A stretch of DNA of 64,000 nucleotides, taken from the NCBI GenBank assembly GCA_965262115.1, contig OZ253496.1:1280001-1344000 (forward strand), in the 5' to 3' direction. Source of the DNA: Nitrospinales bacterium (lineage in GTDB: Bacteria; Nitrospinota; Nitrospinia; Nitrospinales; VA-1). The position numbers and the translations under genes are program-made. The notes under the pieces were generated by a model. The model was not told where the DNA came from and did no database searches. It saw only the letters and a list, made by a program, of their open reading frames with translations. This document shows, one piece after another, positions 1 to 64,000 of the stretch (position 1 is its first letter; each line of letters starts with the position of its first letter).

Positions 1-171
1 CTGATCATCAGCGTAACCGGAGGCAAAGGAGGGGGCGGAGCCCAACTGACTCCCGCCGGAGAAAAAGTCATCCAGCTTTATCGCAAAATGGAAAAAAAAG
101 CCGACACCGCCAGCCGCAACGAATGGAAAGCCTTGCAAAAACTCCTCCGGCGAACCGCTGGGGGTAGCTAG
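1..171 (+). CDS. ModE-family molybdenum regulator (winged helix), C-terminal part, truncated by window edge
   Basis: Frame 1 reads LIISVTGGKGGGGAQLTPAGEKVIQLYRKME..., typical GGxGGGGAxLTxxG ModE motif; TAG at 169-171. Confidence 0.75.
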   Translation: MIISVTGGKGGGGAQLTPAGEKVIQLYRKMEKKADTASRNEWKALQKLLRRTAGGS

Positions 172-174
172 CAA

Positions 175-236
175 CCACTTGGCGTGGGGCCAGTAGCCGT
201 GGTATTCTTCCTCAGCTTTCGTGCCCCGCAGGGATA
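175..236 (-). repeat. CCAC-N5-GTGG hairpin repeat (175-194) plus 39-bp micro-element copy (198-236)
   Basis: Reverse complement closely resembles 55846-55909. Confidence 0.85.
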
Positions 237-280
237 AATGGCCCATCAAGCCGAGACAAACCTCTTTCCACCTGCTCAAG

Positions 281-1213
281 CTAAGAGGTTCCTGAATCTC
301 CTCTTACTCTTTTCTTATTTCCCTTTTCTATTTTCACCCACTGCTTTACAAGGTTGGGTAGTCGTTCAACCACTTCATAACCAAATAAAACTTCATCAAC
401 ATATCCCATGTGAAGCATATCAATAATCCTACAGAGATATGATCTACCAGAAACCCACCAAGTGTAGTGAGAATCAACCATCAAATAGTGCAGGACTTTC
501 ACACCTTCGTTTTGGTAAAGCTCCTGTAGTTCCATCCCATCAAGCAAAGTCTCATAAACGCCGTCCGCAACCCTGCTACCAAATGTAGTTGTATAATAAT
601 ATTCTTTTATCTCCCAAACGGCATGTGGATTCACGATATTTGGGAAAGCACCGTCAAGACGCCTTGCAAGTGTTCTTAACGGAATCCCGCTTTGGGTAAT
701 CGTGGCTAATTTCATCGGGTCATAATCACAAGGCAATCCTTCTGCGTTTGCTTCGATCAGCATATTAATCATGCACGTAAAGAATGCTTTTGCTTTCTTT
801 TTTCCTCTCTGCTTATTCATCGGGAGAGGACAATTTGGTTTTAATTTTTTACGTAAACTCTCATATGTTTTTCTGGCTTTACAAGTTTTTGCTCCACGGG
901 CATTGAGTGTTTTACCTTCTTTGTTTTTTAGAAGAACCGCATCCATCAAACGTGGTTCAACGAAATTATTCAGCACATCTGCCCTATGTTTAAAATAACT
1001 CATAAGAGTCTTGGCTAAATCAGAAATGTTTCCATTTCCTTCAATCTTCTTTGGGTCTAGGTGCAGGTCGGCAAATGCTTCCTTTATTTCTTGAACTGAA
1101 GGCACTTTGATTGTACCTTCACCTCTAATGGAATACCCCGCTGTTTGGCTTACGCTTCTAACAGATGCCCAAAATGACTTATCAAGATCCAAAAACTTTT
1201 TATTTGGTTGCAT
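281..1213 (-). CDS. Putative type II restriction endonuclease (PD-(D/E)XK-like)
   Basis: 310 aa, LDGAFP...VWEIKEY motif; downstream of an XRE gene and divergent from an adenine MTase; AT-rich. Confidence 0.65.
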   Translation of the reverse strand: MQPNKKFLDLDKSFWASVRSVSQTAGYSIRGEGTIKVPSVQEIKEAFADLHLDPKKIEGNGNISDLAKTLMSYFKHRADVLNNFVEPRLMDAVLLKNKEGKTLNARGAKTCKARKTYESLRKKLKPNCPLPMNKQRGKKKAKAFFTCMINMLIEANAEGLPCDYDPMKLATITQSGIPLRTLARRLDGAFPNIVNPHAVWEIKEYYYTTTFGSRVADGVYETLLDGMELQELYQNEGVKVLHYLMVDSHYTWWVSGRSYLCRIIDMLHMGYVDEVLFGYEVVERLPNLVKQWVKIEKGNKKRVRGDSGTS

Positions 1214-1215
1214 TT

Positions 1216-1449
1216 TTACGCATCCTCATATTGTTTGATGAATTTTAAAAAGGATACATTCAAGGCACGACAGACCTCTTCAACCTCAACAAAGTCAAGG
1301 GTCTTCTCTCCAGATTCGTATTTACTAACGAAGGATTGTGGTCTTTCAAGTTTTTTTGCCAGATCAGTTTGGCGAATACCAGACTTTTCCCTGATATCAC
1401 GCAGAAGTTGCCTTAATTTGGCTCCCTTGATTTCTGTGTTGTTTCTCAT
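1216..1449 (-). CDS. XRE-family HTH protein, probable R-M controller (C protein)
   Basis: IRQTDLAKKLERPQSFVSKYESGEKTLD helix-turn-helix; ATG at 1449 preferred over the 1539 ORF start. Confidence 0.8.
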   Translation of the reverse strand: MRNNTEIKGAKLRQLLRDIREKSGIRQTDLAKKLERPQSFVSKYESGEKTLDFVEVEEVCRALNVSFLKFIKQYEDA

Positions 1450-1475
1450 GAGGGAGTTATATATCTGATTGCCAA

Positions 1476-1494
1476 ATATCCCAAAATAGAATAT
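1476..1494. promoter_or_regulatory. Possible controller operator (imperfect palindrome ATATCCC-AAAAT-AGAATAT)
   Basis: Imperfect inverted repeat in the short divergent intergenic region between C gene and MTase. Confidence 0.3.
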
Positions 1495-1531
1495 AGTTAA
1501 ATAAAAACATAGCTGTTGTGAGGAAGAACAT

Positions 1532-2422
1532 TTGCCCATAATTCAACAATCGCTCTTTGATGAGATACCCCATGTTGACGTTCAACCATTCAGAACTCAG
1601 TTATTGAAATGGATTGGAAACAAACAAAGATTTGCCAATGAAATTGTGGGCGCATTTCCATTAGCGTACAACCGCTATTTTGAACCCTTTTTGGGTAGTG
1701 GTGGCGTTCTTGCTACCCTTGCGCCAAAAAATGCATTGGCATCAGATGCTTTTCCACCACTGATGGAAATTTGGTTAGCTCTAAAAAATAACCCAGAAAA
1801 ACTAAAGCAATGGTACGAAGAGAGGTGGAAAATTGCCCACGGAGAATCAAAAAGAGAAGGGTATGAAAGCATTAAGGCCTCGTTTAATAAACAACCAAAT
1901 GGTGCTGATTTCTTATTTCTATGCCGATCCTGCTACGGAGGGGTCGTAAGATTCCGAAAAGAAGATGGACACATGTCAACCCCGTGTGGAGTCCATGAGC
2001 CTATTAAACCATCTAGCTTTAAGCATCGGGTTGATTTGTGGCATTCGAGGTTAAAACACGCAGATTTTTGCTTGCTTGACTATAAATATGCCATGAACAA
2101 AGCGAAGGAAGGCGATTTGATTTATTGTGACCCTCCATATGTGCACAGTCAGGATATTATTTATGGTGGGCAAAATTTTAAACTTCAAGAGCTACTTGAA
2201 ACGATAAATGACTGTAAAGCGAGAGGAGTATTTGTTGTGCTTAGTATTGACGGGACAAAAAAATCTGGGGAATATTTATGCGACCTCCAAATTCCGGATG
2301 GTTTATTTGAGAAAGAAATATGCGTGAATGTTGGAAAATCCATGCTTAAAAGGTTTCAAATGGAAGGACAAATATTAGAAAGTGAAAACGTAACTGACAG
2401 ATTGTTATTGACTTACTCTTGA
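1532..2422 (+). CDS. Dam/D12-class N6-adenine DNA methyltransferase
   Basis: LKWIGNKQ, YFEPFLGSG (SAM binding), IYCDPPY (catalytic); TTG start. Confidence 0.9.
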   Translation: MPIIQQSLFDEIPHVDVQPFRTQLLKWIGNKQRFANEIVGAFPLAYNRYFEPFLGSGGVLATLAPKNALASDAFPPLMEIWLALKNNPEKLKQWYEERWKIAHGESKREGYESIKASFNKQPNGADFLFLCRSCYGGVVRFRKEDGHMSTPCGVHEPIKPSSFKHRVDLWHSRLKHADFCLLDYKYAMNKAKEGDLIYCDPPYVHSQDIIYGGQNFKLQELLETINDCKARGVFVVLSIDGTKKSGEYLCDLQIPDGLFEKEICVNVGKSMLKRFQMEGQILESENVTDRLLLTYS

Positions 2423-2483
2423 AAGGGCTTAAGCTCAAAACGACTCTATCCAGCCGAGACAGCTCTTTACTCGCCTATGAAAG

Positions 2484-3614
2484 TTATTGCTCATTGCCAC
2501 CGGTCGCTGGCCGGGAGGCGACAATTTCTAGTCCCACAAATTTTATCGACAAATTTTCTCCGGGAAACTGGCTGTAGGCGTCGGTTTCATCTTCATATTC
2601 GTGAAAATCAAAATGTGAAACGTCAAAACCGATTTTCCGGACATCCTGAATCAAGGTCTCGCAAAACTTCTCTTCTATCTCCACCAGTGTTTCAAAATAA
2701 CCGCGGGTCAGTTTGTTTCGGTACTCCAGGTCACCAGCACGTTTTAAAATCTGGTATTCCAGGTCAGTATCCAGAATCATCAGGAAGCCTCCCGGCTCCA
2801 GCGCTTCTGTAGCCCAACGCAGAAACTGCTGACGCTCTGTTCTTTGCAAATGATGCAGAAACTTGTTGGCGAGAATACAGCCATAGTGTTTACCGACCGG
2901 CCCGCCGGGAAAATCAACATTCAGGACTTCTATGTTCTCCTTGCCCGAAAGTTTTACAAAATGGGTCAGCCCTTTAATAATAAAAGGCATGTTGTCTGCC
3001 AGAATCAATCGGGGGAAGTCTTTCGGCCAGTCATGGATCAAGCGGAATCCCGCAAGCCCCGTCGCCACATCCATCAGCGGAGCTTTCAGGTCATGCGGCA
3101 CCCGTTCCATCGGATTGTCCCAAGGGAAGTTCTCGGTCTGGTGCAGATAAAAGCTGTAGCTTTCACTAAGCAGGGTGACCCATTCCGGATCATTATAAAG
3201 AATCGGGTCTTTTTTAATCAGGCTGACCAGTTCATAGAAAAGGCTGGAAAACTTTTCATCCACCTGCTCCAGCGGTTGAGATAAAGAAGTGCGGTCCTTG
3301 CGAAGGTTGATGTGGATGTGGTCAAGGTTTAGAAAAACTGCCGGGCGCTCATGCTGGACATATAACAAGTCTGCAAGATCGATCAATATTTCAGGATAAA
3401 CCATACAGAGAAACAGATTAAAAACTTCCTGGTTTTTCCTACCTGGCACGGTGTCCGGGAAGCCCAGCTTGCCATTCAAAAGCTTGAAAACGGTTTGCAC
3501 TCGATGTGCCAGTTCCGGGGACTTGGTATCCTCCAGTCCGAGAAACTTTCGCCCCACATCAGTGACCAGAGGAAGTTGGTCGGTGGATTTTATAAATATT
3601 GAAGGGGAAGACAT
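2484..3614 (-). CDS. Class I SAM-dependent methyltransferase domain protein
   Basis: MDVATGLAG, NKFLHHL, ALEPGGFLMILD motifs; start set at ATG 3614 because the longer ORF starts inside a repeat. Confidence 0.65.
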   Translation of the reverse strand: MSSPSIFIKSTDQLPLVTDVGRKFLGLEDTKSPELAHRVQTVFKLLNGKLGFPDTVPGRKNQEVFNLFLCMVYPEILIDLADLLYVQHERPAVFLNLDHIHINLRKDRTSLSQPLEQVDEKFSSLFYELVSLIKKDPILYNDPEWVTLLSESYSFYLHQTENFPWDNPMERVPHDLKAPLMDVATGLAGFRLIHDWPKDFPRLILADNMPFIIKGLTHFVKLSGKENIEVLNVDFPGGPVGKHYGCILANKFLHHLQRTERQQFLRWATEALEPGGFLMILDTDLEYQILKRAGDLEYRNKLTRGYFETLVEIEEKFCETLIQDVRKIGFDVSHFDFHEYEDETDAYSQFPGENLSIKFVGLEIVASRPATGGNEQ

Positions 3615-3654
3615 ATAAAAGGTGCCTGAATAATTCGATATTTTATTTTGAGCA

Positions 3655-4070
3655 GGCGGAGTACCTCCGCGGGTAACTGGCAATGGTTTTTTTACCCCTA
3701 CGGGGCACGAAAACTGAGGAAATACCCGTGCCGGGCATGAAGGCTAATGTTGGGGATATTACAAATATCACGACTGCTAGCAACGACATCCTCGGCCTAA
3801 AAGGCTGCTGCCCCATTCCCCACCGGGCGTGGGCGGAGTACCTCCGCTGGCGAGTTGCACTATCCTCACCTTATGGGCAAACGCTCTCTCGGCCCAACGA
3901 GCTATAGCTATCGGCCTCCCTCGTAGAGGGCAGATTACCTCTGCGGGTAACTAGCAATGGTTTTTTTACCCCTACGGGGCACGAAAACTGAGGAAGAATA
4001 TCACGACTGCTAGCAACCGTTCCTCTCGGCTCAACGGGTTCTTGCTCATTGCCTCCACGGCTAGTGAGGG
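3655..4070. repeat. Composite repeat block with three micro-element copies (3693-3772 containing 3723-3763; 3967-4005) and GCGGAG-NAC-CTCCGC hairpins
   Basis: Segment 3664-3782 is repeated at 3938-4017, apart from a 41-bp insertion and a few substitutions. Confidence 0.85.
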
Positions 4071-4071
4071 T

Positions 4072-4503
4072 TCAGGGCCAATTCCACCCTGCCCGTCCGA
4101 GTAAATAAAACGTGACCAGAAGGCAAGGCAGCAAATACGGCACCGCCTGAAAGGTGCTTACGCCCATCAGGGAATAAGCCGAAAATATGGATCGGGCTCC
4201 ATAAATAACAGCCAGAACCTGGGCCAGTCTTTTCTTTCCTTTCAGCAGGTAATAGGTCAGCACACCCATAAGAAGTAAAAAAGCGACCAGTGAAAGGACC
4301 GCCGACAACCCCAGGTTGAAGGGGGGAATAAACATCATGGCGATAGCAAGATAAGCTACATTCAAGACAAGAAACCCATATCCGGCCTGGGTGAACTTCC
4401 GGGTTCTGTCTTCAAGATTTTTTAGCGGAGAACCTCCGCTCACAACCACTCCTCCTGGCATAACAGGTTCTTGCCCGGTGGATTGAAAGTCTTCGTTTTC
4501 CAT
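4072..4503 (-). CDS. Hypothetical membrane protein (about 4 TM)
   Basis: Hydrophobic segments; ATG at 4503. Confidence 0.6.
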   Translation of the reverse strand: MENEDFQSTGQEPVMPGGVVVSGGSPLKNLEDRTRKFTQAGYGFLVLNVAYLAIAMMFIPPFNLGLSAVLSLVAFLLLMGVLTYYLLKGKKRLAQVLAVIYGARSIFSAYSLMGVSTFQAVPYLLPCLLVTFYLLGRAGWNWP

Positions 4504-4619
4504 TTTCAATGTAAGATAAAAGGGAGCAACCACCTCGGCAGTTGCAGATTCATTGACGGTATGTTATCCCTGCTCTCAGTCTATCACTAAACTATTGCCA
4601 ACTGCCTTCTCTAAAAAAC

Positions 4620-5819
4620 ATGCTTCCTGTCGACAAACAACTTCAAACCATTGGCAGAGGCACCTCGGAGATCATCGACGAAAAGGATCTCGCCAAACTG
4701 CTGGCCTCTGGGAAACCCATCAAGGTGAAAGCCGGGTTTGATCCCACGGCTCCCGACCTGCATCTTGGGCATACAGTTCTTCTGCACAAGATGAGGCAGT
4801 TTCAGGAATTGGGCCACGAAGTCATATTTTTGATCGGTGACTTTACCGGGATGATCGGCGACCCGACCGGCCGTTCTGAGACCCGTAAAAACCTGACACC
4901 TCAGGAAGTCCAGGAAAACGCAAAAACTTATCTCGCGCAAGTATATAAAATCCTGGACCCTAAAAAAACCACAGTGGCCTATAACAGCGAATGGATGAAC
5001 AAGTTCACCTCGGTGAACATGATCGAATTGGCGGCGCATTATACCGTTGCCCGAATGCTGGAACGCGATGACTTTCAAAAACGTCTCGCTAAAAATCTAC
5101 CGGTTTCGATTCACGAGTTGATGTATCCCCTGATCCAGGGCTACGACTCGGTGGCTTTGAAAGCTGATGTGGAATTGGGCGGCACCGACCAGAAATTCAA
5201 CCTCCTTGTTGGCCGGGACCTCCAGCGGGCCTACGGGCAAAAACCTCAGGTTGTTCTCACCATGCCTCTTCTGGAAGGAACCAATGGGGTTCAAAAAATG
5301 AGCAAGAGCCTGGGCAACAGCATCGGCGTCTTCGATCCCCCGAACGAGATGTTCGGAAAAATCATGTCCATCTCGGATGAATTGATGTGGCGTTACTACG
5401 AGTTGTTAAGCCAGGTCAGCGCTCAGGAACTGGAAGGCATGCAGAAAGAGGCCGAGTCGGGAACCCTGAACCCCAAAAACGCCAAGATGAATCTGGCAAA
5501 AGAAATCGTCGCGCGATACCATTCTCCCGAACTCGCGGAAACGGCCTTGGCTGAATTTGAAAATGTATTCAAGAAAAAGAACCTGCCCGAGGACATCCCG
5601 GTAGCAAAAGGTTGGGGGGAGGAGTTGCGAGGTATTTGCAATATCCTAAAAGACCACAAAATAACCGACAGCACTTCAGCAGCTCGCCGTCTGATCCAGC
5701 AGGGGTCTGTAACGGTAAATGGAGAAAAAATTTCCGACGTCAATCAGGAACTGCCTGGGAACAAAGAATATCTCATCAAAGTCGGCAAGAAACGGTTCCT
5801 GAAAATTCAACCTGGATGA
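4620..5819 (+). CDS. tyrS: Tyrosine--tRNA ligase
   Basis: [13 protein letters not shown] (HIGH), KMSKS, C-terminal S4 domain. Confidence 0.97.
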
Positions 5820-6847
5820 TGAGAACGTTTGAACCGAATCGGGTCGCCGATTTCCATACCCCTCTCGCTTTTCACAATGATCGCCGTCGCAGTTTTCTTT
5901 TGCGTGTCGATGACCTTTATCTCTCCATGTACGAACGGTAGCATAGGTGTCTTCTTCGGATTTAACCTGTACCAGATATCTTCCTCAACTTGAGGAATGG
6001 TATAAACCTCAAAATGATCGCCGGGCCGCACCTGGTCATCCCAGCCTTTGTCGATGTATATAATGTCATCATACTTGATACCTATCACGTCGCCCCTGGA
6101 CGCAATAACATAACCCTCGATGGATTTGTCTGTCTGTGGGAACGCGGAAGTCTGGTCTTCAAATTTTTTATAGGGCATGAGCAGGTGCCCGACCCTAATA
6201 CTGTCATACGCTTTCACCACGCGGGCATAAGAAACCTTGTCGCCCGGCTCTGTAATTTCAAGCACTCCACGAATCATGACCCGATGTCCTACAGGTTTTC
6301 CAGGATGAGGCACAAGCCTGGTTACAAAGCCGTTTCGCCGCGTATGCTCTTCCAGTTTCTCAAACCCGTGCCCTGGTAGCACGGGGTGATAGATATAACG
6401 GTCCAGCGTATAGACCGTGAACCGGTCGCCTTTTTCTACTCCCTGGCGCTTACCGATATCCACAAAGACCAAGTCGGGTTCAAGCGCTGCCAGCTTCAAT
6501 TCAAACAGTTTTGTAACGGTGCCCACCGGAGTCGAGTCCGGCACAATAAATCCGGCACTAGCATATTTTCTTTCTGCCGTAATTTGTTTTTGGGCATAAT
6601 ATTCGGGGCTCTTCTCTTTGGAGTGGCTTTTGAAATTGGCATAATGGCCGGTGTTTGCCATCTCTGTATTTCCATTTTCCAGAAGCATACCTTTTTTGGA
6701 GGGAAGAATCTCCATACTCGGAGTGACCCCGGCCACTTCATTTTCAAAAGTGATCTTTAAACCATTTCCCCATGCCGACTGGGCCACAAACGCACCCGCA
6801 TACAAAATCGAAATAAGCAAAAACCCCAATGAAATTAGCGTCTTCAT
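5807..6847 (-). CDS. Exported hypothetical protein with two FlgT-C-like beta-barrel repeats
   Basis: N-terminal signal peptide; repeated V(F/Y)(V/I)DxGxxxxVxxGDxFxVY motif. Confidence 0.55.
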
Positions 6848-7157
6848 AAAATAACCCCATCAAAAGTTAGACCGAAGCAAAGACCCGGTATACGCAAAAG
6901 CCTTTAGCCATAAGGATGCCTCCACCCGCATTACCCACCCGGTTCGAGCAATCAGAAATCAAGTTACTAGTTGAATATAAATATGTTACACCATTTTATG
7001 CCAAAATCTCAGGTTTTTTTAGGTGAACCTCGCTAAAAGCGGAGAGAGCCTCCACTGGCGCGATATTCTTCCTCATCTGTGAAGTCCTCTTCCTCAAACT
7101 TCAGCCCGAGCATGGGCCCCCACCAATCGAGCCCTTACTATCTGCCTCCCACGGAAG

Positions 7158-7487
7158 GAGACCTTTGCATAAGTCGAAAAAAACAGAAAAGCGAGATTAC
7201 CCGTTCTGGGCACGAAAGCTTAAGTGAAACATCACGTCTTCACTGCGTTAAGAATGACAATTACCCTCTCCTGTCATCGCGAGCGACTGGAAAGGAGCGT
7301 GGCGATCCAGGTTCTGGATTGCTTCACTACGTTCGCAATGACGATACAAGGCTGTTTTGTCATTCTGAGGAAAAGGTGACGAAGACGTGAGATTTTTCCT
7401 TAACCTTCGTGAGCCTGTGATATCCCCTCCGCTAAATTCATGCCCGGAACGGGTAGAAGGGGTAATCCCAGGTTATGCAAAGCTCTC
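7158..7487. mobile_element. MITE, 330 bp, with nested repeats
   Basis: Ends GAGACCTTTGCATAA / TTATGCAAAGCTCTC; 9-bp direct repeat CCACGGAAG at 7149-7157 and 7488-7496. Confidence 0.85.
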
Positions 7488-7525
7488 CCACGGAAGTGGA
7501 GAGATTAGCCCGTAGGGATTATCCC

Positions 7526-7554
7526 TTGACATGGGCTCTCGCCGGTGAAATAAT
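7526..7554 (+). promoter_or_regulatory. Sigma70-type promoter of the rpmH operon
   Basis: TTGACA-17 nt-AATAAT, with TG at the extended -10 position. Confidence 0.6.
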
Positions 7555-7566
7555 CCTCCAAACCTT

Positions 7567-7600
7567 CCCGTATTACCCCCGGTCCCGTATTACCCCCGGT
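7567..7600. repeat. 17-bp perfect tandem duplication CCCGTATTACCCCCGGT
   Basis: Two adjacent identical copies. Confidence 0.9.
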
Positions 7601-7676
7601 TGTCTAAGCATCTGATTAGGTGAGAGTAAGGCGGGATTTTTTGCATTTTGCAGGATTATTTTTTTAGGATAGCTTT

Positions 7677-7811
7677 ATGAAAAGGACTTTTCAACCCAGT
7701 AATATTAAACGAAAACGTGTGCACGGTTTCCGCAAACGAAGTTCTACCGTTGGCGGAAGACGCGTGTTGGCAAACCGCAGGCGCAAAGGCAGAAAACGCT
7801 TGACGGTCTAA
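7677..7811 (+). CDS. rpmH: 50S ribosomal protein L34 (not in ORF track)
   Basis: [44 protein letters not shown]. Confidence 0.97.
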
Positions 7812-7835
7812 ATTTTGGCGGCAAAGAGGTATGAT

Positions 7836-8068
7836 GGGCCATGTTCGTCGGCCCCACGCCGAGTGGGTGGAGAACCTCCGCTGGTAATGAACAATCTCTT
7901 TATTTTGCGGACGAAGAGTTTTGGTCGCTTGACGGGCCATTGCTCTCTGGCTCCACGCCGAGTGGGCGGAGAACCTCCGCTGGTAATGAACAATCTCTTT
8001 ATTTTGCGGACAAAGAGTTTTGGTCGCTTGACGGGCCATTGCTCTCTGGCTCCACGCCGAGTGGGTGG
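7836..8068. repeat. 99-bp tandem repeat, about 2.3 copies, between rpmH and rnpA
   Basis: CCACGCCGAGTGGG recurs at 7854, 7953 and 8052. Confidence 0.95.
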
Positions 8069-8413
8069 ATGAAAAATTTCTCTTTCAAAAAAAAAGAACG
8101 ACTGGCCAAACGGCCCGAGTTTGACAAGGTCATGGCGGAAGGGGGGAAAAAGCGGGTGGGGAAATTATGCATTATCTTTTCCCTCCCAAATAAATTGGGC
8201 AGAAAGAGGCTGGGAATCATCGCCTCGAAAAAGGTCGGAAACGCAGTGGCCCGAAACCGGGTGAAACGAAGAATCAGGGAAACTTTTCGCCAAATCAAAC
8301 ACCGCATAAAGCCCACTTTGGATATCGTTGTTATATCAGGGAAGGACATGGTCACACTTCCCTACCAAGTGATTGAAAAAGAACTTTCAAACGCCCTTCT
8401 AACTGAAAGGTGA
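8069..8413 (+). CDS. rnpA: Ribonuclease P protein component
   Basis: KKERL, RLGIIASKKVGNAVARNRVKRRIRE (RNR motif); ATG 8069. Confidence 0.93.
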   Translation: MKNFSFKKKERLAKRPEFDKVMAEGGKKRVGKLCIIFSLPNKLGRKRLGIIASKKVGNAVARNRVKRRIRETFRQIKHRIKPTLDIVVISGKDMVTLPYQVIEKELSNALLTER

Positions 8414-8453
8414 ATTCCTAAACCGGATCAAATGCTAGAGTCATCCGACCTCC

Positions 8454-8666
8454 ATGTTAAACCAGATATTCCTTAAATTAGTACGCGTTTATCAACGGTG
8501 GATTTCTCCCCTGTTTTTTCCGGCTTGCCGGTTTTATCCCAGTTGCTCAGAATATGCCGCCCAGGCTTTAAAGCGCTACTCCCTGGTTAAAGCAGCAGGA
8601 CTGATCCTCAACAGACTTTTAAAATGCCACCCCTATCACGACGGTGGGGCTGACCCGTTAAAATAG
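8454..8666 (+). CDS. yidD: Membrane protein insertion efficiency factor
   Basis: YQRWISP..CRFYPSCSEY..CHP..GG.DP; synteny. Confidence 0.93.
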   Translation: MLNQIFLKLVRVYQRWISPLFFPACRFYPSCSEYAAQALKRYSLVKAAGLILNRLLKCHPYHDGGADPLK

Positions 8667-8696
8667 GGCTGAACAGCCTGGAATCGGAGATTCGAC

Positions 8697-10325
8697 TTGG
8701 AAAACAGATTATTGCTCGCCTTTGTTTTGTCCTTGGCGGTGTTTGTAGGATGGGGCTATTTCCTGGCGCAAATGCAGGGTCCATTGCCGGTACAAGAATC
8801 GGGCATTGAGACTCCCGGCCAAGAAACTCGGGCTCTTCCGCCCACAGGTTCGGCTCCAGTGGCTCCCCAGTCGCAATTATCACAACCTTTAGCTCCGGCC
8901 CCCGTTCCTGTCAATCCTTTCCCTGGAAAAGAAGTTCTCATCCAGGTCTCTGCCGGGGAAACCCACTTCATCATCAGCAATCGCGGCGGAGTGCTGAAAC
9001 AACTGCAATTGCCGCGCTTTAAAAATGATGCCGGCGACATTATCGACTTGATCGACAACCCCGATCACCTGACATCCGCTCTGGCTCTTCAGGCCAACGA
9101 CCCCGAGGTCACGGCGATTTTGCAGTACGCACACTATGAGCCTTCGACAACTTCTATTGTTCTGGACGAAAACAATCCGGAAGGACGGCTGACCCTGACT
9201 CTGAATCACTCGTCCGGATTACAGGTCACCCGCAACTACACGTTCCACTTCGAAGATTACATGGTTGAAATGAGTACGCAGATTAACGCAGCGTCAATGG
9301 CAAACAGGAATCTGCAATACCAAGTGGTGTTGGGGCCCGGAATGGGCGGAAAAATATCTTCACAAACCGATTACATCGTCTTTTCCGGCGCAACCGTATT
9401 CAACAATAATGAGAGGATCGAAAACCCGCCTGAAGATATCCACGACACTTCTTATTTCAAAGGAGACCTGAAGTGGGTGGCTTTCCAGAACAAATATTTC
9501 GGGTCTGCCCTCATTCCCCAACAAGGCACCAAGGCCGGACTGGTGTTCAAAGAAAAAGATCAGGCCTTTGTCGGGCTGGAATTTGAATCCGTTCAATCCT
9601 CCGCCAACGCTCAACATTTATTTTATGCCGGCACCAAGGAACTGGAAACCCTCGAAGAAAAAGGCCACCACTTGGTGAGGATGATCGACTACGGCTGGTT
9701 CGGAAACAAATTCGCCTTCCTGGTCAAACCGCTTCTCAAGGTTCTGGCGTTCTTCTATGGGCTCACTGGCAACTACGGCTGGTCAATCATCTTCCTGACT
9801 ATCATCATTAAAACGCTGTTTTTCCCGCTGACCCATAAAAGCTTCAAGTCCATGAAGGGGATGCAGAAAGTTCAGCCTTATGTAAAAATCATCCAGGAAA
9901 GAAATAAAGATGACCGGCAGAAAATGAATGAAGAACTGCTGGAACTGTACAAAAAACACAAAGTGAATCCGGTTGGCGGTTGTCTGCCCATGCTGCTGCA
10001 GATTCCCGTATTCATCGCCCTCTACCACGCGCTGTTCTTTTCCATCGAGCTTCGCGGCGCCCCGTTCATCGGCTGGATCACCGACCTTTCCGTCGCCGAC
10101 CCCTACTACGTTTATCCCGTACTCATGGGTGCCACTATGTTCGTGCAACAAAAACTGACCCCATCGATGGGCGACCCCATGCAACAGAAAATCATGATGT
10201 TCCTCCCCATCGTGTTCACCTTCCTGTTCCTTTCGTTTCCGTCCGGACTCGTCATCTACTGGACCGTCAACAATATCCTGACCATCTCCCAGCAATACTA
10301 CATCTACCACGTCCAGAAAGACTAG
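8697..10325 (+). CDS. yidC: Membrane protein insertase
   Basis: DYGWF, NYGWSII, NPVGGCLPMLLQIP, GLVIYW. Confidence 0.96.
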   Translation: MENRLLLAFVLSLAVFVGWGYFLAQMQGPLPVQESGIETPGQETRALPPTGSAPVAPQSQLSQPLAPAPVPVNPFPGKEVLIQVSAGETHFIISNRGGVLKQLQLPRFKNDAGDIIDLIDNPDHLTSALALQANDPEVTAILQYAHYEPSTTSIVLDENNPEGRLTLTLNHSSGLQVTRNYTFHFEDYMVEMSTQINAASMANRNLQYQVVLGPGMGGKISSQTDYIVFSGATVFNNNERIENPPEDIHDTSYFKGDLKWVAFQNKYFGSALIPQQGTKAGLVFKEKDQAFVGLEFESVQSSANAQHLFYAGTKELETLEEKGHHLVRMIDYGWFGNKFAFLVKPLLKVLAFFYGLTGNYGWSIIFLTIIIKTLFFPLTHKSFKSMKGMQKVQPYVKIIQERNKDDRQKMNEELLELYKKHKVNPVGGCLPMLLQIPVFIALYHALFFSIELRGAPFIGWITDLSVADPYYVYPVLMGATMFVQQKLTPSMGDPMQQKIMMFLPIVFTFLFLSFPSGLVIYWTVNNILTISQQYYIYHVQKD

Positions 10326-10345
10326 CCACTCGGCGTGGGGCCAGT
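10326..10345. repeat. CCAC-N5-GTGG hairpin repeat directly after yidC stop
   Basis: CCACTCGGCGTGGGGCCAGT. Confidence 0.85.
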
Positions 10346-10418
10346 GTTTAAACCTCTCCCTGAGAAGGGAGATTGAGGGGGTTGCTTTTTCTACCTGAAA
10401 GAAGGACGATAGTTCGCT

Positions 10419-11795
10419 ATGAACGACACCATTACAGCTATCGCCACCCCGCCCGGCGAAGGGGGCATCGGCATCATCCGCATAAGCGGAAAGGACGCTC
10501 TGGCCATCGCCCTGCAACTTTTTCATCCCGCATCCGGTGAGAAGATAAAGGAGCTTGCTCCTCAAAAGGTTTTGTTCGGTGAGGTGCGCGATCCCGAATC
10601 TAAGCAGTGCATCGATCAGGTTCTTCTCACTTTTTTTAAAGGACCAAAAAGTTATACTGCCGAAGATGTCATCGAGATCAGCGCCCACGGTGGGACATGG
10701 ATCACCTCACGAATCCTCGAACTAATTTTGGGGCAAGGGGCGCGGCTGGCAGAACCGGGGGAATTCACCCGCCGCGCTTTCACCAACGGCAAGCTCGACC
10801 TAACCCAGGCCGAAGCCGTCGCTGATGTCATCGACTCCGCTTCCGACAAAGCTTTAAGTTCCGCACTAGCACAACTCAAAGGCGGACTCTCCCGCAGACT
10901 CAACACCCTGCACGAAACCCTGCTCAACGCCCAGGCTCAACTGGAAGCGGCAATAGATTTTTCAGAAGACGGCCTCACCTTCCAGTCGCGGGAAGCCACA
11001 CAAAACCAAATTCAACAAGTTGAAAAAGATTTAAGGAAACTGGTTCGCTCTTTTCGACAGGGACGGATTGTTCGGGAAGGAATGCGTGTTGCCCTGGTCG
11101 GCAAACCCAATGTCGGGAAATCCAGCCTGCTCAACGCGCTTTTGCGGGAAGATCGCGCCATCGTCACTGCCTACGCGGGAACCACCCGCGACACCCTCGA
11201 AGAACGAGCCCGCATCAAAGACATCCATATCATTATCATCGACTCCGCCGGACTGCGCGACAACCCGGAAGTGATCGAAGAAGCAGGCATTGAAAGAACC
11301 CGTCTGGCTCTGGAAAAAGCCGACCTCGTACTGGTTGTGTTCGACCAATCCGAGCCCCTTGACGATAACGACGAACTACTGATGAACGAAGTGGGAGAAA
11401 AACCCCGGCTGGTGTTGCTCAACAAATCCGATCTGCCTTCCTCCTGGCCACCGGATCAACTCAATAACTTTCTCGCAGAAGAAAAACCGATTGCTCTATC
11501 CGCCAAAACTCTTGAAGGATTCGATTCTTTAGAAGAAGCGCTCTACCAGAAAGCTATAGGTGGAGAACGAACCGGTGAATCCGTCATCATCACCCGCGAA
11601 CGCCATCGCGACCACCTGCAACAAGCCGCCGAAGCTCTGCAAAAAGCCAGCGAAAGTCTCACCGACAATCTCTCCGAAGAACTCATAGCAGTAGACGTTA
11701 CTCTGGCGATGGAACATCTGGGTGCCGTGCTCGGTAAAACTTTTGAAGAAGACCTGCTGGACAAAATCTTCGGCCAGTTCTGCATCGGCAAATAA
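10419..11795 (+). CDS. mnmE: tRNA modification GTPase MnmE (TrmE)
   Basis: DTITAIATPPG, GKPNVGKSS, GTTRD, NKSD, FCIGK terminus. Confidence 0.97.
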   Translation: MNDTITAIATPPGEGGIGIIRISGKDALAIALQLFHPASGEKIKELAPQKVLFGEVRDPESKQCIDQVLLTFFKGPKSYTAEDVIEISAHGGTWITSRILELILGQGARLAEPGEFTRRAFTNGKLDLTQAEAVADVIDSASDKALSSALAQLKGGLSRRLNTLHETLLNAQAQLEAAIDFSEDGLTFQSREATQNQIQQVEKDLRKLVRSFRQGRIVREGMRVALVGKPNVGKSSLLNALLREDRAIVTAYAGTTRDTLEERARIKDIHIIIIDSAGLRDNPEVIEEAGIERTRLALEKADLVLVVFDQSEPLDDNDELLMNEVGEKPRLVLLNKSDLPSSWPPDQLNNFLAEEKPIALSAKTLEGFDSLEEALYQKAIGGERTGESVIITRERHRDHLQQAAEALQKASESLTDNLSEELIAVDVTLAMEHLGAVLGKTFEEDLLDKIFGQFCIGK

Positions 11796-11958
11796 CTGCC
11801 CACTAGGAGTGGGGCCAGCTAACAAAGGTTTATGTAATGGAATTAACGTGTAGCAATATTGGATTGAGCCCTTAACCTCTTTTTACTTTATACTGTATAT
11901 TAACAATTGGAATGGAAATTTAAAAGAATTTAAACTTGACAAATCAACCATTAAAGAT

Positions 11959-11977
11959 GACTATAAGTATCTATAAT
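11959..11977 (+). promoter_or_regulatory. Single C-box-like site GACT-ATA-AGTA next to TATAAT upstream of the MTase
   Basis: Matches the GACT-N3-AGTC controller half-operator at 7 of 8 positions; TATAAT at 11972-11977. Confidence 0.4.
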
Positions 11978-12008
11978 GATCTATCTAAATAGAAGCAAGT
12001 AATATTAT

Positions 12009-13753
12009 ATGCAACCCATTCCTCAAAAAAAATTATTAAAAGATATGAAATCGTTACGGATAAAAAGGCCGGTGGTGCCACCTATACCCCTAAAATATTA
12101 GCTGATTTTGTTGCAAAAAAAATTATGGGAATAACCGGGAATTTAAAAACTGGGTCCTCGATTCGAATCCTTGATCCAGCAATTGGTGACGGAGAGTTAC
12201 TCATCAGCCTTCTAGAACAGATTCCTCACCCAATCCATCGGCAAATCAAAATATTTGGTTTTGAGATGGATCAAAAAGCCCTTAATCTGGCTACTTCCCG
12301 TATAAAACAAAAATTTCCTGCAGTAGACACACATTTTCAGCTTGGGAATTTTCTAAACTATGTTCTTGAGAATTTTGGGCAGGGTGGAAACGGAAATTTA
12401 TTTCAAACAGAAGTGTCAGAAGCCTACGACCTTATCATTGCGAACCCTCCCTATGTTCGAACCCAAATTATGGGAGTGACGCAAGCACAATTATTGGCAA
12501 AACAGTTTGGTCTTTCGGGCCGGGTTGATCTGTATTACGCCTTTATTCTTGGTATGGCCTGGGTTTTAAAGCCCAACGGAATCGCCGGAATTATTGTCTC
12601 AAACCGCTTTATGACTACCAAATCTGGCGGCCCTGTGCGGAAAGCATTGCAACAGTTGTTTAATCTCCGACACATCTGGGATATGGGAGATACAAAAATT
12701 TTTGGTGCTGCTGTTCTACCCGCTGTTCTTCTGGTTGAAGGTAGAAACGGCAAAAAGCCACAAACTCCTGCCGTCACTTCCATTTATCAGACAACAGAAA
12801 TTGGCAAGGAAAGGGTTTCCAACCCTATCGATGCCTTATCTAAAGAAGGTATTGTCGGGCTCGCAGATGGCCGAAGTTTTCTTGTACAACATGGAAAGCT
12901 TGAAACAGATGGAACCTTCGATGGTGTATGGAGGGTGGCTACGAAGTCAGTTAATACCGGGCTGGCTATTGTAGAATCCCACACGTGGGGGACATTTGGG
13001 GATATTGGAAAAATCCGGGTTGGTGTTAAAACCTGTGCCGATAAAATATTTATTCGCTCCGATTGGCAGGATATACCAGATGAAGAAACCCCAGAGATTC
13101 TAAGGCCTCTGATTACGCACCACAGTGCGCGTCGCTTTAAGGGTTTGGTCCCGAAAAAAACAAGGAAAATCCTTTACCCGCACACTATTGTGAAAGAGCA
13201 ACGGCAGACAATTAATTTATCAAATTACCCACGTACAAAAACATACTTGGAACGCCACCGACTGGCCTTGGAAGGCCGTCATTACGTCATTGAGGCCGGG
13301 CGTGAATGGTACGAAATATGGGTTCCTCAGGACCCGGAAGCTTGGGATAAGCCTAAACTTGTTTTTCGTGATATTTCAGAAAAACCAACATTCTGGATCG
13401 ATCAAGGGGGAGCAGTCGTTAATGGGGATTGTTACTGGCTTGTTTGTCTGAATAGATCCCAAGCAGCCCTTCTTTGGCTGGCAGTAGCGGTAGGTAACTC
13501 TACCTTCATTGAGACATTTTACGACTACCGATTTCACAACAAGCTTTATGCAGGGCGACGGAGGTTCATTACGCAATACGTTGAAAAGTTTCCTTTACCT
13601 GACCCGACCAGCCCTATTGCATTGGCTATTATCAAGAAAGCTAAGCAAATTTATCAATGTACCCCGTCAGCCGAGGTGTACAAACTGGAAAAGGAAATAA
13701 ATCGGTTAGTGTATCAATCCTTCGGTTTAGTCTTCGAAGAAGTTGGCGGGTAA
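12009..13753 (+). CDS. N6-adenine DNA methyltransferase, gamma class, M.BseCI/M.BanIII-like (predicted ATCGAT); frameshift in A8 tract at 12025-12032
   Basis: GATYTPKILA, LDPAIGDG, IIANPPYVRTQ, GRVDLY resemble M.BseCI from memory; ATG 12009 joins the main frame only with 9 A. Confidence 0.8.
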
Positions 13754-14788
13754 TGGTATCTGTAGTTTTTTATTCAAAACCTTTCCTTGAAACTGAGGGA
13801 ATCGATCAAAAAAATTTTCCCCGGTTGTTAGAAAAAAATGCGTTAAAGTCACTTCCCTACCATCTGTTTCTCCATAAAAAAGAGCATACCGCACATCGCG
13901 GTGCCGGATTTGTTTTCCTCCGATGTTAGGCACGTCCAGAGGTTCTACACTGCCAGGACACACCAAACCAAGATCGATTGTCGGGGAGGTCTGAAGTTTT
14001 ACTTCAACCAATTGATGTCTCACATCCGGGAATTGTTCATCATCCCGATAATCAGAATAACCAAGCTTTTTGCAGATAAGCCGGTGAAGTTCTGCGCCCC
14101 GGTTTCTTTCTTGATCATGACCGCTATAGGAAAATCTTCGGCCTACAAGGGTACCCAACCGTTCAAAAATTACCTTGATTGTTAAGAGTCGGTTTCCCTC
14201 CGGTTGAGCGGTAGGACTATCAGAACCTTTTAAATCGACCGAGGATACAACAAAAGGCCTGAGCAACACCGTATCTTTTTTCGAAATAAGTTCCGTTAAA
14301 GTTTTTCCAATAATCAAGCGTGCCTGATATTTTTGAGTCAGGGTCCCAGTTTTGTCCAAAGCTGCCAAAATGTCTCCTGTGACCACCTTTACCCGCAAAA
14401 TAATATTGTCATCACTAATGCGTATAATTACATAACGTCGAATAGATGATATCTCTTCATTCCAGACTTGGAGATTATTCTTTTTTTTGGTGTAGGTATC
14501 GAAAAATTGCCCTAGGAAACGCGGTTTTGTTTTTTTGAAGGATAGTGGTACCGGATAGCCAAGTGCCTGACAAATATATTCCTTGACCACCTTAGAGCGG
14601 GTCCTAAGGGGTAGACCATGAAGCGAGATTCCCTTGAGCTTCTTGTTTAGTATTTTTTCAAGTACTATGGTTGGAACCCAAAGGTTTGAGTCGCCAATCT
14701 TAATAGGGTCATATATTGATAAACCACTCCGTCTGATGGCTTTAACATATCGTGTCCCAGTATCCGAATTATTTGCCATCTTTGCCAC
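13727..14788 (-). CDS. Type II restriction endonuclease cognate to the adjacent MTase
   Basis: FPD...EVK PD-(D/E)XK motif; convergent with MTase, overlapped by C gene. Confidence 0.75.
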   Translation of the reverse strand: MAKMANNSDTGTRYVKAIRRSGLSIYDPIKIGDSNLWVPTIVLEKILNKKLKGISLHGLPLRTRSKVVKEYICQALGYPVPLSFKKTKPRFLGQFFDTYTKKKNNLQVWNEEISSIRRYVIIRISDDNIILRVKVVTGDILAALDKTGTLTQKYQARLIIGKTLTELISKKDTVLLRPFVVSSVDLKGSDSPTAQPEGNRLLTIKVIFERLGTLVGRRFSYSGHDQERNRGAELHRLICKKLGYSDYRDDEQFPDVRHQLVEVKLQTSPTIDLGLVCPGSVEPLDVPNIGGKQIRHRDVRYALFYGETDGREVTLTHFFLTTGENFFDRFPQFQGKVLNKKLQIPLPANFFED

Positions 14789-15026
14789 CTCTCTTGGTTA
14801 AGAGTTTTTGAACACTTACACCGAGAGCCGTGGAAAAGGTTTCTAATGTACTAAGAGTCACATTCCTCTCGCCCCTTTCCACAGAGCCAACATACGTCCT
14901 GTGCAGATCGCATTGGTCAGCAAGCTCCTCTTGGGATATGTTTTTTTTATTTCTGTAGGCACATATGTTTTCCGAAAGAATTTTCGTTATTTCTTTGCTG
15001 GGTTTTCTTAGTGATTTTTTTCCCAT
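14769..15026 (-). CDS. R-M controller protein (XRE HTH)
   Basis: SQEELADQCDLHRTYVGSVERGERNVTL, classic C-protein signature. Confidence 0.88.
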   Translation of the reverse strand: MGKKSLRKPSKEITKILSENICAYRNKKNISQEELADQCDLHRTYVGSVERGERNVTLSTLETFSTALGVSVQKLLTKRGGKDGK

Positions 15027-15077
15027 TTGCTCTGGAGAGGATTAATTACACATTATGGGATATCTTTAACTTATGAT

Positions 15078-15103
15078 GCCTTTAAGTCTACAGATTTTAA
15101 GTA
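15078..15103 (-). promoter_or_regulatory. Double C-box operator (PvuII type)
   Basis: Minus strand TACT-TAA-AATC-TGTA-GACT-TAA-AGGC vs consensus GACT-N3-AGTC-TGTA-GACT-N3-AGTC. Confidence 0.7.
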
Positions 15104-15137
15104 GCTTTTTATCGACGTGCATAAATGGGCCGAACCC

Positions 15138-16043
15138 TGAACTTCCCCTGTTTTAGTGGACAGTTAGTTAAGAGGCATAGGCCTGTTTCTCGAATTCGGC
15201 AGGGCTGAGATAGCCGAGATATTAGTGACGGCGTTGCCGATTATAAAACACTTCGATATATTCAAAAATATCCTTCTTTGCTTGCTGACGGGTTTTGTAG
15301 TTCCGGTTATGAATGAGTTCCACTTTGAGAGTATGGAAAAAACTCTCCGCCACGGCGTTATCCCAGCAATCGCCCTTCCGGCTCATACTGCACTCTATCC
15401 CATGAACATTGAGCAAGGCTTGAAAATCGTTGCAGGCATATTGAACCCCCCGGTCAGAATGGTGAATCAATCCCGGTTTCATGCCGCCGTTCTTCATTGC
15501 CATATTTAAAGCTCTCATTACCAACCAACGGGTTATCCAACGATCCATGGCCCAACCAATAACTTTACGGTGGAATAAATCCAGCGTCACCGCAAGGTAT
15601 AACCAGCCCTCTTGAGTCGGGATATAGGTGATATCCGAAACCCAGCATTGACCGGGCTCAGCAACATTAAACCGCCGTTGCAGTTTGTTTTTTGCCACCG
15701 GGTGATTATGTTTGGAATCGGTTGTCACCCTAAACTTTCTTTTGTGCTTGGCAACGATTCCATGCTCGCGCATAAGACAGGCAATACGATGCCTGCCAAT
15801 GGCATATCCCTTGTCTTTCAAGTCCTCATGAATTCTGGGACTGCCATAAGTCTGGCGACTCTTCTTATAAACGGTTTTGATCTCATCAACCCATCGCTGC
15901 TTCTCACGGCTCCTCAGGCTCTCGGGGCGGCTCAGCCAGGCATAGAACCCACTTCGTCCCACTTCCAGAACCCGGCACATCGGGCTTACCGGAAATGCTT
16001 CTCGATGATCCCGTATAAACCGATATCTCATTGGGAACCCTTC
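15138..16043 (-). mobile_element. IS3-family remnant: right IR and orfB only
   Basis: IR TGAACTTCCCCTGTTTTAGTGGACA; rve motifs [26 protein letters not shown]; premature TAA at 15222-15224 (frame continues YLGYLSPAEFE to 15168); orfA absent. Confidence 0.9.
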
Positions 16044-16087
16044 TAGTACCCCTTGTATGTTGTTCATAAGGGGAATTTGTAGTAGTT

Positions 16088-16276
16088 GTACCTGTGAGCC
16101 CTGTGGGAAGCCGGTTTTGTGTTTTCCACAAGGCTCACAGGGTTTGATTCAGGGCACAATAGATCGTTTACCCCTTGGGCTTTTAAGCCCGTCCCGAAGC
16201 GCAGATCGTTGTGTCCTGTTTTGATTAACCCGAACAGTTGCCTGGGCCACTGAGCCCGCATCGGCAAGGCTGGGAG
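16088..16276 (+). ncRNA. Bridge RNA: 5' hairpin, target-binding loop, donor-binding loop; boundaries approximate
   Basis: Hairpin 16091-16141; guides TTTACCCCT (16167-16175), CCCGAAG (16193-16199), ACAGTTGC (16234-16241), CAAG (16265-16268). Confidence 0.85.
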
Positions 16277-16284
16277 ACCAAATT

Positions 16285-17235
16285 ATGAATCAGAAACCCC
16301 ATTTTATTGGCATCGATATTTCTAAACTCCATCTGGATGTTGCTGACAGCATGACTCAAGAAACCTGGCAAACCGCTAACAATGAAGAAGGGATTGCTGG
16401 TTTGGTCGAGAGTTTATCCGCCTTAAATCCTCCATTGATCGTTTTGGAAGCCACAGGCGGCTTAGAGATCCCGTTGGCTTCGGCCCTGGTTGCGGGTCGA
16501 CTGCCAGTAGCCGTGGTCAACCCACGGCAAGTTCGTGATTTTGCCAAAGCCACCGGGAAACTGGCAAAAACCGATGTCATTGATTCTCTTGTGCTGGCCC
16601 ATTTTGCCAAGGCCATACGTCCTGAGGTCAGGAAAATCAAAGACGAAGAATCTCTTGAACTCTCAGCTCTAGTGACACGCCGTCGCCAGTTGATCGAGAT
16701 GCTGACCAAAGAAAAAACCCGTCTAAAACAAGCTCCAAAATGGATATGTAAAGACATTAAGGAGCATATCGAATCTCTTAAAAAACGCTTGCGAAAAATC
16801 GATGGCGACCTTTCCAGAACCATCAAAAACAGTTCTGCCTGGCGTGAGCACGACCAGATCATACAAAGTGTTCCCGGTGCCGGTCCCGTTCCGGCTGTCA
16901 ACCTCTTGGCCGGGGTTCCGGAACTTGGAGTTCTTAATCAGAAGCAAATCGCCGCCCTTATCGGTCTCGCTCCCCTCAATCGGGACAGCGGAAAGTTCCG
17001 GGGCCGCCGGTGTATCTGGGGCGGTCGCGCCAATGTGCGTGCCGCTTTATACATGGCCGCCGTCACTGCCATGCAGCATAATCCCGTGATTCGTACCTTT
17101 TACACACGCCTCATCGAAAAGGGCAAACCCTTTAAAGTTGCCATTACCGCATGCATGAGAAAGTTATTAACGATCATCAATACCATGATCAAAACAAAAA
17201 CACTCTGGAATGAAAATCTCATTGCCAGCACTTGA
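16285..17235 (+). CDS. IS110 DEDD recombinase/transposase
   Basis: IGIDISK, VLEATGG, KTDVID (DEDD) and RDSGK (catalytic Ser) motifs; 316 aa, uninterrupted. Confidence 0.96.
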   Translation: MNQKPHFIGIDISKLHLDVADSMTQETWQTANNEEGIAGLVESLSALNPPLIVLEATGGLEIPLASALVAGRLPVAVVNPRQVRDFAKATGKLAKTDVIDSLVLAHFAKAIRPEVRKIKDEESLELSALVTRRRQLIEMLTKEKTRLKQAPKWICKDIKEHIESLKKRLRKIDGDLSRTIKNSSAWREHDQIIQSVPGAGPVPAVNLLAGVPELGVLNQKQIAALIGLAPLNRDSGKFRGRRCIWGGRANVRAALYMAAVTAMQHNPVIRTFYTRLIEKGKPFKVAITACMRKLLTIINTMIKTKTLWNENLIAST

Positions 17236-17504
17236 CATTTAACACAGTTGCTTCGGGGCATGAAGACAAATGAAGAGGACATCACAACCGATGAGGGGTC
17301 ATAACATGCTGCCAATGAGCTATAGTTCGTTGCGCCGAAAAGTCAATCGAACGCATATAGGGCTGAGAAAACTATTCACTTACCAGAAAAAGTTGTTGCT
17401 ATTGAGTCCAGCGTCACGCTGGTGGGGAGTTTTGGGTTGACGTTTAGCACGGTTTGGGAGAAGCTTGGTGCCTTCCATGAAATATTGAAAAGGTCTGTCA
17501 AATT

Positions 17505-17984
17505 ATGAAACGAAATTCCATTTTTCGGGACGAACTTCCGGGAGAAAAGAAGAGCATCATCAATCTGTTAATGACTGGCTACATCGTTGTCATCTCCTGC
17601 CTGGGATACGCTGCGTTCTTTCTCTACATCCAACTTGGGCAGATTGAAAGAATTGTGGGAACCATGGACACGCAGAATTTAACACCTGATCAAATGGAGT
17701 TATTAAAGAACCGGATCATTCGCAGTGCCAGGCAATTAAAAAATGAAATGGTCGGAATGGCTATTGTAGGGAGTCTGGTTTCGATTATTGGCGGATTTTA
17801 TACCGTCAGCATGATTATCAAACCCTTGAAAAAACTGGTGAGGTTTGCAGAGGAGCGGGGGAAAACCGAACTTCCCGAAATTAAATCCAATACCGAAATC
17901 AAACAGTTGGCAACGGCCATCACACAATTAACAGAAAGCCTGAATCAGACTGCCTCCTCGGAAAAAGAACAGCTACCTTCCTGA
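17505..17984 (+). CDS. Two-TM membrane protein with HAMP-like C-terminus
   Basis: Two hydrophobic helices, IKPLKKL...EIKQLA. Confidence 0.55.
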   Translation: MKRNSIFRDELPGEKKSIINLLMTGYIVVISCLGYAAFFLYIQLGQIERIVGTMDTQNLTPDQMELLKNRIIRSARQLKNEMVGMAIVGSLVSIIGGFYTVSMIIKPLKKLVRFAEERGKTELPEIKSNTEIKQLATAITQLTESLNQTASSEKEQLPS

Positions 17985-18037
17985 GCGAACAAGAAGCCTT
18001 TTGGCTCAAGAGTCATTGTGGTCCCTGACCTTGCCGC

Positions 18038-18682
18038 TCAATTCGTCTTTGAAGCGTAAGACCTCTCTTCCAGGAATGCCCACCTCCTCCAATAACTGAA
18101 CATAGTATTAAAGGTCAGGGTTTCTTTCAAACGCAGGATCGCCTTCTGGATCTTCGGCTGTACAACCGGCACCAGATCGTTGCAAAGCAGTTCCACAGGA
18201 AGCGGTTCATTGGAAAGCCGGGCCATGAGGGTTGAAACTTTAGAAATCCCCAGATTCCGCCGGAAAACTTCCCGGTCCTTTATTTCCATTTTTATATACT
18301 TCACGCATTTTTCATGGAGGACGAGCCTCTGCTTCCAGGGTTCAGTTTTTTTCCATTGCTCAAATCGAATTTTGACGGGTTGGACTTCTTGCAACTCACG
18401 GAGCTCATCCATACGGGATAGGTAATCTTTTTGGAAGGCTTTTTTGACCTCGATTCGATTCTGCAATTCGTCATCGCAAGATTCCTCCGCAAACTTCTTA
18501 TCATTTTTTCTTTTTTCTTTCCATTTTTCATAATGCAGGAGGATCACCTCCCCGCGTGTCATGGATTCAATTTCCTTAAAGAGCTGCTGAGCCTCCTTAA
18601 CATGAAAAGACTTGGCCTGTTCAGCCGAGATAAACGGTTGCCAGTAAATAAAAGTTTTGCCAGTTGTACCCCTCCGGGGCAT
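18038..18682 (-). CDS. Hypothetical protein; start uncertain, ORF begins inside a repeat
   Basis: 214-aa ORF, no recognised motif. Confidence 0.45.
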   Translation of the reverse strand: MPRRGTTGKTFIYWQPFISAEQAKSFHVKEAQQLFKEIESMTRGEVILLHYEKWKEKRKNDKKFAEESCDDELQNRIEVKKAFQKDYLSRMDELRELQEVQPVKIRFEQWKKTEPWKQRLVLHEKCVKYIKMEIKDREVFRRNLGISKVSTLMARLSNEPLPVELLCNDLVPVVQPKIQKAILRLKETLTFNTMFSYWRRWAFLEERSYASKTN

Positions 18683-18724
18683 GAAACTTATATAGGAGAT
18701 ATCACAGGCCCACGCCGAGTGGGG
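18667..18724 (+). repeat. Micro-element copy (18667-18706) plus CCACGCCGAGTGG hairpin
   Basis: TACCCCTCCGGGGCATGAAAC...ATCACA then GGCCCACGCCGAGTGG. Confidence 0.85.
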
Positions 18725-18729
18725 TCTTC

Positions 18730-20280
18730 TTAATGTTTGAAATGGCGGGTGCCGGTAAACAGCATGGCTATTTTGTGTTCGTTTGCCGCTTGTAAAACTT
18801 CTTCATCTCGAATGGAGCCGCCCGGGGAAATAATGGAAGTGATGCCATTTTTCGCAGCTTCGTCAATGGCATCCCGGAAAGGGAAAAACGCATCCGAGGC
18901 CATGACCGCACCCTGCAAAGGCTTGCGTGCCTTCTCGATGGCGACGCGGGCTGAATCGACCCGGCTCATCTGCCCCGCGCCAATACCAAGAATTTCCCGG
19001 TCTTTGGCATAAACAATGGCATTGGATTTAACATGCTTGGCCACGATCCAGGCGAATTTCATATCCTCCATTTCCCGGTCATCGGGTTTTCTTTCGCTGA
19101 CCACCTTGAGTTGGTCCTCGACATAGGTCAACAAGTCCTGGCTTTGGACCAACAGGCCGCCGCCAATCCGCTTCAAATCAAATTTTCCGGCATCCTCGGT
19201 CGATCCCATTTCCGGCATCTGCATAAGCCGAACATTTTTTTTCGCGGCAAACAGTTTCAAAGCTTCCGGATCAAAACCCGGCGCCACAACGGCTTCGACA
19301 AAGTTTTTAACAATTTCATCCGCAGTTTGGACAGTAACCGGCCGATTGAACCCAAGGATTCCCCCAAACGCAGATATCGGGTCCACCTCCCGGGCGACGA
19401 TAAACATTTTTAACTGGTCCTCGCCCTTCCCCACACCACAGGGATTGGTGTGCTTGATAATCGCTACCGCCCCTTTATCAAATTCCTTGACCAACTCCCA
19501 GGCAGCATTCAAATCTATAAAATTGTTAAAAGAGAGTTCTTTACCCTGAAGCTGTTTGGCAGAAACAATCTCTGACGGTAATGGAGACATTTCTTTATAC
19601 AATGCGGCGGACTGGTGAGGGTTTTCGCCATAGCGCAGTTCCTGCACTTTTTCAAACGGCTGGTTCAGCAGAGGTGGAAAGTTGGCATCTTCTTGCCATT
19701 TTCCGGTTAAATAAGTTGATATCAAGGAATCATAACGGGCAGTGTGCGCAAACGCGTCCCGGCACAGCCGCCTGCGTGTTTCAAGGGTCACGACTCCAGC
19801 TTTTATTTCCTCCAAAACCGGACCATACTCGTCCGGGTTCACCAGAACCACCACATCCTCGGAATTTTTCGCCGCCGAGCGAATCATCGCAGGACCACCA
19901 ATATCAATATTCTCAATGGCCTCTTCCAGAGAACAATCTTTGCGTGCTACCGTCTGCTCAAATGGATACAGGTTGATCACCACCAAGTCGATGGGCCGAA
20001 TTCCATGAACTTCCATTGCCTTGACATGTTCCGGCACATCTCTGCGAGCCAGAATCCCGCCGTGGACCCTGGGATCGAGCGTCTTGATCCTGCCATCCAT
20101 CATTTCCGGGAAACCGGTATAGTCGGAGACCTGAATCACAGGGACTCCACCCTTACGCAATAAGTCCGCCGTGCCACCGGTGGAAAGTATCTCGACACCG
20201 GATTTCTGCAGTTCGAGAGCGAACTCCAATATACCGGTCTTATCCGATACGCTTATCAATGCCCGTTGAATGGGTTTCAT
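18730..20280 (-). CDS. purH: Bifunctional AICAR transformylase/IMP cyclohydrolase
   Basis: RALISVSDKTG, DIGGP, LRYGENPHQ, SDAFFPF, RHFKH. Confidence 0.97.
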   Translation of the reverse strand: MKPIQRALISVSDKTGILEFALELQKSGVEILSTGGTADLLRKGGVPVIQVSDYTGFPEMMDGRIKTLDPRVHGGILARRDVPEHVKAMEVHGIRPIDLVVINLYPFEQTVARKDCSLEEAIENIDIGGPAMIRSAAKNSEDVVVLVNPDEYGPVLEEIKAGVVTLETRRRLCRDAFAHTARYDSLISTYLTGKWQEDANFPPLLNQPFEKVQELRYGENPHQSAALYKEMSPLPSEIVSAKQLQGKELSFNNFIDLNAAWELVKEFDKGAVAIIKHTNPCGVGKGEDQLKMFIVAREVDPISAFGGILGFNRPVTVQTADEIVKNFVEAVVAPGFDPEALKLFAAKKNVRLMQMPEMGSTEDAGKFDLKRIGGGLLVQSQDLLTYVEDQLKVVSERKPDDREMEDMKFAWIVAKHVKSNAIVYAKDREILGIGAGQMSRVDSARVAIEKARKPLQGAVMASDAFFPFRDAIDEAAKNGITSIISPGGSIRDEEVLQAANEHKIAMLFTGTRHFKH

Positions 20281-20572
20281 CAAATAAAGAAAAATGTTAA
20301 GTTTATTGGGGAAGTTTTCTTTTGGGAGCCGGAGACTTCGATATCAGAAAACCCGGGGTCAGCGCACTGATCAGCTTCAATAACCAGACCGGAAAAGAGC
20401 CGTAGGACTCCCAAAGCGCGGGTTCTTCTTTCTGGGGTTGGGGTGCAGTTTTCTTGGGATCGGTCATCACTCACCTCTCCATGATAAAAGGGTTCGGAAT
20501 ACAAATGAAATGCGAAGTCTACACTTTTTCCCCTAATTTTTAAATAAAAATCCGCCGGCCACTTGGCACCAG

Positions 20573-20613
20573 TACCCCCTCCGGGGCATGAAGGCAAATG
20601 AGGGGGCACCACA
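20573..20613 (+). mobile_element. 41-bp micro-element inserted into the hairpin CCAG^CGTGACGCTGG
   Basis: Uninterrupted CCAGCGTGACGCTGG occurs at 31811-31825. Confidence 0.8.
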
Positions 20614-20704
20614 CGTGACGCTGGACCCAATGAATAGTAGTTTCTTCAGCCGAGAGACCCTTTTGCTAACCCAAGGCGGTTATTGCTGGTTGACCGTTCT
20701 CACC

Positions 20705-22501
20705 TTAGCCTTCATGCCCCGGAGGGGTATGCCTAGTGGTTGAGAGGCCATGGGTAAATTTCCAGTCAATCGGGCGGGTGAGATCCAGGCTGCCAAACTG
20801 AGTCTCAAGGTTTTTAGCGCATTCTTGCAGCAAGTCCTGTAAACACTTCTTATCCGAGTCCGTCCAAGCCATGGGAGCCTGTAGCAATTCCTGTTCGAAG
20901 GCCGCGAAGAGGTCTTCATTGCACAGCTTTGCCTCTTCCTGGAAAATGCCCGGTAGAAAGATCATTTCCAGAAAACTCTTTGCCGCCGCATCAGCAATCG
21001 GCTCACAGGATAACCGACTGAATAAAATGTACTGCGCCAAGGCTGTGGTCACCAAAGTTAACAGGTTTGAGGATTCACGGGGTTCCGAGCCATCACCGTG
21101 TAAAGACGAAAATGCTGATTCGCTCAATCCTAATCCCTGCCGGGCAAAGCGGCTGTAAAATTTCCATCGGGCTAAAAAGTCATTAACGGCCTTAACATCT
21201 TTCATGGATTTCAGATCCCGCCAATTGAAAGAATCCTCGTTTTTTTCCGCGACCTGAGGAAAACGAAAAACCAAAGCACCCAGCCTTTCCTTGTCCCCCG
21301 CTGAAATAAAATGTTCAATATAGGAACCATTTTCGTTAATGAAAGAACTTGCCAGAGACTGAACCTGTCTTAATTGTTCATAGCCCACTTGAAAAAACGA
21401 CTGCATCCAAACCTGATCCAGCAAGGCCGCTCCCTTTTTCAGGTCGTTTTCTGCCCCCAACTCCAGACCTATATTTATATACCCCAGTGTTTTTCTAAGA
21501 GCCCGCTGGCGGACATCCTTGGATGACAGCTCCAGCCTATCGGCAACAATAACTTTGTTGGCCAGGCAAACCAGTTCCCAACGCAGGGTTTCAAGGCGGC
21601 TTTCGTTTTCCAGAATGGCCAGGCATTGAGTGAAAAAAAGAGTCTCATCTAACTGAGCCAGGGGATATCGGGGAGAAAGTTTGAACGGGCTCGAGGGGAG
21701 TTCTTCCAGTGAAGGCAGTTTTAACTTTAAAGTTTCCGGATCCAAACGGCTGTATATACCCACCGCATCCTGAAATTCAGGGATGCCTCTTTCGGCGGTT
21801 CGGTTCACTCTCCAGTTATAGGCCTGCTCCACTGTAAGAGTAACGGGATACCAAATCACCGCTTCCAGCAGGTTATAAAAAAGCTTTTGATCCTTTTCAT
21901 GAAGCAAAAGCAGAAGTTTTCTGATTTCTTTACTGTTCTCAACTTTGAAAAAAATATCATAAACTCCATCGGGGGTAAAATGTTCAAGTCCCTCCACCCC
22001 TTCGTAGGAATCCGTCATTTCATCCTTCTTATAGACTTTAAAAAAGGCTTGAAGGAGCATCACCTTTTGGTCAAAATCCTCCCCATAAAACCATTCCAGG
22101 GTTTCAGGGTCATGGCATTGATCCAGCAAAACGATCCACTCCAAAGCCCGCTTGGGTTGGAACTTGTCTCCCTGCCACCATTCCACATCAAAAACATATT
22201 GCAGTTGGTCCGGCGAAAACATGGATATCACCAGAAGGGAATCCTCTTTACCCACTTCCTTAATCAAATTATAGACCTCCTCCACAGGAAGGGACTGAGT
22301 CACCTCGACCGCTTTTTCGGAAAGCATGAGGAGTTTCTGTTGCAGATGTGGGTCAAGTCCAAGAATACATCGCGCCTGTTCTTCCACCGACAGTCCGGAC
22401 AAAATATCTTCCACCTTGCGTGGCTGGGTTTTCACCCAATCCACGGGAAAAGACAGGTCTCCCCCTATATATGAATTTTCTCTATCAATTTTATCGATCA
22501 T
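20705..22501 (-). CDS. Conserved hypothetical protein (DUF6178-like)
   Basis: IKEVG.EDS..., DVEWW.GD, TPDG.Y, ERG.PEF pattern recalled from DUF6178; ATG at 22501. Confidence 0.55.
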   Translation of the reverse strand: MIDKIDRENSYIGGDLSFPVDWVKTQPRKVEDILSGLSVEEQARCILGLDPHLQQKLLMLSEKAVEVTQSLPVEEVYNLIKEVGKEDSLLVISMFSPDQLQYVFDVEWWQGDKFQPKRALEWIVLLDQCHDPETLEWFYGEDFDQKVMLLQAFFKVYKKDEMTDSYEGVEGLEHFTPDGVYDIFFKVENSKEIRKLLLLLHEKDQKLFYNLLEAVIWYPVTLTVEQAYNWRVNRTAERGIPEFQDAVGIYSRLDPETLKLKLPSLEELPSSPFKLSPRYPLAQLDETLFFTQCLAILENESRLETLRWELVCLANKVIVADRLELSSKDVRQRALRKTLGYINIGLELGAENDLKKGAALLDQVWMQSFFQVGYEQLRQVQSLASSFINENGSYIEHFISAGDKERLGALVFRFPQVAEKNEDSFNWRDLKSMKDVKAVNDFLARWKFYSRFARQGLGLSESAFSSLHGDGSEPRESSNLLTLVTTALAQYILFSRLSCEPIADAAAKSFLEMIFLPGIFQEEAKLCNEDLFAAFEQELLQAPMAWTDSDKKCLQDLLQECAKNLETQFGSLDLTRPIDWKFTHGLSTTRHTPPGHEG

Positions 22502-22532
22502 GATTATGAAATTAGAAAAACATAACAACGCT

Positions 22533-23312
22533 TCATGGACGCAACATGATGGTTGTAAGGATTCTTCCTGTCTCTCCCTCGCGTCGATAGGAATACAGGT
22601 TTCGGGTGGAACAACAAGTGCAATGATCCATCGAAGAAATATTTTCCGGGAGAAGGCCGGCTTTTTCACCTTCCATTTTATTCACCGCGATCAAGTCCAG
22701 AAAGTATTTACCAGACGGGCCGCGCCGTAACCACCCCTTGTCATCAGGAAATAATTCTTTAAAAGGTTGAACACAGTCCTCACCCACCTCATAACAACAC
22801 CCTCCAATTGCAGGCCCAAACCCCACTACCAGCTCTGCGGGACGACATCCATACACCCGACCCATCTCCCCAATCACCTTAAAAAGAAGGCTTTTCTCGG
22901 ACCCTCTTCTTCCGGCATGAATGGCCCCAATCACTTTTAATCGCGGATCATAAACTAAAATGGGAAGACAATCTGCTGTAAAAATTCCGATAGGCCTTCC
23001 AGGAATTTGAGTCAACAAGGCGTCGGCAGAAATTTTTCCGGCCTCACTAAACGCAAGACCTGGATCATCCAAAACAAAAATATTATCACTATGAATCTGA
23101 TTGACCAAAAACAGGCTGCGGTTTTCTATCCCTATCGATTCTAAAAACCATTTCACATGTTCTCTTGCTTTTCCAGATTCACTATTGTTCCGGAAAGAAA
23201 ATTCTTCAATTTCACCCTGTTCATTTTCGAAGCAACGAGGACTGACGGCATGGACCAATTCCGGAAATGTTTCAAATTGACCAAATTTTAACTTTTCGAG
23301 CAAAATACTCAT
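22533..23312 (-). CDS. pgeF: YfiH/PgeF laccase-domain (purine nucleoside phosphorylase) protein
   Basis: QIH, ADAL, TADCLPI, IHAG, GPAI..CCYEV, YSYRR. Confidence 0.88.
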   Translation of the reverse strand: MSILLEKLKFGQFETFPELVHAVSPRCFENEQGEIEEFSFRNNSESGKAREHVKWFLESIGIENRSLFLVNQIHSDNIFVLDDPGLAFSEAGKISADALLTQIPGRPIGIFTADCLPILVYDPRLKVIGAIHAGRRGSEKSLLFKVIGEMGRVYGCRPAELVVGFGPAIGGCCYEVGEDCVQPFKELFPDDKGWLRRGPSGKYFLDLIAVNKMEGEKAGLLPENISSMDHCTCCSTRNLYSYRREGETGRILTTIMLRP

Positions 23313-23430
23313 AAAAAAATTTATTTTTTTCCAACCCATTTAAAACACTCAGAAAACAAATTCAGTATACTCGTAAAAAATTAAAAAAACCAAGCAAGGT
23401 GTTTCCCCCTTTTTTTGTGCAGGTTTCATC

Positions 23431-23476
23431 GGGTCACATAAAAATAGAACATTGGGTCACATAAAAATAGAACATT
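23431..23476. repeat. 23-bp perfect tandem duplication GGGTCACATAAAAATAGAACATT
   Basis: Two adjacent identical copies. Confidence 0.9.
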
Positions 23477-23548
23477 GACATATCGTATTCATAATTTTCG
23501 CTGCAACTGAATGCCCCCTCTAAAGCATTAATTTTTCTTAATATTCGC

Positions 23549-23576
23549 TTGACATCAAACGCTTATGTCATAAGAT
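23549..23576 (+). promoter_or_regulatory. Probable sigma70 promoter of the histone-like gene
   Basis: TTGACA-16 nt-TAAGAT. Confidence 0.45.
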
Positions 23577-23634
23577 GATAAACAGTATTTGGGCGCTGAA
23601 ACGAATACCGATTGACGTATGAAAGGAGATCTTG

Positions 23635-23859
23635 ATGGCAACTAAGAAAAAAGCTCCAAAAAGAAAAGCCGCTAAGAAAAAAGCTCCAAAAAGAAAAGCC
23701 GCTAAGAAAAAAGCTAAAAAGAAAGCTCCAAAAAGAAAAGTAGCTAAGCAAAAAGCTAAAAAGAAAGCTCCAAAAAGAAAAGTAGCTAAGAAAAAAGCTA
23801 AAAAGAAAGCTCCAAAAAGAAAAGTAGCTAAGAAAAAAGCTAAAGCTAGAAAAAGATAA
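23635..23859 (+). CDS. Histone H1-like Lys/Ala-rich DNA-binding protein
   Basis: KKKAPKRK(A/V)A repeats; RBS AAAGGAG upstream. Confidence 0.8.
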   Translation: MATKKKAPKRKAAKKKAPKRKAAKKKAKKKAPKRKVAKQKAKKKAPKRKVAKKKAKKKAPKRKVAKKKAKARKR

Positions 23860-23999
23860 TCAAGATGGTTTGATTTTCTTCTCAGCTAAAGCTGGTTTTA
23901 ACAGAAGCACTCTCAATTCAATTTCTAACGTATTAACCCATATCGTTTCAGCGCCCAACCAATACCGCTCGCCCACACAACCATTTGTTATTCCTGCCC

Positions 24000-25196
24000 T
24001 TATGGGCCTACCTTGAGATAGGCCGACTTTAGATAAAAAGCTTCGGCAAACGTTACCGGATGATCCAAAGCATGCCCCGTTCTAGCGATCTCTTCATATT
24101 TTATTCCTGCAGAACCAATTCCACGATAGACCGCATCATAAAAGTCGTTTTCTGGCACATGCGCCGAACAAGAAGCGGCAAATAGTATCCCCGATGCAAC
24201 CTCTGCACCCGCTTTAGCCAATTTTGCATAAGCCACTAAAGCCTGGGCTTTATGTTTCTTATTTCTGGCAAACGCAGGCGGATCCAAAATAACCAAGTCA
24301 AAAAACTGCTTTTCGGATTTTAACCCAGCCAGTATTTGGAAGGCGTCGCCCTCCTTTTGAGAAAAATTTTGAGATGGAAATGATTTTCCAGGGAAATTCA
24401 ATTCCAAGTTTCGCAATGATGTCTCCAATGCAAATGGATTACTGTCCACCTCCACCACCGACCTGCACCCGCCAGCCAAAGCGTATACCGAGAATCCCCC
24501 CGAATAACTGAAAACATTCAATACAGATCGGTCTTTAGCCATTTCCCGTATTTTTAACCGATTGTCCCTCTGGTCCAGAAAAAAGCCGGTTTTCTGCCCC
24601 TCAACAACATCCACCAAAAACTTCAGCCTATTTTCCTTGAATTGCACCCAGCTTGAGTTCCCGTCTCCAACTAAGATCTGTCCGTCCCGGTAAGCTGAGT
24701 GGACCCCAAATGATTTGCTAATGTTACGGGCTAATCGCAAAACCACCTGCCGACTTTTGAATTCCTTCTGAAATAATTCACAGAGTTCATCCAGAAACGG
24801 AAACCAACTTGCGGTGTACAGTTTCAGAACCAGGGTGTCCTCATAACGATCCAACACAAGCCCGGGAAGCCCGTCATTTTCACCGTTAATGACGCGATAA
24901 CCCGTTGTGCCCTGATGTTCCAGCTCCTCCCTGATTATTTTTGCGGACTGCAGACGCTCCAGAAAAAAGCCCGTATTGATTTCCCTTGGTTTTCCCAGGT
25001 TCAACACTCTAAAACAAAGATCAGCATCCGGGTCCCACAAACCCAGAGCCAAAAAACGGTTATTGTGATCGTAGATCACTCCCAGGTTTTCTGGCTGACT
25101 TTCAAGAATGCGGTTTTGAACCTGGTATTTGAAAACCCAGGGATACCCCTTGCGGATTTTGCCTTGTAGTGTTTTGGATATCTGGATCTTAATCAT
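24000..25196 (-). CDS. RlmI/RlmK-family rRNA methyltransferase
   Basis: GYPWVF (PUA-like), GQKTGFFLDQRDNR, VLNVFSYSGGF, ILDPPAF. Confidence 0.88.
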   Translation of the reverse strand: MIKIQISKTLQGKIRKGYPWVFKYQVQNRILESQPENLGVIYDHNNRFLALGLWDPDADLCFRVLNLGKPREINTGFFLERLQSAKIIREELEHQGTTGYRVINGENDGLPGLVLDRYEDTLVLKLYTASWFPFLDELCELFQKEFKSRQVVLRLARNISKSFGVHSAYRDGQILVGDGNSSWVQFKENRLKFLVDVVEGQKTGFFLDQRDNRLKIREMAKDRSVLNVFSYSGGFSVYALAGGCRSVVEVDSNPFALETSLRNLELNFPGKSFPSQNFSQKEGDAFQILAGLKSEKQFFDLVILDPPAFARNKKHKAQALVAYAKLAKAGAEVASGILFAASCSAHVPENDFYDAVYRGIGSAGIKYEEIARTGHALDHPVTFAEAFYLKSAYLKVGP

Positions 25197-25905
25197 TTAA
25201 TGGGCAATTCGCATGTGTGGCAGAGTATCGAGAATCTTGATTTGTCGGGCCTGCACATGTTTTGGGGTGGGTCTTTGCGTCCAATGCCGGGGATTGGGTA
25301 AGACAGCCGCCATCCATGCCGACTCAACCGGCGAAAGAAGTTTTGACGAATGCCGGAAATAGGTCTGGGCCGCCTGCTCGCAACCAAAGATACCATCTCC
25401 CCATTCAATCACATTCAAATAGACTTCCAGAATCCTCTGTTTGCTCCAAAAAAATTCAATCAGTACGGTAAAATAACTTTCCAGCAACTTGCGAAACTAG
25501 GTTCGGGTTTGCCACAGGAATACATTGCGAGCGGTTTGCATGGAAATCGTACTGGCTCCCACCCTCCGGTCTGTCGTGAGGTTTGTCGTGATTGCATGCT
25601 CGATGGCCAGCCAGTCAAACCCATGATGGGCGAAAAATTTCTGGTCCTCAGCAGCTAAGACCGCCTTCATAATATTCGGGGAAATTTTTTCAATGGACCT
25701 CCATGAATTCAGATATAGAGGAAGATTCTGCCCACTTTCCACCCAGCGAATCAACATCAGAGGTGTTGTGGGCGGGTTCACAAATCTGTATAGCAGGACA
25801 GGGGCAATTGTAAGAGCGACAAAACACAACAAAAGGTCAAAAACAATTTTCCAGACACGAATGCGGATGGGCTTTTTGCCCTTACCTGACTTTCTTTTTT
25901 TTCAC
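25197..25905 (-). pseudogene. mtgA: Monofunctional peptidoglycan transglycosylase, interrupted
   Basis: AEDQKF..H.GFD, GASTISMQ, RKLLE, KQRILEVYLN; in-frame TAG at 25497-25499; GTG start out of frame across a T8 tract at 25895-25902. Confidence 0.85.
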
Positions 25906-26031
25906 AGGTATCCCTCCCCACTAAGCGTGGAACCAATGCGCAATAGCTTGAATTGGCTGGCAAAAATGCTGGCGGCTGTAGTATCCCCTTCACTTGCCAT
26001 CATGCCCCGTAGGAGTGGTACTGGCTAGTGG

Positions 26032-27123
26032 TTAGCTTTCCTTTATCACAGAGCTATAGAGCTTAACAGTTTTTTGGAAGGACTGGTAATGCTGGGGAGG
26101 GATATTTCGGGTATAGCTTTTATGGTGCTTGAAGGTGAAAGGATTATAGATGGTTTTTTTATTTTTCCGGTTCTGAATCTCATAATGCAGGTGGGGCGCG
26201 AAGGTTCTTCCGGTGTTTCCCGATTCAGCGATCTGCTGGCCCGCCTGGATAGTCTGGCCCCGTTTCACTTTGACCCGGCTCAAGTGGAGGTAGAGAGTTT
26301 TTATTCCCAATTTAGGGTGATCGATTTCAACACAATAACCGTTGGCCCGCACATTCCAGTTGGCCCGCGTGACCTTTCCAGCAAATCCTGAATAAATGGG
26401 CGTCCCCACCTTGGCTTTAAAATCTGTCCCGGAATGCCCTCCTACCCCTTTGCGAAAATCGCCAGGCAGGGAAGTGATTTCAATATAATGCCGGATGGGG
26501 CTCTGGGCTTCGACAATACGTTGGGCAATCTCTTTTCCTTCACTGTCAAAATAGCCTCCATTGCCCTGGTCGAACTCATCAAAATAATAGGCCTCAAATG
26601 TTTTGCCAAATAACTGACTCTTATAGGAAAGTTTGAGAATTTTAAACTGCTCGGGTCCTTCCAGTTGCTGGTACACCACATCGATAGAGTCGCCGTTTCT
26701 CATGCTTTTTTTGATGTCCATGAACCACACCATGAGACGCCCGAGGTGTGCGGAAAGCGCGGCGCAGCCATTTTCCCGGGTTATCATTCTGCACACGGTA
26801 AAGTTCAGGGAATTCCGGATTTTAAAATTCAGCGAGTGGATAGCTTCGCTCTCAAGAGCCCTCTCGGATGGAACCGTGAATGACACGGGCTTGATAGTAG
26901 CAGGTTGAGGCACTTCCAATACCTCGGACGGTTTGACAGAGATTTGCGATACTATCCCGGTATCCTGCGGCAAAGACGCAACCGCAACATTATTTTGCTG
27001 GTCAAAAAAGAGGAGAAAAATATTCAGTCCCACCGAAACAATGAAGAGAAAAACAAATCCAAAGCGAAATTTATTTTTCCTTTGGATGTGCTGGTCAGAA
27101 AGCGAGGAGGTAGGAATGTGCAT
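26032..27123 (-). CDS. M23-family metallopeptidase
   Basis: HSGTDF, YLHLS, SGNTG...PHLHYE. Confidence 0.9.
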   Translation of the reverse strand: MHIPTSSLSDQHIQRKNKFRFGFVFLFIVSVGLNIFLLFFDQQNNVAVASLPQDTGIVSQISVKPSEVLEVPQPATIKPVSFTVPSERALESEAIHSLNFKIRNSLNFTVCRMITRENGCAALSAHLGRLMVWFMDIKKSMRNGDSIDVVYQQLEGPEQFKILKLSYKSQLFGKTFEAYYFDEFDQGNGGYFDSEGKEIAQRIVEAQSPIRHYIEITSLPGDFRKGVGGHSGTDFKAKVGTPIYSGFAGKVTRANWNVRANGYCVEIDHPKLGIKTLYLHLSRVKVKRGQTIQAGQQIAESGNTGRTFAPHLHYEIQNRKNKKTIYNPFTFKHHKSYTRNIPPQHYQSFQKTVKLYSSVIKES

Positions 27124-27231
27124 TTTCTTTCCTTCAGTTAAATGATAAAGTGATTCACAAAATTATCTCGTGGCCCCCCTCTACGGCGAGTAGCCGGGTC
27201 GGCCTCAAAACCTGCCTCATTATATAAAGCA

Positions 27232-28359
27232 ATGCCAATAAATACAATAGGCTCCACCCTCATCCCCAAAGAATACCAGCCCGATATTCTGTTCCTGGAA
27301 GACGGGGTGAGCGAGTATCCTCTGGTGCAAGAAATCCTCTCGCGGCTCCCCGGAGTTCCCCTGCAAACGTTTCAGGATATTTCTCTTCTCACGGAACAGA
27401 TGAAATCTTCACAGTACGATGTGTTTGGGGAAGGAAAAAAGCATTTGGCGTTATGCCGTTTTAAGGGTTCGTTCCTGAAGAAGTGTCCGGGTATCAGCCC
27501 GGGTATGGTGTGTTGCAATTATTATATTGTGAACTTATCGAAAAACTGCATTTACGATTGTTCTTATTGTTTCCTACAGGATTTTTTAGGCAACAACCCC
27601 ATGCAGGTGGTCTATGTTAATGTTGAAGACCTGCTTGGCGAGTTGGAAGAAGTGTTCACACAATATCCGGATCGCAATTTTCGGGTTGGGACGGGAGAAT
27701 TGACCGACAGCCTGGCCCTGGATACCATTGTCCCCTACACCGCCACCCTACTCCCCTTTTTCAACCGGCAGTCGAACGCCGTGCTGGAGTTAAAAACTAA
27801 GTCAGACCAGATTGCGAATCTATTGAACCATCCCGATCCTACAAATATTATTGTATCTTGGTCACTGAATCCACAAACCATCATTGATCAGGAGGAAAAG
27901 GGGACACCGGGGCTAGCCCAGCGGCTTGAATCTGCCCGAGCATGTCTGGATAAAGGTTACCGCATCGGATTTCATTTTGATCCAATCATTTTGATACCCG
28001 GTTGGGAGGAGGCCTACCGAGAGCTTGTCAATATTTTATGCGATACCCTACCTATCGATAAGGTGGCGTGGGTGAGCCTGGGAAGCTTTCGATATCGCCC
28101 TAGTCTGAAATTGATCATCAAAAACCGCCATCCGGAAACCCGCTTGTTCACCAGCGAACACCTGCCCAGCAAGGATGGCAAGTTCCGCTACCTTCGCCCC
28201 TTAAGGAACCAAGCCTACGAAACCATTCGCGGATATCTTATGTCCCGCTCGCAAGAATTAAACATTTATCTTTGTATGGAGACCCGGGAAATCTGGGAAG
28301 GCGTAACGGGAAAAACGCCAAGGAGTGATAAAAAACTGGATCAGTTTTTTGACCTTTGA
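27232..28359 (+). CDS. Spore photoproduct lyase-family radical SAM protein
   Basis: CIYDCSYCFLQ (CxxxCxxC), GELTDSLAL, LELKTKS, WSLNP. Confidence 0.85.
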   Translation: MPINTIGSTLIPKEYQPDILFLEDGVSEYPLVQEILSRLPGVPLQTFQDISLLTEQMKSSQYDVFGEGKKHLALCRFKGSFLKKCPGISPGMVCCNYYIVNLSKNCIYDCSYCFLQDFLGNNPMQVVYVNVEDLLGELEEVFTQYPDRNFRVGTGELTDSLALDTIVPYTATLLPFFNRQSNAVLELKTKSDQIANLLNHPDPTNIIVSWSLNPQTIIDQEEKGTPGLAQRLESARACLDKGYRIGFHFDPIILIPGWEEAYRELVNILCDTLPIDKVAWVSLGSFRYRPSLKLIIKNRHPETRLFTSEHLPSKDGKFRYLRPLRNQAYETIRGYLMSRSQELNIYLCMETREIWEGVTGKTPRSDKKLDQFFDL

Positions 28360-28368
28360 CCGAAAATC

Positions 28369-29475
28369 TTAGAGACGCATGGGCATGACGATGCTCTTAT
28401 ACTGGTCGTCATCCGTCACCGTAAACAGGCAGGAGTGATTTTGATCTTTTAGATTAAGCGTCACCGAATCCCCCTCAATAACATTGAGGATATTCAGAAC
28501 ATATTTTGCGTTAAGCCCGATAGAGACCTCTTCACCCTCATACTCAAGGGACATTTCCTCATGGGCATCTCCCAGATCCGTATTGTCTGAAATCAGGCTC
28601 AGGCTGCCTTTCTTGATTTCAAACCGAACCATTTTGGATTTTTCATCCGCCAGCAGAGCCACACGTTTCAACGCATGGGTCAGACCATCCCTATCAGCTT
28701 TGGCTTTCAAATTATTGTCTGACGGAACCACTTGCCGGTAATTAGGAAATTTTCCGTCTATTTTTCGGGACACAATCACATGCTTGCCGCAAATAAAAGC
28801 CAAGTGATTATCCTGGGAAGAAAACCCAAACGTTGCATCTTCGTCTTCCATCAGTTTCATCAATTCAGATAACGCTTTCTTGGGCAAAAGAAAACTCAAG
28901 ACCTCCCCTTTTGCCGCGTTTGATTTGACCGGTCGTGAAATCATCGCCAACCGGTGCCCATCCGTACCCACCAGACTCACGCTGTCTCCTTCCGCTTCCA
29001 GCAATAAACCGTTCAACGCCTGCCGGGTCTCATCGGGAGAAACCGAGAAAAAGGTTTTGCGAATCATTTCCTGCAAAATTTTGCTGTCAAATTCCAACAG
29101 TGGTTTTTCGCTGTATTCGGGCAAAGGAGGAAAATCATCAGGGGGAAGCCCAGGCAAACGGAATTTGGACTTTCCACACTTTAAAGTGATCCAGTTATTT
29201 TCTTCTTTTTTCAGATAGATTTCTTCATCCGGGAGTTCCCGGACAATGTCAAAAAGTTTTCTGGCATTGAGCGTCACAGCACCGGGCGCAGTCACATTCG
29301 CAGGGTAATGGCCCAAGGTCCCGATTTCCAAATCCGTGGCACGAATGCAGATGGTGTCTTTATCAGCGGAAAGATGCAGGTGGGAAAGAATGGGCATCGC
29401 CCCTTTGGGTTCCACGATTCCCTGAACTTTGTGCACCCCGTTCAGCAGGACGTCCCGACTTATTCTGACTTCCAT
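28369..29475 (-). CDS. dnaN: DNA polymerase III beta clamp
   Basis: ATDLE, GTDGHRL, FPNY, IVMPMRL. Confidence 0.97.
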   Translation of the reverse strand: MEVRISRDVLLNGVHKVQGIVEPKGAMPILSHLHLSADKDTICIRATDLEIGTLGHYPANVTAPGAVTLNARKLFDIVRELPDEEIYLKKEENNWITLKCGKSKFRLPGLPPDDFPPLPEYSEKPLLEFDSKILQEMIRKTFFSVSPDETRQALNGLLLEAEGDSVSLVGTDGHRLAMISRPVKSNAAKGEVLSFLLPKKALSELMKLMEDEDATFGFSSQDNHLAFICGKHVIVSRKIDGKFPNYRQVVPSDNNLKAKADRDGLTHALKRVALLADEKSKMVRFEIKKGSLSLISDNTDLGDAHEEMSLEYEGEEVSIGLNAKYVLNILNVIEGDSVTLNLKDQNHSCLFTVTDDDQYKSIVMPMRL

Positions 29476-29794
29476 AAAACTCCTTCAAAGTAGGTAAAAG
29501 CCGGTTTTCAGGCTTGAAGATTTTTAGCACAATTGCAAAAACCTGTCAAAGAGAAATGACGATTCCACAAAGCCACATACCTTGCAAAGAAAATCGCTAT
29601 AAAAACTCTTCACTTAAAGTATTTTTTTAGTCATCTGCATACGCCCCAAAAGCTGGAATACATTGAAAAAATGAACCATAATTCGAAAAAATTTTTATGG
29701 TGGAAATAGCATATAAATGTAGCTTTTTAAATGTTCATAAAATTGCTGTATTAACAAAATATCCAAAAAGTTATTTATCTTTTCGGAGGTATTT

Positions 29795-30025
29795 ATGAAA
29801 GCCGAGCAAAGATGCTGGTCTCGAAACGAAGGTTGGTCTGGCAACATGACCTCAGGGAATTTAAAAGACGCCCAACTTGTACTGCTCTTTGGCCATACAA
29901 AATTTTAATGTGAAGGACGATTTGAAAAATTATGCAAAGGAATTGGAGAGCAGCAACAACGACTTAAAAGATTTCGCCCACATCGCCTCGCACGATTTGC
30001 AAGAGCCCTTGAGAAAAATATCCGA
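29795..30025 (+). pseudogene. Fused remnants of a FIST-domain N-terminus and a HisKA kinase H-box
   Basis: MKAEQRCWS..GW...AQLVLLFG, then in another frame LESSNNDLKDFAHIASHDLQEPLRKI. Confidence 0.6.
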
Positions 30026-30100
30026 CTGGGACAAGGAAGCGAATTCATCGTCACTCTTCCCAAGCGGCAGTCTGCCCTTCATTAAAGTTGTGTGCAGCGG

Positions 30101-31795
30101 TCAAGTGGACTTTTGGGAAATTTTCGCCCAGGTATCGCGAAGCGTTACAGTCCTGTTGAAAACTGGCACTCCAGAAGCGGAGTCCTCATTGTCCACGCAG
30201 AAATACCCCAGCCGTAAAAACTGAAACCGGTCGCCCGCCACCGCATCCACCAAAAAGGGTTCAATGAACCCGTCTTTGACAACCTCAAGAGAATCGGGAT
30301 TCAAACTTGAGATCAACTCAGGATATTCTTTTTCGTCCGCAGGATTTTCCTTGAGAAACAGGTGGTTGTATAGCCTGACTTCGGCATGCCGGGCATGGGC
30401 CTGAGAGAGCCAATGCAGAGTGCCTTTTACCTTCCGGCCCTCCATGGAAGAGCCGCTTTTGGTTTCCGGATCATAAGTACAGCGTAACTCCACCACTTCT
30501 CCCGTTTTTTTATCCTTAATCACCCGTTCACATTTGATGATGTAGGCATGCTTCAACCGCACCTCCCGGCCCGGAGCGAGACGAAAAAACTTCTTCGGAG
30601 GGTCTTCCATAAAATCATCCCGTTCAATATAAAGAAACCGGGAAAAAGGAACCTTGCGAGATCCGGCGCCGGAATCTTCGGGATTGTTCTCGGCAGTAAG
30701 CTCTTCCACCTGATCTTCCGGGTAGTTCTCAATCACCACTTTCAGGGGTCGAACCACGGCCATCACCCTAGGCGCCGTTTTATTTAAATCTTCGCGCACA
30801 CAATGTTCCAGCAGGGCAAAATCTACCGTGCTGTTGCTTTTAGAGACTCCGATCCGTTCACAAAAATCGCGAATGGCCTCAGGCGGGTAACCTCTGCGGC
30901 GCATGCCCGATAAAGTCGGCATGCGTGGGTCATTCCATCCGCTCACATGCTTCTCCTGCACTAACTGCAAAAGCTTACGCTTGCTCAATACCGTGTAATT
31001 CAGGTTGAGACGGGCAAATTCAATTTGCTGGGGACGGTAAATATCCAGTTCTTTCAGGAACCAGTCATAAAGAGGGCGGTGGTCCTCGAACTCCAGAGTA
31101 CAGATTGAGTGGGTGATCTGCTCCAGCGAATCCGATTGACCGTGCGTGAAATCATACATGGGATAAATGCACCACTTATCTCCCGTGCGATGATGAGCCG
31201 ATTTCAAAATCCGATACAGCACCGGATCCCGAAAATTCAGGTTGCCCGATGCCATGTCAATTTTGGCCCGCAAGACCTTTTCACCTTCCGCAAATTCGCC
31301 GGTCCGCATGCGTTCAAACAAATCCAGATTTTCTTCCACCGGCCTGTCGCGATGAGGACTGTCCCGTCCCGGTTCGGTGAGCGTGCCTCGGTATTCACGA
31401 ATTTGTTCAGGACTCAACGCATCCACATAAGCTTTGCCATTCTCGATCAGCCGGACCGCATACTGGTAAAGCTGGTCAAAATATTCTGAGGAATAATACA
31501 ACCGGTCGCCCCAGTCAAACCCCAACCATCGCACGTCTTCTATAATGGCTTTGACATATTCTTCCTCTTCTTTGCTGGGGTTGGTGTCATCAAACCTGAG
31601 GTTACATTTCCCCGAATACTGCAGAGCCAATCCGAAATTCAGGCAAATGGATTTGGCGTGACCAATATGCAGATAGCCATTAGGCTCAGGGGGAAAGCGG
31701 GTATGGACCCGCCCATCAAACTTGAGCGTGTTTAAATCTTCCTCGATAATATCCTGGATAAAATGGGTCGAGGATTCAGAATCTTCTATTTGCAA
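30101..31795 (-). CDS. glnS: Glutamine--tRNA ligase
   Basis: [39 protein letters not shown]. Confidence 0.96.
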
Positions 31796-31879
31796 AATCT
31801 TTTCTCCTTACCAGCGTGACGCTGGACTCACGGAACACAAAATTTTAGGAACACGTTTTGTTCGATGGGGCTAGGCTGA

Positions 31880-31918
31880 TGTGATATTTTACATTTGCCT
31901 TCATGCCCCGGAAGGGTA
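31880..31918 (-). repeat. 39-bp micro-element copy
   Basis: Minus strand TACCCTTCCGGGGCATGAAGGCAAATGTAAAATATCACA. Confidence 0.85.
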
Positions 31919-31955
31919 GAAGGGGGTTTTCCTAAATGTCAGATAATACGTTTGA

Positions 31956-34900
31956 ATGACCGGTAATCGCAAATTTATAATTCTGCTGATTTTTATGATC
32001 GGGGTGGCATCCAGCTTCTGGCTGGTTTCACGCTACCCCGCTTTAGACAGCAAAGCCGCCCTCTCTGGCATGGAGGCCTTTGAAGACCCGCTCACCCACG
32101 AGGCCCACTTTCACGCTCCCCGACAGGCGAACTTTGTCACACGTGTAGCCTATACCGCTATCAACTGGTACGAAACCAACTGGCGTGGAATGGCCTTTGG
32201 CCTGGTTCTCGCGGCAGGATTCTACACCCTGCTCAAATATATCCCGCGCCAGTCTTCGGACCGGCGCTTTCGCAACAGTTTCATGGGAATGTTTGTCGGC
32301 ACTCCGCTCGGGGTCTGTGTCAACTGCGTCGCGCCAATCGCCAAAGGCATGTATGAAGGCGGCAGCAAAATGGAAACGGCCCTGGCCGTCATGTTCAGTT
32401 CTCCCACGCTGAACATCGTTGTGCTCACCATGCTGTTCTCGATTTTCCCCTTCTACATGGCATTGATGAAACTGCTGGCGACTTTTATTTTGATCCTTAT
32501 CATCGTTCCGCTGATTTCGGAGAAAACCCGAACCGCGCCGGAAAAACAGGTCCTGGAAGTCGATCCTGCCACAACCTGCGACCTCAACTCCGATCAGGAA
32601 TCCTGGGCGATATCTTTCAAATCAGCAAGCCAGGATTACTGGAAAAGTTTTGCCTACATCTTTACCCGCACCGTGCCGCTGATGTTACTGGCAGGAGTGT
32701 TCGGGGCACTGGCCAGCCATCTATGGAGCTTTGACAAACTGATCGGAGCGCCGGTCAATCTGGCCAACCTCAGCTTGCTCTCCTTTATGGGAACGCTGAT
32801 GCCTCTGCCTATCGCCTTCGACCTGATGCTGGCACAGGCCATGATGATGTCAGGGTTCTCCCCCGCCTTCGTCACCACACTGGTATTCACCTTCGGGACG
32901 TTCAGCATCTATTCTGCCCTAATCATCTATCGAACTTTCTCTTTTTTTCTGGCAGTAAAATTGTTTGTGATCGTCTTTGCCATCGGCATCGGACTGGGAT
33001 ATGCCTCCAACAGTTTTCTGGAATACAAACACGTTAAATGGTTGGCACAGTATGACCGAATTATCGAAGCGCCAAAAAACAAGTCTGGCATCAAGTCACC
33101 AAAGGTAGAACGAACCGTTCCCAAGAAAATTTATTCTCCTGTACCGATGATCCGACATGCCGCCCCCATCATTCTCAAACAGGAAAACCTGACCGTTCAA
33201 GCCCTGGCCCACACACCCCGCAACAAACCAACCGGCAAACCGTTCACACAACAGATAGGAACGGAACTGGGAATCACCTATTCCAATTCCCTGACACCGG
33301 AAATTTTTCTTGACCCGTTGTTTTTCGGCCGTGGCATTGCCTCCGGAGATTTCAATCTCGATGGCTGGCCCGATATCGCCGTGGCCACTGATAATGGGTT
33401 CGAGCTCTACCAGAACATGAGTGGAACCCATTTCAAAAAGATATTCAGTGGTATCGAAATGTTAAACGGAAAACAGGCGATCAACATCGCACTGGTAGAC
33501 TTGAATAATGACGGCTGGCTCGATATTTTCCTGACCACTTTTAATGCAGGAAACTTTGTCATTCTCAATCCTCTACCTGATGAAGGGCGGGTGACCGTTC
33601 TTCCCGTTCCCAATGGAGGGGCTCTGCTGACCAGCGCCTCGGCCTTCGCCGACCTCAACCACGATGGGTTCCCCGATATCGTCAACGGCAATTATTTTTT
33701 GGGCATATTTACCCGCACTCCGGTCAAACAAGCGGTCAACCAATGGATTCTCAATCACAACCTTGAATTCAAAGTGCAAACCCTTGAGGGGATCCCCGGA
33801 CAAACTCACAGTGTCCTGCTATCGGATATCAACGCCGATGGGCAGGCCGATCTCATGATCGCAAATGACTATAGGGTTGCGGACACTTATTATTTCGGAA
33901 TTTCTAATGCAGGATTCAAAAAAATCCGCCAACAGGACGGGGTCGTCCCCCTGACCACGCAGAACACCATGAGTATCGATACCGGCGATTTTAACAATGA
34001 CCTGATCCCGGATATTTATCTCGCCAATATCGGGATGTCACGTGGGCTGGATGTGGTCTCCAATATTTTTGGCGCTACCATGCAGGAGGCAGGACTGGAA
34101 TTTTGCGATACCGGCAAAAGCGTGCTCGACCGCGAGAACTGCCACCAGTTCAACCAACTGACCACTTTGTTGAATCCGGAAAAGCAGGATATCACCGAAC
34201 ACTGTACCCGGCTGGAAGACCCGCAATGGATTAAAGAATGCATGGTCACACGCATGGTCCTCGTGGCGTCGAGCAGGAAGTCTGCTTCCCTCTGCGATAA
34301 AATTTTGGATCCGTTTACTCTCAATCGAACTTATTGCCAAAAATTTTTCCAGGCCGAGCATGTTGAAATTTCCCGAGAAAATGAAATCCCTATGCAGACC
34401 CAGTTCAACCTGCTGTTATCCGGTCAAGCAAATCACACTTTCAAGGATGTCTCTGAGCAAACAAAAATCTCCACCGCCGAGTGGAGTTGGAACGCCCGGT
34501 TCGCCGACCTCGATAACGATGAATGGCAAGATCTTTATGTGGTCAATGGCGTGCCCATCACGCAGGAGTTTGCCTCGAATAACTTTTTCCACAACCAGCG
34601 CGGCCAGTCTTTTACCCAGGCCCAGGTAGAGTTTGGCCTTGATGACCACGACCACAGCTCTTCCTACACATATATCGATATGGATCGTGACGGAGATCTC
34701 GATATCATCGCCAACACCTTATATGGAGCGTTTAAGGTCTACACCAATAACAATACCCAGGGAAACAGCATCACGGTCAAGCTGATCGATGAACAGGGCA
34801 ATCGATTCTGCCTCGGGTGCACCCTCATCATCCGCTACGGGCCGGATGGCAAACGCCACCAGATGCGCGAGATCAAAACCGGCGGCGGGTTCCATTCCTA

Positions 34901-35051
34901 CGATGCACCCATCGCCCACTTCGGTTTGGGAAAATATAAAACCCTCCAACAAATAGAAATAACCTGGTCCACCGGAGAAACTTCTAAATTACAACATGAG
35001 TTTTTAGCCAACCACGAATACACCATTAGGCGTGGGGCCGATGTGCAATAA
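31956..35051 (+). CDS. Fusion: ArsP/DUF318-like permease + FG-GAP repeats + ASPIC/UnbV domain
   Basis: TM region with PLGVCVNCVAP and SSPTLN; repeated D(F/L)NxDGWxDI motifs; C-terminal GGGFHS...HFGLG...ITWSTG. Confidence 0.75.
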   Translation: MTGNRKFIILLIFMIGVASSFWLVSRYPALDSKAALSGMEAFEDPLTHEAHFHAPRQANFVTRVAYTAINWYETNWRGMAFGLVLAAGFYTLLKYIPRQSSDRRFRNSFMGMFVGTPLGVCVNCVAPIAKGMYEGGSKMETALAVMFSSPTLNIVVLTMLFSIFPFYMALMKLLATFILILIIVPLISEKTRTAPEKQVLEVDPATTCDLNSDQESWAISFKSASQDYWKSFAYIFTRTVPLMLLAGVFGALASHLWSFDKLIGAPVNLANLSLLSFMGTLMPLPIAFDLMLAQAMMMSGFSPAFVTTLVFTFGTFSIYSALIIYRTFSFFLAVKLFVIVFAIGIGLGYASNSFLEYKHVKWLAQYDRIIEAPKNKSGIKSPKVERTVPKKIYSPVPMIRHAAPIILKQENLTVQALAHTPRNKPTGKPFTQQIGTELGITYSNSLTPEIFLDPLFFGRGIASGDFNLDGWPDIAVATDNGFELYQNMSGTHFKKIFSGIEMLNGKQAINIALVDLNNDGWLDIFLTTFNAGNFVILNPLPDEGRVTVLPVPNGGALLTSASAFADLNHDGFPDIVNGNYFLGIFTRTPVKQAVNQWILNHNLEFKVQTLEGIPGQTHSVLLSDINADGQADLMIANDYRVADTYYFGISNAGFKKIRQQDGVVPLTTQNTMSIDTGDFNNDLIPDIYLANIGMSRGLDVVSNIFGATMQEAGLEFCDTGKSVLDRENCHQFNQLTTLLNPEKQDITEHCTRLEDPQWIKECMVTRMVLVASSRKSASLCDKILDPFTLNRTYCQKFFQAEHVEISRENEIPMQTQFNLLLSGQANHTFKDVSEQTKISTAEWSWNARFADLDNDEWQDLYVVNGVPITQEFASNNFFHNQRGQSFTQAQVEFGLDDHDHSSSYTYIDMDRDGDLDIIANTLYGAFKVYTNNNTQGNSITVKLIDEQGNRFCLGCTLIIRYGPDGKRHQMREIKTGGGFHSYDAPIAHFGLGKYKTLQQIEITWSTGETSKLQHEFLANHEYTIRRGADVQ

Positions 35052-35245
35052 CCGGGTAGGCAAGCAACAGGTTATCTCGGCTTAAGATACCGCTACGATT
35101 CACCAACAATGAGGCGGAGATGCTGGGAAACTCTTGTAAAGGGCGCAATCGTATTCAGCCTGCCTGACGGGTATCGTCCTATTGCCCTCGGCGGCTCGCC
35201 GATGGTACAATTTCGGCGGGGAAAACAGTGGAGACATTTTAGAGC

Positions 35246-35626
35246 ATGTCACTTTGGTTAATCGTGGGTTTTGGCGGGTTTATCGGGGCGATTTTACGCT
35301 ACTGGGTCAGTGGGTGGATTCAGAGTGGATTCGTCACCTTCCCTTTTGGTACTATCGGGGTGAACTTTATTGGCAGTTTGCTGCTGGCGCTGGTCATGTA
35401 CGCCTCCGAATACCGAGGCCTTTTTGGCGAAGAAACACGGGTGTTCCTGACCATCGGTGTTCTCGGCTCGTTCACCACCATGTCGACCCTCAGCTATGAG
35501 TCAATGAAACTTTTGGAACAAGACCAGCATATGCTGTTTGGACTTAACCTGGTGGGAACCGTCACGCTCTGCCTGCTGGCCGTTTACATGGGAAAAGTTT
35601 TGATCACCGTTATAGGACTTAAATAA
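35246..35626 (+). CDS. crcB: Fluoride efflux channel Fluc
   Basis: GGFIGAILRY, FPFGT..VN, GVLGSFTTMST. Confidence 0.92.
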   Translation: MSLWLIVGFGGFIGAILRYWVSGWIQSGFVTFPFGTIGVNFIGSLLLALVMYASEYRGLFGEETRVFLTIGVLGSFTTMSTLSYESMKLLEQDQHMLFGLNLVGTVTLCLLAVYMGKVLITVIGLK

Positions 35627-35627
35627 A

Positions 35628-35984
35628 ATGAAAAAAGAATCCGATGCCATTCTTCTGAGAATTTTTATCGGCGAGTCCGACAAATATGAGGGCGTGCCGC
35701 TTTCCAAATATCTGGTGGAATTTTTCAAGAATGAGGGGTTGGCTGGAGCCACTGTTTTGAGGGGGATCAGCGGATTCGAGAAATCCAGCAAACTGCACAC
35801 GACATCCATACTAAGATTATCCGATGACCTGCCGATCGTGGTGGAAGTGGTGGACCGGAAAGAAAATATCGAACGTGTCAAACCGAAACTGGACGACGTG
35901 ATCGAAGAAGGATTGATCACCGAAGAAGAAGTTAAAATCATCCTCTACGAAGGAACCAGGCGCGGAGCCGAGGGTGAAAAGTAA
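35628..35984 (+). CDS. DUF190 (PII-like) protein
   Basis: LLRIFIGESD, GLAGATVLRGI, LSDDLPIVVEVVD; usual crcB partner. Confidence 0.88.
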   Translation: MKKESDAILLRIFIGESDKYEGVPLSKYLVEFFKNEGLAGATVLRGISGFEKSSKLHTTSILRLSDDLPIVVEVVDRKENIERVKPKLDDVIEEGLITEEEVKIILYEGTRRGAEGEK

Positions 35985-36022
35985 TAGGTCTGTCTGGATA
36001 GCAATCTAATTTCAAATAGTAT

Positions 36023-36099
<77 letters not shown>

Positions 36100-36107
36100 T
36101 TTAAAAC

Positions 36108-36146
36108 AAAGGTTTATGGGTTTCCTCCCGTAGACCTTTTTCTTTT
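36108..36146 (+). terminator. Probable intrinsic terminator after tRNA
   Basis: AAAGGTTTATGGG/CCCGTAGACCTTT stem followed by T-rich run. Confidence 0.55.
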
Positions 36147-36362
36147 AGTCGGCACATAGTAGGCGGTAGGGAAAAGTAAGGGGATAAAACTTCATACAGG
36201 GGAAAGCGGACAGGCTTCTTACTCCCGCTACTCCCGCTACTTTTCAGCAATTTCCCCGATTTCCCGCCTGTTAATTTTCTCATTTGTGGCTGAAGGTGCG
36301 TGGATTCGGGCAAGGCATATATTATTAGATAAAGACTGACATATTTTTTAGGAGGACAGACA

Positions 36363-36653
36363 ATGGCCAGTTATCTAATGCTAGGCAATTTCACAGACCA
36401 GGGAATTAGAAACGTTGAAGAAACCATCAAACGTGGGGAGCGCTTCAAAGAGATGGCTAAAGAATGTGGAGTGGAGATCGAGGAACTCATGTGGTTGTTG
36501 GGAGATCACGATGTATTCTGCATTGCTGACGCTGAAAATGACCTTGCGATCACTACCTTGCTCCTGAAGGCGGGATCAAAAGGATTCATCAAGACCAGCA
36601 CCTCTCGGGCCTTTAGCAAGGACGAGATGGGCGCCATCGTCCAAAAAATGTAA
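36363..36653 (+). CDS. GYD-domain protein
   Basis: YLML..FTDQGIRN, LGDHD, T.TSRAF. Confidence 0.8.
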   Translation: MASYLMLGNFTDQGIRNVEETIKRGERFKEMAKECGVEIEELMWLLGDHDVFCIADAENDLAITTLLLKAGSKGFIKTSTSRAFSKDEMGAIVQKM

Positions 36654-36721
36654 TAGAGGAATTGTTCAGTAACAAGAAGGGGGGTAACCTCAATGGGTAT
36701 ACCCGGGTGCCAGGGGGTCCG

Positions 36722-36783
36722 CGATAAACCCCTACCAAGAGTCCGCCAAGCTTATGGTTTATTCTCTTGGTAGGGGTTTATCG
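36722..36783. repeat. 20-bp perfect inverted repeat with 22-nt spacer
   Basis: CGATAAACCCCTACCAAGAG ... CTCTTGGTAGGGGTTTATCG. Confidence 0.9.
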
Positions 36784-36986
36784 TTTTGGGATAGTTATTC
36801 CCCCTGATCTAATTCCATCTTATAAAACACCCCCGCCTCTCAAAAAAGCCATTGATCACACGTTTTATATTTACATTACCTCATTGATTGATTTAGTGAT
36901 TCGGAAATGGCAAAATCTTAGCCTAGTCCAAGGTAAAATATTTTTTGAATAAGAAATCCTGATCAACTTTTAATTGAGGTGATTCC

Positions 36987-37832
36987 ATGAAGCGCATGAT
37001 TGGCATAGGCGGTGGATTACTGGTTTTAGTCGCTATCGCGGTATTTTTCTTATACTCATCGCTGGATACGATTATCACAAGCGCTGTTGAAAAGTTCGGT
37101 TCGGAAATCACGCAAACCCGGGTCACCCTGAAGGAAACAAAAATTTCGCCCACCGATGGCAAGGGGACTCTGCGCGGATTCAGAATGACCAATCCGGCAA
37201 ACTTTAAAACCGAAAGCGCTGTCGAGTTTGATGAAATCAGCATGACGTTGAACATCAAAACGATTACTGAAGACACAATAGTCGTCAAAGATATAACCAT
37301 TTCCGGCCCCAGGATCACTTACGAACATAGTTCCAGTGGCAGCAACATTGATGTGATTAAGAGAAATGTGGACTCTTATCTGGGAACGGGATCCAAAGAG
37401 AAAACTGGCAGCAAAAAGCTCATCATCGAAAAACTATCCATCCTCAACGGCAAAGCCAATGTCAGCGCCGCGATTCTGCAAGGCAAAACCATATCGGTAA
37501 ATATTCCCGATATTGTTTTGAAATACATTGGCAAAAGCAAAGGTGGCGCAACACCGGGAGAGGTGGTCAACAAAGTAATGGCCGCCCTGCAAAAAAATAT
37601 CAATGGAGCGGTCACACCCCTGAATCTGGATCAGGTTAAAGAGGTGGTGGGCTCAGTCGTTTCCGGAGCCAAGGATATGCTGGAGAAAGGTACCTCCGGA
37701 GTTAAAGACATGCTGGAAAAAGGCGCGACCAAAGATATGATTGAAAGCGGTAAGAGCATGATTGAAAACAGCAAAGACCTGATTGAAAAAAACCCGGTCG
37801 GTGATGCCATGAAAGGACTCTTTGGAAATTGA
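36987..37832 (+). CDS. AsmA-like membrane-anchored hypothetical protein
   Basis: N-terminal TM, beta-rich NPANF/SN.DVI region, low-complexity KDM(L/I)E tail. Confidence 0.6.
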   Translation: MKRMIGIGGGLLVLVAIAVFFLYSSLDTIITSAVEKFGSEITQTRVTLKETKISPTDGKGTLRGFRMTNPANFKTESAVEFDEISMTLNIKTITEDTIVVKDITISGPRITYEHSSSGSNIDVIKRNVDSYLGTGSKEKTGSKKLIIEKLSILNGKANVSAAILQGKTISVNIPDIVLKYIGKSKGGATPGEVVNKVMAALQKNINGAVTPLNLDQVKEVVGSVVSGAKDMLEKGTSGVKDMLEKGATKDMIESGKSMIENSKDLIEKNPVGDAMKGLFGN

Positions 37833-37911
37833 GCGGAGAACCGCCAGAAATAGACTGATCCCAATTCGCATAAGGTTTACCGCCTTTACTAAAACTCATC
37901 CGACACACGGA

Positions 37912-39447
37912 TCATGATCGCTTTTTATAGATGAGAAGATAATGGTTGGATCGGGGAAGATAACCCCTCGCCTGCTCACCCCATTTATAAAGCGTCTCCT
38001 CGCGGGAAAGGATATCTACCACTCCGGAAATCTCATACCCTCTGGCCACAAAACCCTGAGCCCAGTCTATCAACAGGGTTTGTGAATTTGAATCGAACAA
38101 CCAGGATGTGTGAATATTCGCCAGCACGATGAATTCAGGCCGGGAAACTTGTATTTCCAGAATCATCTCTGTCTGCATATGGCGGGCGTAGGAATGTTGT
38201 TCCCCCAGGTGATACATATAAAGATGCCGCGTCGCGGATTTCCTTTTTGAATAAAATAAGATCTGCGGTTCCGACCCAAAAATGGCAACTCTGTCATCTT
38301 TTTGTGAATGGTCGCGAATGTATTTAGCGATCTCAAGAGACTCCGGAAAAGGATTCGGATAGTATATCGATCGGGTCGCTTCGGTGACCGGGAGGGTGAA
38401 GAAAAAATCCGTCTTGCTCAATACAGGAAACCCCAGAATCACAGTCAGGATTCCCACAGGGATTGCAGTTTTAATTCCGCGAAACCTCAAGCTCTCGAAA
38501 CCTGCGCCCACAAGCAGAGAAACGGCGGGCATCCATAACAAAAAATAATGTGGCCTGAAATAGAGCCCGGGAGTCACCGCTAAAAATGAACACACAAAGA
38601 ATCCGATCAAGAATTTGTATTCCCGCCTGACATCCTTTCTCCAGCCTACCGATACCAGTCCCAACAAAGCTAACAACAGGATCGGAAAATTGGACTCTAA
38701 AATTTGTTCGAAAACCCATTTGAAGTTTTCAAAACCCTGATCCAGCGGAACCATGGAAACGTATTCCAAAGGGTATAGAAATGTGCAGAACCAGAAATCA
38801 GAAGAATTTCCGGTAACCTGGTAGAGTAAGGCTGAAAGAATCACCGGTGCCAACCCGCCTGCCGCAAACAACCCTAAAGTCAGACGGGGTTTTTTGAGAG
38901 GTTGGGTGATAACTCTGTAACTCAGATAAACCGCGCCAAAAAGGCAAAAAAAGACAGCATGCTGCTTTATCAGCAGAGCAAACCCCAACAGAAGTCCGCT
39001 TAAGAAAAACCGTGCGGGTTGATCCTGAGCTATCCGCAATAGCCAAATCCCGCCGATGGCAAAAAGCAGGACAAAGTGTTCTGAATTTGCCCAAAAACCC
39101 TGAAGGAATGGAGTCAAGGTTAAAACACAAAAGCTAACCCCTGCTACAATACCCGCGGACAGGCTCAATAAATTTCTCCCCAGTAAAAACAGAAGAAACG
39201 CCGTGGCAAGGTTTACAAATAACAAGGACAAATGAATGGCAACAGGGGTCTGGCCAAAAACTGCCAGAACTGCGGCATACACTAAAAAGATGCCGGGAAA
39301 TTTCATGCTGTGGGCTTCGGTATAAGGCAGGACCCCCTGAAGCAACTGCTGGGCCACATAGGCATACTCACCTTCATCACGTTCAAGGGGAACTCCCAAA
39401 AGTCGGAGCCGGACCAAAACGATGCTTACCAGGAAAATCGCGGCCAT
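37912..39447 (-). CDS. ArnT/PMT-like (GT-C) membrane glycosyltransferase
   Basis: ERDEGEYAY, K.PG, multiple TM segments. Confidence 0.8.
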   Translation of the reverse strand: MAAIFLVSIVLVRLRLLGVPLERDEGEYAYVAQQLLQGVLPYTEAHSMKFPGIFLVYAAVLAVFGQTPVAIHLSLLFVNLATAFLLFLLGRNLLSLSAGIVAGVSFCVLTLTPFLQGFWANSEHFVLLFAIGGIWLLRIAQDQPARFFLSGLLLGFALLIKQHAVFFCLFGAVYLSYRVITQPLKKPRLTLGLFAAGGLAPVILSALLYQVTGNSSDFWFCTFLYPLEYVSMVPLDQGFENFKWVFEQILESNFPILLLALLGLVSVGWRKDVRREYKFLIGFFVCSFLAVTPGLYFRPHYFLLWMPAVSLLVGAGFESLRFRGIKTAIPVGILTVILGFPVLSKTDFFFTLPVTEATRSIYYPNPFPESLEIAKYIRDHSQKDDRVAIFGSEPQILFYSKRKSATRHLYMYHLGEQHSYARHMQTEMILEIQVSRPEFIVLANIHTSWLFDSNSQTLLIDWAQGFVARGYEISGVVDILSREETLYKWGEQARGYLPRSNHYLLIYKKRS

Positions 39448-39727
39448 CCATAACAGATATGTACTTTGGGGACTTCTAGTGGATTGCGTGGACTGTATTT
39501 TTGTGCTCCTGAAAAAAATGGTGGGTCAACCGGTAATATCAATGGGAAGAATCTGCAAAGCCAGCCTTCCTCACCACAGAGGGTAAAATAGGTTCAAGAA
39601 CATGTAAACAGATAAAAGCTATCCAGGCATTCCTGCTTCAAGCTAAACTCCTCTTTGACCTGCTTGACAAAAGGATCCAGTGGATTCGGAGTACGCGAAA
39701 GATAAAACCAGGCGAGGGGTTACGGCG

Positions 39728-39958
39728 TCAGGCTCCCCTTCTCTCGCTCGAAAAGTCTCTTCGCATTTCTGACCGGCGGGAAGCCTCGCGTTTATCGAGG
39801 GCAATGGTCAATAATGATTGTCTCCGGTCTTCATTCCTTCGACCAGGAAAGTCTCTTCTTTCCTCCTGGCGCTGATCCCCTTCTTCAGTATCCAGAAACA
39901 AAATTTCGCCCAGTAGGGACTCTTGAGTAGAATACTTGCAGGACGCATATATTCCCAC
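39728..39958 (-). CDS. Small protein with (D/E)RR repeats
   Basis: EERR, GRR, EDRR, SRR, MRR, SERR. Confidence 0.4.
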   Translation of the reverse strand: MGIYASCKYSTQESLLGEILFLDTEEGDQRQEERRDFPGRRNEDRRQSLLTIALDKREASRRSEMRRDFSSERRGA

Positions 39959-40426
39959 TTTTTCCTCACTATTAAAACCCCATTTTTTTAGGAATTTAGA
40001 TTTTTTTCTAGTCTCCTATCCGTATCAAGCAGAACTCCTCATCTGCCAGGACCAAGTATCCACTAAAAATACAAACAGTTATATAAATTTCAGGGGGATA
40101 GACCCTGCAAAAACCAATATCCCGCGTCCCCGACGGGCAAACAGGAACTATATATTTCAGCAAATAGGTTGGGTTCAGACACACTTTATGATACAATCCC
40201 CGAGCAAATGGGTTGACGTTAGTTGATGACTGTTTTTTAGGAAAACTATCAGGATAAATCGGAGCGCAAATTGATGGGCTTTATTTCCCAAACCGTCCAA
40301 GCACAACCATGTATGGTTTTTTTTGCTCCACAAAAGGCAAAATGCCAACCTAAATTCAAATTTGGGAAACCCTGATTTCCGGATCAGGAAAAAAGTTCCC
40401 GCTTATTTTGCAGGAGAGCATTTAGC

Positions 40427-40627
40427 ATGGATCAAGGAAAAGTAAAATGGTTCAACGAAAGCAAAGGTTATGGTTTTATCGAGTCCGATGATGGTGAAGA
40501 TTGTTTTGTTCATTTTTCAGAAATTCAAGGTGATGGCTTCAAAACCCTCCATGAAGGACAGGCCGTGGAATTCGAAAAGACCATGGGTCAAAAAGGACCG
40601 CAAGCCTCAAAAGTTGTCCCCAAATAA
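40427..40627 (+). CDS. Cold-shock protein (CspA family)
   Basis: GKVKWFN..KGYGFI, FVHFS; RBS AGGAG. Confidence 0.96.
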
Positions 40628-40648
40628 AGCAGTTTCAAGTGTCTTTCC

Positions 40649-40680
40649 CCGGCAGAGTTTTTACTCTGCCGGTTAAGTTT
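40649..40680 (+). terminator. Hairpin/terminator after csp gene
   Basis: CCGGCAGAGT-TTTT-ACTCTGCCGG. Confidence 0.5.
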
Positions 40681-40729
40681 CGGCCACTAACCCAATTGCG
40701 TACAAGACATATTAGAAAGAGGAAAGACT

Positions 40730-40912
40730 ATGCATGAAGTAAAAGTTTATGACAGTTCTGGTAACTTGAAAAAAATCATTTCCGTTAAAACCCTTACACA
40801 AAGGTCTGACCAGCAAATCAAGTCGCCTTCCCTGTACAATAAGAAATGGCGCAAGGCAAAGCCGATGGTCAAAGTTGAGAAAAAGGATCCCAAGGCCGCT
40901 TCAACAAGGTAA
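40730..40912 (+). CDS. Small basic hypothetical protein
   Basis: 60 aa, RBS AGAGGA upstream. Confidence 0.55.
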   Translation: MHEVKVYDSSGNLKKIISVKTLTQRSDQQIKSPSLYNKKWRKAKPMVKVEKKDPKAASTR

Positions 40913-41133
40913 CCCCAGAGCTTTGGGGCTCCTTTCCGCATTCATTTTCTACACTGTAAAAGTTCCAGTCACCGCCCCCCCCCAGATTTATACTGAGCCT
41001 CAGTTCAATCCCCGCTAGGGGGTAAAGCCCCCCCCTTATCTAATTAGCAGACAAGCCAGGCCTGGGAAGCTGTGGAGCTTCCTGATTCGCTTTTTATGGT
41101 GGAACGCCACCTTGTTATTGATACAATACCGTC

Positions 41134-42975
41134 ATGCCTTTGAAAATAGCATTGATCAACATGCCCTTCGGGTTCCATATCTATCCATCCATCCAGTTGG
41201 GGACTCTCTCGACCTTACTGAAAACCCACGGTTGCGAGGTAAAGAGCCATTACCTGAACCTTCATTTTGCGCATCAGCTCGGCCTGCCGGTCTACAACCA
41301 ACTCTGTGAAAAACGCTTCCTGATTGGCGAGTGGCTGTTCTCCCACCCCCTTTTCGGGGACAATGCCAGGAACCAGGATTACATGAACCATTTTGACCCG
41401 CATATTGAAGATGTCTGCCAATCCATTGAGCGTCCAAGGGAGTTTTTAGTCGATGTAAAGACCAAAATGGTCCCCGAATTTCTTCAGTGGGCCCGGGACT
41501 CCTGCGACTGGGGAGCCTTTGATGTCGTAGGCTTTTCTTCGACCTTCAATCAAAACATCGCCAGTCTGACTCTGGCTAAATGGATCAAGGAAAAATATCC
41601 CCATGTAAAAATCCTGTTTGGCGGGTCCAATTTTGAATCCGATATGGGATTGGAATATTTCCGGGTCTTTCCATGGATCGATTATGTAGTACCCGGAGAA
41701 GCTGAAGATGTATTGCCACAACTGGTCAAATATCTCGAACAGGGCGGGCCGGTTCCCCGCAGCGTGGTTCACCGCTGTGAAGGGGAAGTGCTTTATCAGG
41801 AGCCCGAGGCTATGTTCGGCAACTTTCAGGATTACCCGGCTCCCGATTACGACGATTTTTTTGATCAGTTGCGGGAGATAGATCCGAATTCTTCTCTGCT
41901 GGAAAACCCGGTTATTCTTTATGAAACCGCGCGGGGTTGCTGGTGGGGGGAGAAACATCACTGCACTTTTTGTGGTTTGAACGCCAGTACCATGAAGTTC
42001 CGGTCCAAGCCTATCGAGCAGGTTCACGCCGATCTTTCCCAGCTTTCAAAAAAATACGACACCTTTCGCTTCCGACTGGTCGACAACATCCTGGAAATGA
42101 AATATATCGACGGAGTTTTTGGTGCCCTGGCTGAAAACAACTATGACCTGCATTTTTTTATTGAAGTCAAAAGTAACCTGACTAAAAAGCAAATCAAGAC
42201 TCTGGCTCAGGGTGGGGCAAAAGCAATTCAGCCAGGCATTGAGAGTTTCAGCAGTAATCAATTGCAGGAAATGGATAAGGGCGTCCGGCCCCTGCAAAAC
42301 ATTCTCTGTATGAAATGGGCGATGTATTATGGCATTGAGATCAACTGGAATATCCTGATCGGGTTTCCTGGCGAAACAGATGACGATTACCGGCAGCAGA
42401 TTGACCTGATTAAACTACTGTTCCATCTGCCTCCGCCCGAGTGCGTCGGCAGCCTATGGCTCGAAAGGTTCAGCCCCTATTTCCAGCGGCCGGAAGAATA
42501 TGGAATAAAAATCACGGCACCGGGGGAAGCCTATCCCTTTGTTTATGATCATCCCGATGTCGACCATTTAAAAATCGCTTATGATTTTGAATTTGAAACG
42601 AGTAACCGGATTGACCCGCAACTGAAGCAGGAGTTATTTCAAACTGCGGAAGAATGGAAACAAAGACACCAGTCAGAACAATTGCCTTACCTGATTTTTA
42701 CCAAGGCCATGGATTTTGTGACCGTTTATGACCAAAGGTCACTGGAATCCATCAAAACCAGATTGGAAGGACCACATGCCTGGGCATTCATCTGCTGCAA
42801 CGAAGCACCAAAATCCGTGGAACAAATTCGCCAATATTTCCGGGAAAAAATGGAGCAAGAGCCTGAAGACAATCTGGCCGAAAATGCCATTGCCTATCTT
42901 GAAGAAAAAGGCTTCCTTTATGGAGAGCGGGGCAAATACCTGAATCTGGCCCTGCCGCATAATTCCAACCTTTAA
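41134..42975 (+). CDS. B12-binding radical SAM protein, RiPP-maturation rSAM 1 type
   Basis: PSIQLG.L, VGFSSTFNQ, GGSN, ETARGCWWGEKHHCTFCGLN, QPGIES. Confidence 0.85.
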   Translation: MPLKIALINMPFGFHIYPSIQLGTLSTLLKTHGCEVKSHYLNLHFAHQLGLPVYNQLCEKRFLIGEWLFSHPLFGDNARNQDYMNHFDPHIEDVCQSIERPREFLVDVKTKMVPEFLQWARDSCDWGAFDVVGFSSTFNQNIASLTLAKWIKEKYPHVKILFGGSNFESDMGLEYFRVFPWIDYVVPGEAEDVLPQLVKYLEQGGPVPRSVVHRCEGEVLYQEPEAMFGNFQDYPAPDYDDFFDQLREIDPNSSLLENPVILYETARGCWWGEKHHCTFCGLNASTMKFRSKPIEQVHADLSQLSKKYDTFRFRLVDNILEMKYIDGVFGALAENNYDLHFFIEVKSNLTKKQIKTLAQGGAKAIQPGIESFSSNQLQEMDKGVRPLQNILCMKWAMYYGIEINWNILIGFPGETDDDYRQQIDLIKLLFHLPPPECVGSLWLERFSPYFQRPEEYGIKITAPGEAYPFVYDHPDVDHLKIAYDFEFETSNRIDPQLKQELFQTAEEWKQRHQSEQLPYLIFTKAMDFVTVYDQRSLESIKTRLEGPHAWAFICCNEAPKSVEQIRQYFREKMEQEPEDNLAENAIAYLEEKGFLYGERGKYLNLALPHNSNL

Positions 42976-42986
42976 ACTCTTACGTT

Positions 42987-43604
42987 ATGAAAAAACCCGG
43001 ATCAAAGGGCGAGCATAATCTGCAAAAAAAATTTGAAGCTGAGAAACGCGCGTCAGCCTTTTATAATTCCCAATTGCTCAACCAGCTTAATCCTGAAATG
43101 TGCCGGTTTATTGTTGAGCAGGAAATGGTTTTCATTTCCACCTCTGACTCAAAAGGTGAGTGTGACGCCTCCTTCCGTGCTGGCCATGCCGGTTTCGTGG
43201 AAGTCCTGGACGAAAAAACCCTGCTCTTTCCCGAATACCGAGGCAATGGAGTTCTGGCCAGCATGGGGAACATTGCGGAAAATCCGCATATAGGAATGGT
43301 CTTTGTTGATTTCTACCGAAGCTCTATAGGACTGCATGTCAATGGAAATGCAGAAATCCTTTCCAACGAGGAACTGGAGGCCAGTCACGATTTGTCTGAA
43401 AAAATAAAACAGGCACTTACAAATTCGGGTTCACGGAAACCCATAGCATGGATCAAGGTCGAAGTAGAAGAAGCCTATATCCACTGCTCCAAACATATCC
43501 CTCTCATGAAAAAAAGAGATAAAACCATTCATTGGGGAACCGATGACGAAAAACTAAAAGGCGGTGATTTTTTTAATGCCAAAGGCCGCAACTCATCAAC
43601 ATGA
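42987..43604 (+). CDS. Pyridoxamine 5'-phosphate oxidase-family FMN-binding protein
   Basis: CDASFRAG..GFV.V, PEYRGNG, NI.ENP.IG, EAYIHCSK. Confidence 0.85.
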   Translation: MKKPGSKGEHNLQKKFEAEKRASAFYNSQLLNQLNPEMCRFIVEQEMVFISTSDSKGECDASFRAGHAGFVEVLDEKTLLFPEYRGNGVLASMGNIAENPHIGMVFVDFYRSSIGLHVNGNAEILSNEELEASHDLSEKIKQALTNSGSRKPIAWIKVEVEEAYIHCSKHIPLMKKRDKTIHWGTDDEKLKGGDFFNAKGRNSST

Positions 43605-43614
43605 TTGCGCAGAA

Positions 43615-43847
43615 TGGCAATGCTCCTGATTAATGAAGGCATGAGTGTCTTTAGGGCCAAAAGAATACTTAATGTCTAGGGTTCTGAAGAACGATACCTT
43701 TTTCAAAGTGTTTACATGATGTTTGAGGGACGGTTTGACAAGCTCTGGGGGGGGGCAGACTCTCCCCTTAACAAAATGGTGTTCATCGGGCCAGAACCTG
43801 AATCCCCAAAGACTGGAAGAAAGCCTGAAGAGCTATACCGTCACCTG
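43615..43847 (+). pseudogene. CobW/COG0523 C-terminal domain remnant
   Basis: G.SVFRAK.ILNV*G.EERYLFQSV..MF.G...W...NKMVFIG with stop and frameshift. Confidence 0.6.
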
Positions 43848-43899
43848 ATGGTTGGGTTTGGCGGAAAACCCTGTAACTTTTAATTTTGCAAAATTACTC

Positions 43900-44603
43900 A
43901 TGGCAGAAGAAGACCGAGAAAAGCCTGGCGGGTCTCAGGAAATTGAACTCAGTGAATCGGAGATCAAAGAACTTAAACGCCTGGAAGCCAAGAAACAAGC
44001 CGAGCAACAAAAGGTGCTTGGCTCTAAAGACAATCTATTTGGGGCGATCCTGACCGATCTGGACCTGGAAGGACTAGATTTGCATGACGCCAAAATGGCA
44101 AAAGCAAACCTCAACAACACCAATCTGAGTGGGGCCAATTTGAGCAATGCTAATTTCATTGAAGCAGATTTGACAGAAGCCAATTTGTCAAAGGCCGACC
44201 TGCATGATGCCTATTTTGCCGATGCCCAATTGATTGCGGCAGATTTTTCCGAGGCCGACCTGCGCTGAGCAGATTTCAGTTGGGCTGTTTTAAGCGAAGT
44301 CCGATTCAATGAAGCAAATCTGCTGGAAGTTGATTTTACCGAAGCGACTCCGGTCGCCTCCGACTTCACCTGGCCAATGTGACCGGAGCAAATTTCGACC
44401 AGACAAACCTGATTGATGTACGTTTGAAGGAGATTGATCTGTCTCAAGCGCTGAACCTTACGCCGGAACAAATCGAATCCGCCGAAATCGACAAGGCCAC
44501 CCAACTCCCTCCTTACCTCGAAGTAATATGGGAAGATAGGGATAACTTCAAAGTACAAAAGGTGACTGAGAAAAAATCCAGGCGGGAAAAAGCAAAAAAA
44601 TAA
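43900..44603 (+). pseudogene. Pentapeptide-repeat protein, interrupted
   Basis: A(N/D)Lxx repeats continue past TGA 44266-44268; 1-nt frameshift near 44370. Confidence 0.8.
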
Positions 44604-44654
44604 ATCGTCTTTGCTTAATCAATATTTTGTTCTAAAGAAACCAGAACCCTTCTA

Positions 44655-44837
44655 TCAACCCCGGCCTTCCTCAAACTGAATCTCGCCATCCGCACCCACT
44701 GCATATCTTATTTCTATCGGACGGCAACAGACTTCACAATCTTCTATATATTCCTGATGCGGCACCGACAAATCCAAGAGGACGGAAATGGACTGACCAC
44801 AATGCGGGCAGTTAAAAAATTGTTCGACCTGCTCCAT
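44655..44837 (-). CDS. CPXCG-motif cysteine-rich zinc-ribbon protein
   Basis: CPHCG...YIEDCEVCCRPI. Confidence 0.88.
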   Translation of the reverse strand: MEQVEQFFNCPHCGQSISVLLDLSVPHQEYIEDCEVCCRPIEIRYAVGADGEIQFEEGRG

Positions 44838-44848
44838 GCTCGATTCAG

Positions 44849-45241
44849 TTATTCCTGCATACGAAAATCTTTGGAGAAATAGGATACCAGGTCTTTCACC
44901 GAAAGGATGCCCACTATTTTATCCTCTTCCGTAACCCCCAAATGCCGAATCTTATTTTTATGCATAAATCGGTTCGCCTCTTCAATAGGCAAATAACAAT
45001 CCAACGAAAGCACAGGGCTTGTCATGATTTCCGAAATCGGAGTGGCGTCCGGGTTCAAACCTTTACCCAATACTTTTCGGGTCAGGTCCGTTTCGGTCAC
45101 AATACCCACATACTCGTCAAATTTTTTCACCAGCAAAGACCCGATATTATTTGCCGTCATAAACAAGGCGGCTTCCTGAACAGTAGACTCTATGTCTATA
45201 CTCAATACGGGGGATACCATATAATCGCCGATTTCATCCAT
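44849..45241 (-). CDS. CBS-pair protein
   Basis: VGIVTETD, IMTSPV, IRHL.V, VGILSVKD. Confidence 0.9.
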   Translation of the reverse strand: MDEIGDYMVSPVLSIDIESTVQEAALFMTANNIGSLLVKKFDEYVGIVTETDLTRKVLGKGLNPDATPISEIMTSPVLSLDCYLPIEEANRFMHKNKIRHLGVTEEDKIVGILSVKDLVSYFSKDFRMQE

Positions 45242-45461
45242 GTTCCTCCTCCTTATTTAAAAGGTGCCATGATGCCCATAATTCTTGGATGCCGGACAAA
45301 GGCCGGGGATTCGCTCTTTTTAAGACCCTTAAAATACCTCAAGACAGGGGCTGAAAACAATAGCAAAAGGCGGACCATAACTTCTCGAATTTTAAGGAGT
45401 TATTGATTTATACCGTTTTTATTATAAAATCTGCAATTCAACAGGAAACATCCATAGCCCT

Positions 45462-45926
45462 ATGCCTCACGAAATAAATGTCGTTTTAGTCGAACCGGAA
45501 ATTCCCATGAATACGGGAACGATTGGGAGGTTGTGCCTTGCGACAGGGAGCACCCTGCACCTGATAGAACCGCTGGGATTCGAAATCAGCAACAGCCAGC
45601 TTAAACGAGCGGGTCTGGATTATTGGAAACACGTAAATGTCAAAACCTACCCCGGCCTTGAAATGTTTCTTCGAAGCATTCTCCCTTCTGCCCAAAAGGT
45701 ATTTTTCTCCACCAAGGGGAAGAAGGATTTTTTCCAACATGCATTTCAACCAGGCGCCTATCTGTTCTTTGGCAGTGAAACTCAGGGGCTACCAAAAAGT
45801 TTACTGCAATCCAATCAGGATACCACTTATCGCATCCCACAATATGATGAACGGGTTCGGTCTATCAATATTGCAAATGCAGTTAGCATAGCTGTTTACG
45901 AAGCCATCCGACAACTGGGAGTCTAA
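45462..45926 (+). CDS. trmL: tRNA (cytidine/uridine-34 2'-O)-methyltransferase
   Basis: PEIP.NTG.IGRLC, KRAGLDYW, FGSETQGLP, RSINIAN. Confidence 0.92.
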   Translation: MPHEINVVLVEPEIPMNTGTIGRLCLATGSTLHLIEPLGFEISNSQLKRAGLDYWKHVNVKTYPGLEMFLRSILPSAQKVFFSTKGKKDFFQHAFQPGAYLFFGSETQGLPKSLLQSNQDTTYRIPQYDERVRSINIANAVSIAVYEAIRQLGV

Positions 45927-45969
45927 GCCTCAAAAAAATACCAGCCGAGTTGCTCCATAACAATCTGGC

Positions 45970-46350
45970 TCATACACCCGGATCAACCTGAGAAAAATCT
46001 TCTGGCTTAACGTCGAATTTTCGGTAGTACTGCCGCAACAACCCTCTGGCCTCCACCTTATTCACCTGATCGTTTTTATTGCCAAAAAGGTTGCCGGCTT
46101 TAAGAATATGCAAAATGGCTTTTTCTCCGTTGCTCATGCTTTCATACAAAACCGCCAGGTTAAAATGCGCTTCCGCAGATTTTGGATTGCCCTTTAAAGT
46201 TTCTTCAAATTCGCGAACCGCTTCTTCCGCCCTGTCCGCCCTTTCATAGGCCGTGCCCAGGTTAAAATGCGCCGCCGGATCATCGGGCGTGGATTCCACC
46301 TGGGCTCTCAGTTCCTTTATTTCCTTGCTCTCAAAAAATTTTCCGAACAT
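45970..46350 (-). CDS. TPR-repeat protein
   Basis: AHFNLG..Y, P.SAEAHFNLA. Confidence 0.85.
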   Translation of the reverse strand: MFGKFFESKEIKELRAQVESTPDDPAAHFNLGTAYERADRAEEAVREFEETLKGNPKSAEAHFNLAVLYESMSNGEKAILHILKAGNLFGNKNDQVNKVEARGLLRQYYRKFDVKPEDFSQVDPGV

Positions 46351-46469
46351 TTTTTATGCTTGGTTCTTTAAATTCTTTGCGCTCAAAGAGATTTTTTTGA
46401 ACACAATTTTTCACTCCAGACTCTCAGTTCTTCAGTACCATTACTTTTAAAACAATCTCAACATACAAC

Positions 46470-46826
46470 TCAAAGACCGGAATCGCCCAACTCGTCCTCT
46501 TCAAACAATTCCATCAGGGAGTTTCTGGAATCGTCTTGAAATTGTTCCTGGTCTTTACGGTCAATATATAAGTTCAACTGCTTCAAATGTTCCGCCGACA
46601 AATTGCACAATATCAACCGTTCCATAACAGTTTCTTTTTGGTAATCGTTCAGCAATTTACCGATACAATTGTGGAGAAACGGGGTCAAAATAGACTGCAC
46701 CTCCTCAAAATCCAATTCCACCGGGTTGCCTTTCTGAAATTCTGGAGCAAGCATAGAGTACACCTTCTGCCCATCATCGATGGACGCGCAATGAGCTCCC
46801 ACATGTTCTGATAGTCTGATTTTCAT
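46470..46826 (-). CDS. STAS-like (DUF4325) protein
   Basis: S...G.KVY, VELDF..V...TPFL...IG.L. Confidence 0.7.
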   Translation of the reverse strand: MKIRLSEHVGAHCASIDDGQKVYSMLAPEFQKGNPVELDFEEVQSILTPFLHNCIGKLLNDYQKETVMERLILCNLSAEHLKQLNLYIDRKDQEQFQDDSRNSLMELFEEDELGDSGL

Positions 46827-47178
46827 CGTTTATTATTTCCTTCACATCGAGTCTGCATAAAAATATCTTGCTATTTTACTCATGATACCTCTGCATACCC
46901 CATAAATTTCCGCAATAATTTCATATTTTCTGGTGTTTTTGCCATGAAACATGCCAGCCGAGGTCAAATTTGCCTTAATTTTACCGATAAGTTGTTATAA
47001 TTAAACCTCTAACCTTATAGTTCCAGCAATGCGAAACACCTCTTTCACACGGGGCTCTGGCCGCTCGACTGTTTTTGGCGCAACAGCTCGAACCGTTTTC
47101 TTAGGATTCCTGCTTTTATTAGGTTTCCCCCTCCACACTTCTGCTGCTTGCTGATATACGCTATAATCCGCTTGACCT

Positions 47179-48480
47179 ATGGAACCCAAAAACACGATTC
47201 ACATAAACGCCCAGACCTCAAAACCAAAAGCCATATTGGTGGGGGTTAGCATGCCGGGCATCCGATCCCCGTCCACTGAAATTTCACTTGAAGAACTGGA
47301 AGGTCTTGCAACCACTGCCAATTATGAGCCGGTGGCCACGTTGACCCAGCACTTAGCAGAGATTAACTGCAAAACCTTTTTAGGCAGTGGAAAAGTGGAA
47401 GAGATCAGGCAAGCCGTCAAGTACCATTATCCGGAAGCAGTCATTTTTGACGAAGAACTGTCGCCCCGACAAAACCGGGAACTGGAAAATATTCTGAAAT
47501 GCAGGGTCATGGACCGACCCTGGGTCATCCTGGAAATTTTTAGCGACCACGCCCGAACCCGGGAGGCGAAAACCCAGGTTGAACTGGCAAGGATGAAATA
47601 TGCCCTTCCCCGTCTTACCGGAATGTGGGGACACCTTTCCCGGCAACGAGGCGGAATTGGCATGAAGGATGTGGGAGAAACCCAGATCCAACTGGACCGC
47701 CGAATGATCCGCAATGAGATCCACAAACTGGAAAAAAAACTCGTTCAAATCGATAAGGAAAAAAAGACCCAGAGAAAAAACAGGCAGGGAACTTATAAAG
47801 TAGCGTTGGTCGGTTACACCAACGCAGGAAAATCCACACTGATGAATTGCCTGACGGGTGCTGACACGCTGGTCGAGGATAAATTCTTCGCGACCCTGGA
47901 CGCGACCGTGCGCAAGATAAAGAAAAATTTTCCCTACCCGGTACTGCTCTCAGATACCGTTGGACTGATCAACAAATTGCCTCATGATCTGGTCGCCTCG
48001 TTTAAGAGCACCCTGGACGAAGTGCGTGATGCCGACTTACTGATTCATGTCGTGGACCTCAGTCATCACAAATATGCCGAACAAATGCGCACCGCAGATG
48101 ACCTTCTTCAGCAAATTGGAGTGGACAATATCGATATTCTCACCGTCTTCAATAAAGTTGATGCGTTGTCGAACACCGAAATTCTGGATCGGGTCCTTCA
48201 TGCTTATCCTTCTGCAATCGGTATTTCCTGCAAAACGGGACAAGGCATCGATTCGCTCCGCCAACAAATGGCCTGCCATTATGAGAAAAATCTGGTACCG
48301 TACCGTCTCGAACTGGAGCACTCCCAGACCATGCTCATTCAGGAAATACGGAAACATGCCCTGGTGTTGAAGGAGGATTACAACCCCAACGGCATTGCAT
48401 TAAGCTTACGGCTTTCTCCGGAGGCAAAAGCTAAACTGGAATCCATTTTGAAACGATCTATAAAACCCACACCGGGATGA
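47179..48480 (+). CDS. hflX: Ribosome-splitting GTPase HflX
   Basis: LSPRQ.R.LE, GETQI..DRR, GYTNAGKST, FATLD, DTVG, NKVD. Confidence 0.96.
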   Translation: MEPKNTIHINAQTSKPKAILVGVSMPGIRSPSTEISLEELEGLATTANYEPVATLTQHLAEINCKTFLGSGKVEEIRQAVKYHYPEAVIFDEELSPRQNRELENILKCRVMDRPWVILEIFSDHARTREAKTQVELARMKYALPRLTGMWGHLSRQRGGIGMKDVGETQIQLDRRMIRNEIHKLEKKLVQIDKEKKTQRKNRQGTYKVALVGYTNAGKSTLMNCLTGADTLVEDKFFATLDATVRKIKKNFPYPVLLSDTVGLINKLPHDLVASFKSTLDEVRDADLLIHVVDLSHHKYAEQMRTADDLLQQIGVDNIDILTVFNKVDALSNTEILDRVLHAYPSAIGISCKTGQGIDSLRQQMACHYEKNLVPYRLELEHSQTMLIQEIRKHALVLKEDYNPNGIALSLRLSPEAKAKLESILKRSIKPTPG

Positions 48481-49578
48481 CGTGTTAACGCCAATACGAT
48501 AAATGACAAAAATTAATTGGGCATATTGTCAAAAAAATTCTGATTCAATCCTTGCTTCCGGTCTAAATTTATTACAAGAAGACACTATAGAAGACTTCGA
48601 TAGCGAATTCTCAAAAGACTATGGTAATTATCTCATTTCCGATAAAAGTAAGGAATGGAATTATATTGGAGAAGCAAAAAACCTTTCTAAAAGATTAAAA
48701 CAGCACTCCAAAGAAGAGACTTCTACATTCTATAAGAACTATAAAAAGCTTGAAAAAGACTTCTGCAATTATCCAAAAGGTCTTAAAATTAGTCAATTTG
48801 AAGTTAGAACTATTAACACTAAAATAGGACGGAAAGAACTTGAGGAATTTGGAATAGTAAACATTCCTGCTGTTTTAAATAAATTCCAAAAACGGAAAAG
48901 GAATAGATTTAAACAAAAAGTTGATACTGAAATTTGGAACGGAACTCAGAGCAATTTCCATTCAATTCTCGAACAAGAAGAAAAGAAATTAATGGGTTTA
49001 AAAAGTTATAATTGGTTTCAACCACAAATACCTTCAACTGCTGGACTATATTGGGTTGAAAACAAATCGAAAGGACTCATTTATATTGGAGAAAGTTCTA
49101 ATATCTACGAAAGATATGGTACTCATTCTAGAGATACTTATTTTTCAGCATTAAGACGACATATTGGAGAAAAGATTCTTGGTTTCAACTTGCAGACAAT
49201 TAACAATCGTAAAAGATATTTCTCGAAATCAGAAAATGACGAAATAACTACTTTTTTAAAAGAATGTATTATTAAACCATTTTCAATCAATTATGGAAGG
49301 TATGAGCTTGAAGAATATTTAATACGAAAATACAACCCGTTATTGAATAGAAAAGGAAATAAGTAAAGGCGCTAATTGAGTAAACAGCTCCACCAGTAGA
49401 AACTGGCGGAGGTCGTTAAGGCGAAGATTGCAGCCCAGCATCAGACCAGTTTGTTTTCTCCAGAGATGGTTGTTAAGCAGGTGATTGGAGCAAAAGAGGC
49501 GTCTGCATCCAGATCGTCCGATTTTCTCCAAGGGCAAAAGCTAAACTGGAATCCATTTTGAAACGATCTATAAAACCC
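48423..49578. mobile_element. About 1.1-kb mini-island bounded by 46-bp direct repeats of the hflX 3' end
   Basis: GGCAAAAGCT...TAAAACCC identical at 48423-48468 and 49533-49578. Confidence 0.8.
48503..49366 (+). CDS. Tandem GIY-YIG nuclease-domain protein
   Basis: GNY..YIGEA.NL.KRL.QH and GLY..YIGES.NI..R..TH, LEEYLI...NP.LN; very AT-rich. Confidence 0.82.
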   Translation: MTKINWAYCQKNSDSILASGLNLLQEDTIEDFDSEFSKDYGNYLISDKSKEWNYIGEAKNLSKRLKQHSKEETSTFYKNYKKLEKDFCNYPKGLKISQFEVRTINTKIGRKELEEFGIVNIPAVLNKFQKRKRNRFKQKVDTEIWNGTQSNFHSILEQEEKKLMGLKSYNWFQPQIPSTAGLYWVENKSKGLIYIGESSNIYERYGTHSRDTYFSALRRHIGEKILGFNLQTINNRKRYFSKSENDEITTFLKECIIKPFSINYGRYELEEYLIRKYNPLLNRKGNK

Positions 49579-49622
49579 GATTGACATACATTCGCATCGC
49601 CCCGGGTTTATAAACCTGATCT

Positions 49623-51809
49623 CTAAAGAACAATCAGTTTGGCATGGCTGGCCGAAAGTTTCTTTTTCCCGTGAGGGGCTTTAAAAAACACTTCCAGATT
49701 CAAATTTTCTTCACTACCTGAAAGGTTGATCACAATTCCCGACCCAAACTTAGCGTGCAAAACCTTTGTCCCGATAGAATAAGTACCGTCCTTTGTTCCA
49801 ATCGAATAGGAACCCCCACTTTTTCCCTGATAAGGAAGAGCTCCGCCAAGTGTGCTGATAAATTGAGGTGCGGTTTCATTGCTGAACCTGCTGGATTCAC
49901 GGATCATAACTTCATCGGGAATAGAAAGCAGAAAATCTGATGGAAGATAATTAAAAGTAGTGCCATAGATTCTCCTACGCCTGGCATAAGTGACGAACAG
50001 TTTTTTCCGGGCTCGGGTAAAACCTACATAGCACAGCCTTCTATCTTCTTCATATTGCTCAGAGTCCGACATGGAACTGGCATGCGGGAAGAGTCCATTT
50101 TCCATACCCACTACAAATACCGAAGAAAATTCCAACCCCTTACAGGTATGCAGGGTCATTAATGGAAGAACCCCACGCTCGTCATCAAGGTTATCCAGAT
50201 CCGCCACCAGAGAGGCCGAATCCAGAAACTCCTGCAGGGAACCTTCCCCATTCTCAATGGACTGCTCCACTGCGGAAAATAATTCCTCCAGATTTTCCAT
50301 ACGTCCTTTACTCTCGCGGGTATCCTCTTTTTTCAACATTTCCCCATAACCCGTTCGGTCTACCACCTCTTGCAGAAGTGCCAGCGGGTCATCCTTCATG
50401 GAATCCAGATGATCGATGATTTGCAAGAATTGGGCAATTCTCTTGCCTGCTGCAGGATCTGTCAATTTTTCCTGCTCGTTCCGGCGCAAACCCTCCTGGA
50501 GCGACAATCCCATTTCCCGGCAATACTGCTCAACCTTTTCCATCGAGGTCTTGCCAATTCCCCGGGCAGGAACATTGATAATTCGTTTTAAAGAAACTGA
50601 ATCACTCGGATTTAAAACAACCCGCATGTACGCCAGCACATCCTTGATCTATTTTCTTTCATCAAAACGCAGGCCTCCTATTACCTGATAGGGCAACCCG
50701 GTTCTCATCAACACATCTTCCAATACCCGGGACTGCGCATTGGTACGATAAAGAACGGCCATATCATTAAAGCTAAAGCCTTCGTCACGGTTCAAAGCCT
50801 GGATTTTTTCGCAAACAAATTCCGATTCATCCGTTTCATCTTCAGCCCTGTAGCACAACACTGGAGAACCCACTTCATTTTTCGTCCACAATGTTTTATC
50901 CTTCCGATTTCTGTTTTCTCTCACTACACTTCCTGCCGCATTTAAAATATTTTGTGTGGACCGGTAATTTTCCTCAAGCTTGATCACCGTTGTTCCGGGG
51001 AAATCTTTTTCAAACTTCAAAATATTTTCTATGTTTGCCCCCCCCCTCCAACGATAAATACTCTGGTCATCATCCACAACAACGCATATGTTATTGTGCG
51101 ATTGCGACAGCAGACGTACCATCCTGTACTGAACCGCATTGGTATCCTGAAACTCATCAACCAGAATATACTGAAACCTGTCGTTGTAACGAGCCCTTAA
51201 AGAAGGAAACTCCTGAAACAATCTGCTTGTAAAAACCAGCAAATCGTCAAAATCTAAAGCATTATTTTTTTTCAGGGCAGACTGGTAAACAAGATAAAGA
51301 CCCGCCGCCTTGAGTTGGTGACCATAAGGCATCGCATCCGGCTGCAAATCTTCGGGCATGAGAAAATCATTTTTGAATCCGCTGATGTGACCGAGAAGGG
51401 TTTTTGGAGGGAATGCGTCAGCACTGATTTCCGCTACCTTCATACACTGCTTGATCAAAGTCAACTGGTCCTGCGCGTCGTAGACAGCAAAATCATTGGA
51501 AAAACCCAGTTCCGAAATATTCATTCTTAGAATTCTCAGACAAAAAGAATGAAAGGTGCTGATCCAGGGGGAAGCTCCACGAAGGTCCAGCATTTTCCGG
51601 ACACGTTCCTTCATTTCCCCTGCGGCTTTGTTGGTAAAGGTTATCGCTAGAATACTTTCTGGAGGAATCCCTTTCTCTTTAATTAAATTGGCAATGCGGC
51701 AGGTGATGACACGTGTTTTCCCGGAGCCTGCTCCCGCCACCACCATCAGCGGACCCTCATTATGGCGCACGGCCTGTAACTGCTGCGGATTCAAATTTTC
51801 AAGATCCAC
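49623..51809 (-). pseudogene. UvrD/PcrA helicase, interrupted
   Basis: AGAGSGKT, DEFQD, LEENYRS, KGLEF; in-frame TAG at 50649-50651 (ERK*IKDV); deviant motifs VVVDDDQ, WRGGA, EEDRR. Confidence 0.85.
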
Positions 51810-51931
51810 GGAGTGCCTCCGATGGCAAATTGCAAAGTCTTTATTTCATCCTTCGGGGCATGGCTATAACATGCGGTAAACGTTCTCTCGGCCCTATGAG
51901 CCATTGCTATCTGCCTCCACGGCTAGTGGGA

Positions 51932-52867
51932 TTAAACTAAATTTTCCCAGGTCACGGAAGCCAGCGCCTCAACAAATGTCGGGGAAAGGTTTAACGATTC
52001 GATGCGGTGCAAACTCAACTGGCGTTCACGGGCATATTTATTAAATTCTATATCAATATCGAACAAAATTTCTACATGATCGCAAACAAAACCAACCGGA
52101 ACCATTAAAACTGTTTTTGAGCCCCGCTTTGCGATCTTATCCAAAACCGATTCCACCGTGGGCCCCAACCAGGGAATCGGTATCATCCCCTGACTCTGGT
52201 AAGCTTTATACCAGTGCCACGGTTGGACCCGTTCCACGAGCTTTGCAACGGTTTTGTCAAACTCTTCAGGATAAGGATCGCCAAACTCTAAAGATTCGGA
52301 GGGGATACTGTGCGCTGTGAAAATCGTGTGAACCGATTCTTCTACATTCGGTCCCAGTTTTTCAAGAGCCGTGCGGTATTTTTCTTCAAACGCATCAATG
52401 AGAAGTGGATGGTCCACCCAACTACCAATGTAGCGCACATCCAAATTCTCTGCATCGCAGTTTTTCAACGCTTCCTTAAAAACATTGAAGTACAAACGCG
52501 TACTCCAAGTGCTGAATTGCGGGGCCAGGCAAAGTGCCACCACTTTTTTCACCCCGTCTTCCTTCATCCTTTTTACCTCGTCACCGATATAAGGACTCCA
52601 GTTGCGCATTCCGCAATAGACTTTAAACTGCGATCCCTGCTGGTTGAGAAAAGACTCCAACCGGGCGCATAGTTCCTGGGTGATCTCCCGCAGGGGAGAC
52701 TTTCCGCCGATCTGCTCATAACGGTCGCGGATGATCTGGATGGTTTCTGGAGTGGACTCCATTCCGCCGCGAATATTTCTCAAATATTCCGGGATATCAT
52801 CAACGGACTCGGGAGCCCCATGCGCCATAAGGAAAACACCGATCAGCGGCTCGGCGGGATCATTCAT
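51932..52867 (-). CDS. hemH: Ferrochelatase
   Basis: RY..IGG.SPL, GMRNW.P, FTAHS.P, YQS, WLGP, GFVCDHVE. Confidence 0.92.
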   Translation of the reverse strand: MNDPAEPLIGVFLMAHGAPESVDDIPEYLRNIRGGMESTPETIQIIRDRYEQIGGKSPLREITQELCARLESFLNQQGSQFKVYCGMRNWSPYIGDEVKRMKEDGVKKVVALCLAPQFSTWSTRLYFNVFKEALKNCDAENLDVRYIGSWVDHPLLIDAFEEKYRTALEKLGPNVEESVHTIFTAHSIPSESLEFGDPYPEEFDKTVAKLVERVQPWHWYKAYQSQGMIPIPWLGPTVESVLDKIAKRGSKTVLMVPVGFVCDHVEILFDIDIEFNKYARERQLSLHRIESLNLSPTFVEALASVTWENLV

Positions 52868-53891
52868 GCTGGTATTCATGGACCATGTCCACCACTGCCT
52901 TGACATGCTCTACCGGGGTGTGTTGCAAAATACCATGCCCTAAATTAAAGATATACCCTCTTCCTACAGCGCGCTTGAGGATGTCATGAACCCGTTCTCG
53001 AATCACCGGTAAGGGAGCAAAAAGCGTCACTGGGTCGAGATTACCCTGAACCGGCTGGTCTTTTCCCAGCAGGGCTCGTGCAGAATCCATCTGGATTCGC
53101 CAGTCAAAACTGAGCACATCTCCGCCAGCCTTTTGCACCAGATCCAGCATCGTAGAAGTTCCGGTACTGAAGTTGATGACAGGGACTCCGGTATCTTTGA
53201 GTCCTTCGTAAACACGGCGGGAATAAGGAAGAATATATTTTTCATAATCGCCGGGTCCAAGGCACCCTGCCCAACTGTCGAATATCTGGAGAGCCTGGGC
53301 TCCTGCAGAAACCTGCATCTTTAAATAATCCACCAGCATGGTGCACACCTTGCCCATCAACTGTTCCCACACATCGGTGGCCTCATACATCATCATTTTA
53401 GTGGTTGTGAAGTCCCGCGATTTTCCCCCTTCCACCATATAACTGCACAGGGTAAACGGAGCTCCGGCAAAACCTACCAATGGAATGTTGATCTCCTTTC
53501 TCACCAGACGAATCGCGTCGGCAACAAAACCCAACTGCTCTTCCACATTGACCGGCATAAGTTTTTCAACGGCTTTTCTGTCCTTGACCGGACGCGGAAT
53601 CACAGGGCCATCTCCCGCTGAAAATTCCAAACCCGTCCCCATCGGTTCTAAAGGAAGAAGAATATCTGCAAAAATTATGGCCGCATCCACCCCCAGCACA
53701 TCCAGAGGTTGTAACGTGACCTCACACGCCAATTCCGGGTTCTTGCACAGTTCCAGGAAAGTGTATTTTTCCTTGAGGTCCCGGTAAACTTTCATATACC
53801 GACCCGCCTGGCGCATGAACCAGACCGGAGTTTTATCAACCGGTTCACCCCGGCAGGCTTTTATAAAACGGTACTCGCTTGACTTGTCCAT
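52860..53891 (-). CDS. hemE: Uroporphyrinogen decarboxylase
   Basis: PVWFMRQAGRY, GFAGAPFTL, QGNLDP, FNLGHG. Confidence 0.96.
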   Translation of the reverse strand: MDKSSEYRFIKACRGEPVDKTPVWFMRQAGRYMKVYRDLKEKYTFLELCKNPELACEVTLQPLDVLGVDAAIIFADILLPLEPMGTGLEFSAGDGPVIPRPVKDRKAVEKLMPVNVEEQLGFVADAIRLVRKEINIPLVGFAGAPFTLCSYMVEGGKSRDFTTTKMMMYEATDVWEQLMGKVCTMLVDYLKMQVSAGAQALQIFDSWAGCLGPGDYEKYILPYSRRVYEGLKDTGVPVINFSTGTSTMLDLVQKAGGDVLSFDWRIQMDSARALLGKDQPVQGNLDPVTLFAPLPVIRERVHDILKRAVGRGYIFNLGHGILQHTPVEHVKAVVDMVHEYQHE

Positions 53892-54140
53892 AAACCTCCA
53901 CTCGGCGTGGGACCACCAGCATGCAATAACTCTCTCTGGCGAGCAAAGAGCTATCTCGGTTTTAGGACCCCTTGCCAATTGCCCCTGTGGCTAGCAGTTA
54001 AAATTTATTGATTATAGGACGGGAACCCATGCGGGATCAACGGTTTGTTTTGATTGCTGCGCTGGAATCCGCTTTATCAGCCCAATTCCACTTTCATATT
54101 CCGGTAGATTTTATAGAGGTGCCGATTTTGCTCCCCGGAG

Positions 54141-54269
54141 GAGACCTTTGCGTAAGTCTATAAAGCAGAAAAGCGAGATGCTTCGACAAGCTCAGCATGA
54201 CAATAAAAGGCTATCTTGTCATTCTGAGGAACTATTGCAACGAAGAATCTTGGGTTATGCAAAGCTCTC
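54141..54269. mobile_element. MITE, 129 bp, same family as 7158-7487
   Basis: GAGACCTTTGCGTAA ... TTATGCAAAGCTCTC; 9-bp direct repeat TCCCCGGAG at 54132-54140 and 54270-54278. Confidence 0.88.
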
Positions 54270-54516
54270 TCCCCGGAGAGGCCGAAAATCTGCTTTGGCA
54301 GGCTCCTCATCCTCATCCGTTGAGAATAAAATTGCAACCGCTCCTGAATCGAAAGATGTTTGCCCTCTTTGGCTGAGGTTTCCAAATACCGCGAATAGCC
54401 AAAGCGATCGGGAAAAGTCCCGAAAGAACTAATAAAGGTCGCGGCTGAGTTTGCTCCATAATTTCCTACTGTGGAATTAAAATTTGCTTAAAGATACCCG
54501 TTAATGTTTGCATCCT

Positions 54517-55650
54517 CTAGGCAAATCGGGCCACCACTCTCGCCAGTTCTTCGAGGACAATTTCTTCTTTTTCGTTATTCAATTTTTCACGAATAAGAGG
54601 AAGTACCTCGGACCCTGAAAGTTCACCCAGAGCCCAGACCACGTGCGCCCGAATCAACGGTTCTTCATCATCCAGAACTTTAATCAGGACAGGGATAGCT
54701 TGCGGGTTGCCGGAATTGCCCAAAGCAACGGCCACATTTCTGAGCAGACCTCTTCTCTTGATCCGTTTGATCGGACTGCCTTTGAATCTTCGGCTGAACA
54801 TTTCTCCGTTGATCTGAATCAGGTCCATCAGCTTGAGCGTGTCCTGCTTCTGCTGAAAGTCCGGGTCATCAGTTTTAACCGTATAGGAATTCCACGGGCA
54901 GACAATCTGGCAATCATCGCAACCGTAAATTCTGTTGCCGATTGCCTTCCTGTACTCAACGGGTATGACCCCTTTCAACTCAATAGTGAGATAAGAAATA
55001 CATCGTTTCGAATCCAGAACGTAGGGAGCAATAATGGCATCTGTCGGGCAAATATCTATACAGCTTCTGCAGGTGCCGCAATGGTCTTCAGCTGGCTGGG
55101 ATGAAGGAAGGGCAACATCCGTCAGGATTTCAGAAAGGAAATACCAGGACCCCATGCCCTCGGTGAGAAGATTAGTGTGCTTTCCGATCCACCCCAGGCC
55201 CGCTTGTTGGGCCAAAGGCTTCTCGAGAATGGGCCCTGTATCCACATAAATCCGGGTCCGGCATCCCTCAAACTCCTCTTTGATTTTTTCCTCCATCTGA
55301 CGTAAACGCGGCGTAACAGTATCATGATAATCCTTGTTCAAAGCATAAATGGAAATATCCGCAACATCACGATGCTCGACATAACTCATATCCTTTTCCA
55401 TTGCATAGTAGTTGGTGCGAAAGCATAGAATGCTTTGCACCCCTTCCAATACGAGATCAGGATTTTTTCGCTTTTCCTGGCCGCGCCGCATATAGGCCAT
55501 TTCACCGTCGTAACCCGCGTCCATCCATTTTCCAAACCTCTCTCCAGCCGGGCCTAATTCGGGACTAGCAACTCCAAATCCGTCAAACCCCAAAATCTCG
55601 GAGAATGACTTAAGACCTGCTAACTTCTCTATTTTTTCTGCAGAATTCAT
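54517..55650 (-). CDS. queG: Epoxyqueuosine reductase
   Basis: YA...DYH, VDTGP, CG.C..C...CPT, CISYLTIE, GCDDCQ.VCPWN, HEAT tail. Confidence 0.95.
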   Translation of the reverse strand: MNSAEKIEKLAGLKSFSEILGFDGFGVASPELGPAGERFGKWMDAGYDGEMAYMRRGQEKRKNPDLVLEGVQSILCFRTNYYAMEKDMSYVEHRDVADISIYALNKDYHDTVTPRLRQMEEKIKEEFEGCRTRIYVDTGPILEKPLAQQAGLGWIGKHTNLLTEGMGSWYFLSEILTDVALPSSQPAEDHCGTCRSCIDICPTDAIIAPYVLDSKRCISYLTIELKGVIPVEYRKAIGNRIYGCDDCQIVCPWNSYTVKTDDPDFQQKQDTLKLMDLIQINGEMFSRRFKGSPIKRIKRRGLLRNVAVALGNSGNPQAIPVLIKVLDDEEPLIRAHVVWALGELSGSEVLPLIREKLNNEKEEIVLEELARVVARFA

Positions 55651-55734
55651 AAGCTTTAAGGAAGTTGATCCAATCTAGCGATTCTGATACTCTCAAGCTG
55701 CTCGCCGCAGTGGCAACAGGCAAGGACTCGTTGT

Positions 55735-55909
55735 ACCCATGCAGGGCACGCCGAAATGGTACGCCTAGTGGGCGGAGCACCTCCGCCGACAAATTGCAAT
55801 ATCTTTAACTTGCCCTCAATCGACTACTCGGCCCAACGAGTTATTTACCCCTGCGGGGCACGAAATTTAAGGAAGAGGGCATCACGACTACTGGCCCCAC
55901 GCCGAGTGG
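55735..55909 (+). repeat. Composite repeat block including micro-element 55846-55886 and hairpin repeats
   Basis: GCGGAGCACCTCCGC, TACCCCTGCGGGGCACGAA...ATCACG, GGCCCCACGCCGAGTGG. Confidence 0.8.
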
Positions 55910-55930
55910 TTTTGAAACGGAAAAGTTCTT

Positions 55931-56884
55931 ATGATGAATAAAACCGGTTACGCATCAGATCCATTTTATCTTAGGCATGAAACTGAACCGCATCCCGAAA
56001 ACCCCGGCCGGTTAACCGCCATCCAGAATCGGCTGGAGTCCTCTGAATTCTACAATAACCTCATTGCAATACAACCCCGCAAGGCCACTCCGGAAGAAAT
56101 TGCTCTGGTGCATGATGCAGGCTATGTGGCAAGCGTTGAGCAGAGTTGCGCTAACGGGGTACGCAATTTGGACGCGGACACAGTCATCTCCGCCGATTCC
56201 TACGATGCCGCGTTGTTGAGCGCCGGAGCGGGACTGAATGCCATTGACCAACTCATCGATGGCAGTATCCATAATGCCTTTTGTGCTGTACGACCGCCAG
56301 GCCATCATGCCGAACAGGATCGTGCGATGGGTTTCTGCCTGTTCAACAATGTCGGCATTGCCGCCCGGTATGCGCAAAAGGCAAAAGGGTTAAATAGAAT
56401 TTTCATTTTTGATTGGGATGTTCATCATGGCAATGGCACTCAACACTCGTTTTATAGTGATCCTTCTATCTATTACAGCAGCACCCATCAATACCCGTTT
56501 TATCCAGGTACCGGAGCAAAAGAAGAAACCGGAACCGGCGACGGGTTGGGGACCACATTGAACCTGCCGATGGACGCCTACTCAGAGGATGACGACTATC
56601 TATCCGTTGTTGAACACAAACTGATCCCGGAAATCCAACGCTACAAACCCGACCTGATTATTATTTCCGCCGGGTTTGACGCTCATCAGAATGATCCTCT
56701 GGCCCAGATTCAATTGACCACAGATTGCTTTGGCAAAATGACCGAGTTATTGATGGGGGTTGCCGGAGATGTTTGCGAGGGACGGTTACTCTCCATGTTG
56801 GAGGGCGGCTACGACTATGACGCGTTGAGCGACTCAGTCCGACTTCACATGCAAACCTTATTAACTCCCGACCATGGAAAATGA
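55931..56884 (+). CDS. Histone deacetylase-family amidohydrolase
   Basis: HPE.P.RL, RPPGHHA, GFCLFNN, DWDVHHGNGTQ, SAGFD, LEGGY. Confidence 0.93.
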   Translation: MMNKTGYASDPFYLRHETEPHPENPGRLTAIQNRLESSEFYNNLIAIQPRKATPEEIALVHDAGYVASVEQSCANGVRNLDADTVISADSYDAALLSAGAGLNAIDQLIDGSIHNAFCAVRPPGHHAEQDRAMGFCLFNNVGIAARYAQKAKGLNRIFIFDWDVHHGNGTQHSFYSDPSIYYSSTHQYPFYPGTGAKEETGTGDGLGTTLNLPMDAYSEDDDYLSVVEHKLIPEIQRYKPDLIIISAGFDAHQNDPLAQIQLTTDCFGKMTELLMGVAGDVCEGRLLSMLEGGYDYDALSDSVRLHMQTLLTPDHGK

Positions 56885-57426
56885 AACCTGGAATGTCTGA
56901 TAGCATTGCGCCCAACAAGAGAATCGTCACCATGGCTTTAATGGTGGCCTTGGGGGTGATATTGCATCGCCTTGAAGCCCTGCTCCCCTTACCCACACCC
57001 TGGGTCAAACTGGGACTGGCCAACCTGATGACCTTGATGGCCCTGGTTTATTTAGGAACCCGCGAGGCTTTTATAGTTACCCTGCTTCGGGTCATACTGG
57101 GCTCCATTCTTGCGGGAACATTCTTGGGACCGACCTTTTTTCTCAGTATGGCAGGAGGCCTGGCCGGCACCGCAGTCATGTGCGGAGTTTACAACAACGG
57201 AAAGGGGCCGTTCAGCCTTGTTGGCGTCAGTGTTTGCGGAGCCTACACCCATACCTTCATCACGGCAATCTGTGTCTATTTTTTTCTTATAAAACAGACT
57301 TCCTTTTTCGTCCTACTGCCCTTTTTCTTCTCACTGGCTCTGATTACCGGCATTTTGACCGGAATGGCCGGAAATCTTTTATCCCGGGAAATGGAGTTTT
57401 CGTTTAAGCATTCCCAGGCTCATTAA
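56881..57426 (+). CDS. Gx-transporter / heptaprenyl diphosphate synthase component I-like membrane protein
   Basis: E..LP.P.P.VKLGLAN, LRV.LG, S.VGVS..GA..H. Confidence 0.8.
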   Translation: MKPGMSDSIAPNKRIVTMALMVALGVILHRLEALLPLPTPWVKLGLANLMTLMALVYLGTREAFIVTLLRVILGSILAGTFLGPTFFLSMAGGLAGTAVMCGVYNNGKGPFSLVGVSVCGAYTHTFITAICVYFFLIKQTSFFVLLPFFFSLALITGILTGMAGNLLSREMEFSFKHSQAH

Positions 57427-57521
57427 AGGTTTTACAGACAAATCCCGATAAAATTATTTTAGACTTTGGATTTTTCTTGTTCTAAAATCTACAGAACATA
57501 AATGATAATTGGAGTCCTTAA

Positions 57522-57701
57522 GTGAATAACCCCTCTGATCCAGACAGCAAAATCGCCTTGTTAGCAGAATTTTGGGATTTTCTCAAAACCCGGAAAAAAT
57601 GGTGGCTGGGACCTATTGTCTTCATCATGTTGCTAATGAGCCTGCTTATAGTTCTAACAGAAGGTAGCGCCGTTGCTCCCTTTATTTACACCCTATTCTA
57701 G
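57522..57701 (+). CDS. DUF5989-family small membrane protein (not in ORF track)
   Basis: [18 protein letters not shown]...[12 protein letters not shown]. Confidence 0.8.
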
Positions 57702-57709
57702 ACCTTAAC

Positions 57710-58396
57710 TTGCTCACACTTTCCATAGTTATTCCAGTTTATAACGAACGCGATACGCTTCGTACCCTGGTTTCCAAAGTCGAAGCTGTCGACTACGAGA
57801 AGGAAATCATCCTGATCGATGATTTCTCCACAGACGGAACACGGGATGTCTTGAAAGAATATGAAGGACGGGAAAATTTTCAGGTGCTTTACCATGACCG
57901 CAATAAAGGCAAAGGCGCCGCATTGCGCACCGGTTTTTCCAAAACCCAGGGGGATATCATCATCATTCAAGATGCTGATCTTGAATACAATCCTACCGAC
58001 TACGGAACATTGCTGGAACCCATTCTGGATGGGCGGGCCGATGTTGTGTATGGATCTTGATTTCTGGGAGGTCCTCACCGGGTATTGTTCTACTGGCATT
58101 ACCTTGGTAACAAATTTCTCACCACCCTGTCGAACATATTCACCAACCTGAACCTGACCGACATGGAAACCGGCTACAAGGTCTTCACAAAAAAAGTGAA
58201 CGATACCCTGGCCTTCAAGTGCGACCGTTTTGGCTTTGAACCTGAGTTCACCGCCAAGGTCGCAAAAAATAAATTCCGGGTCTATGAAGTCCCCATCTCT
58301 TACAATGGCAGAGACTATTCAGAAGGAAAAAAAACCACCTGGAAAGACGGCTTCGCTGCCATCTGGTATATTTTCAGATTCAGGTTTTTGGATTGA
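57710..58396 (+). pseudogene. GT2 glycosyltransferase with in-frame stop
   Basis: [27 protein letters not shown] at 58058-58060 in VYGS*FLG, same frame continues (LTDMETGYK). Confidence 0.85.
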
Positions 58397-58406
58397 TCCT
58401 TTCCGT

Positions 58407-58805
58407 TTAACACTCCTCCAGCCGCTCCCCGCAATGCGGACAGACGACATCCTGTTCAGCCACCTGGGTTTCACAGACGGAGCAAATCTGAACACTTTCA
58501 CGTTCTTCCAGTAATTGACGGGCTTGCTCCGCATCTTCTCTCAATGTCCAAAGACGAACCTTCATGAGATCCGCGACCGGTGCAGGCTCTGCGTGAAAAG
58601 ATATGTTTTCCAACTGGCAGGGAATGCCTTCGTTTTCCAGAAAGCCCCGCATGATATGAGCCTTGGCTTCGTTTAAAACCGTGCAGAGGATCACCAGGTC
58701 AGGAGCCTCCTTCTCCGCTACCTCCGACACAAGTTCTACATTACAATCAGGACAAAGGGAATGCGTGTCGGGAAAATTTTCCTCACATTTCGGGCAACTC
58801 CACAT
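58407..58805 (-). CDS. DUF2007-like protein with terminal zinc ribbons
   Basis: CPKC..CPDC, A.I..GFLE.EGI, CSVC..CPHCG. Confidence 0.75.
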   Translation of the reverse strand: MWSCPKCEENFPDTHSLCPDCNVELVSEVAEKEAPDLVILCTVLNEAKAHIMRGFLENEGIPCQLENISFHAEPAPVADLMKVRLWTLREDAEQARQLLEERESVQICSVCETQVAEQDVVCPHCGERLEEC

Positions 58806-58849
58806 ACTATTATTCTACAGCATTTCAAGAGGCTCACAAAACAAGTTTA

Positions 58850-59305
58850 TTGTCACCGGGATTATCCCCGTTTGATATAATTTTCAAAACGGATAAGAAC
58901 TCTATCGACCTCGACATGACACCTCTGGCTCATATAACAGAAAATATATTTAAACTGAGAAAAAAAGACCGCGTCATCGGATTCTACCTCTATGACAAAT
59001 TTGATGAATCTATTGCCCGAATTGATGCGGTATTGGTCGACAGCCAAATCTATCATAGCTACTACATGGTCATAAACCTGGGAGGCTTTCTGCAAGTAAG
59101 GGGAAAGGTTGTGGTTCTTCCTGTTGAAATCTGCGAGGTGAAGGATTTAGGAAAAGTAAAAACCGAGTGGCGGAAAGAGTCCATGCTGGGGGCGCCAACT
59201 CCCATCAATATCATGAGTATGACAACTGTGGAAGAAGAATTGATACGTGATTATTATGGCCTGCCACTGCAAAGACCCATTCCCTCAAAAAATCAGGAAA
59301 AATGA
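58850..59305 (+). CDS. PRC-barrel domain protein; start uncertain
   Basis: IGF.LYD...E.I..I..VLVD, Y.VI..GGFL, V.LP, YYG. Confidence 0.65.
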   Translation: MSPGLSPFDIIFKTDKNSIDLDMTPLAHITENIFKLRKKDRVIGFYLYDKFDESIARIDAVLVDSQIYHSYYMVINLGGFLQVRGKVVVLPVEICEVKDLGKVKTEWRKESMLGAPTPINIMSMTTVEEELIRDYYGLPLQRPIPSKNQEK

Positions 59306-59324
59306 TGGCAATTTAATTCGGGAA

Positions 59325-60410
59325 TCAATTCTCAAGCCGCTTCAGCAGTCGGTGCACTCCCTCATGGACATCTTTCACCGTAATATCTTCAAGACAATAA
59401 GGCTTGTAAAGGGGAGAAGGTTTACACTCTTTAAAAAATTTCTGTTTACAGGGGGAACAGGAAAAATTCCGTGTCACCATTTCCTGCTTTTCCACGGCCA
59501 TATAAGGGCCAGTCGATTCCGGGCTTCCCGGCCCAAAAATTCCCAGGACCGGAACCCCGACCATTGCCGCAAGGTGCATCATTCCACTGTCATTGCCAAT
59601 GAACAGCTGGCTTTTTCGTAACAGTCCTGTCAAAACCCTTAAATTAACCGGAGGAATGATCTTGATCGTTTCTGATTGGCCAAAGTTTCTGATCCGATTC
59701 AGCAATTCCGATTCTTTTTCCGTACCCAAAAGAACCACCCGTTTGCCGTCCTCTTTAATCAGTTTCTGGCACAAGATACCGAATCTCTCGACATGCCAAC
59801 TCCGCTCCACTTGCGACGTCCCCGGATGCAGGGTAAGAAAGTCCTCATCCTCATCCATACCCATACCCAGCAGTACTTCCCGAGTTGTGATATCTCCTTC
59901 CTGTAAAATAAGCGGAGCAAAATCACGGTCGGGAGTATCCAGTTTCAGGGATGAAAGGATTTTAAAATAATATTCAACACGGTATTGTGCTTTTTTTAAA
60001 TGCGCTGTTGTGGCAACAGGATGAGTGAGCAGAATATCCCTTCCCTCAGTGTTATAACCCAATCGGCATCTCGCTCCTGTCAGGCTTAAAAGAAACGCCG
60101 AACCAAAGGAATTGGGAAATACCGCTCCAACATCAAAATTATACTTTCTCAAGTCGCGGACAAAGCTAACTCTTTGCCAAAAACCAATTTCCGGTCCAGA
60201 AGGCAAAGTTAAAACCGTATCAATGGCAGGGTGTCCGAGAAGCAATTCGTTGGAAGGAGATTTTGCGACCACAGAAATGCGGGCCACGGGGTAAGCACGA
60301 CGCAAGGATTGTATTACCGGTAGCGTCAACACCACATCGCCTATCCAGTTGGGCATCCACAACAAAAAACTTTGGATATCCTGACTGTGAAGGAGGCGTG
60401 TCATGTCCAT
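59325..60410 (-). CDS. waaF: LPS heptosyltransferase II (GT9)
   Basis: PNWIGDVV, PNSF.SA, LHPG, GNDSG.MHLAA. Confidence 0.85.
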   Translation of the reverse strand: MDMTRLLHSQDIQSFLLWMPNWIGDVVLTLPVIQSLRRAYPVARISVVAKSPSNELLLGHPAIDTVLTLPSGPEIGFWQRVSFVRDLRKYNFDVGAVFPNSFGSAFLLSLTGARCRLGYNTEGRDILLTHPVATTAHLKKAQYRVEYYFKILSSLKLDTPDRDFAPLILQEGDITTREVLLGMGMDEDEDFLTLHPGTSQVERSWHVERFGILCQKLIKEDGKRVVLLGTEKESELLNRIRNFGQSETIKIIPPVNLRVLTGLLRKSQLFIGNDSGMMHLAAMVGVPVLGIFGPGSPESTGPYMAVEKQEMVTRNFSCSPCKQKFFKECKPSPLYKPYCLEDITVKDVHEGVHRLLKRLEN

Positions 60411-60434
60411 AACCCCGGCTATTAAGTGGGCGGT

Positions 60435-61688
60435 TTACTTAACTCTTTTTATTCGGGCACCCAGGTTAGAAAGCTTTTTTTCCATGCTCACATATCCGCG
60501 GTCAATATGGTAAACACGTGAAATGACAGACTGGCCTTTGGCCGCCAGAGCCGCCAGCACCAGTGAAGCACTGGCTCTAAGATCGGTAGCCATCAAAGGA
60601 GCACCCGAAAGGTTTTGCACCCCATTGATGATCGCTGTATGCCCATCCAGCGTAATATCAGCTCCCATCCTTTTTAATTCCGCAACATGCATAAACCGAT
60701 TCTCGAATACGGTCTCCATGATAATACTCTGTCCGCGCGACAAAGTCATCAACGCCATGAACTGGGCCTGTATGTCAGTAGGGAATCCCGGAAAAGGATG
60801 AGTCCTGGCATTGACGGCAGTCAAGGGGCGACCACCCCGGACTCGAATCGAGGAGCCATCGACTTCCACATCAACCTGAGCCTCCTGAAGTTTGAGGGTG
60901 ATGGGTTCCACATGTTGTGGAATACAATTCTCAATCAATACTTCTCCCCGGGTGATAGCGGCCGCGATCATGTAAGTACCGGCCTCAATGCGATCAGGAA
61001 AAATTTGGCACTCGATCGGCTTTAACGATGAGACCCCTTGAATGGTGATCATATCGTTGCCTTGACCCTCAATTTTTGCTCCGGCCTGATTCAAAATATC
61101 CGCAAGGAATACAACCTCGGGCTCCTTGGCCGCATTTTCCAGAATGGTTTCCCCTCCCGCTAGAGATGCCGCCATCATCAGGTTCGCGGTACCCGTTACC
61201 GAAACCGTATCAAAATAGAATTGAGTGCCCTTAAGACCATCGACGGCTCCGTGCACATAACCTTGTTCCAGCCAGACCTTCGCCCCCATTGCTTCCAATC
61301 CTTTAATATGGAGATCAATAGGTCGTGCTCCTATGGCACACCCGCCGGGCAGGGAAACCCGGGCCCGGCCTAACTTGGCCAACAAGGGTCCCAGAACCAG
61401 ACAGGAAGCGCGCATCGTAGAAACCAGATCATAGGGTGCTTCCGGGTTGTCTGCGGCAGACGTGTCCAAAACAATTTTTTCACCGCGATTGCTTTCAACC
61501 TCTGCTCCCAAATCTTTAAGAAGCTGAATCATGGTGGCCACATCGCTAACTTTTGGAACCCCTTCAATAACATTCCGCCCGCGGGTCAGAAGCGTTGCCG
61601 CCAGTACAGGAAGAACCGCGTTCTTGGCTCCGCTGATCTTAACAGTGCCCTCTAAAGGCCGACCGCCCTCTATAACAATCTTATCCAT
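60435..61688 (-). CDS. murA: UDP-N-acetylglucosamine 1-carboxyvinyltransferase
   Basis: GAKNA, LPGGCAIGARP, DRIEAGT, GFPTD, TDLRA. Confidence 0.97.
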   Translation of the reverse strand: MDKIVIEGGRPLEGTVKISGAKNAVLPVLAATLLTRGRNVIEGVPKVSDVATMIQLLKDLGAEVESNRGEKIVLDTSAADNPEAPYDLVSTMRASCLVLGPLLAKLGRARVSLPGGCAIGARPIDLHIKGLEAMGAKVWLEQGYVHGAVDGLKGTQFYFDTVSVTGTANLMMAASLAGGETILENAAKEPEVVFLADILNQAGAKIEGQGNDMITIQGVSSLKPIECQIFPDRIEAGTYMIAAAITRGEVLIENCIPQHVEPITLKLQEAQVDVEVDGSSIRVRGGRPLTAVNARTHPFPGFPTDIQAQFMALMTLSRGQSIIMETVFENRFMHVAELKRMGADITLDGHTAIINGVQNLSGAPLMATDLRASASLVLAALAAKGQSVISRVYHIDRGYVSMEKKLSNLGARIKRVK

Positions 61689-62547
61689 TCAGAGTCCTCG
61701 CCAACACCACTCTGTCATAACCGGAGTAATCCTGAACCACCTGAATGTCCTGATAGCTGCCTTCCATTAAAGCGACCACGACTGCGGCTTGGGTGTGCCC
61801 GACCTCCAATGCCAGCAAACCATTTTCTTCCAGTTTTTCCCATGCCATCGGAACGATGAAGCGGTAATAGTCCAAACCATCTCTGCCTCCATCCAAAGCC
61901 TCGATCGGTTCAAATTGCCGAACCTCGGGCATACACTTTGACACGTTTTCCGATTCAATATAGGGAGGGTTGGAAACAATAAGGTGATACGGCCCTTGCC
62001 AGTCGACCTTCATAAGATCACCGGATACAAAGCGGACCTGATCTACCACAGCATGCCGCAAGGCATTTTTCCTGGCGACCTGTAAGTCCGACTTTTCAAT
62101 CGCCGTGATTTGGCTTTGGGGAATTTCTTTTGCTAAAACAATCGCGAGAATTCCTGACCCGGTACCAAGATCCAAAATTTTAACCGGTGATGTTTTCGAA
62201 AATGCTTTCAAACATTGTTCAACCAGGATTTCTGTTTCCGGCCGGGGTGTCAGAACTTTTTCATTCACTGCAAACTCGAGCGACCAGAATTCTTGAACTC
62301 CAGTAATGTGAGAAACCGGCTCGCGCAGAACTCTTCTCTCGATTCTTGAACAAAAATTTTTCGCCTCGATGCGGTTCAATATCCGTTCAGGATACGTCAT
62401 CAATTCCGTTCGCGAGATATCAAGGCTCTGTGCCATCAAGACTTCGGCATCCAACCAGGGCGATGCCACCCCTGAAAGTTTGCGCTGAGCCCAAGCGAGA
62501 AAAGAGATGAGGGTTTGGTCCATTTTTATCTCCTCAAGAACCTCCAC
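61681..62547 (-). CDS. prmC: Release factor glutamine methyltransferase
   Basis: PRPETE, DLGTGSG, SNPPY. Confidence 0.95.
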   Translation of the reverse strand: MEVLEEIKMDQTLISFLAWAQRKLSGVASPWLDAEVLMAQSLDISRTELMTYPERILNRIEAKNFCSRIERRVLREPVSHITGVQEFWSLEFAVNEKVLTPRPETEILVEQCLKAFSKTSPVKILDLGTGSGILAIVLAKEIPQSQITAIEKSDLQVARKNALRHAVVDQVRFVSGDLMKVDWQGPYHLIVSNPPYIESENVSKCMPEVRQFEPIEALDGGRDGLDYYRFIVPMAWEKLEENGLLALEVGHTQAAVVVALMEGSYQDIQVVQDYSGYDRVVLARTLNG

Positions 62548-62548
62548 C

Positions 62549-63613
62549 TTATTCTCCTTTCAGAGCTTGCGTCTGGAAGTGAAGCGTTAACGCATCAAGA
62601 ATCTCAACGAGGTCTCCCTCCATCACTAAAGACAGCTTATGCAGGGTTAGACCGATTCTATGGTCGGTCACTCGCTCCTGAGGGTAATTATAGGTGCGAA
62701 TGCGTCCACTACGGTCACCGGTACCCACCTGCTGCTTGCGGTCACTGGCCATGGATTCCTGCTGCTTTCTTTGTTCCTCATCATATAACCGGGCTCTTAA
62801 AACTTTCATGGCTTTTTCCCGGTTCTTATGTTGTGATTTTTCATCCTGACAGGTCACTATCATTCCGGTAGGGATGTAAGTCAAGCGGACCGCCGAATCT
62901 GTCGTGTTGACACTCTGTCCACCCGGCCCGGATGAACGGTAGACATCGATTTTTATATCCGCCGGATTAATTTTGATATCCACGTCCTCCACCTCTGGCA
63001 AAACCGCAACTGTCACCGCAGAGGTATGAATGCGTCCCTGACTTTCTGTATCCGGAACCCGTTGCACCCGATGAGTGCCTCCTTCATATTTCAGTTTGCT
63101 ATAAACCCCTTTTCCCGAAATGCTGAAAATGATTTCTTTGAATCCGCCTTTGCCAGTCAGGCTGGAACTTAAAATTTCCACCGGCCATTTTTTCTCCTCG
63201 GCGTATCTCGAATACATGCGGAACAAGTCGTTTGAAAAAAGTGCCGCCTCTTCGCCCCCTGTACCGGCACGAATCTCCACGATAACGTTGCGTTCATCGC
63301 GGGGATCTTTAGGAAGCAAAAGAATTTTTAGATCCTCTACCGCTTTCTGCTTTTGAGTCTCCAGATCAGCCATGTCTTCCTGGGCCATTTCCATCAACTC
63401 CGGATCTTGCTCTTCATCCAGGATTTTTTTACTCTCTTCCAACTGTCGGCTGATCTTCTGCCACTCTTGAAACCGGTGGACGATGGGACTCAGTTCAGAT
63501 TGCTCCCGGGCATACTTCTGGAACTCGGACTGCTGGGAAATGATTTTGGGATCACTGAGCAACTGGTTAAGATCGTTAGAACGTTTCTCAACCGATTTCA
63601 ACTTATCAAACAT
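62549..63613 (-). CDS. prfA: Peptide chain release factor 1
   Basis: GTGGEEA, RVPDT (PxT), GGQ. Confidence 0.97.
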
Positions 63614-63672
63614 GGGTGGTTTCTAGAAAATCCCGGGAGGGATCCGGAGAAGGAAAAAGAAGACAAACGCGC

Positions 63673-63909
63673 TTATTGGTGACTGGGTGATTCTTGGTTG
63701 CCGGCAGGCTTCGCCTTGGCGTATTTGCGTTTGAATTTTTCAATGCGACCAGCAGTATCCATGAGCTTCTGTTTTCCCGTGAAAAAGGGATGACATGTGG
63801 AACAAATCTCCACATGAAGGTCTTTCAGAGTTGTACGGGTCTGCACATCGCTTCCACATGCACACCGCACCAAGGTCTCATAATATTCAGGATGAATACT
63901 GTCTTTCAT
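63673..63909 (-). CDS. rpmE: 50S ribosomal protein L31, zinc-binding type
   Basis: [21 protein letters not shown]. Confidence 0.96.
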
Positions 63910-63919
63910 TATCTCACCG

Positions 63920-64000
63920 TCAGGAGTTCATAGTCGCCATAAATTCGGCATTGGTTTTGGTTTCTTTAATCTTCTGTAAGAGAAGATCCATCGTATCATG
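63920..64000 (-). CDS. rho: Transcription termination factor Rho, C-terminal end (partial)
   Basis: [25 protein letters not shown]; rho-rpmE-prfA-prmC synteny. Confidence 0.75.

Follow-up and report, generated by a model that had tools for sequence, protein, structure and literature searches.

A 39–41-nt single-hairpin DNA element that moves without target duplication in one family of Nitrospinota

The 64-kb stretch of a Nitrospinales genome analyzed here (the window) contains a repeat of 39–41 nt, far below the size of a MITE, with the consensus TACCCS-TNC-SGGGCA-YGAA-N~13-ATATCACR. This micro-element is a genuine, mobile DNA element. A two-part weight matrix run on both strands of the genome (G000, 93.9% complete) returned 354 matches with a score >20, 333 of which are 39, 40, or 41 nt long, while the reversed genome, used as a single-strand control, gave no match >18. 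We place the genome-wide number at about 330–350 copies on both strands, which share descent, so that counts of copies are not counts of independent events. Most of 329 copies are extragenic, and the 15 that overlap long ORF calls fall chiefly in spurious ORFs or at ORF starts. The element is found in one family of Nitrospinota, including 6/6 genomes of genus g10, and in phages of that family (three phage contigs), and nowhere else. Copy number is high in G000, G007, G013, G019, and G064 and low or zero in G006, G009, and the genera g3 and g9. Searches of Rfam and of plasmids gave no match, and literature searches over openly accessible main texts listed no account of the element or of a flank edit comparable to the one described below.

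All 13 intervals in which the preliminary description had placed copies carry the sequence, two of them in degenerate form. Sequence inspection gives 39-nt copies at 198–236 (minus strand) and 3967–4005 (plus) and a 41-nt copy at 3723–3763 (plus). The last lies inside another plus-strand copy (3693–3772), which it splits into 3693–3722 and 3764–3772; as had been claimed, its excision leaves a copy of 39 nt that differs from 3967–4005 at one position. Also on the plus strand, a copy at 7198–7236 lies within a CGTC-type hairpin repeat (GAT|TCTTC), a 40-nt copy at 18667–18706 stands at the foot of a CCCAC..GTGGG hairpin repeat, and 41-nt copies occur at 20573–20613 and 55846–55886. Excision of 20573–20613 restores CCAG|CGTGACGCTGG, which is indeed identical to the empty target CCAGCGTGACGCTGG at 31811–31825 (plus). 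The minus strand holds a 39-nt copy at 31880–31918, a copy with a degenerate tail at 20690–20729, one with a degenerate head at 25977–26017, and a second nest, in which a 40-nt copy (7416–7455) sits at the loop end of an outer copy (7386–7464) within a CGTC-type repeat. Removing 7386–7464 yields CGAAGA|ATC, as reported. Removing the inner copy alone does yield 39 nt, but the outer copy is not the intact one first described: GGCTCA replaces the GGGGCA of uninterrupted copies, and its hairpin is therefore broken. This GG-to-CT change in the hairpin arm is the recurrent flank edit.

The proposed unit with fixed ends, one hairpin, and neither target site duplication (TSD) nor terminal inverted repeats is supported by excisions and by filled/empty pairs. 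Of 187 copies deduplicated by flank, 21 yield on exact excision a 10+10-nt site that also exists at another place in the genome, whereas eight shifted excisions gave 0–2 such sites. Because the CCAG|..|CGTG junction leaves no space, no shared core is possible. Recent mobility is evident from eight orthologous single-element filled/empty pairs in which length is kept and no TSD is seen; from one alignment set, 6 of 11 rows were dropped as tandem or paralogous matches. The polymorphic unit in these pairs is a single copy and not an inverted doublet, and the terminal inverted repeats and TSD of classical MITEs are missing. For the copy at 55846–55886, the orthologous site in G013 (with G007, one of the other two highest-copy near-complete genomes) is empty and of equal length, with five of the first six right-flank bases differing, and single differences in the left flank are seen in three of the eight pairs. 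The turnover of copies among 94–98%-identical genomes without a RAYT implies recent activity. In contigs of sequencing runs, none of the joints listed omits exactly one copy; the joints show that related strains swap or lose entire repeat clusters, and a circle junction is indistinguishable in contigs from tandem copies. There is no leading/lagging strand bias (162 vs 167, with replichores inferred from GC skew) and no orientation bias relative to transcription (97 vs 88).

That the element inserts into other hairpin repeats is borne out for CGTC-type and CCCAC..GTGGG repeats and for the element's own loop. The preliminary description called these insertions seamless, which is correct for length, but the sequence is not always unchanged, as flank bases are edited. 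Flank bases 3–4 are CT in 36/47 filled sites and in 0/814 empty ones, which mostly have GG. The change is seen in two unrelated host repeats, namely element-loop sites (22/31 filled vs 0/614 empty) and CCAC..GGCG|TGGGGCC sites (14/16 vs 0/200). No target tetra- or pentanucleotide is conserved; there is a weak bias on the CACR side, N-S-Y-N-C, that is similar, though unequal, to the element's own start (G-N-R-S-N compared with its own GGGTA). Flank base 3 could pair with the hairpin G arm in 78%, and base 5 in 74%, of 156 sites, and flank/G-arm pairing averages 2.6 of 5 positions vs 1.6–2.3 at eight control offsets; element-flank covariation is negligible. In 64% of 119 cases, an element and its nearest neighbor lie in the same host family, compared with 6% by chance. 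The same two ends are found in 116 distinct other contexts, and near-identical elements in unrelated hosts have little flank in common.

The single-strand fold is supported by two co-varying pairs. With both positions excluded from copy scoring, base 16 at the hairpin foot and the last base form a Watson–Crick pair in 219/239 copies of G000 (0.48 expected), 152/171 GTDB loci, and 125/164 metagenome and viral loci; three pair types occur, and six identical spacers bear two different pairs. The pair that closes the hairpin, 6:10, is Watson–Crick in 214/239 copies. For the fold, a pair-count tool gave a covariation of 0.263, compared with 0.112 when shuffled (0/500) and ≤0.037 when slid. Because the last base co-varies with the hairpin-foot base, both ends are likely part of a common fold. 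Structure prediction gives one hairpin with an unstructured spacer and little stability (about −3 kcal/mol). Non-Watson–Crick states are chiefly T·G on the TACCC strand (54 vs 7 C·A; 21 vs 7), an excess that would place the paired CR directly 5′ of the cut, like the paired bases of IS608 (available part of PMC3479197). The other strand has a GNA triloop, a G·T where the TACCC strand has an A·C stem pair and, as a circle, a slightly more stable predicted fold in 5/6 copies. On one strand the guide would be located 3′ of the hairpin, and on the other the bases that it pairs with would be 3′ of the cut. Either strand may be the active one.

The TnpA or RAYT mover suggested for the element did not materialize. 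PF01797 and NF047646 gave 0 matches in G000, G007, and G013, the copies bear no GTAG tag, and lagging-strand bias is missing. The best match to a local Y1 profile had an E value of 0.95, and an HUH motif scan was empty. PF04986 (IS91) gave 0 matches in the genome, with its control also silent, and neither PF14319 nor PF23343 exceeded the cut-off in five genomes, the PF14319 control being silent and its sole signal, below cut-off, being full of stops. In all, no Y1/RAYT, IS91, inovirus-type Rep, TnpB, serine recombinase, or intact reverse transcriptase (RT) was found in G000. RAYT-like genes occur in 17/70 family genomes, none found flanked by copies; of 31 Y1/RAYT loci drawn from overlapping sets, a single one lies less than 1.5 kb from copies, at a distance of about 830 nt and with another gene in between. 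The 132 viral and metagenome loci include 18 heads without a tail, which revealed no autonomous partner, and 569 adjacent ORFs revealed no recurrent non-syntenic neighbor. Genes flanked by the same ends, proposed as a place to look for a mobilizer, are just housekeeping genes, IS3, or spurious ORFs, and so are those flanked by sister repeats. No candidate tracks copy number, and subtraction against the low-copy genome G006 gave none either (1.6 of 2.31 Mb covered, by eye and on the matches listed instead of by family scans; 544 absent genes in the covered blocks, 803 undecided). Tyrosine recombinases (three full matches and a fragment) were rejected because the element's junctions share no overlap. 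Cas1 duplicates its target, and the genes that we take to be Cas1 from ORF lists inspected by eye were rejected because no such duplication is seen. DUF559 was set aside, with one of seven genes near a copy vs a 15% background, and so were the Ssn-like nuclease and the RT, neither of which follows copy number.

The reading that we rank first, while granting it slightly less than an even chance, is single-strand cut-and-paste by an HUH-like enzyme acting in trans, combined with short-patch spread among repeats. A strand-transfer enzyme supplied in trans, probably of the HUH type, would excise the micro-element in its folded single-stranded form and insert it at the target. The cut would be marked by pairing of the element's last two bases (CR) with a YG next to the hairpin, in analogy to the way guides pair with cleavage sites in IS608 and REPs, and both ends would meet at the one hairpin. 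The excised form would be a dumbbell circle of 39–41 nt, whose CR|TACCC junction would lengthen the stem by two pairs. Target capture may rely in part on flank bases 3 and 5, which would pair with the hairpin G arm. Within a repeated host, copies might spread between repeat members by short-patch transfer of a few flank bases, which would account for the recurrent GG-to-CT change and for the tendency of related elements to share a host family. Against this model stand the missing HUH enzyme, the lack of a leading/lagging bias, and the position of a guide on the TACCC strand, which would fall on the 3′ side of the hairpin, where the guides of IS200/605 and REPs do not lie. Moreover, pure cut-and-paste predicts no flank change, and copying of the arm would give CC, whereas CT is observed. 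A minimal-transposon class is conceivable, though distinctly less probable: a 40-nt single-stranded dumbbell in which one hairpin sets both ends, moved by an enzyme, perhaps a host protein, that belongs to no known transposase family, with CT written into the landing site by the reaction. Precise, duplication-free insertion of about 40-nt single strands would, if true, be new enzymology. Tests can start from the compensatory pair that predicts the cut, the defined targets, a two-base scar that recurs reproducibly, and the contrast between genomes in which the element is active and those in which it is not.

The micro-element is not a REP, PATE, or MITE, and its nearest known kind is the SDRs of Nostoc. 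These were reportedly described by Elhai and colleagues in 2008 as very small dispersed repeats of 21–27 nt that insert precisely and nest in themselves and in other repeats. We know of no agreed mover for Nostoc SDRs or for CGTC repeats. The micro-element is likewise tiny (<100 nt), dispersed, precisely inserted, and nested in itself and other repeats, and it too has no mover assigned. Measured against this description, it is set apart by its length, its phylum, its sequence, its single hairpin with an end-to-foot pair, and its flank edit. IS91 and Helitrons leave no TSD and have a terminal hairpin, tandem copies, and a target resembling their own end, all of which recur here; however, the micro-element is far smaller, no Y2/Rep was found with the profiles above (PF04986 and PF14319 controls silent), and adjacent tandem pairs have identical members in just 3/22 cases. 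With IS200/IS605 and PATEs it shares the absence of TSD, a hairpin, guide-like DNA–DNA pairing, and a likely single-strand circle (PMC7290912 and PMC3479197, available parts). It differs in using one hairpin for both ends instead of one each, in lacking a conserved target tetranucleotide, a lagging-strand bias, and a TnpA, and in its size of about 40 nt, vs 271 nt for a described PATE-like element (excerpt of PMC7290912).

A homing-like route alone is the strongest rival to the HUH-type model, though we consider it unlikely. Here a single-stranded element with a few flank bases, freed, for example, by Ssn/GIY-YIG or DUF559 hairpin-cutting nucleases and protected or delimited by its fold, would anneal by microhomology at a nick or fork and be copied in with no dedicated transposase. 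Such a route fits the GG-to-CT counts in both host repeats, the single left-flank differences in 3/8 orthologous pairs, the tie of element lineage to host family, and the presence of two Ssn-like and seven full DUF559 genes within hairpin repeats of G000. However, the recurrence of the same ends in 116 distinct contexts, in IS3, and on phage contigs calls for an end-defining reaction, and the near-identical elements in unrelated hosts offer little common flank. In addition, SsnA cuts upstream of its repeat, according to the available text of PMC11893778, and not at stem/loop sites like those used here, and an Ssn-like query finds 0/6 genomes of genus g10, where the element is present in 6/6.

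That the element is an ordinary REP-like repeat, its RAYT either lost or brought in from time to time by phages or plasmids, is improbable. The micro-element is a high-copy, extragenic, imperfect palindrome, as are REPs and REPINs, which are also targets of IS110 (PMC3116915, PMC8266576, PMC6006769, and PMC11208160, each in the part available), and pairing of two bases beside the hairpin could select the cut, as in the accessible portion of PMC3479197. RAYT-like genes in the family and copies on three phage contigs also fit. Unlike REPs, however, it has no GTAG or CGTC 5′ of the hairpin (TTCR lies on one strand, the element end on the other), its cut is not at CT, and its mobile unit is single with fixed ends instead of an inverted doublet. 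No RAYT was found in the genome, none of the RAYT loci inspected is flanked by copies, the tail-less heads yield no autonomous partner, and turnover proceeds between closely related genomes without RAYT. RNA templating, in which the element would be copied from a transcript by reverse transcription at a nick, in a manner resembling prime editing or retrohoming, and the edit would be co-converted from RNA, is a shade less probable again. Such a route would leave no TSD, edit flanks without changing their length, and produce tandem copies, and the IS3 copy does lie within a coding transcript; but the RT of G000 is broken, PF00078 was not found in G007, G019, or G064 but was found in low-copy G006, orientation shows no relation to transcription, and Rfam gives no match.

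The preliminary description saw no candidate mobilizer in the window; transposases are present there, an IS110-family element with an intact transposase gene adjoining an IS3 orfB. The sequence listed at 16047/17286 (plus strand) is one 41-nt copy interrupted (16047–16053 and 17253–17286) by this IS110, which had been missed. The insertion (16054–17252, plus; 1197 nt and a duplicated CT core) lies at TACCC-CT-TCGGGGCA, and some contigs skip it. Its 316-aa transposase (16285–17235, plus; PF01548 and PF02371) matches the IS621 transposase with an E value of 5.5e-30. Fold and motif matching predict a bridge RNA at 16141–16279 (plus), with target guides at 16169 (TACCCCTT) and 16193 (CCCGAAG) and donor guides located at 16233 and near 16264, an architecture as in the available part of PMC11208160. 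That the micro-element is an internal-deletion derivative moved by the IS110 recombinase is already largely refuted and has scarcely any probability left: copy halves do flank IS110 here, and the genome has 24 IS110 copies, but the right halves vary among IS110 copies that are internally mostly 98–100% identical, which marks them as targets, the micro-element never shows the CT core duplication that IS110 leaves behind, the element's ends are not IS110 ends, the predicted target loop matches the element's middle, and an IS110 query is found in 5/70 family genomes, with none in G007 or genus g10. IS110 was rejected as the mover on these grounds and is instead a parasite of the micro-element, whose loop its bridge RNA is predicted to target. 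It resembles IS621/IS110 in its DEDD and Ser domains (Transposase_20), CT core, hairpin-repeat target, and predicted left-end RNA with target and donor loops, and differs in targeting the micro-element and not a REP (PMC11208160, as far as available); the micro-element itself has none of these features.

The left host of the split copy is an IS3 orfA/orfB junction (orfB at 15222–16067, minus strand, with rve and HTH_21; orfA is missing at the locus), so that three layers of parasitism meet here, the micro-element in IS3 and an RNA-guided IS110 in the micro-element. On the minimal-transposon reading, the micro-element may be excised precisely enough, or permit frameshifting well enough, to ride in an active IS3. 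At each of the 15 IS3 junctions, a copy closes off the −1 frameshift route, which exact excision of the copy reopens.

The micro-element, a 39–41-nt TACCC-(hairpin)-GGGCAYGAA-N-CACR repeat, is present at every interval listed in the preliminary description, and the genome-wide profile count proposed there shows it to be abundant. In the source genome (G000; a single 2.68-Mb contig, 93.9% complete), a weight matrix returns 354 matches at a score >20, whereas the reversed sequence yields none above 18; 333 of the 354 are 39–41 nt long. A stricter cut-off gives 329 copies, including a few double calls on nested copies. The consensus reads TACCCS-TNC-SGGGCA-YGAA, followed by a purine-rich spacer and ATATCACR. 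At 814839–815055, a nested array holds five to six copies head-to-tail, four of them identical.

The micro-element is real and mobile, and belongs among very small mobile repeats. Exact excision recreates a 20-nt site found elsewhere in G000 for 21 of 187 deduplicated copies, as opposed to 0–2 copies for each of eight shifted excisions. The four excision tests of the preliminary description were reproduced, except that the copy left after removal of 7416–7455 reads GGCTCA for GGGGCA and hence is not intact. Comparison of G000 with 400 kb each of the high-copy relatives G013 (94–96% identical) and G019 (98%) gave 107 anchored positions, reciprocal and so partly counted twice, with the element present at 35, partial at 17 and absent at 55. 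Only 5 of the 55 pass a joined-flank test; among the alignments listed, the others are mostly whole repeat clusters lost or replaced. Comparisons among G000, G013, G019 and the low-copy relative G006 reveal eight clean single-element filled/empty pairs, all length-neutral: G000 1335846 (window copy 55846–55886), 1346882, 1585917, 1807998, 2081146 and 2652172 (against G006), G013 21478, and one in G019. A ninth pair differs by one base, within a T run. The eight pairs therefore demonstrate recent movement without target duplication or a shared core, and the fixed ends and filled/empty alleles anticipated earlier are borne out. The insertion is seamless in length; its flank sequence is sometimes altered, from GG to CT. 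In locus L461 (G086), a 78-nt tandem pair (2748–2825) lies in frame in one duplicated gene segment, and the other duplicate (3029) is empty.

The CACR-side flank is biased toward N-S-Y-N-C, the other flank is T-rich, and flank bases 3 and 5 are able to pair with the G arm of the hairpin. As had been proposed, the hosts are mainly other hairpin repeats, together with the micro-element itself; 116 further distinct contexts and 19 tandem arrays were also found. When insertion occurs at the loop end of another copy, flank bases 3–4 read CT at 22/31 distinct filled sites, versus 0 of 614 uninterrupted copies (GG in 592), and in the unrelated CCAC..GGCG|TGGGGCC repeat they are CT in 14/16 filled versus 0/200 empty sites; some sites may be counted more than once across G013, G019 and the other loci, and the copies are kin. 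The 15 CT loop sites of G000 span 11 inner spacers and several outer lineages. In two orthologous pairs the empty site has GG and the filled site CT, in a third pair 5 of the first 6 flank bases differ, and in three the flank is unchanged within ∼6 nt. GG is retained at 9/31 filled loop sites, both states occur with one inner lineage, and AAAG|AGGGG hosts lack the edit, which together argue against a fixed edit rule. Micro-element lineage tracks host family (64% vs 6%), which could be caused by host repeats moving with their cargo. The edit may represent either short-patch transfer between repeats or a reaction scar. The TnpA-REP cut site is likewise CT (PMC3479197), and a relation of the edit to it and to the CT core of this IS110 is a lead only.

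The two strongest covariations within the element join positions 6:10, the hairpin closing pair, and position 16 with the last base. The latter are Watson–Crick in 219/239 G000 copies (0.48 expected; both positions unscored in copy selection), in 152/171 copies from GTDB loci and in 125/164 from metagenome and viral loci. Since three pair types (T-A, C-G and A-T) are seen and two different pairs occur on identical spacers for six spacers, the switch of pair type happened repeatedly. The structure covariation score is 0.263, versus 0.112 shuffled and ≤0.037 slid, for 40 pattern-selected 39-mers whose relatedness is not controlled. The two covariations predict that both ends come together at the foot of the hairpin; in a circle, or across a tandem junction, the stem would gain two pairs. 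The excess of T.G over C.A at these pairs (54:7 and 21:7) favors an active TACCC strand with HUH-like logic, in which the cut lies 3′ of the paired bases. The opposite strand is favored by the GNA loop, G.T at 2:14 and modeled circular folding energies, which lean to the non-TACCC strand in 5/6 copies.

The pattern is found in 40/70 genomes of the family, where genera g9, g11 and g12 have a few single matches that appear to be fortuitous or to come from coding sequence; 0/24 genomes of three other families of the order matched a stricter pattern. In the 11/64 parts of GTDB covered, 119 loci carry the micro-element, and 80/80 of those listed have Nitrospinota titles. Viral contigs contributed four loci on three contigs, and the plasmids searched gave no match. 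Among phage-contig copies (L054–L057), one lies at the end of a probable capsid gene and several share one 50-kb contig. Copies in G000 are mostly intergenic and fall about equally on the two replication strands (162 vs 167) and in the two orientations to transcription (97 vs 88); over the whole contig they become sparser away from the origin inferred from skew (123, 92, 61 and 53 per quartile). G006 is 85–88% identical to G000; in its C1:1–400000 only ∼6 copies remain per 400 kb, in degraded form, and most sister hairpin repeats are also lost, a joint loss which suggests that the two share a dependence.

The enzyme that moves the element was not found. It may be a divergent or host-encoded protein; a gene subtraction against G006, read by eye over 69% of that genome, gave no candidate. 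The HUH TnpA or RAYT mover suggested in the preliminary description finds no support: Y1/RAYT genes were not found in G000, G007 or G013, and the Y1 loci examined in other genomes are not flanked by micro-element copies. Profiles for IS91, Rep, TnpB and serine recombinases returned nothing in G000, with two controls silent. No autonomous partner or recurrent neighbor gene emerged, and a reverse transcriptase (broken in G000) and an Ssn-like nuclease were rejected as neither tracks the element. Small GIY-YIG genes resembling Ssn single-strand nucleases lie at L032:1483–1818 and L034 (G000 2573200 and 2378945) between CGTC-type repeats that carry micro-elements; that of L034 is apparently interrupted by one. 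Seven full DUF559 nuclease genes in G000 (377385, 660936, 735444, 1034378, 1582297, 1589978 and 2140509) each sit between CCCCT-rich hairpin repeats in inverted orientation, an arrangement resembling a REPtron.

The window was said to lack a candidate mobilizer; no mover was indeed found there, although it contains an IS110 and an IS3 orfB. The IS110 (PF01548, PF02371; IS621-like) splits the copy at 16047/17286. In 23/24 G000 copies of IS110, the left target is TACCC-CT or nearly so and the CT core is duplicated; the right halves come from different micro-element copies. The left end folds as a predicted bridge RNA with TACCCCTT and CCCGAAG in its target loops and AACAGTTGC and GCAAG in its donor loops, a layout like that reported for IS621 (PMC11208160). 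This IS110, detected in only 5/70 family genomes, is a parasite of the micro-element. At 16047–17306, its left flank is an IS3 junction, its right flank a different nested copy, and orfA is missing; the mismatched flanks suggest that the locus arose by recombination between two copies of IS110.

All 15 IS3 orfA/orfB junctions found in G000 (for example C1:411426, 603857 and 696224; window orfB, 15222–16067) have a 41-nt copy immediately downstream of the slippery A6G site, and IS110 further interrupts 8 of them. The copy closes the −1 frame and places orfB at +1; its removal brings back the orfA stop and opens the −1 frame into orfB. Full IS3 copies are 99.5–99.9% identical despite the closed frame. 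Possible explanations are +1 slippage at the CCC-CGA of the micro-element, temporary excision, or an intact helper that has since been lost; CCCC is absent from three copies.

The micro-element works most like an IS200/605 or REP-type single-strand element with a single hairpin. On the features tested it fails membership as a REP, PATE, MITE or IS110-derived element, and no description of it was found in the literature searched. To our knowledge, the SDRs of Nostoc are the closest known kind. Another family of hairpin repeats, modular and ∼100 bp long (CGGAGNACCTCCG, CCCAC..GTGGG and CCAGCGTSACGCTGG), lies in the window at 3655–4070, 7837–8065, 51809–51930 and 55768–55900; no enzyme associated with it was found. 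At 23577–23860 lies a small Lys/Ala-rich tandem-repeat gene, the product of which we take to be histone-like by composition; its repeat number varies between strains.
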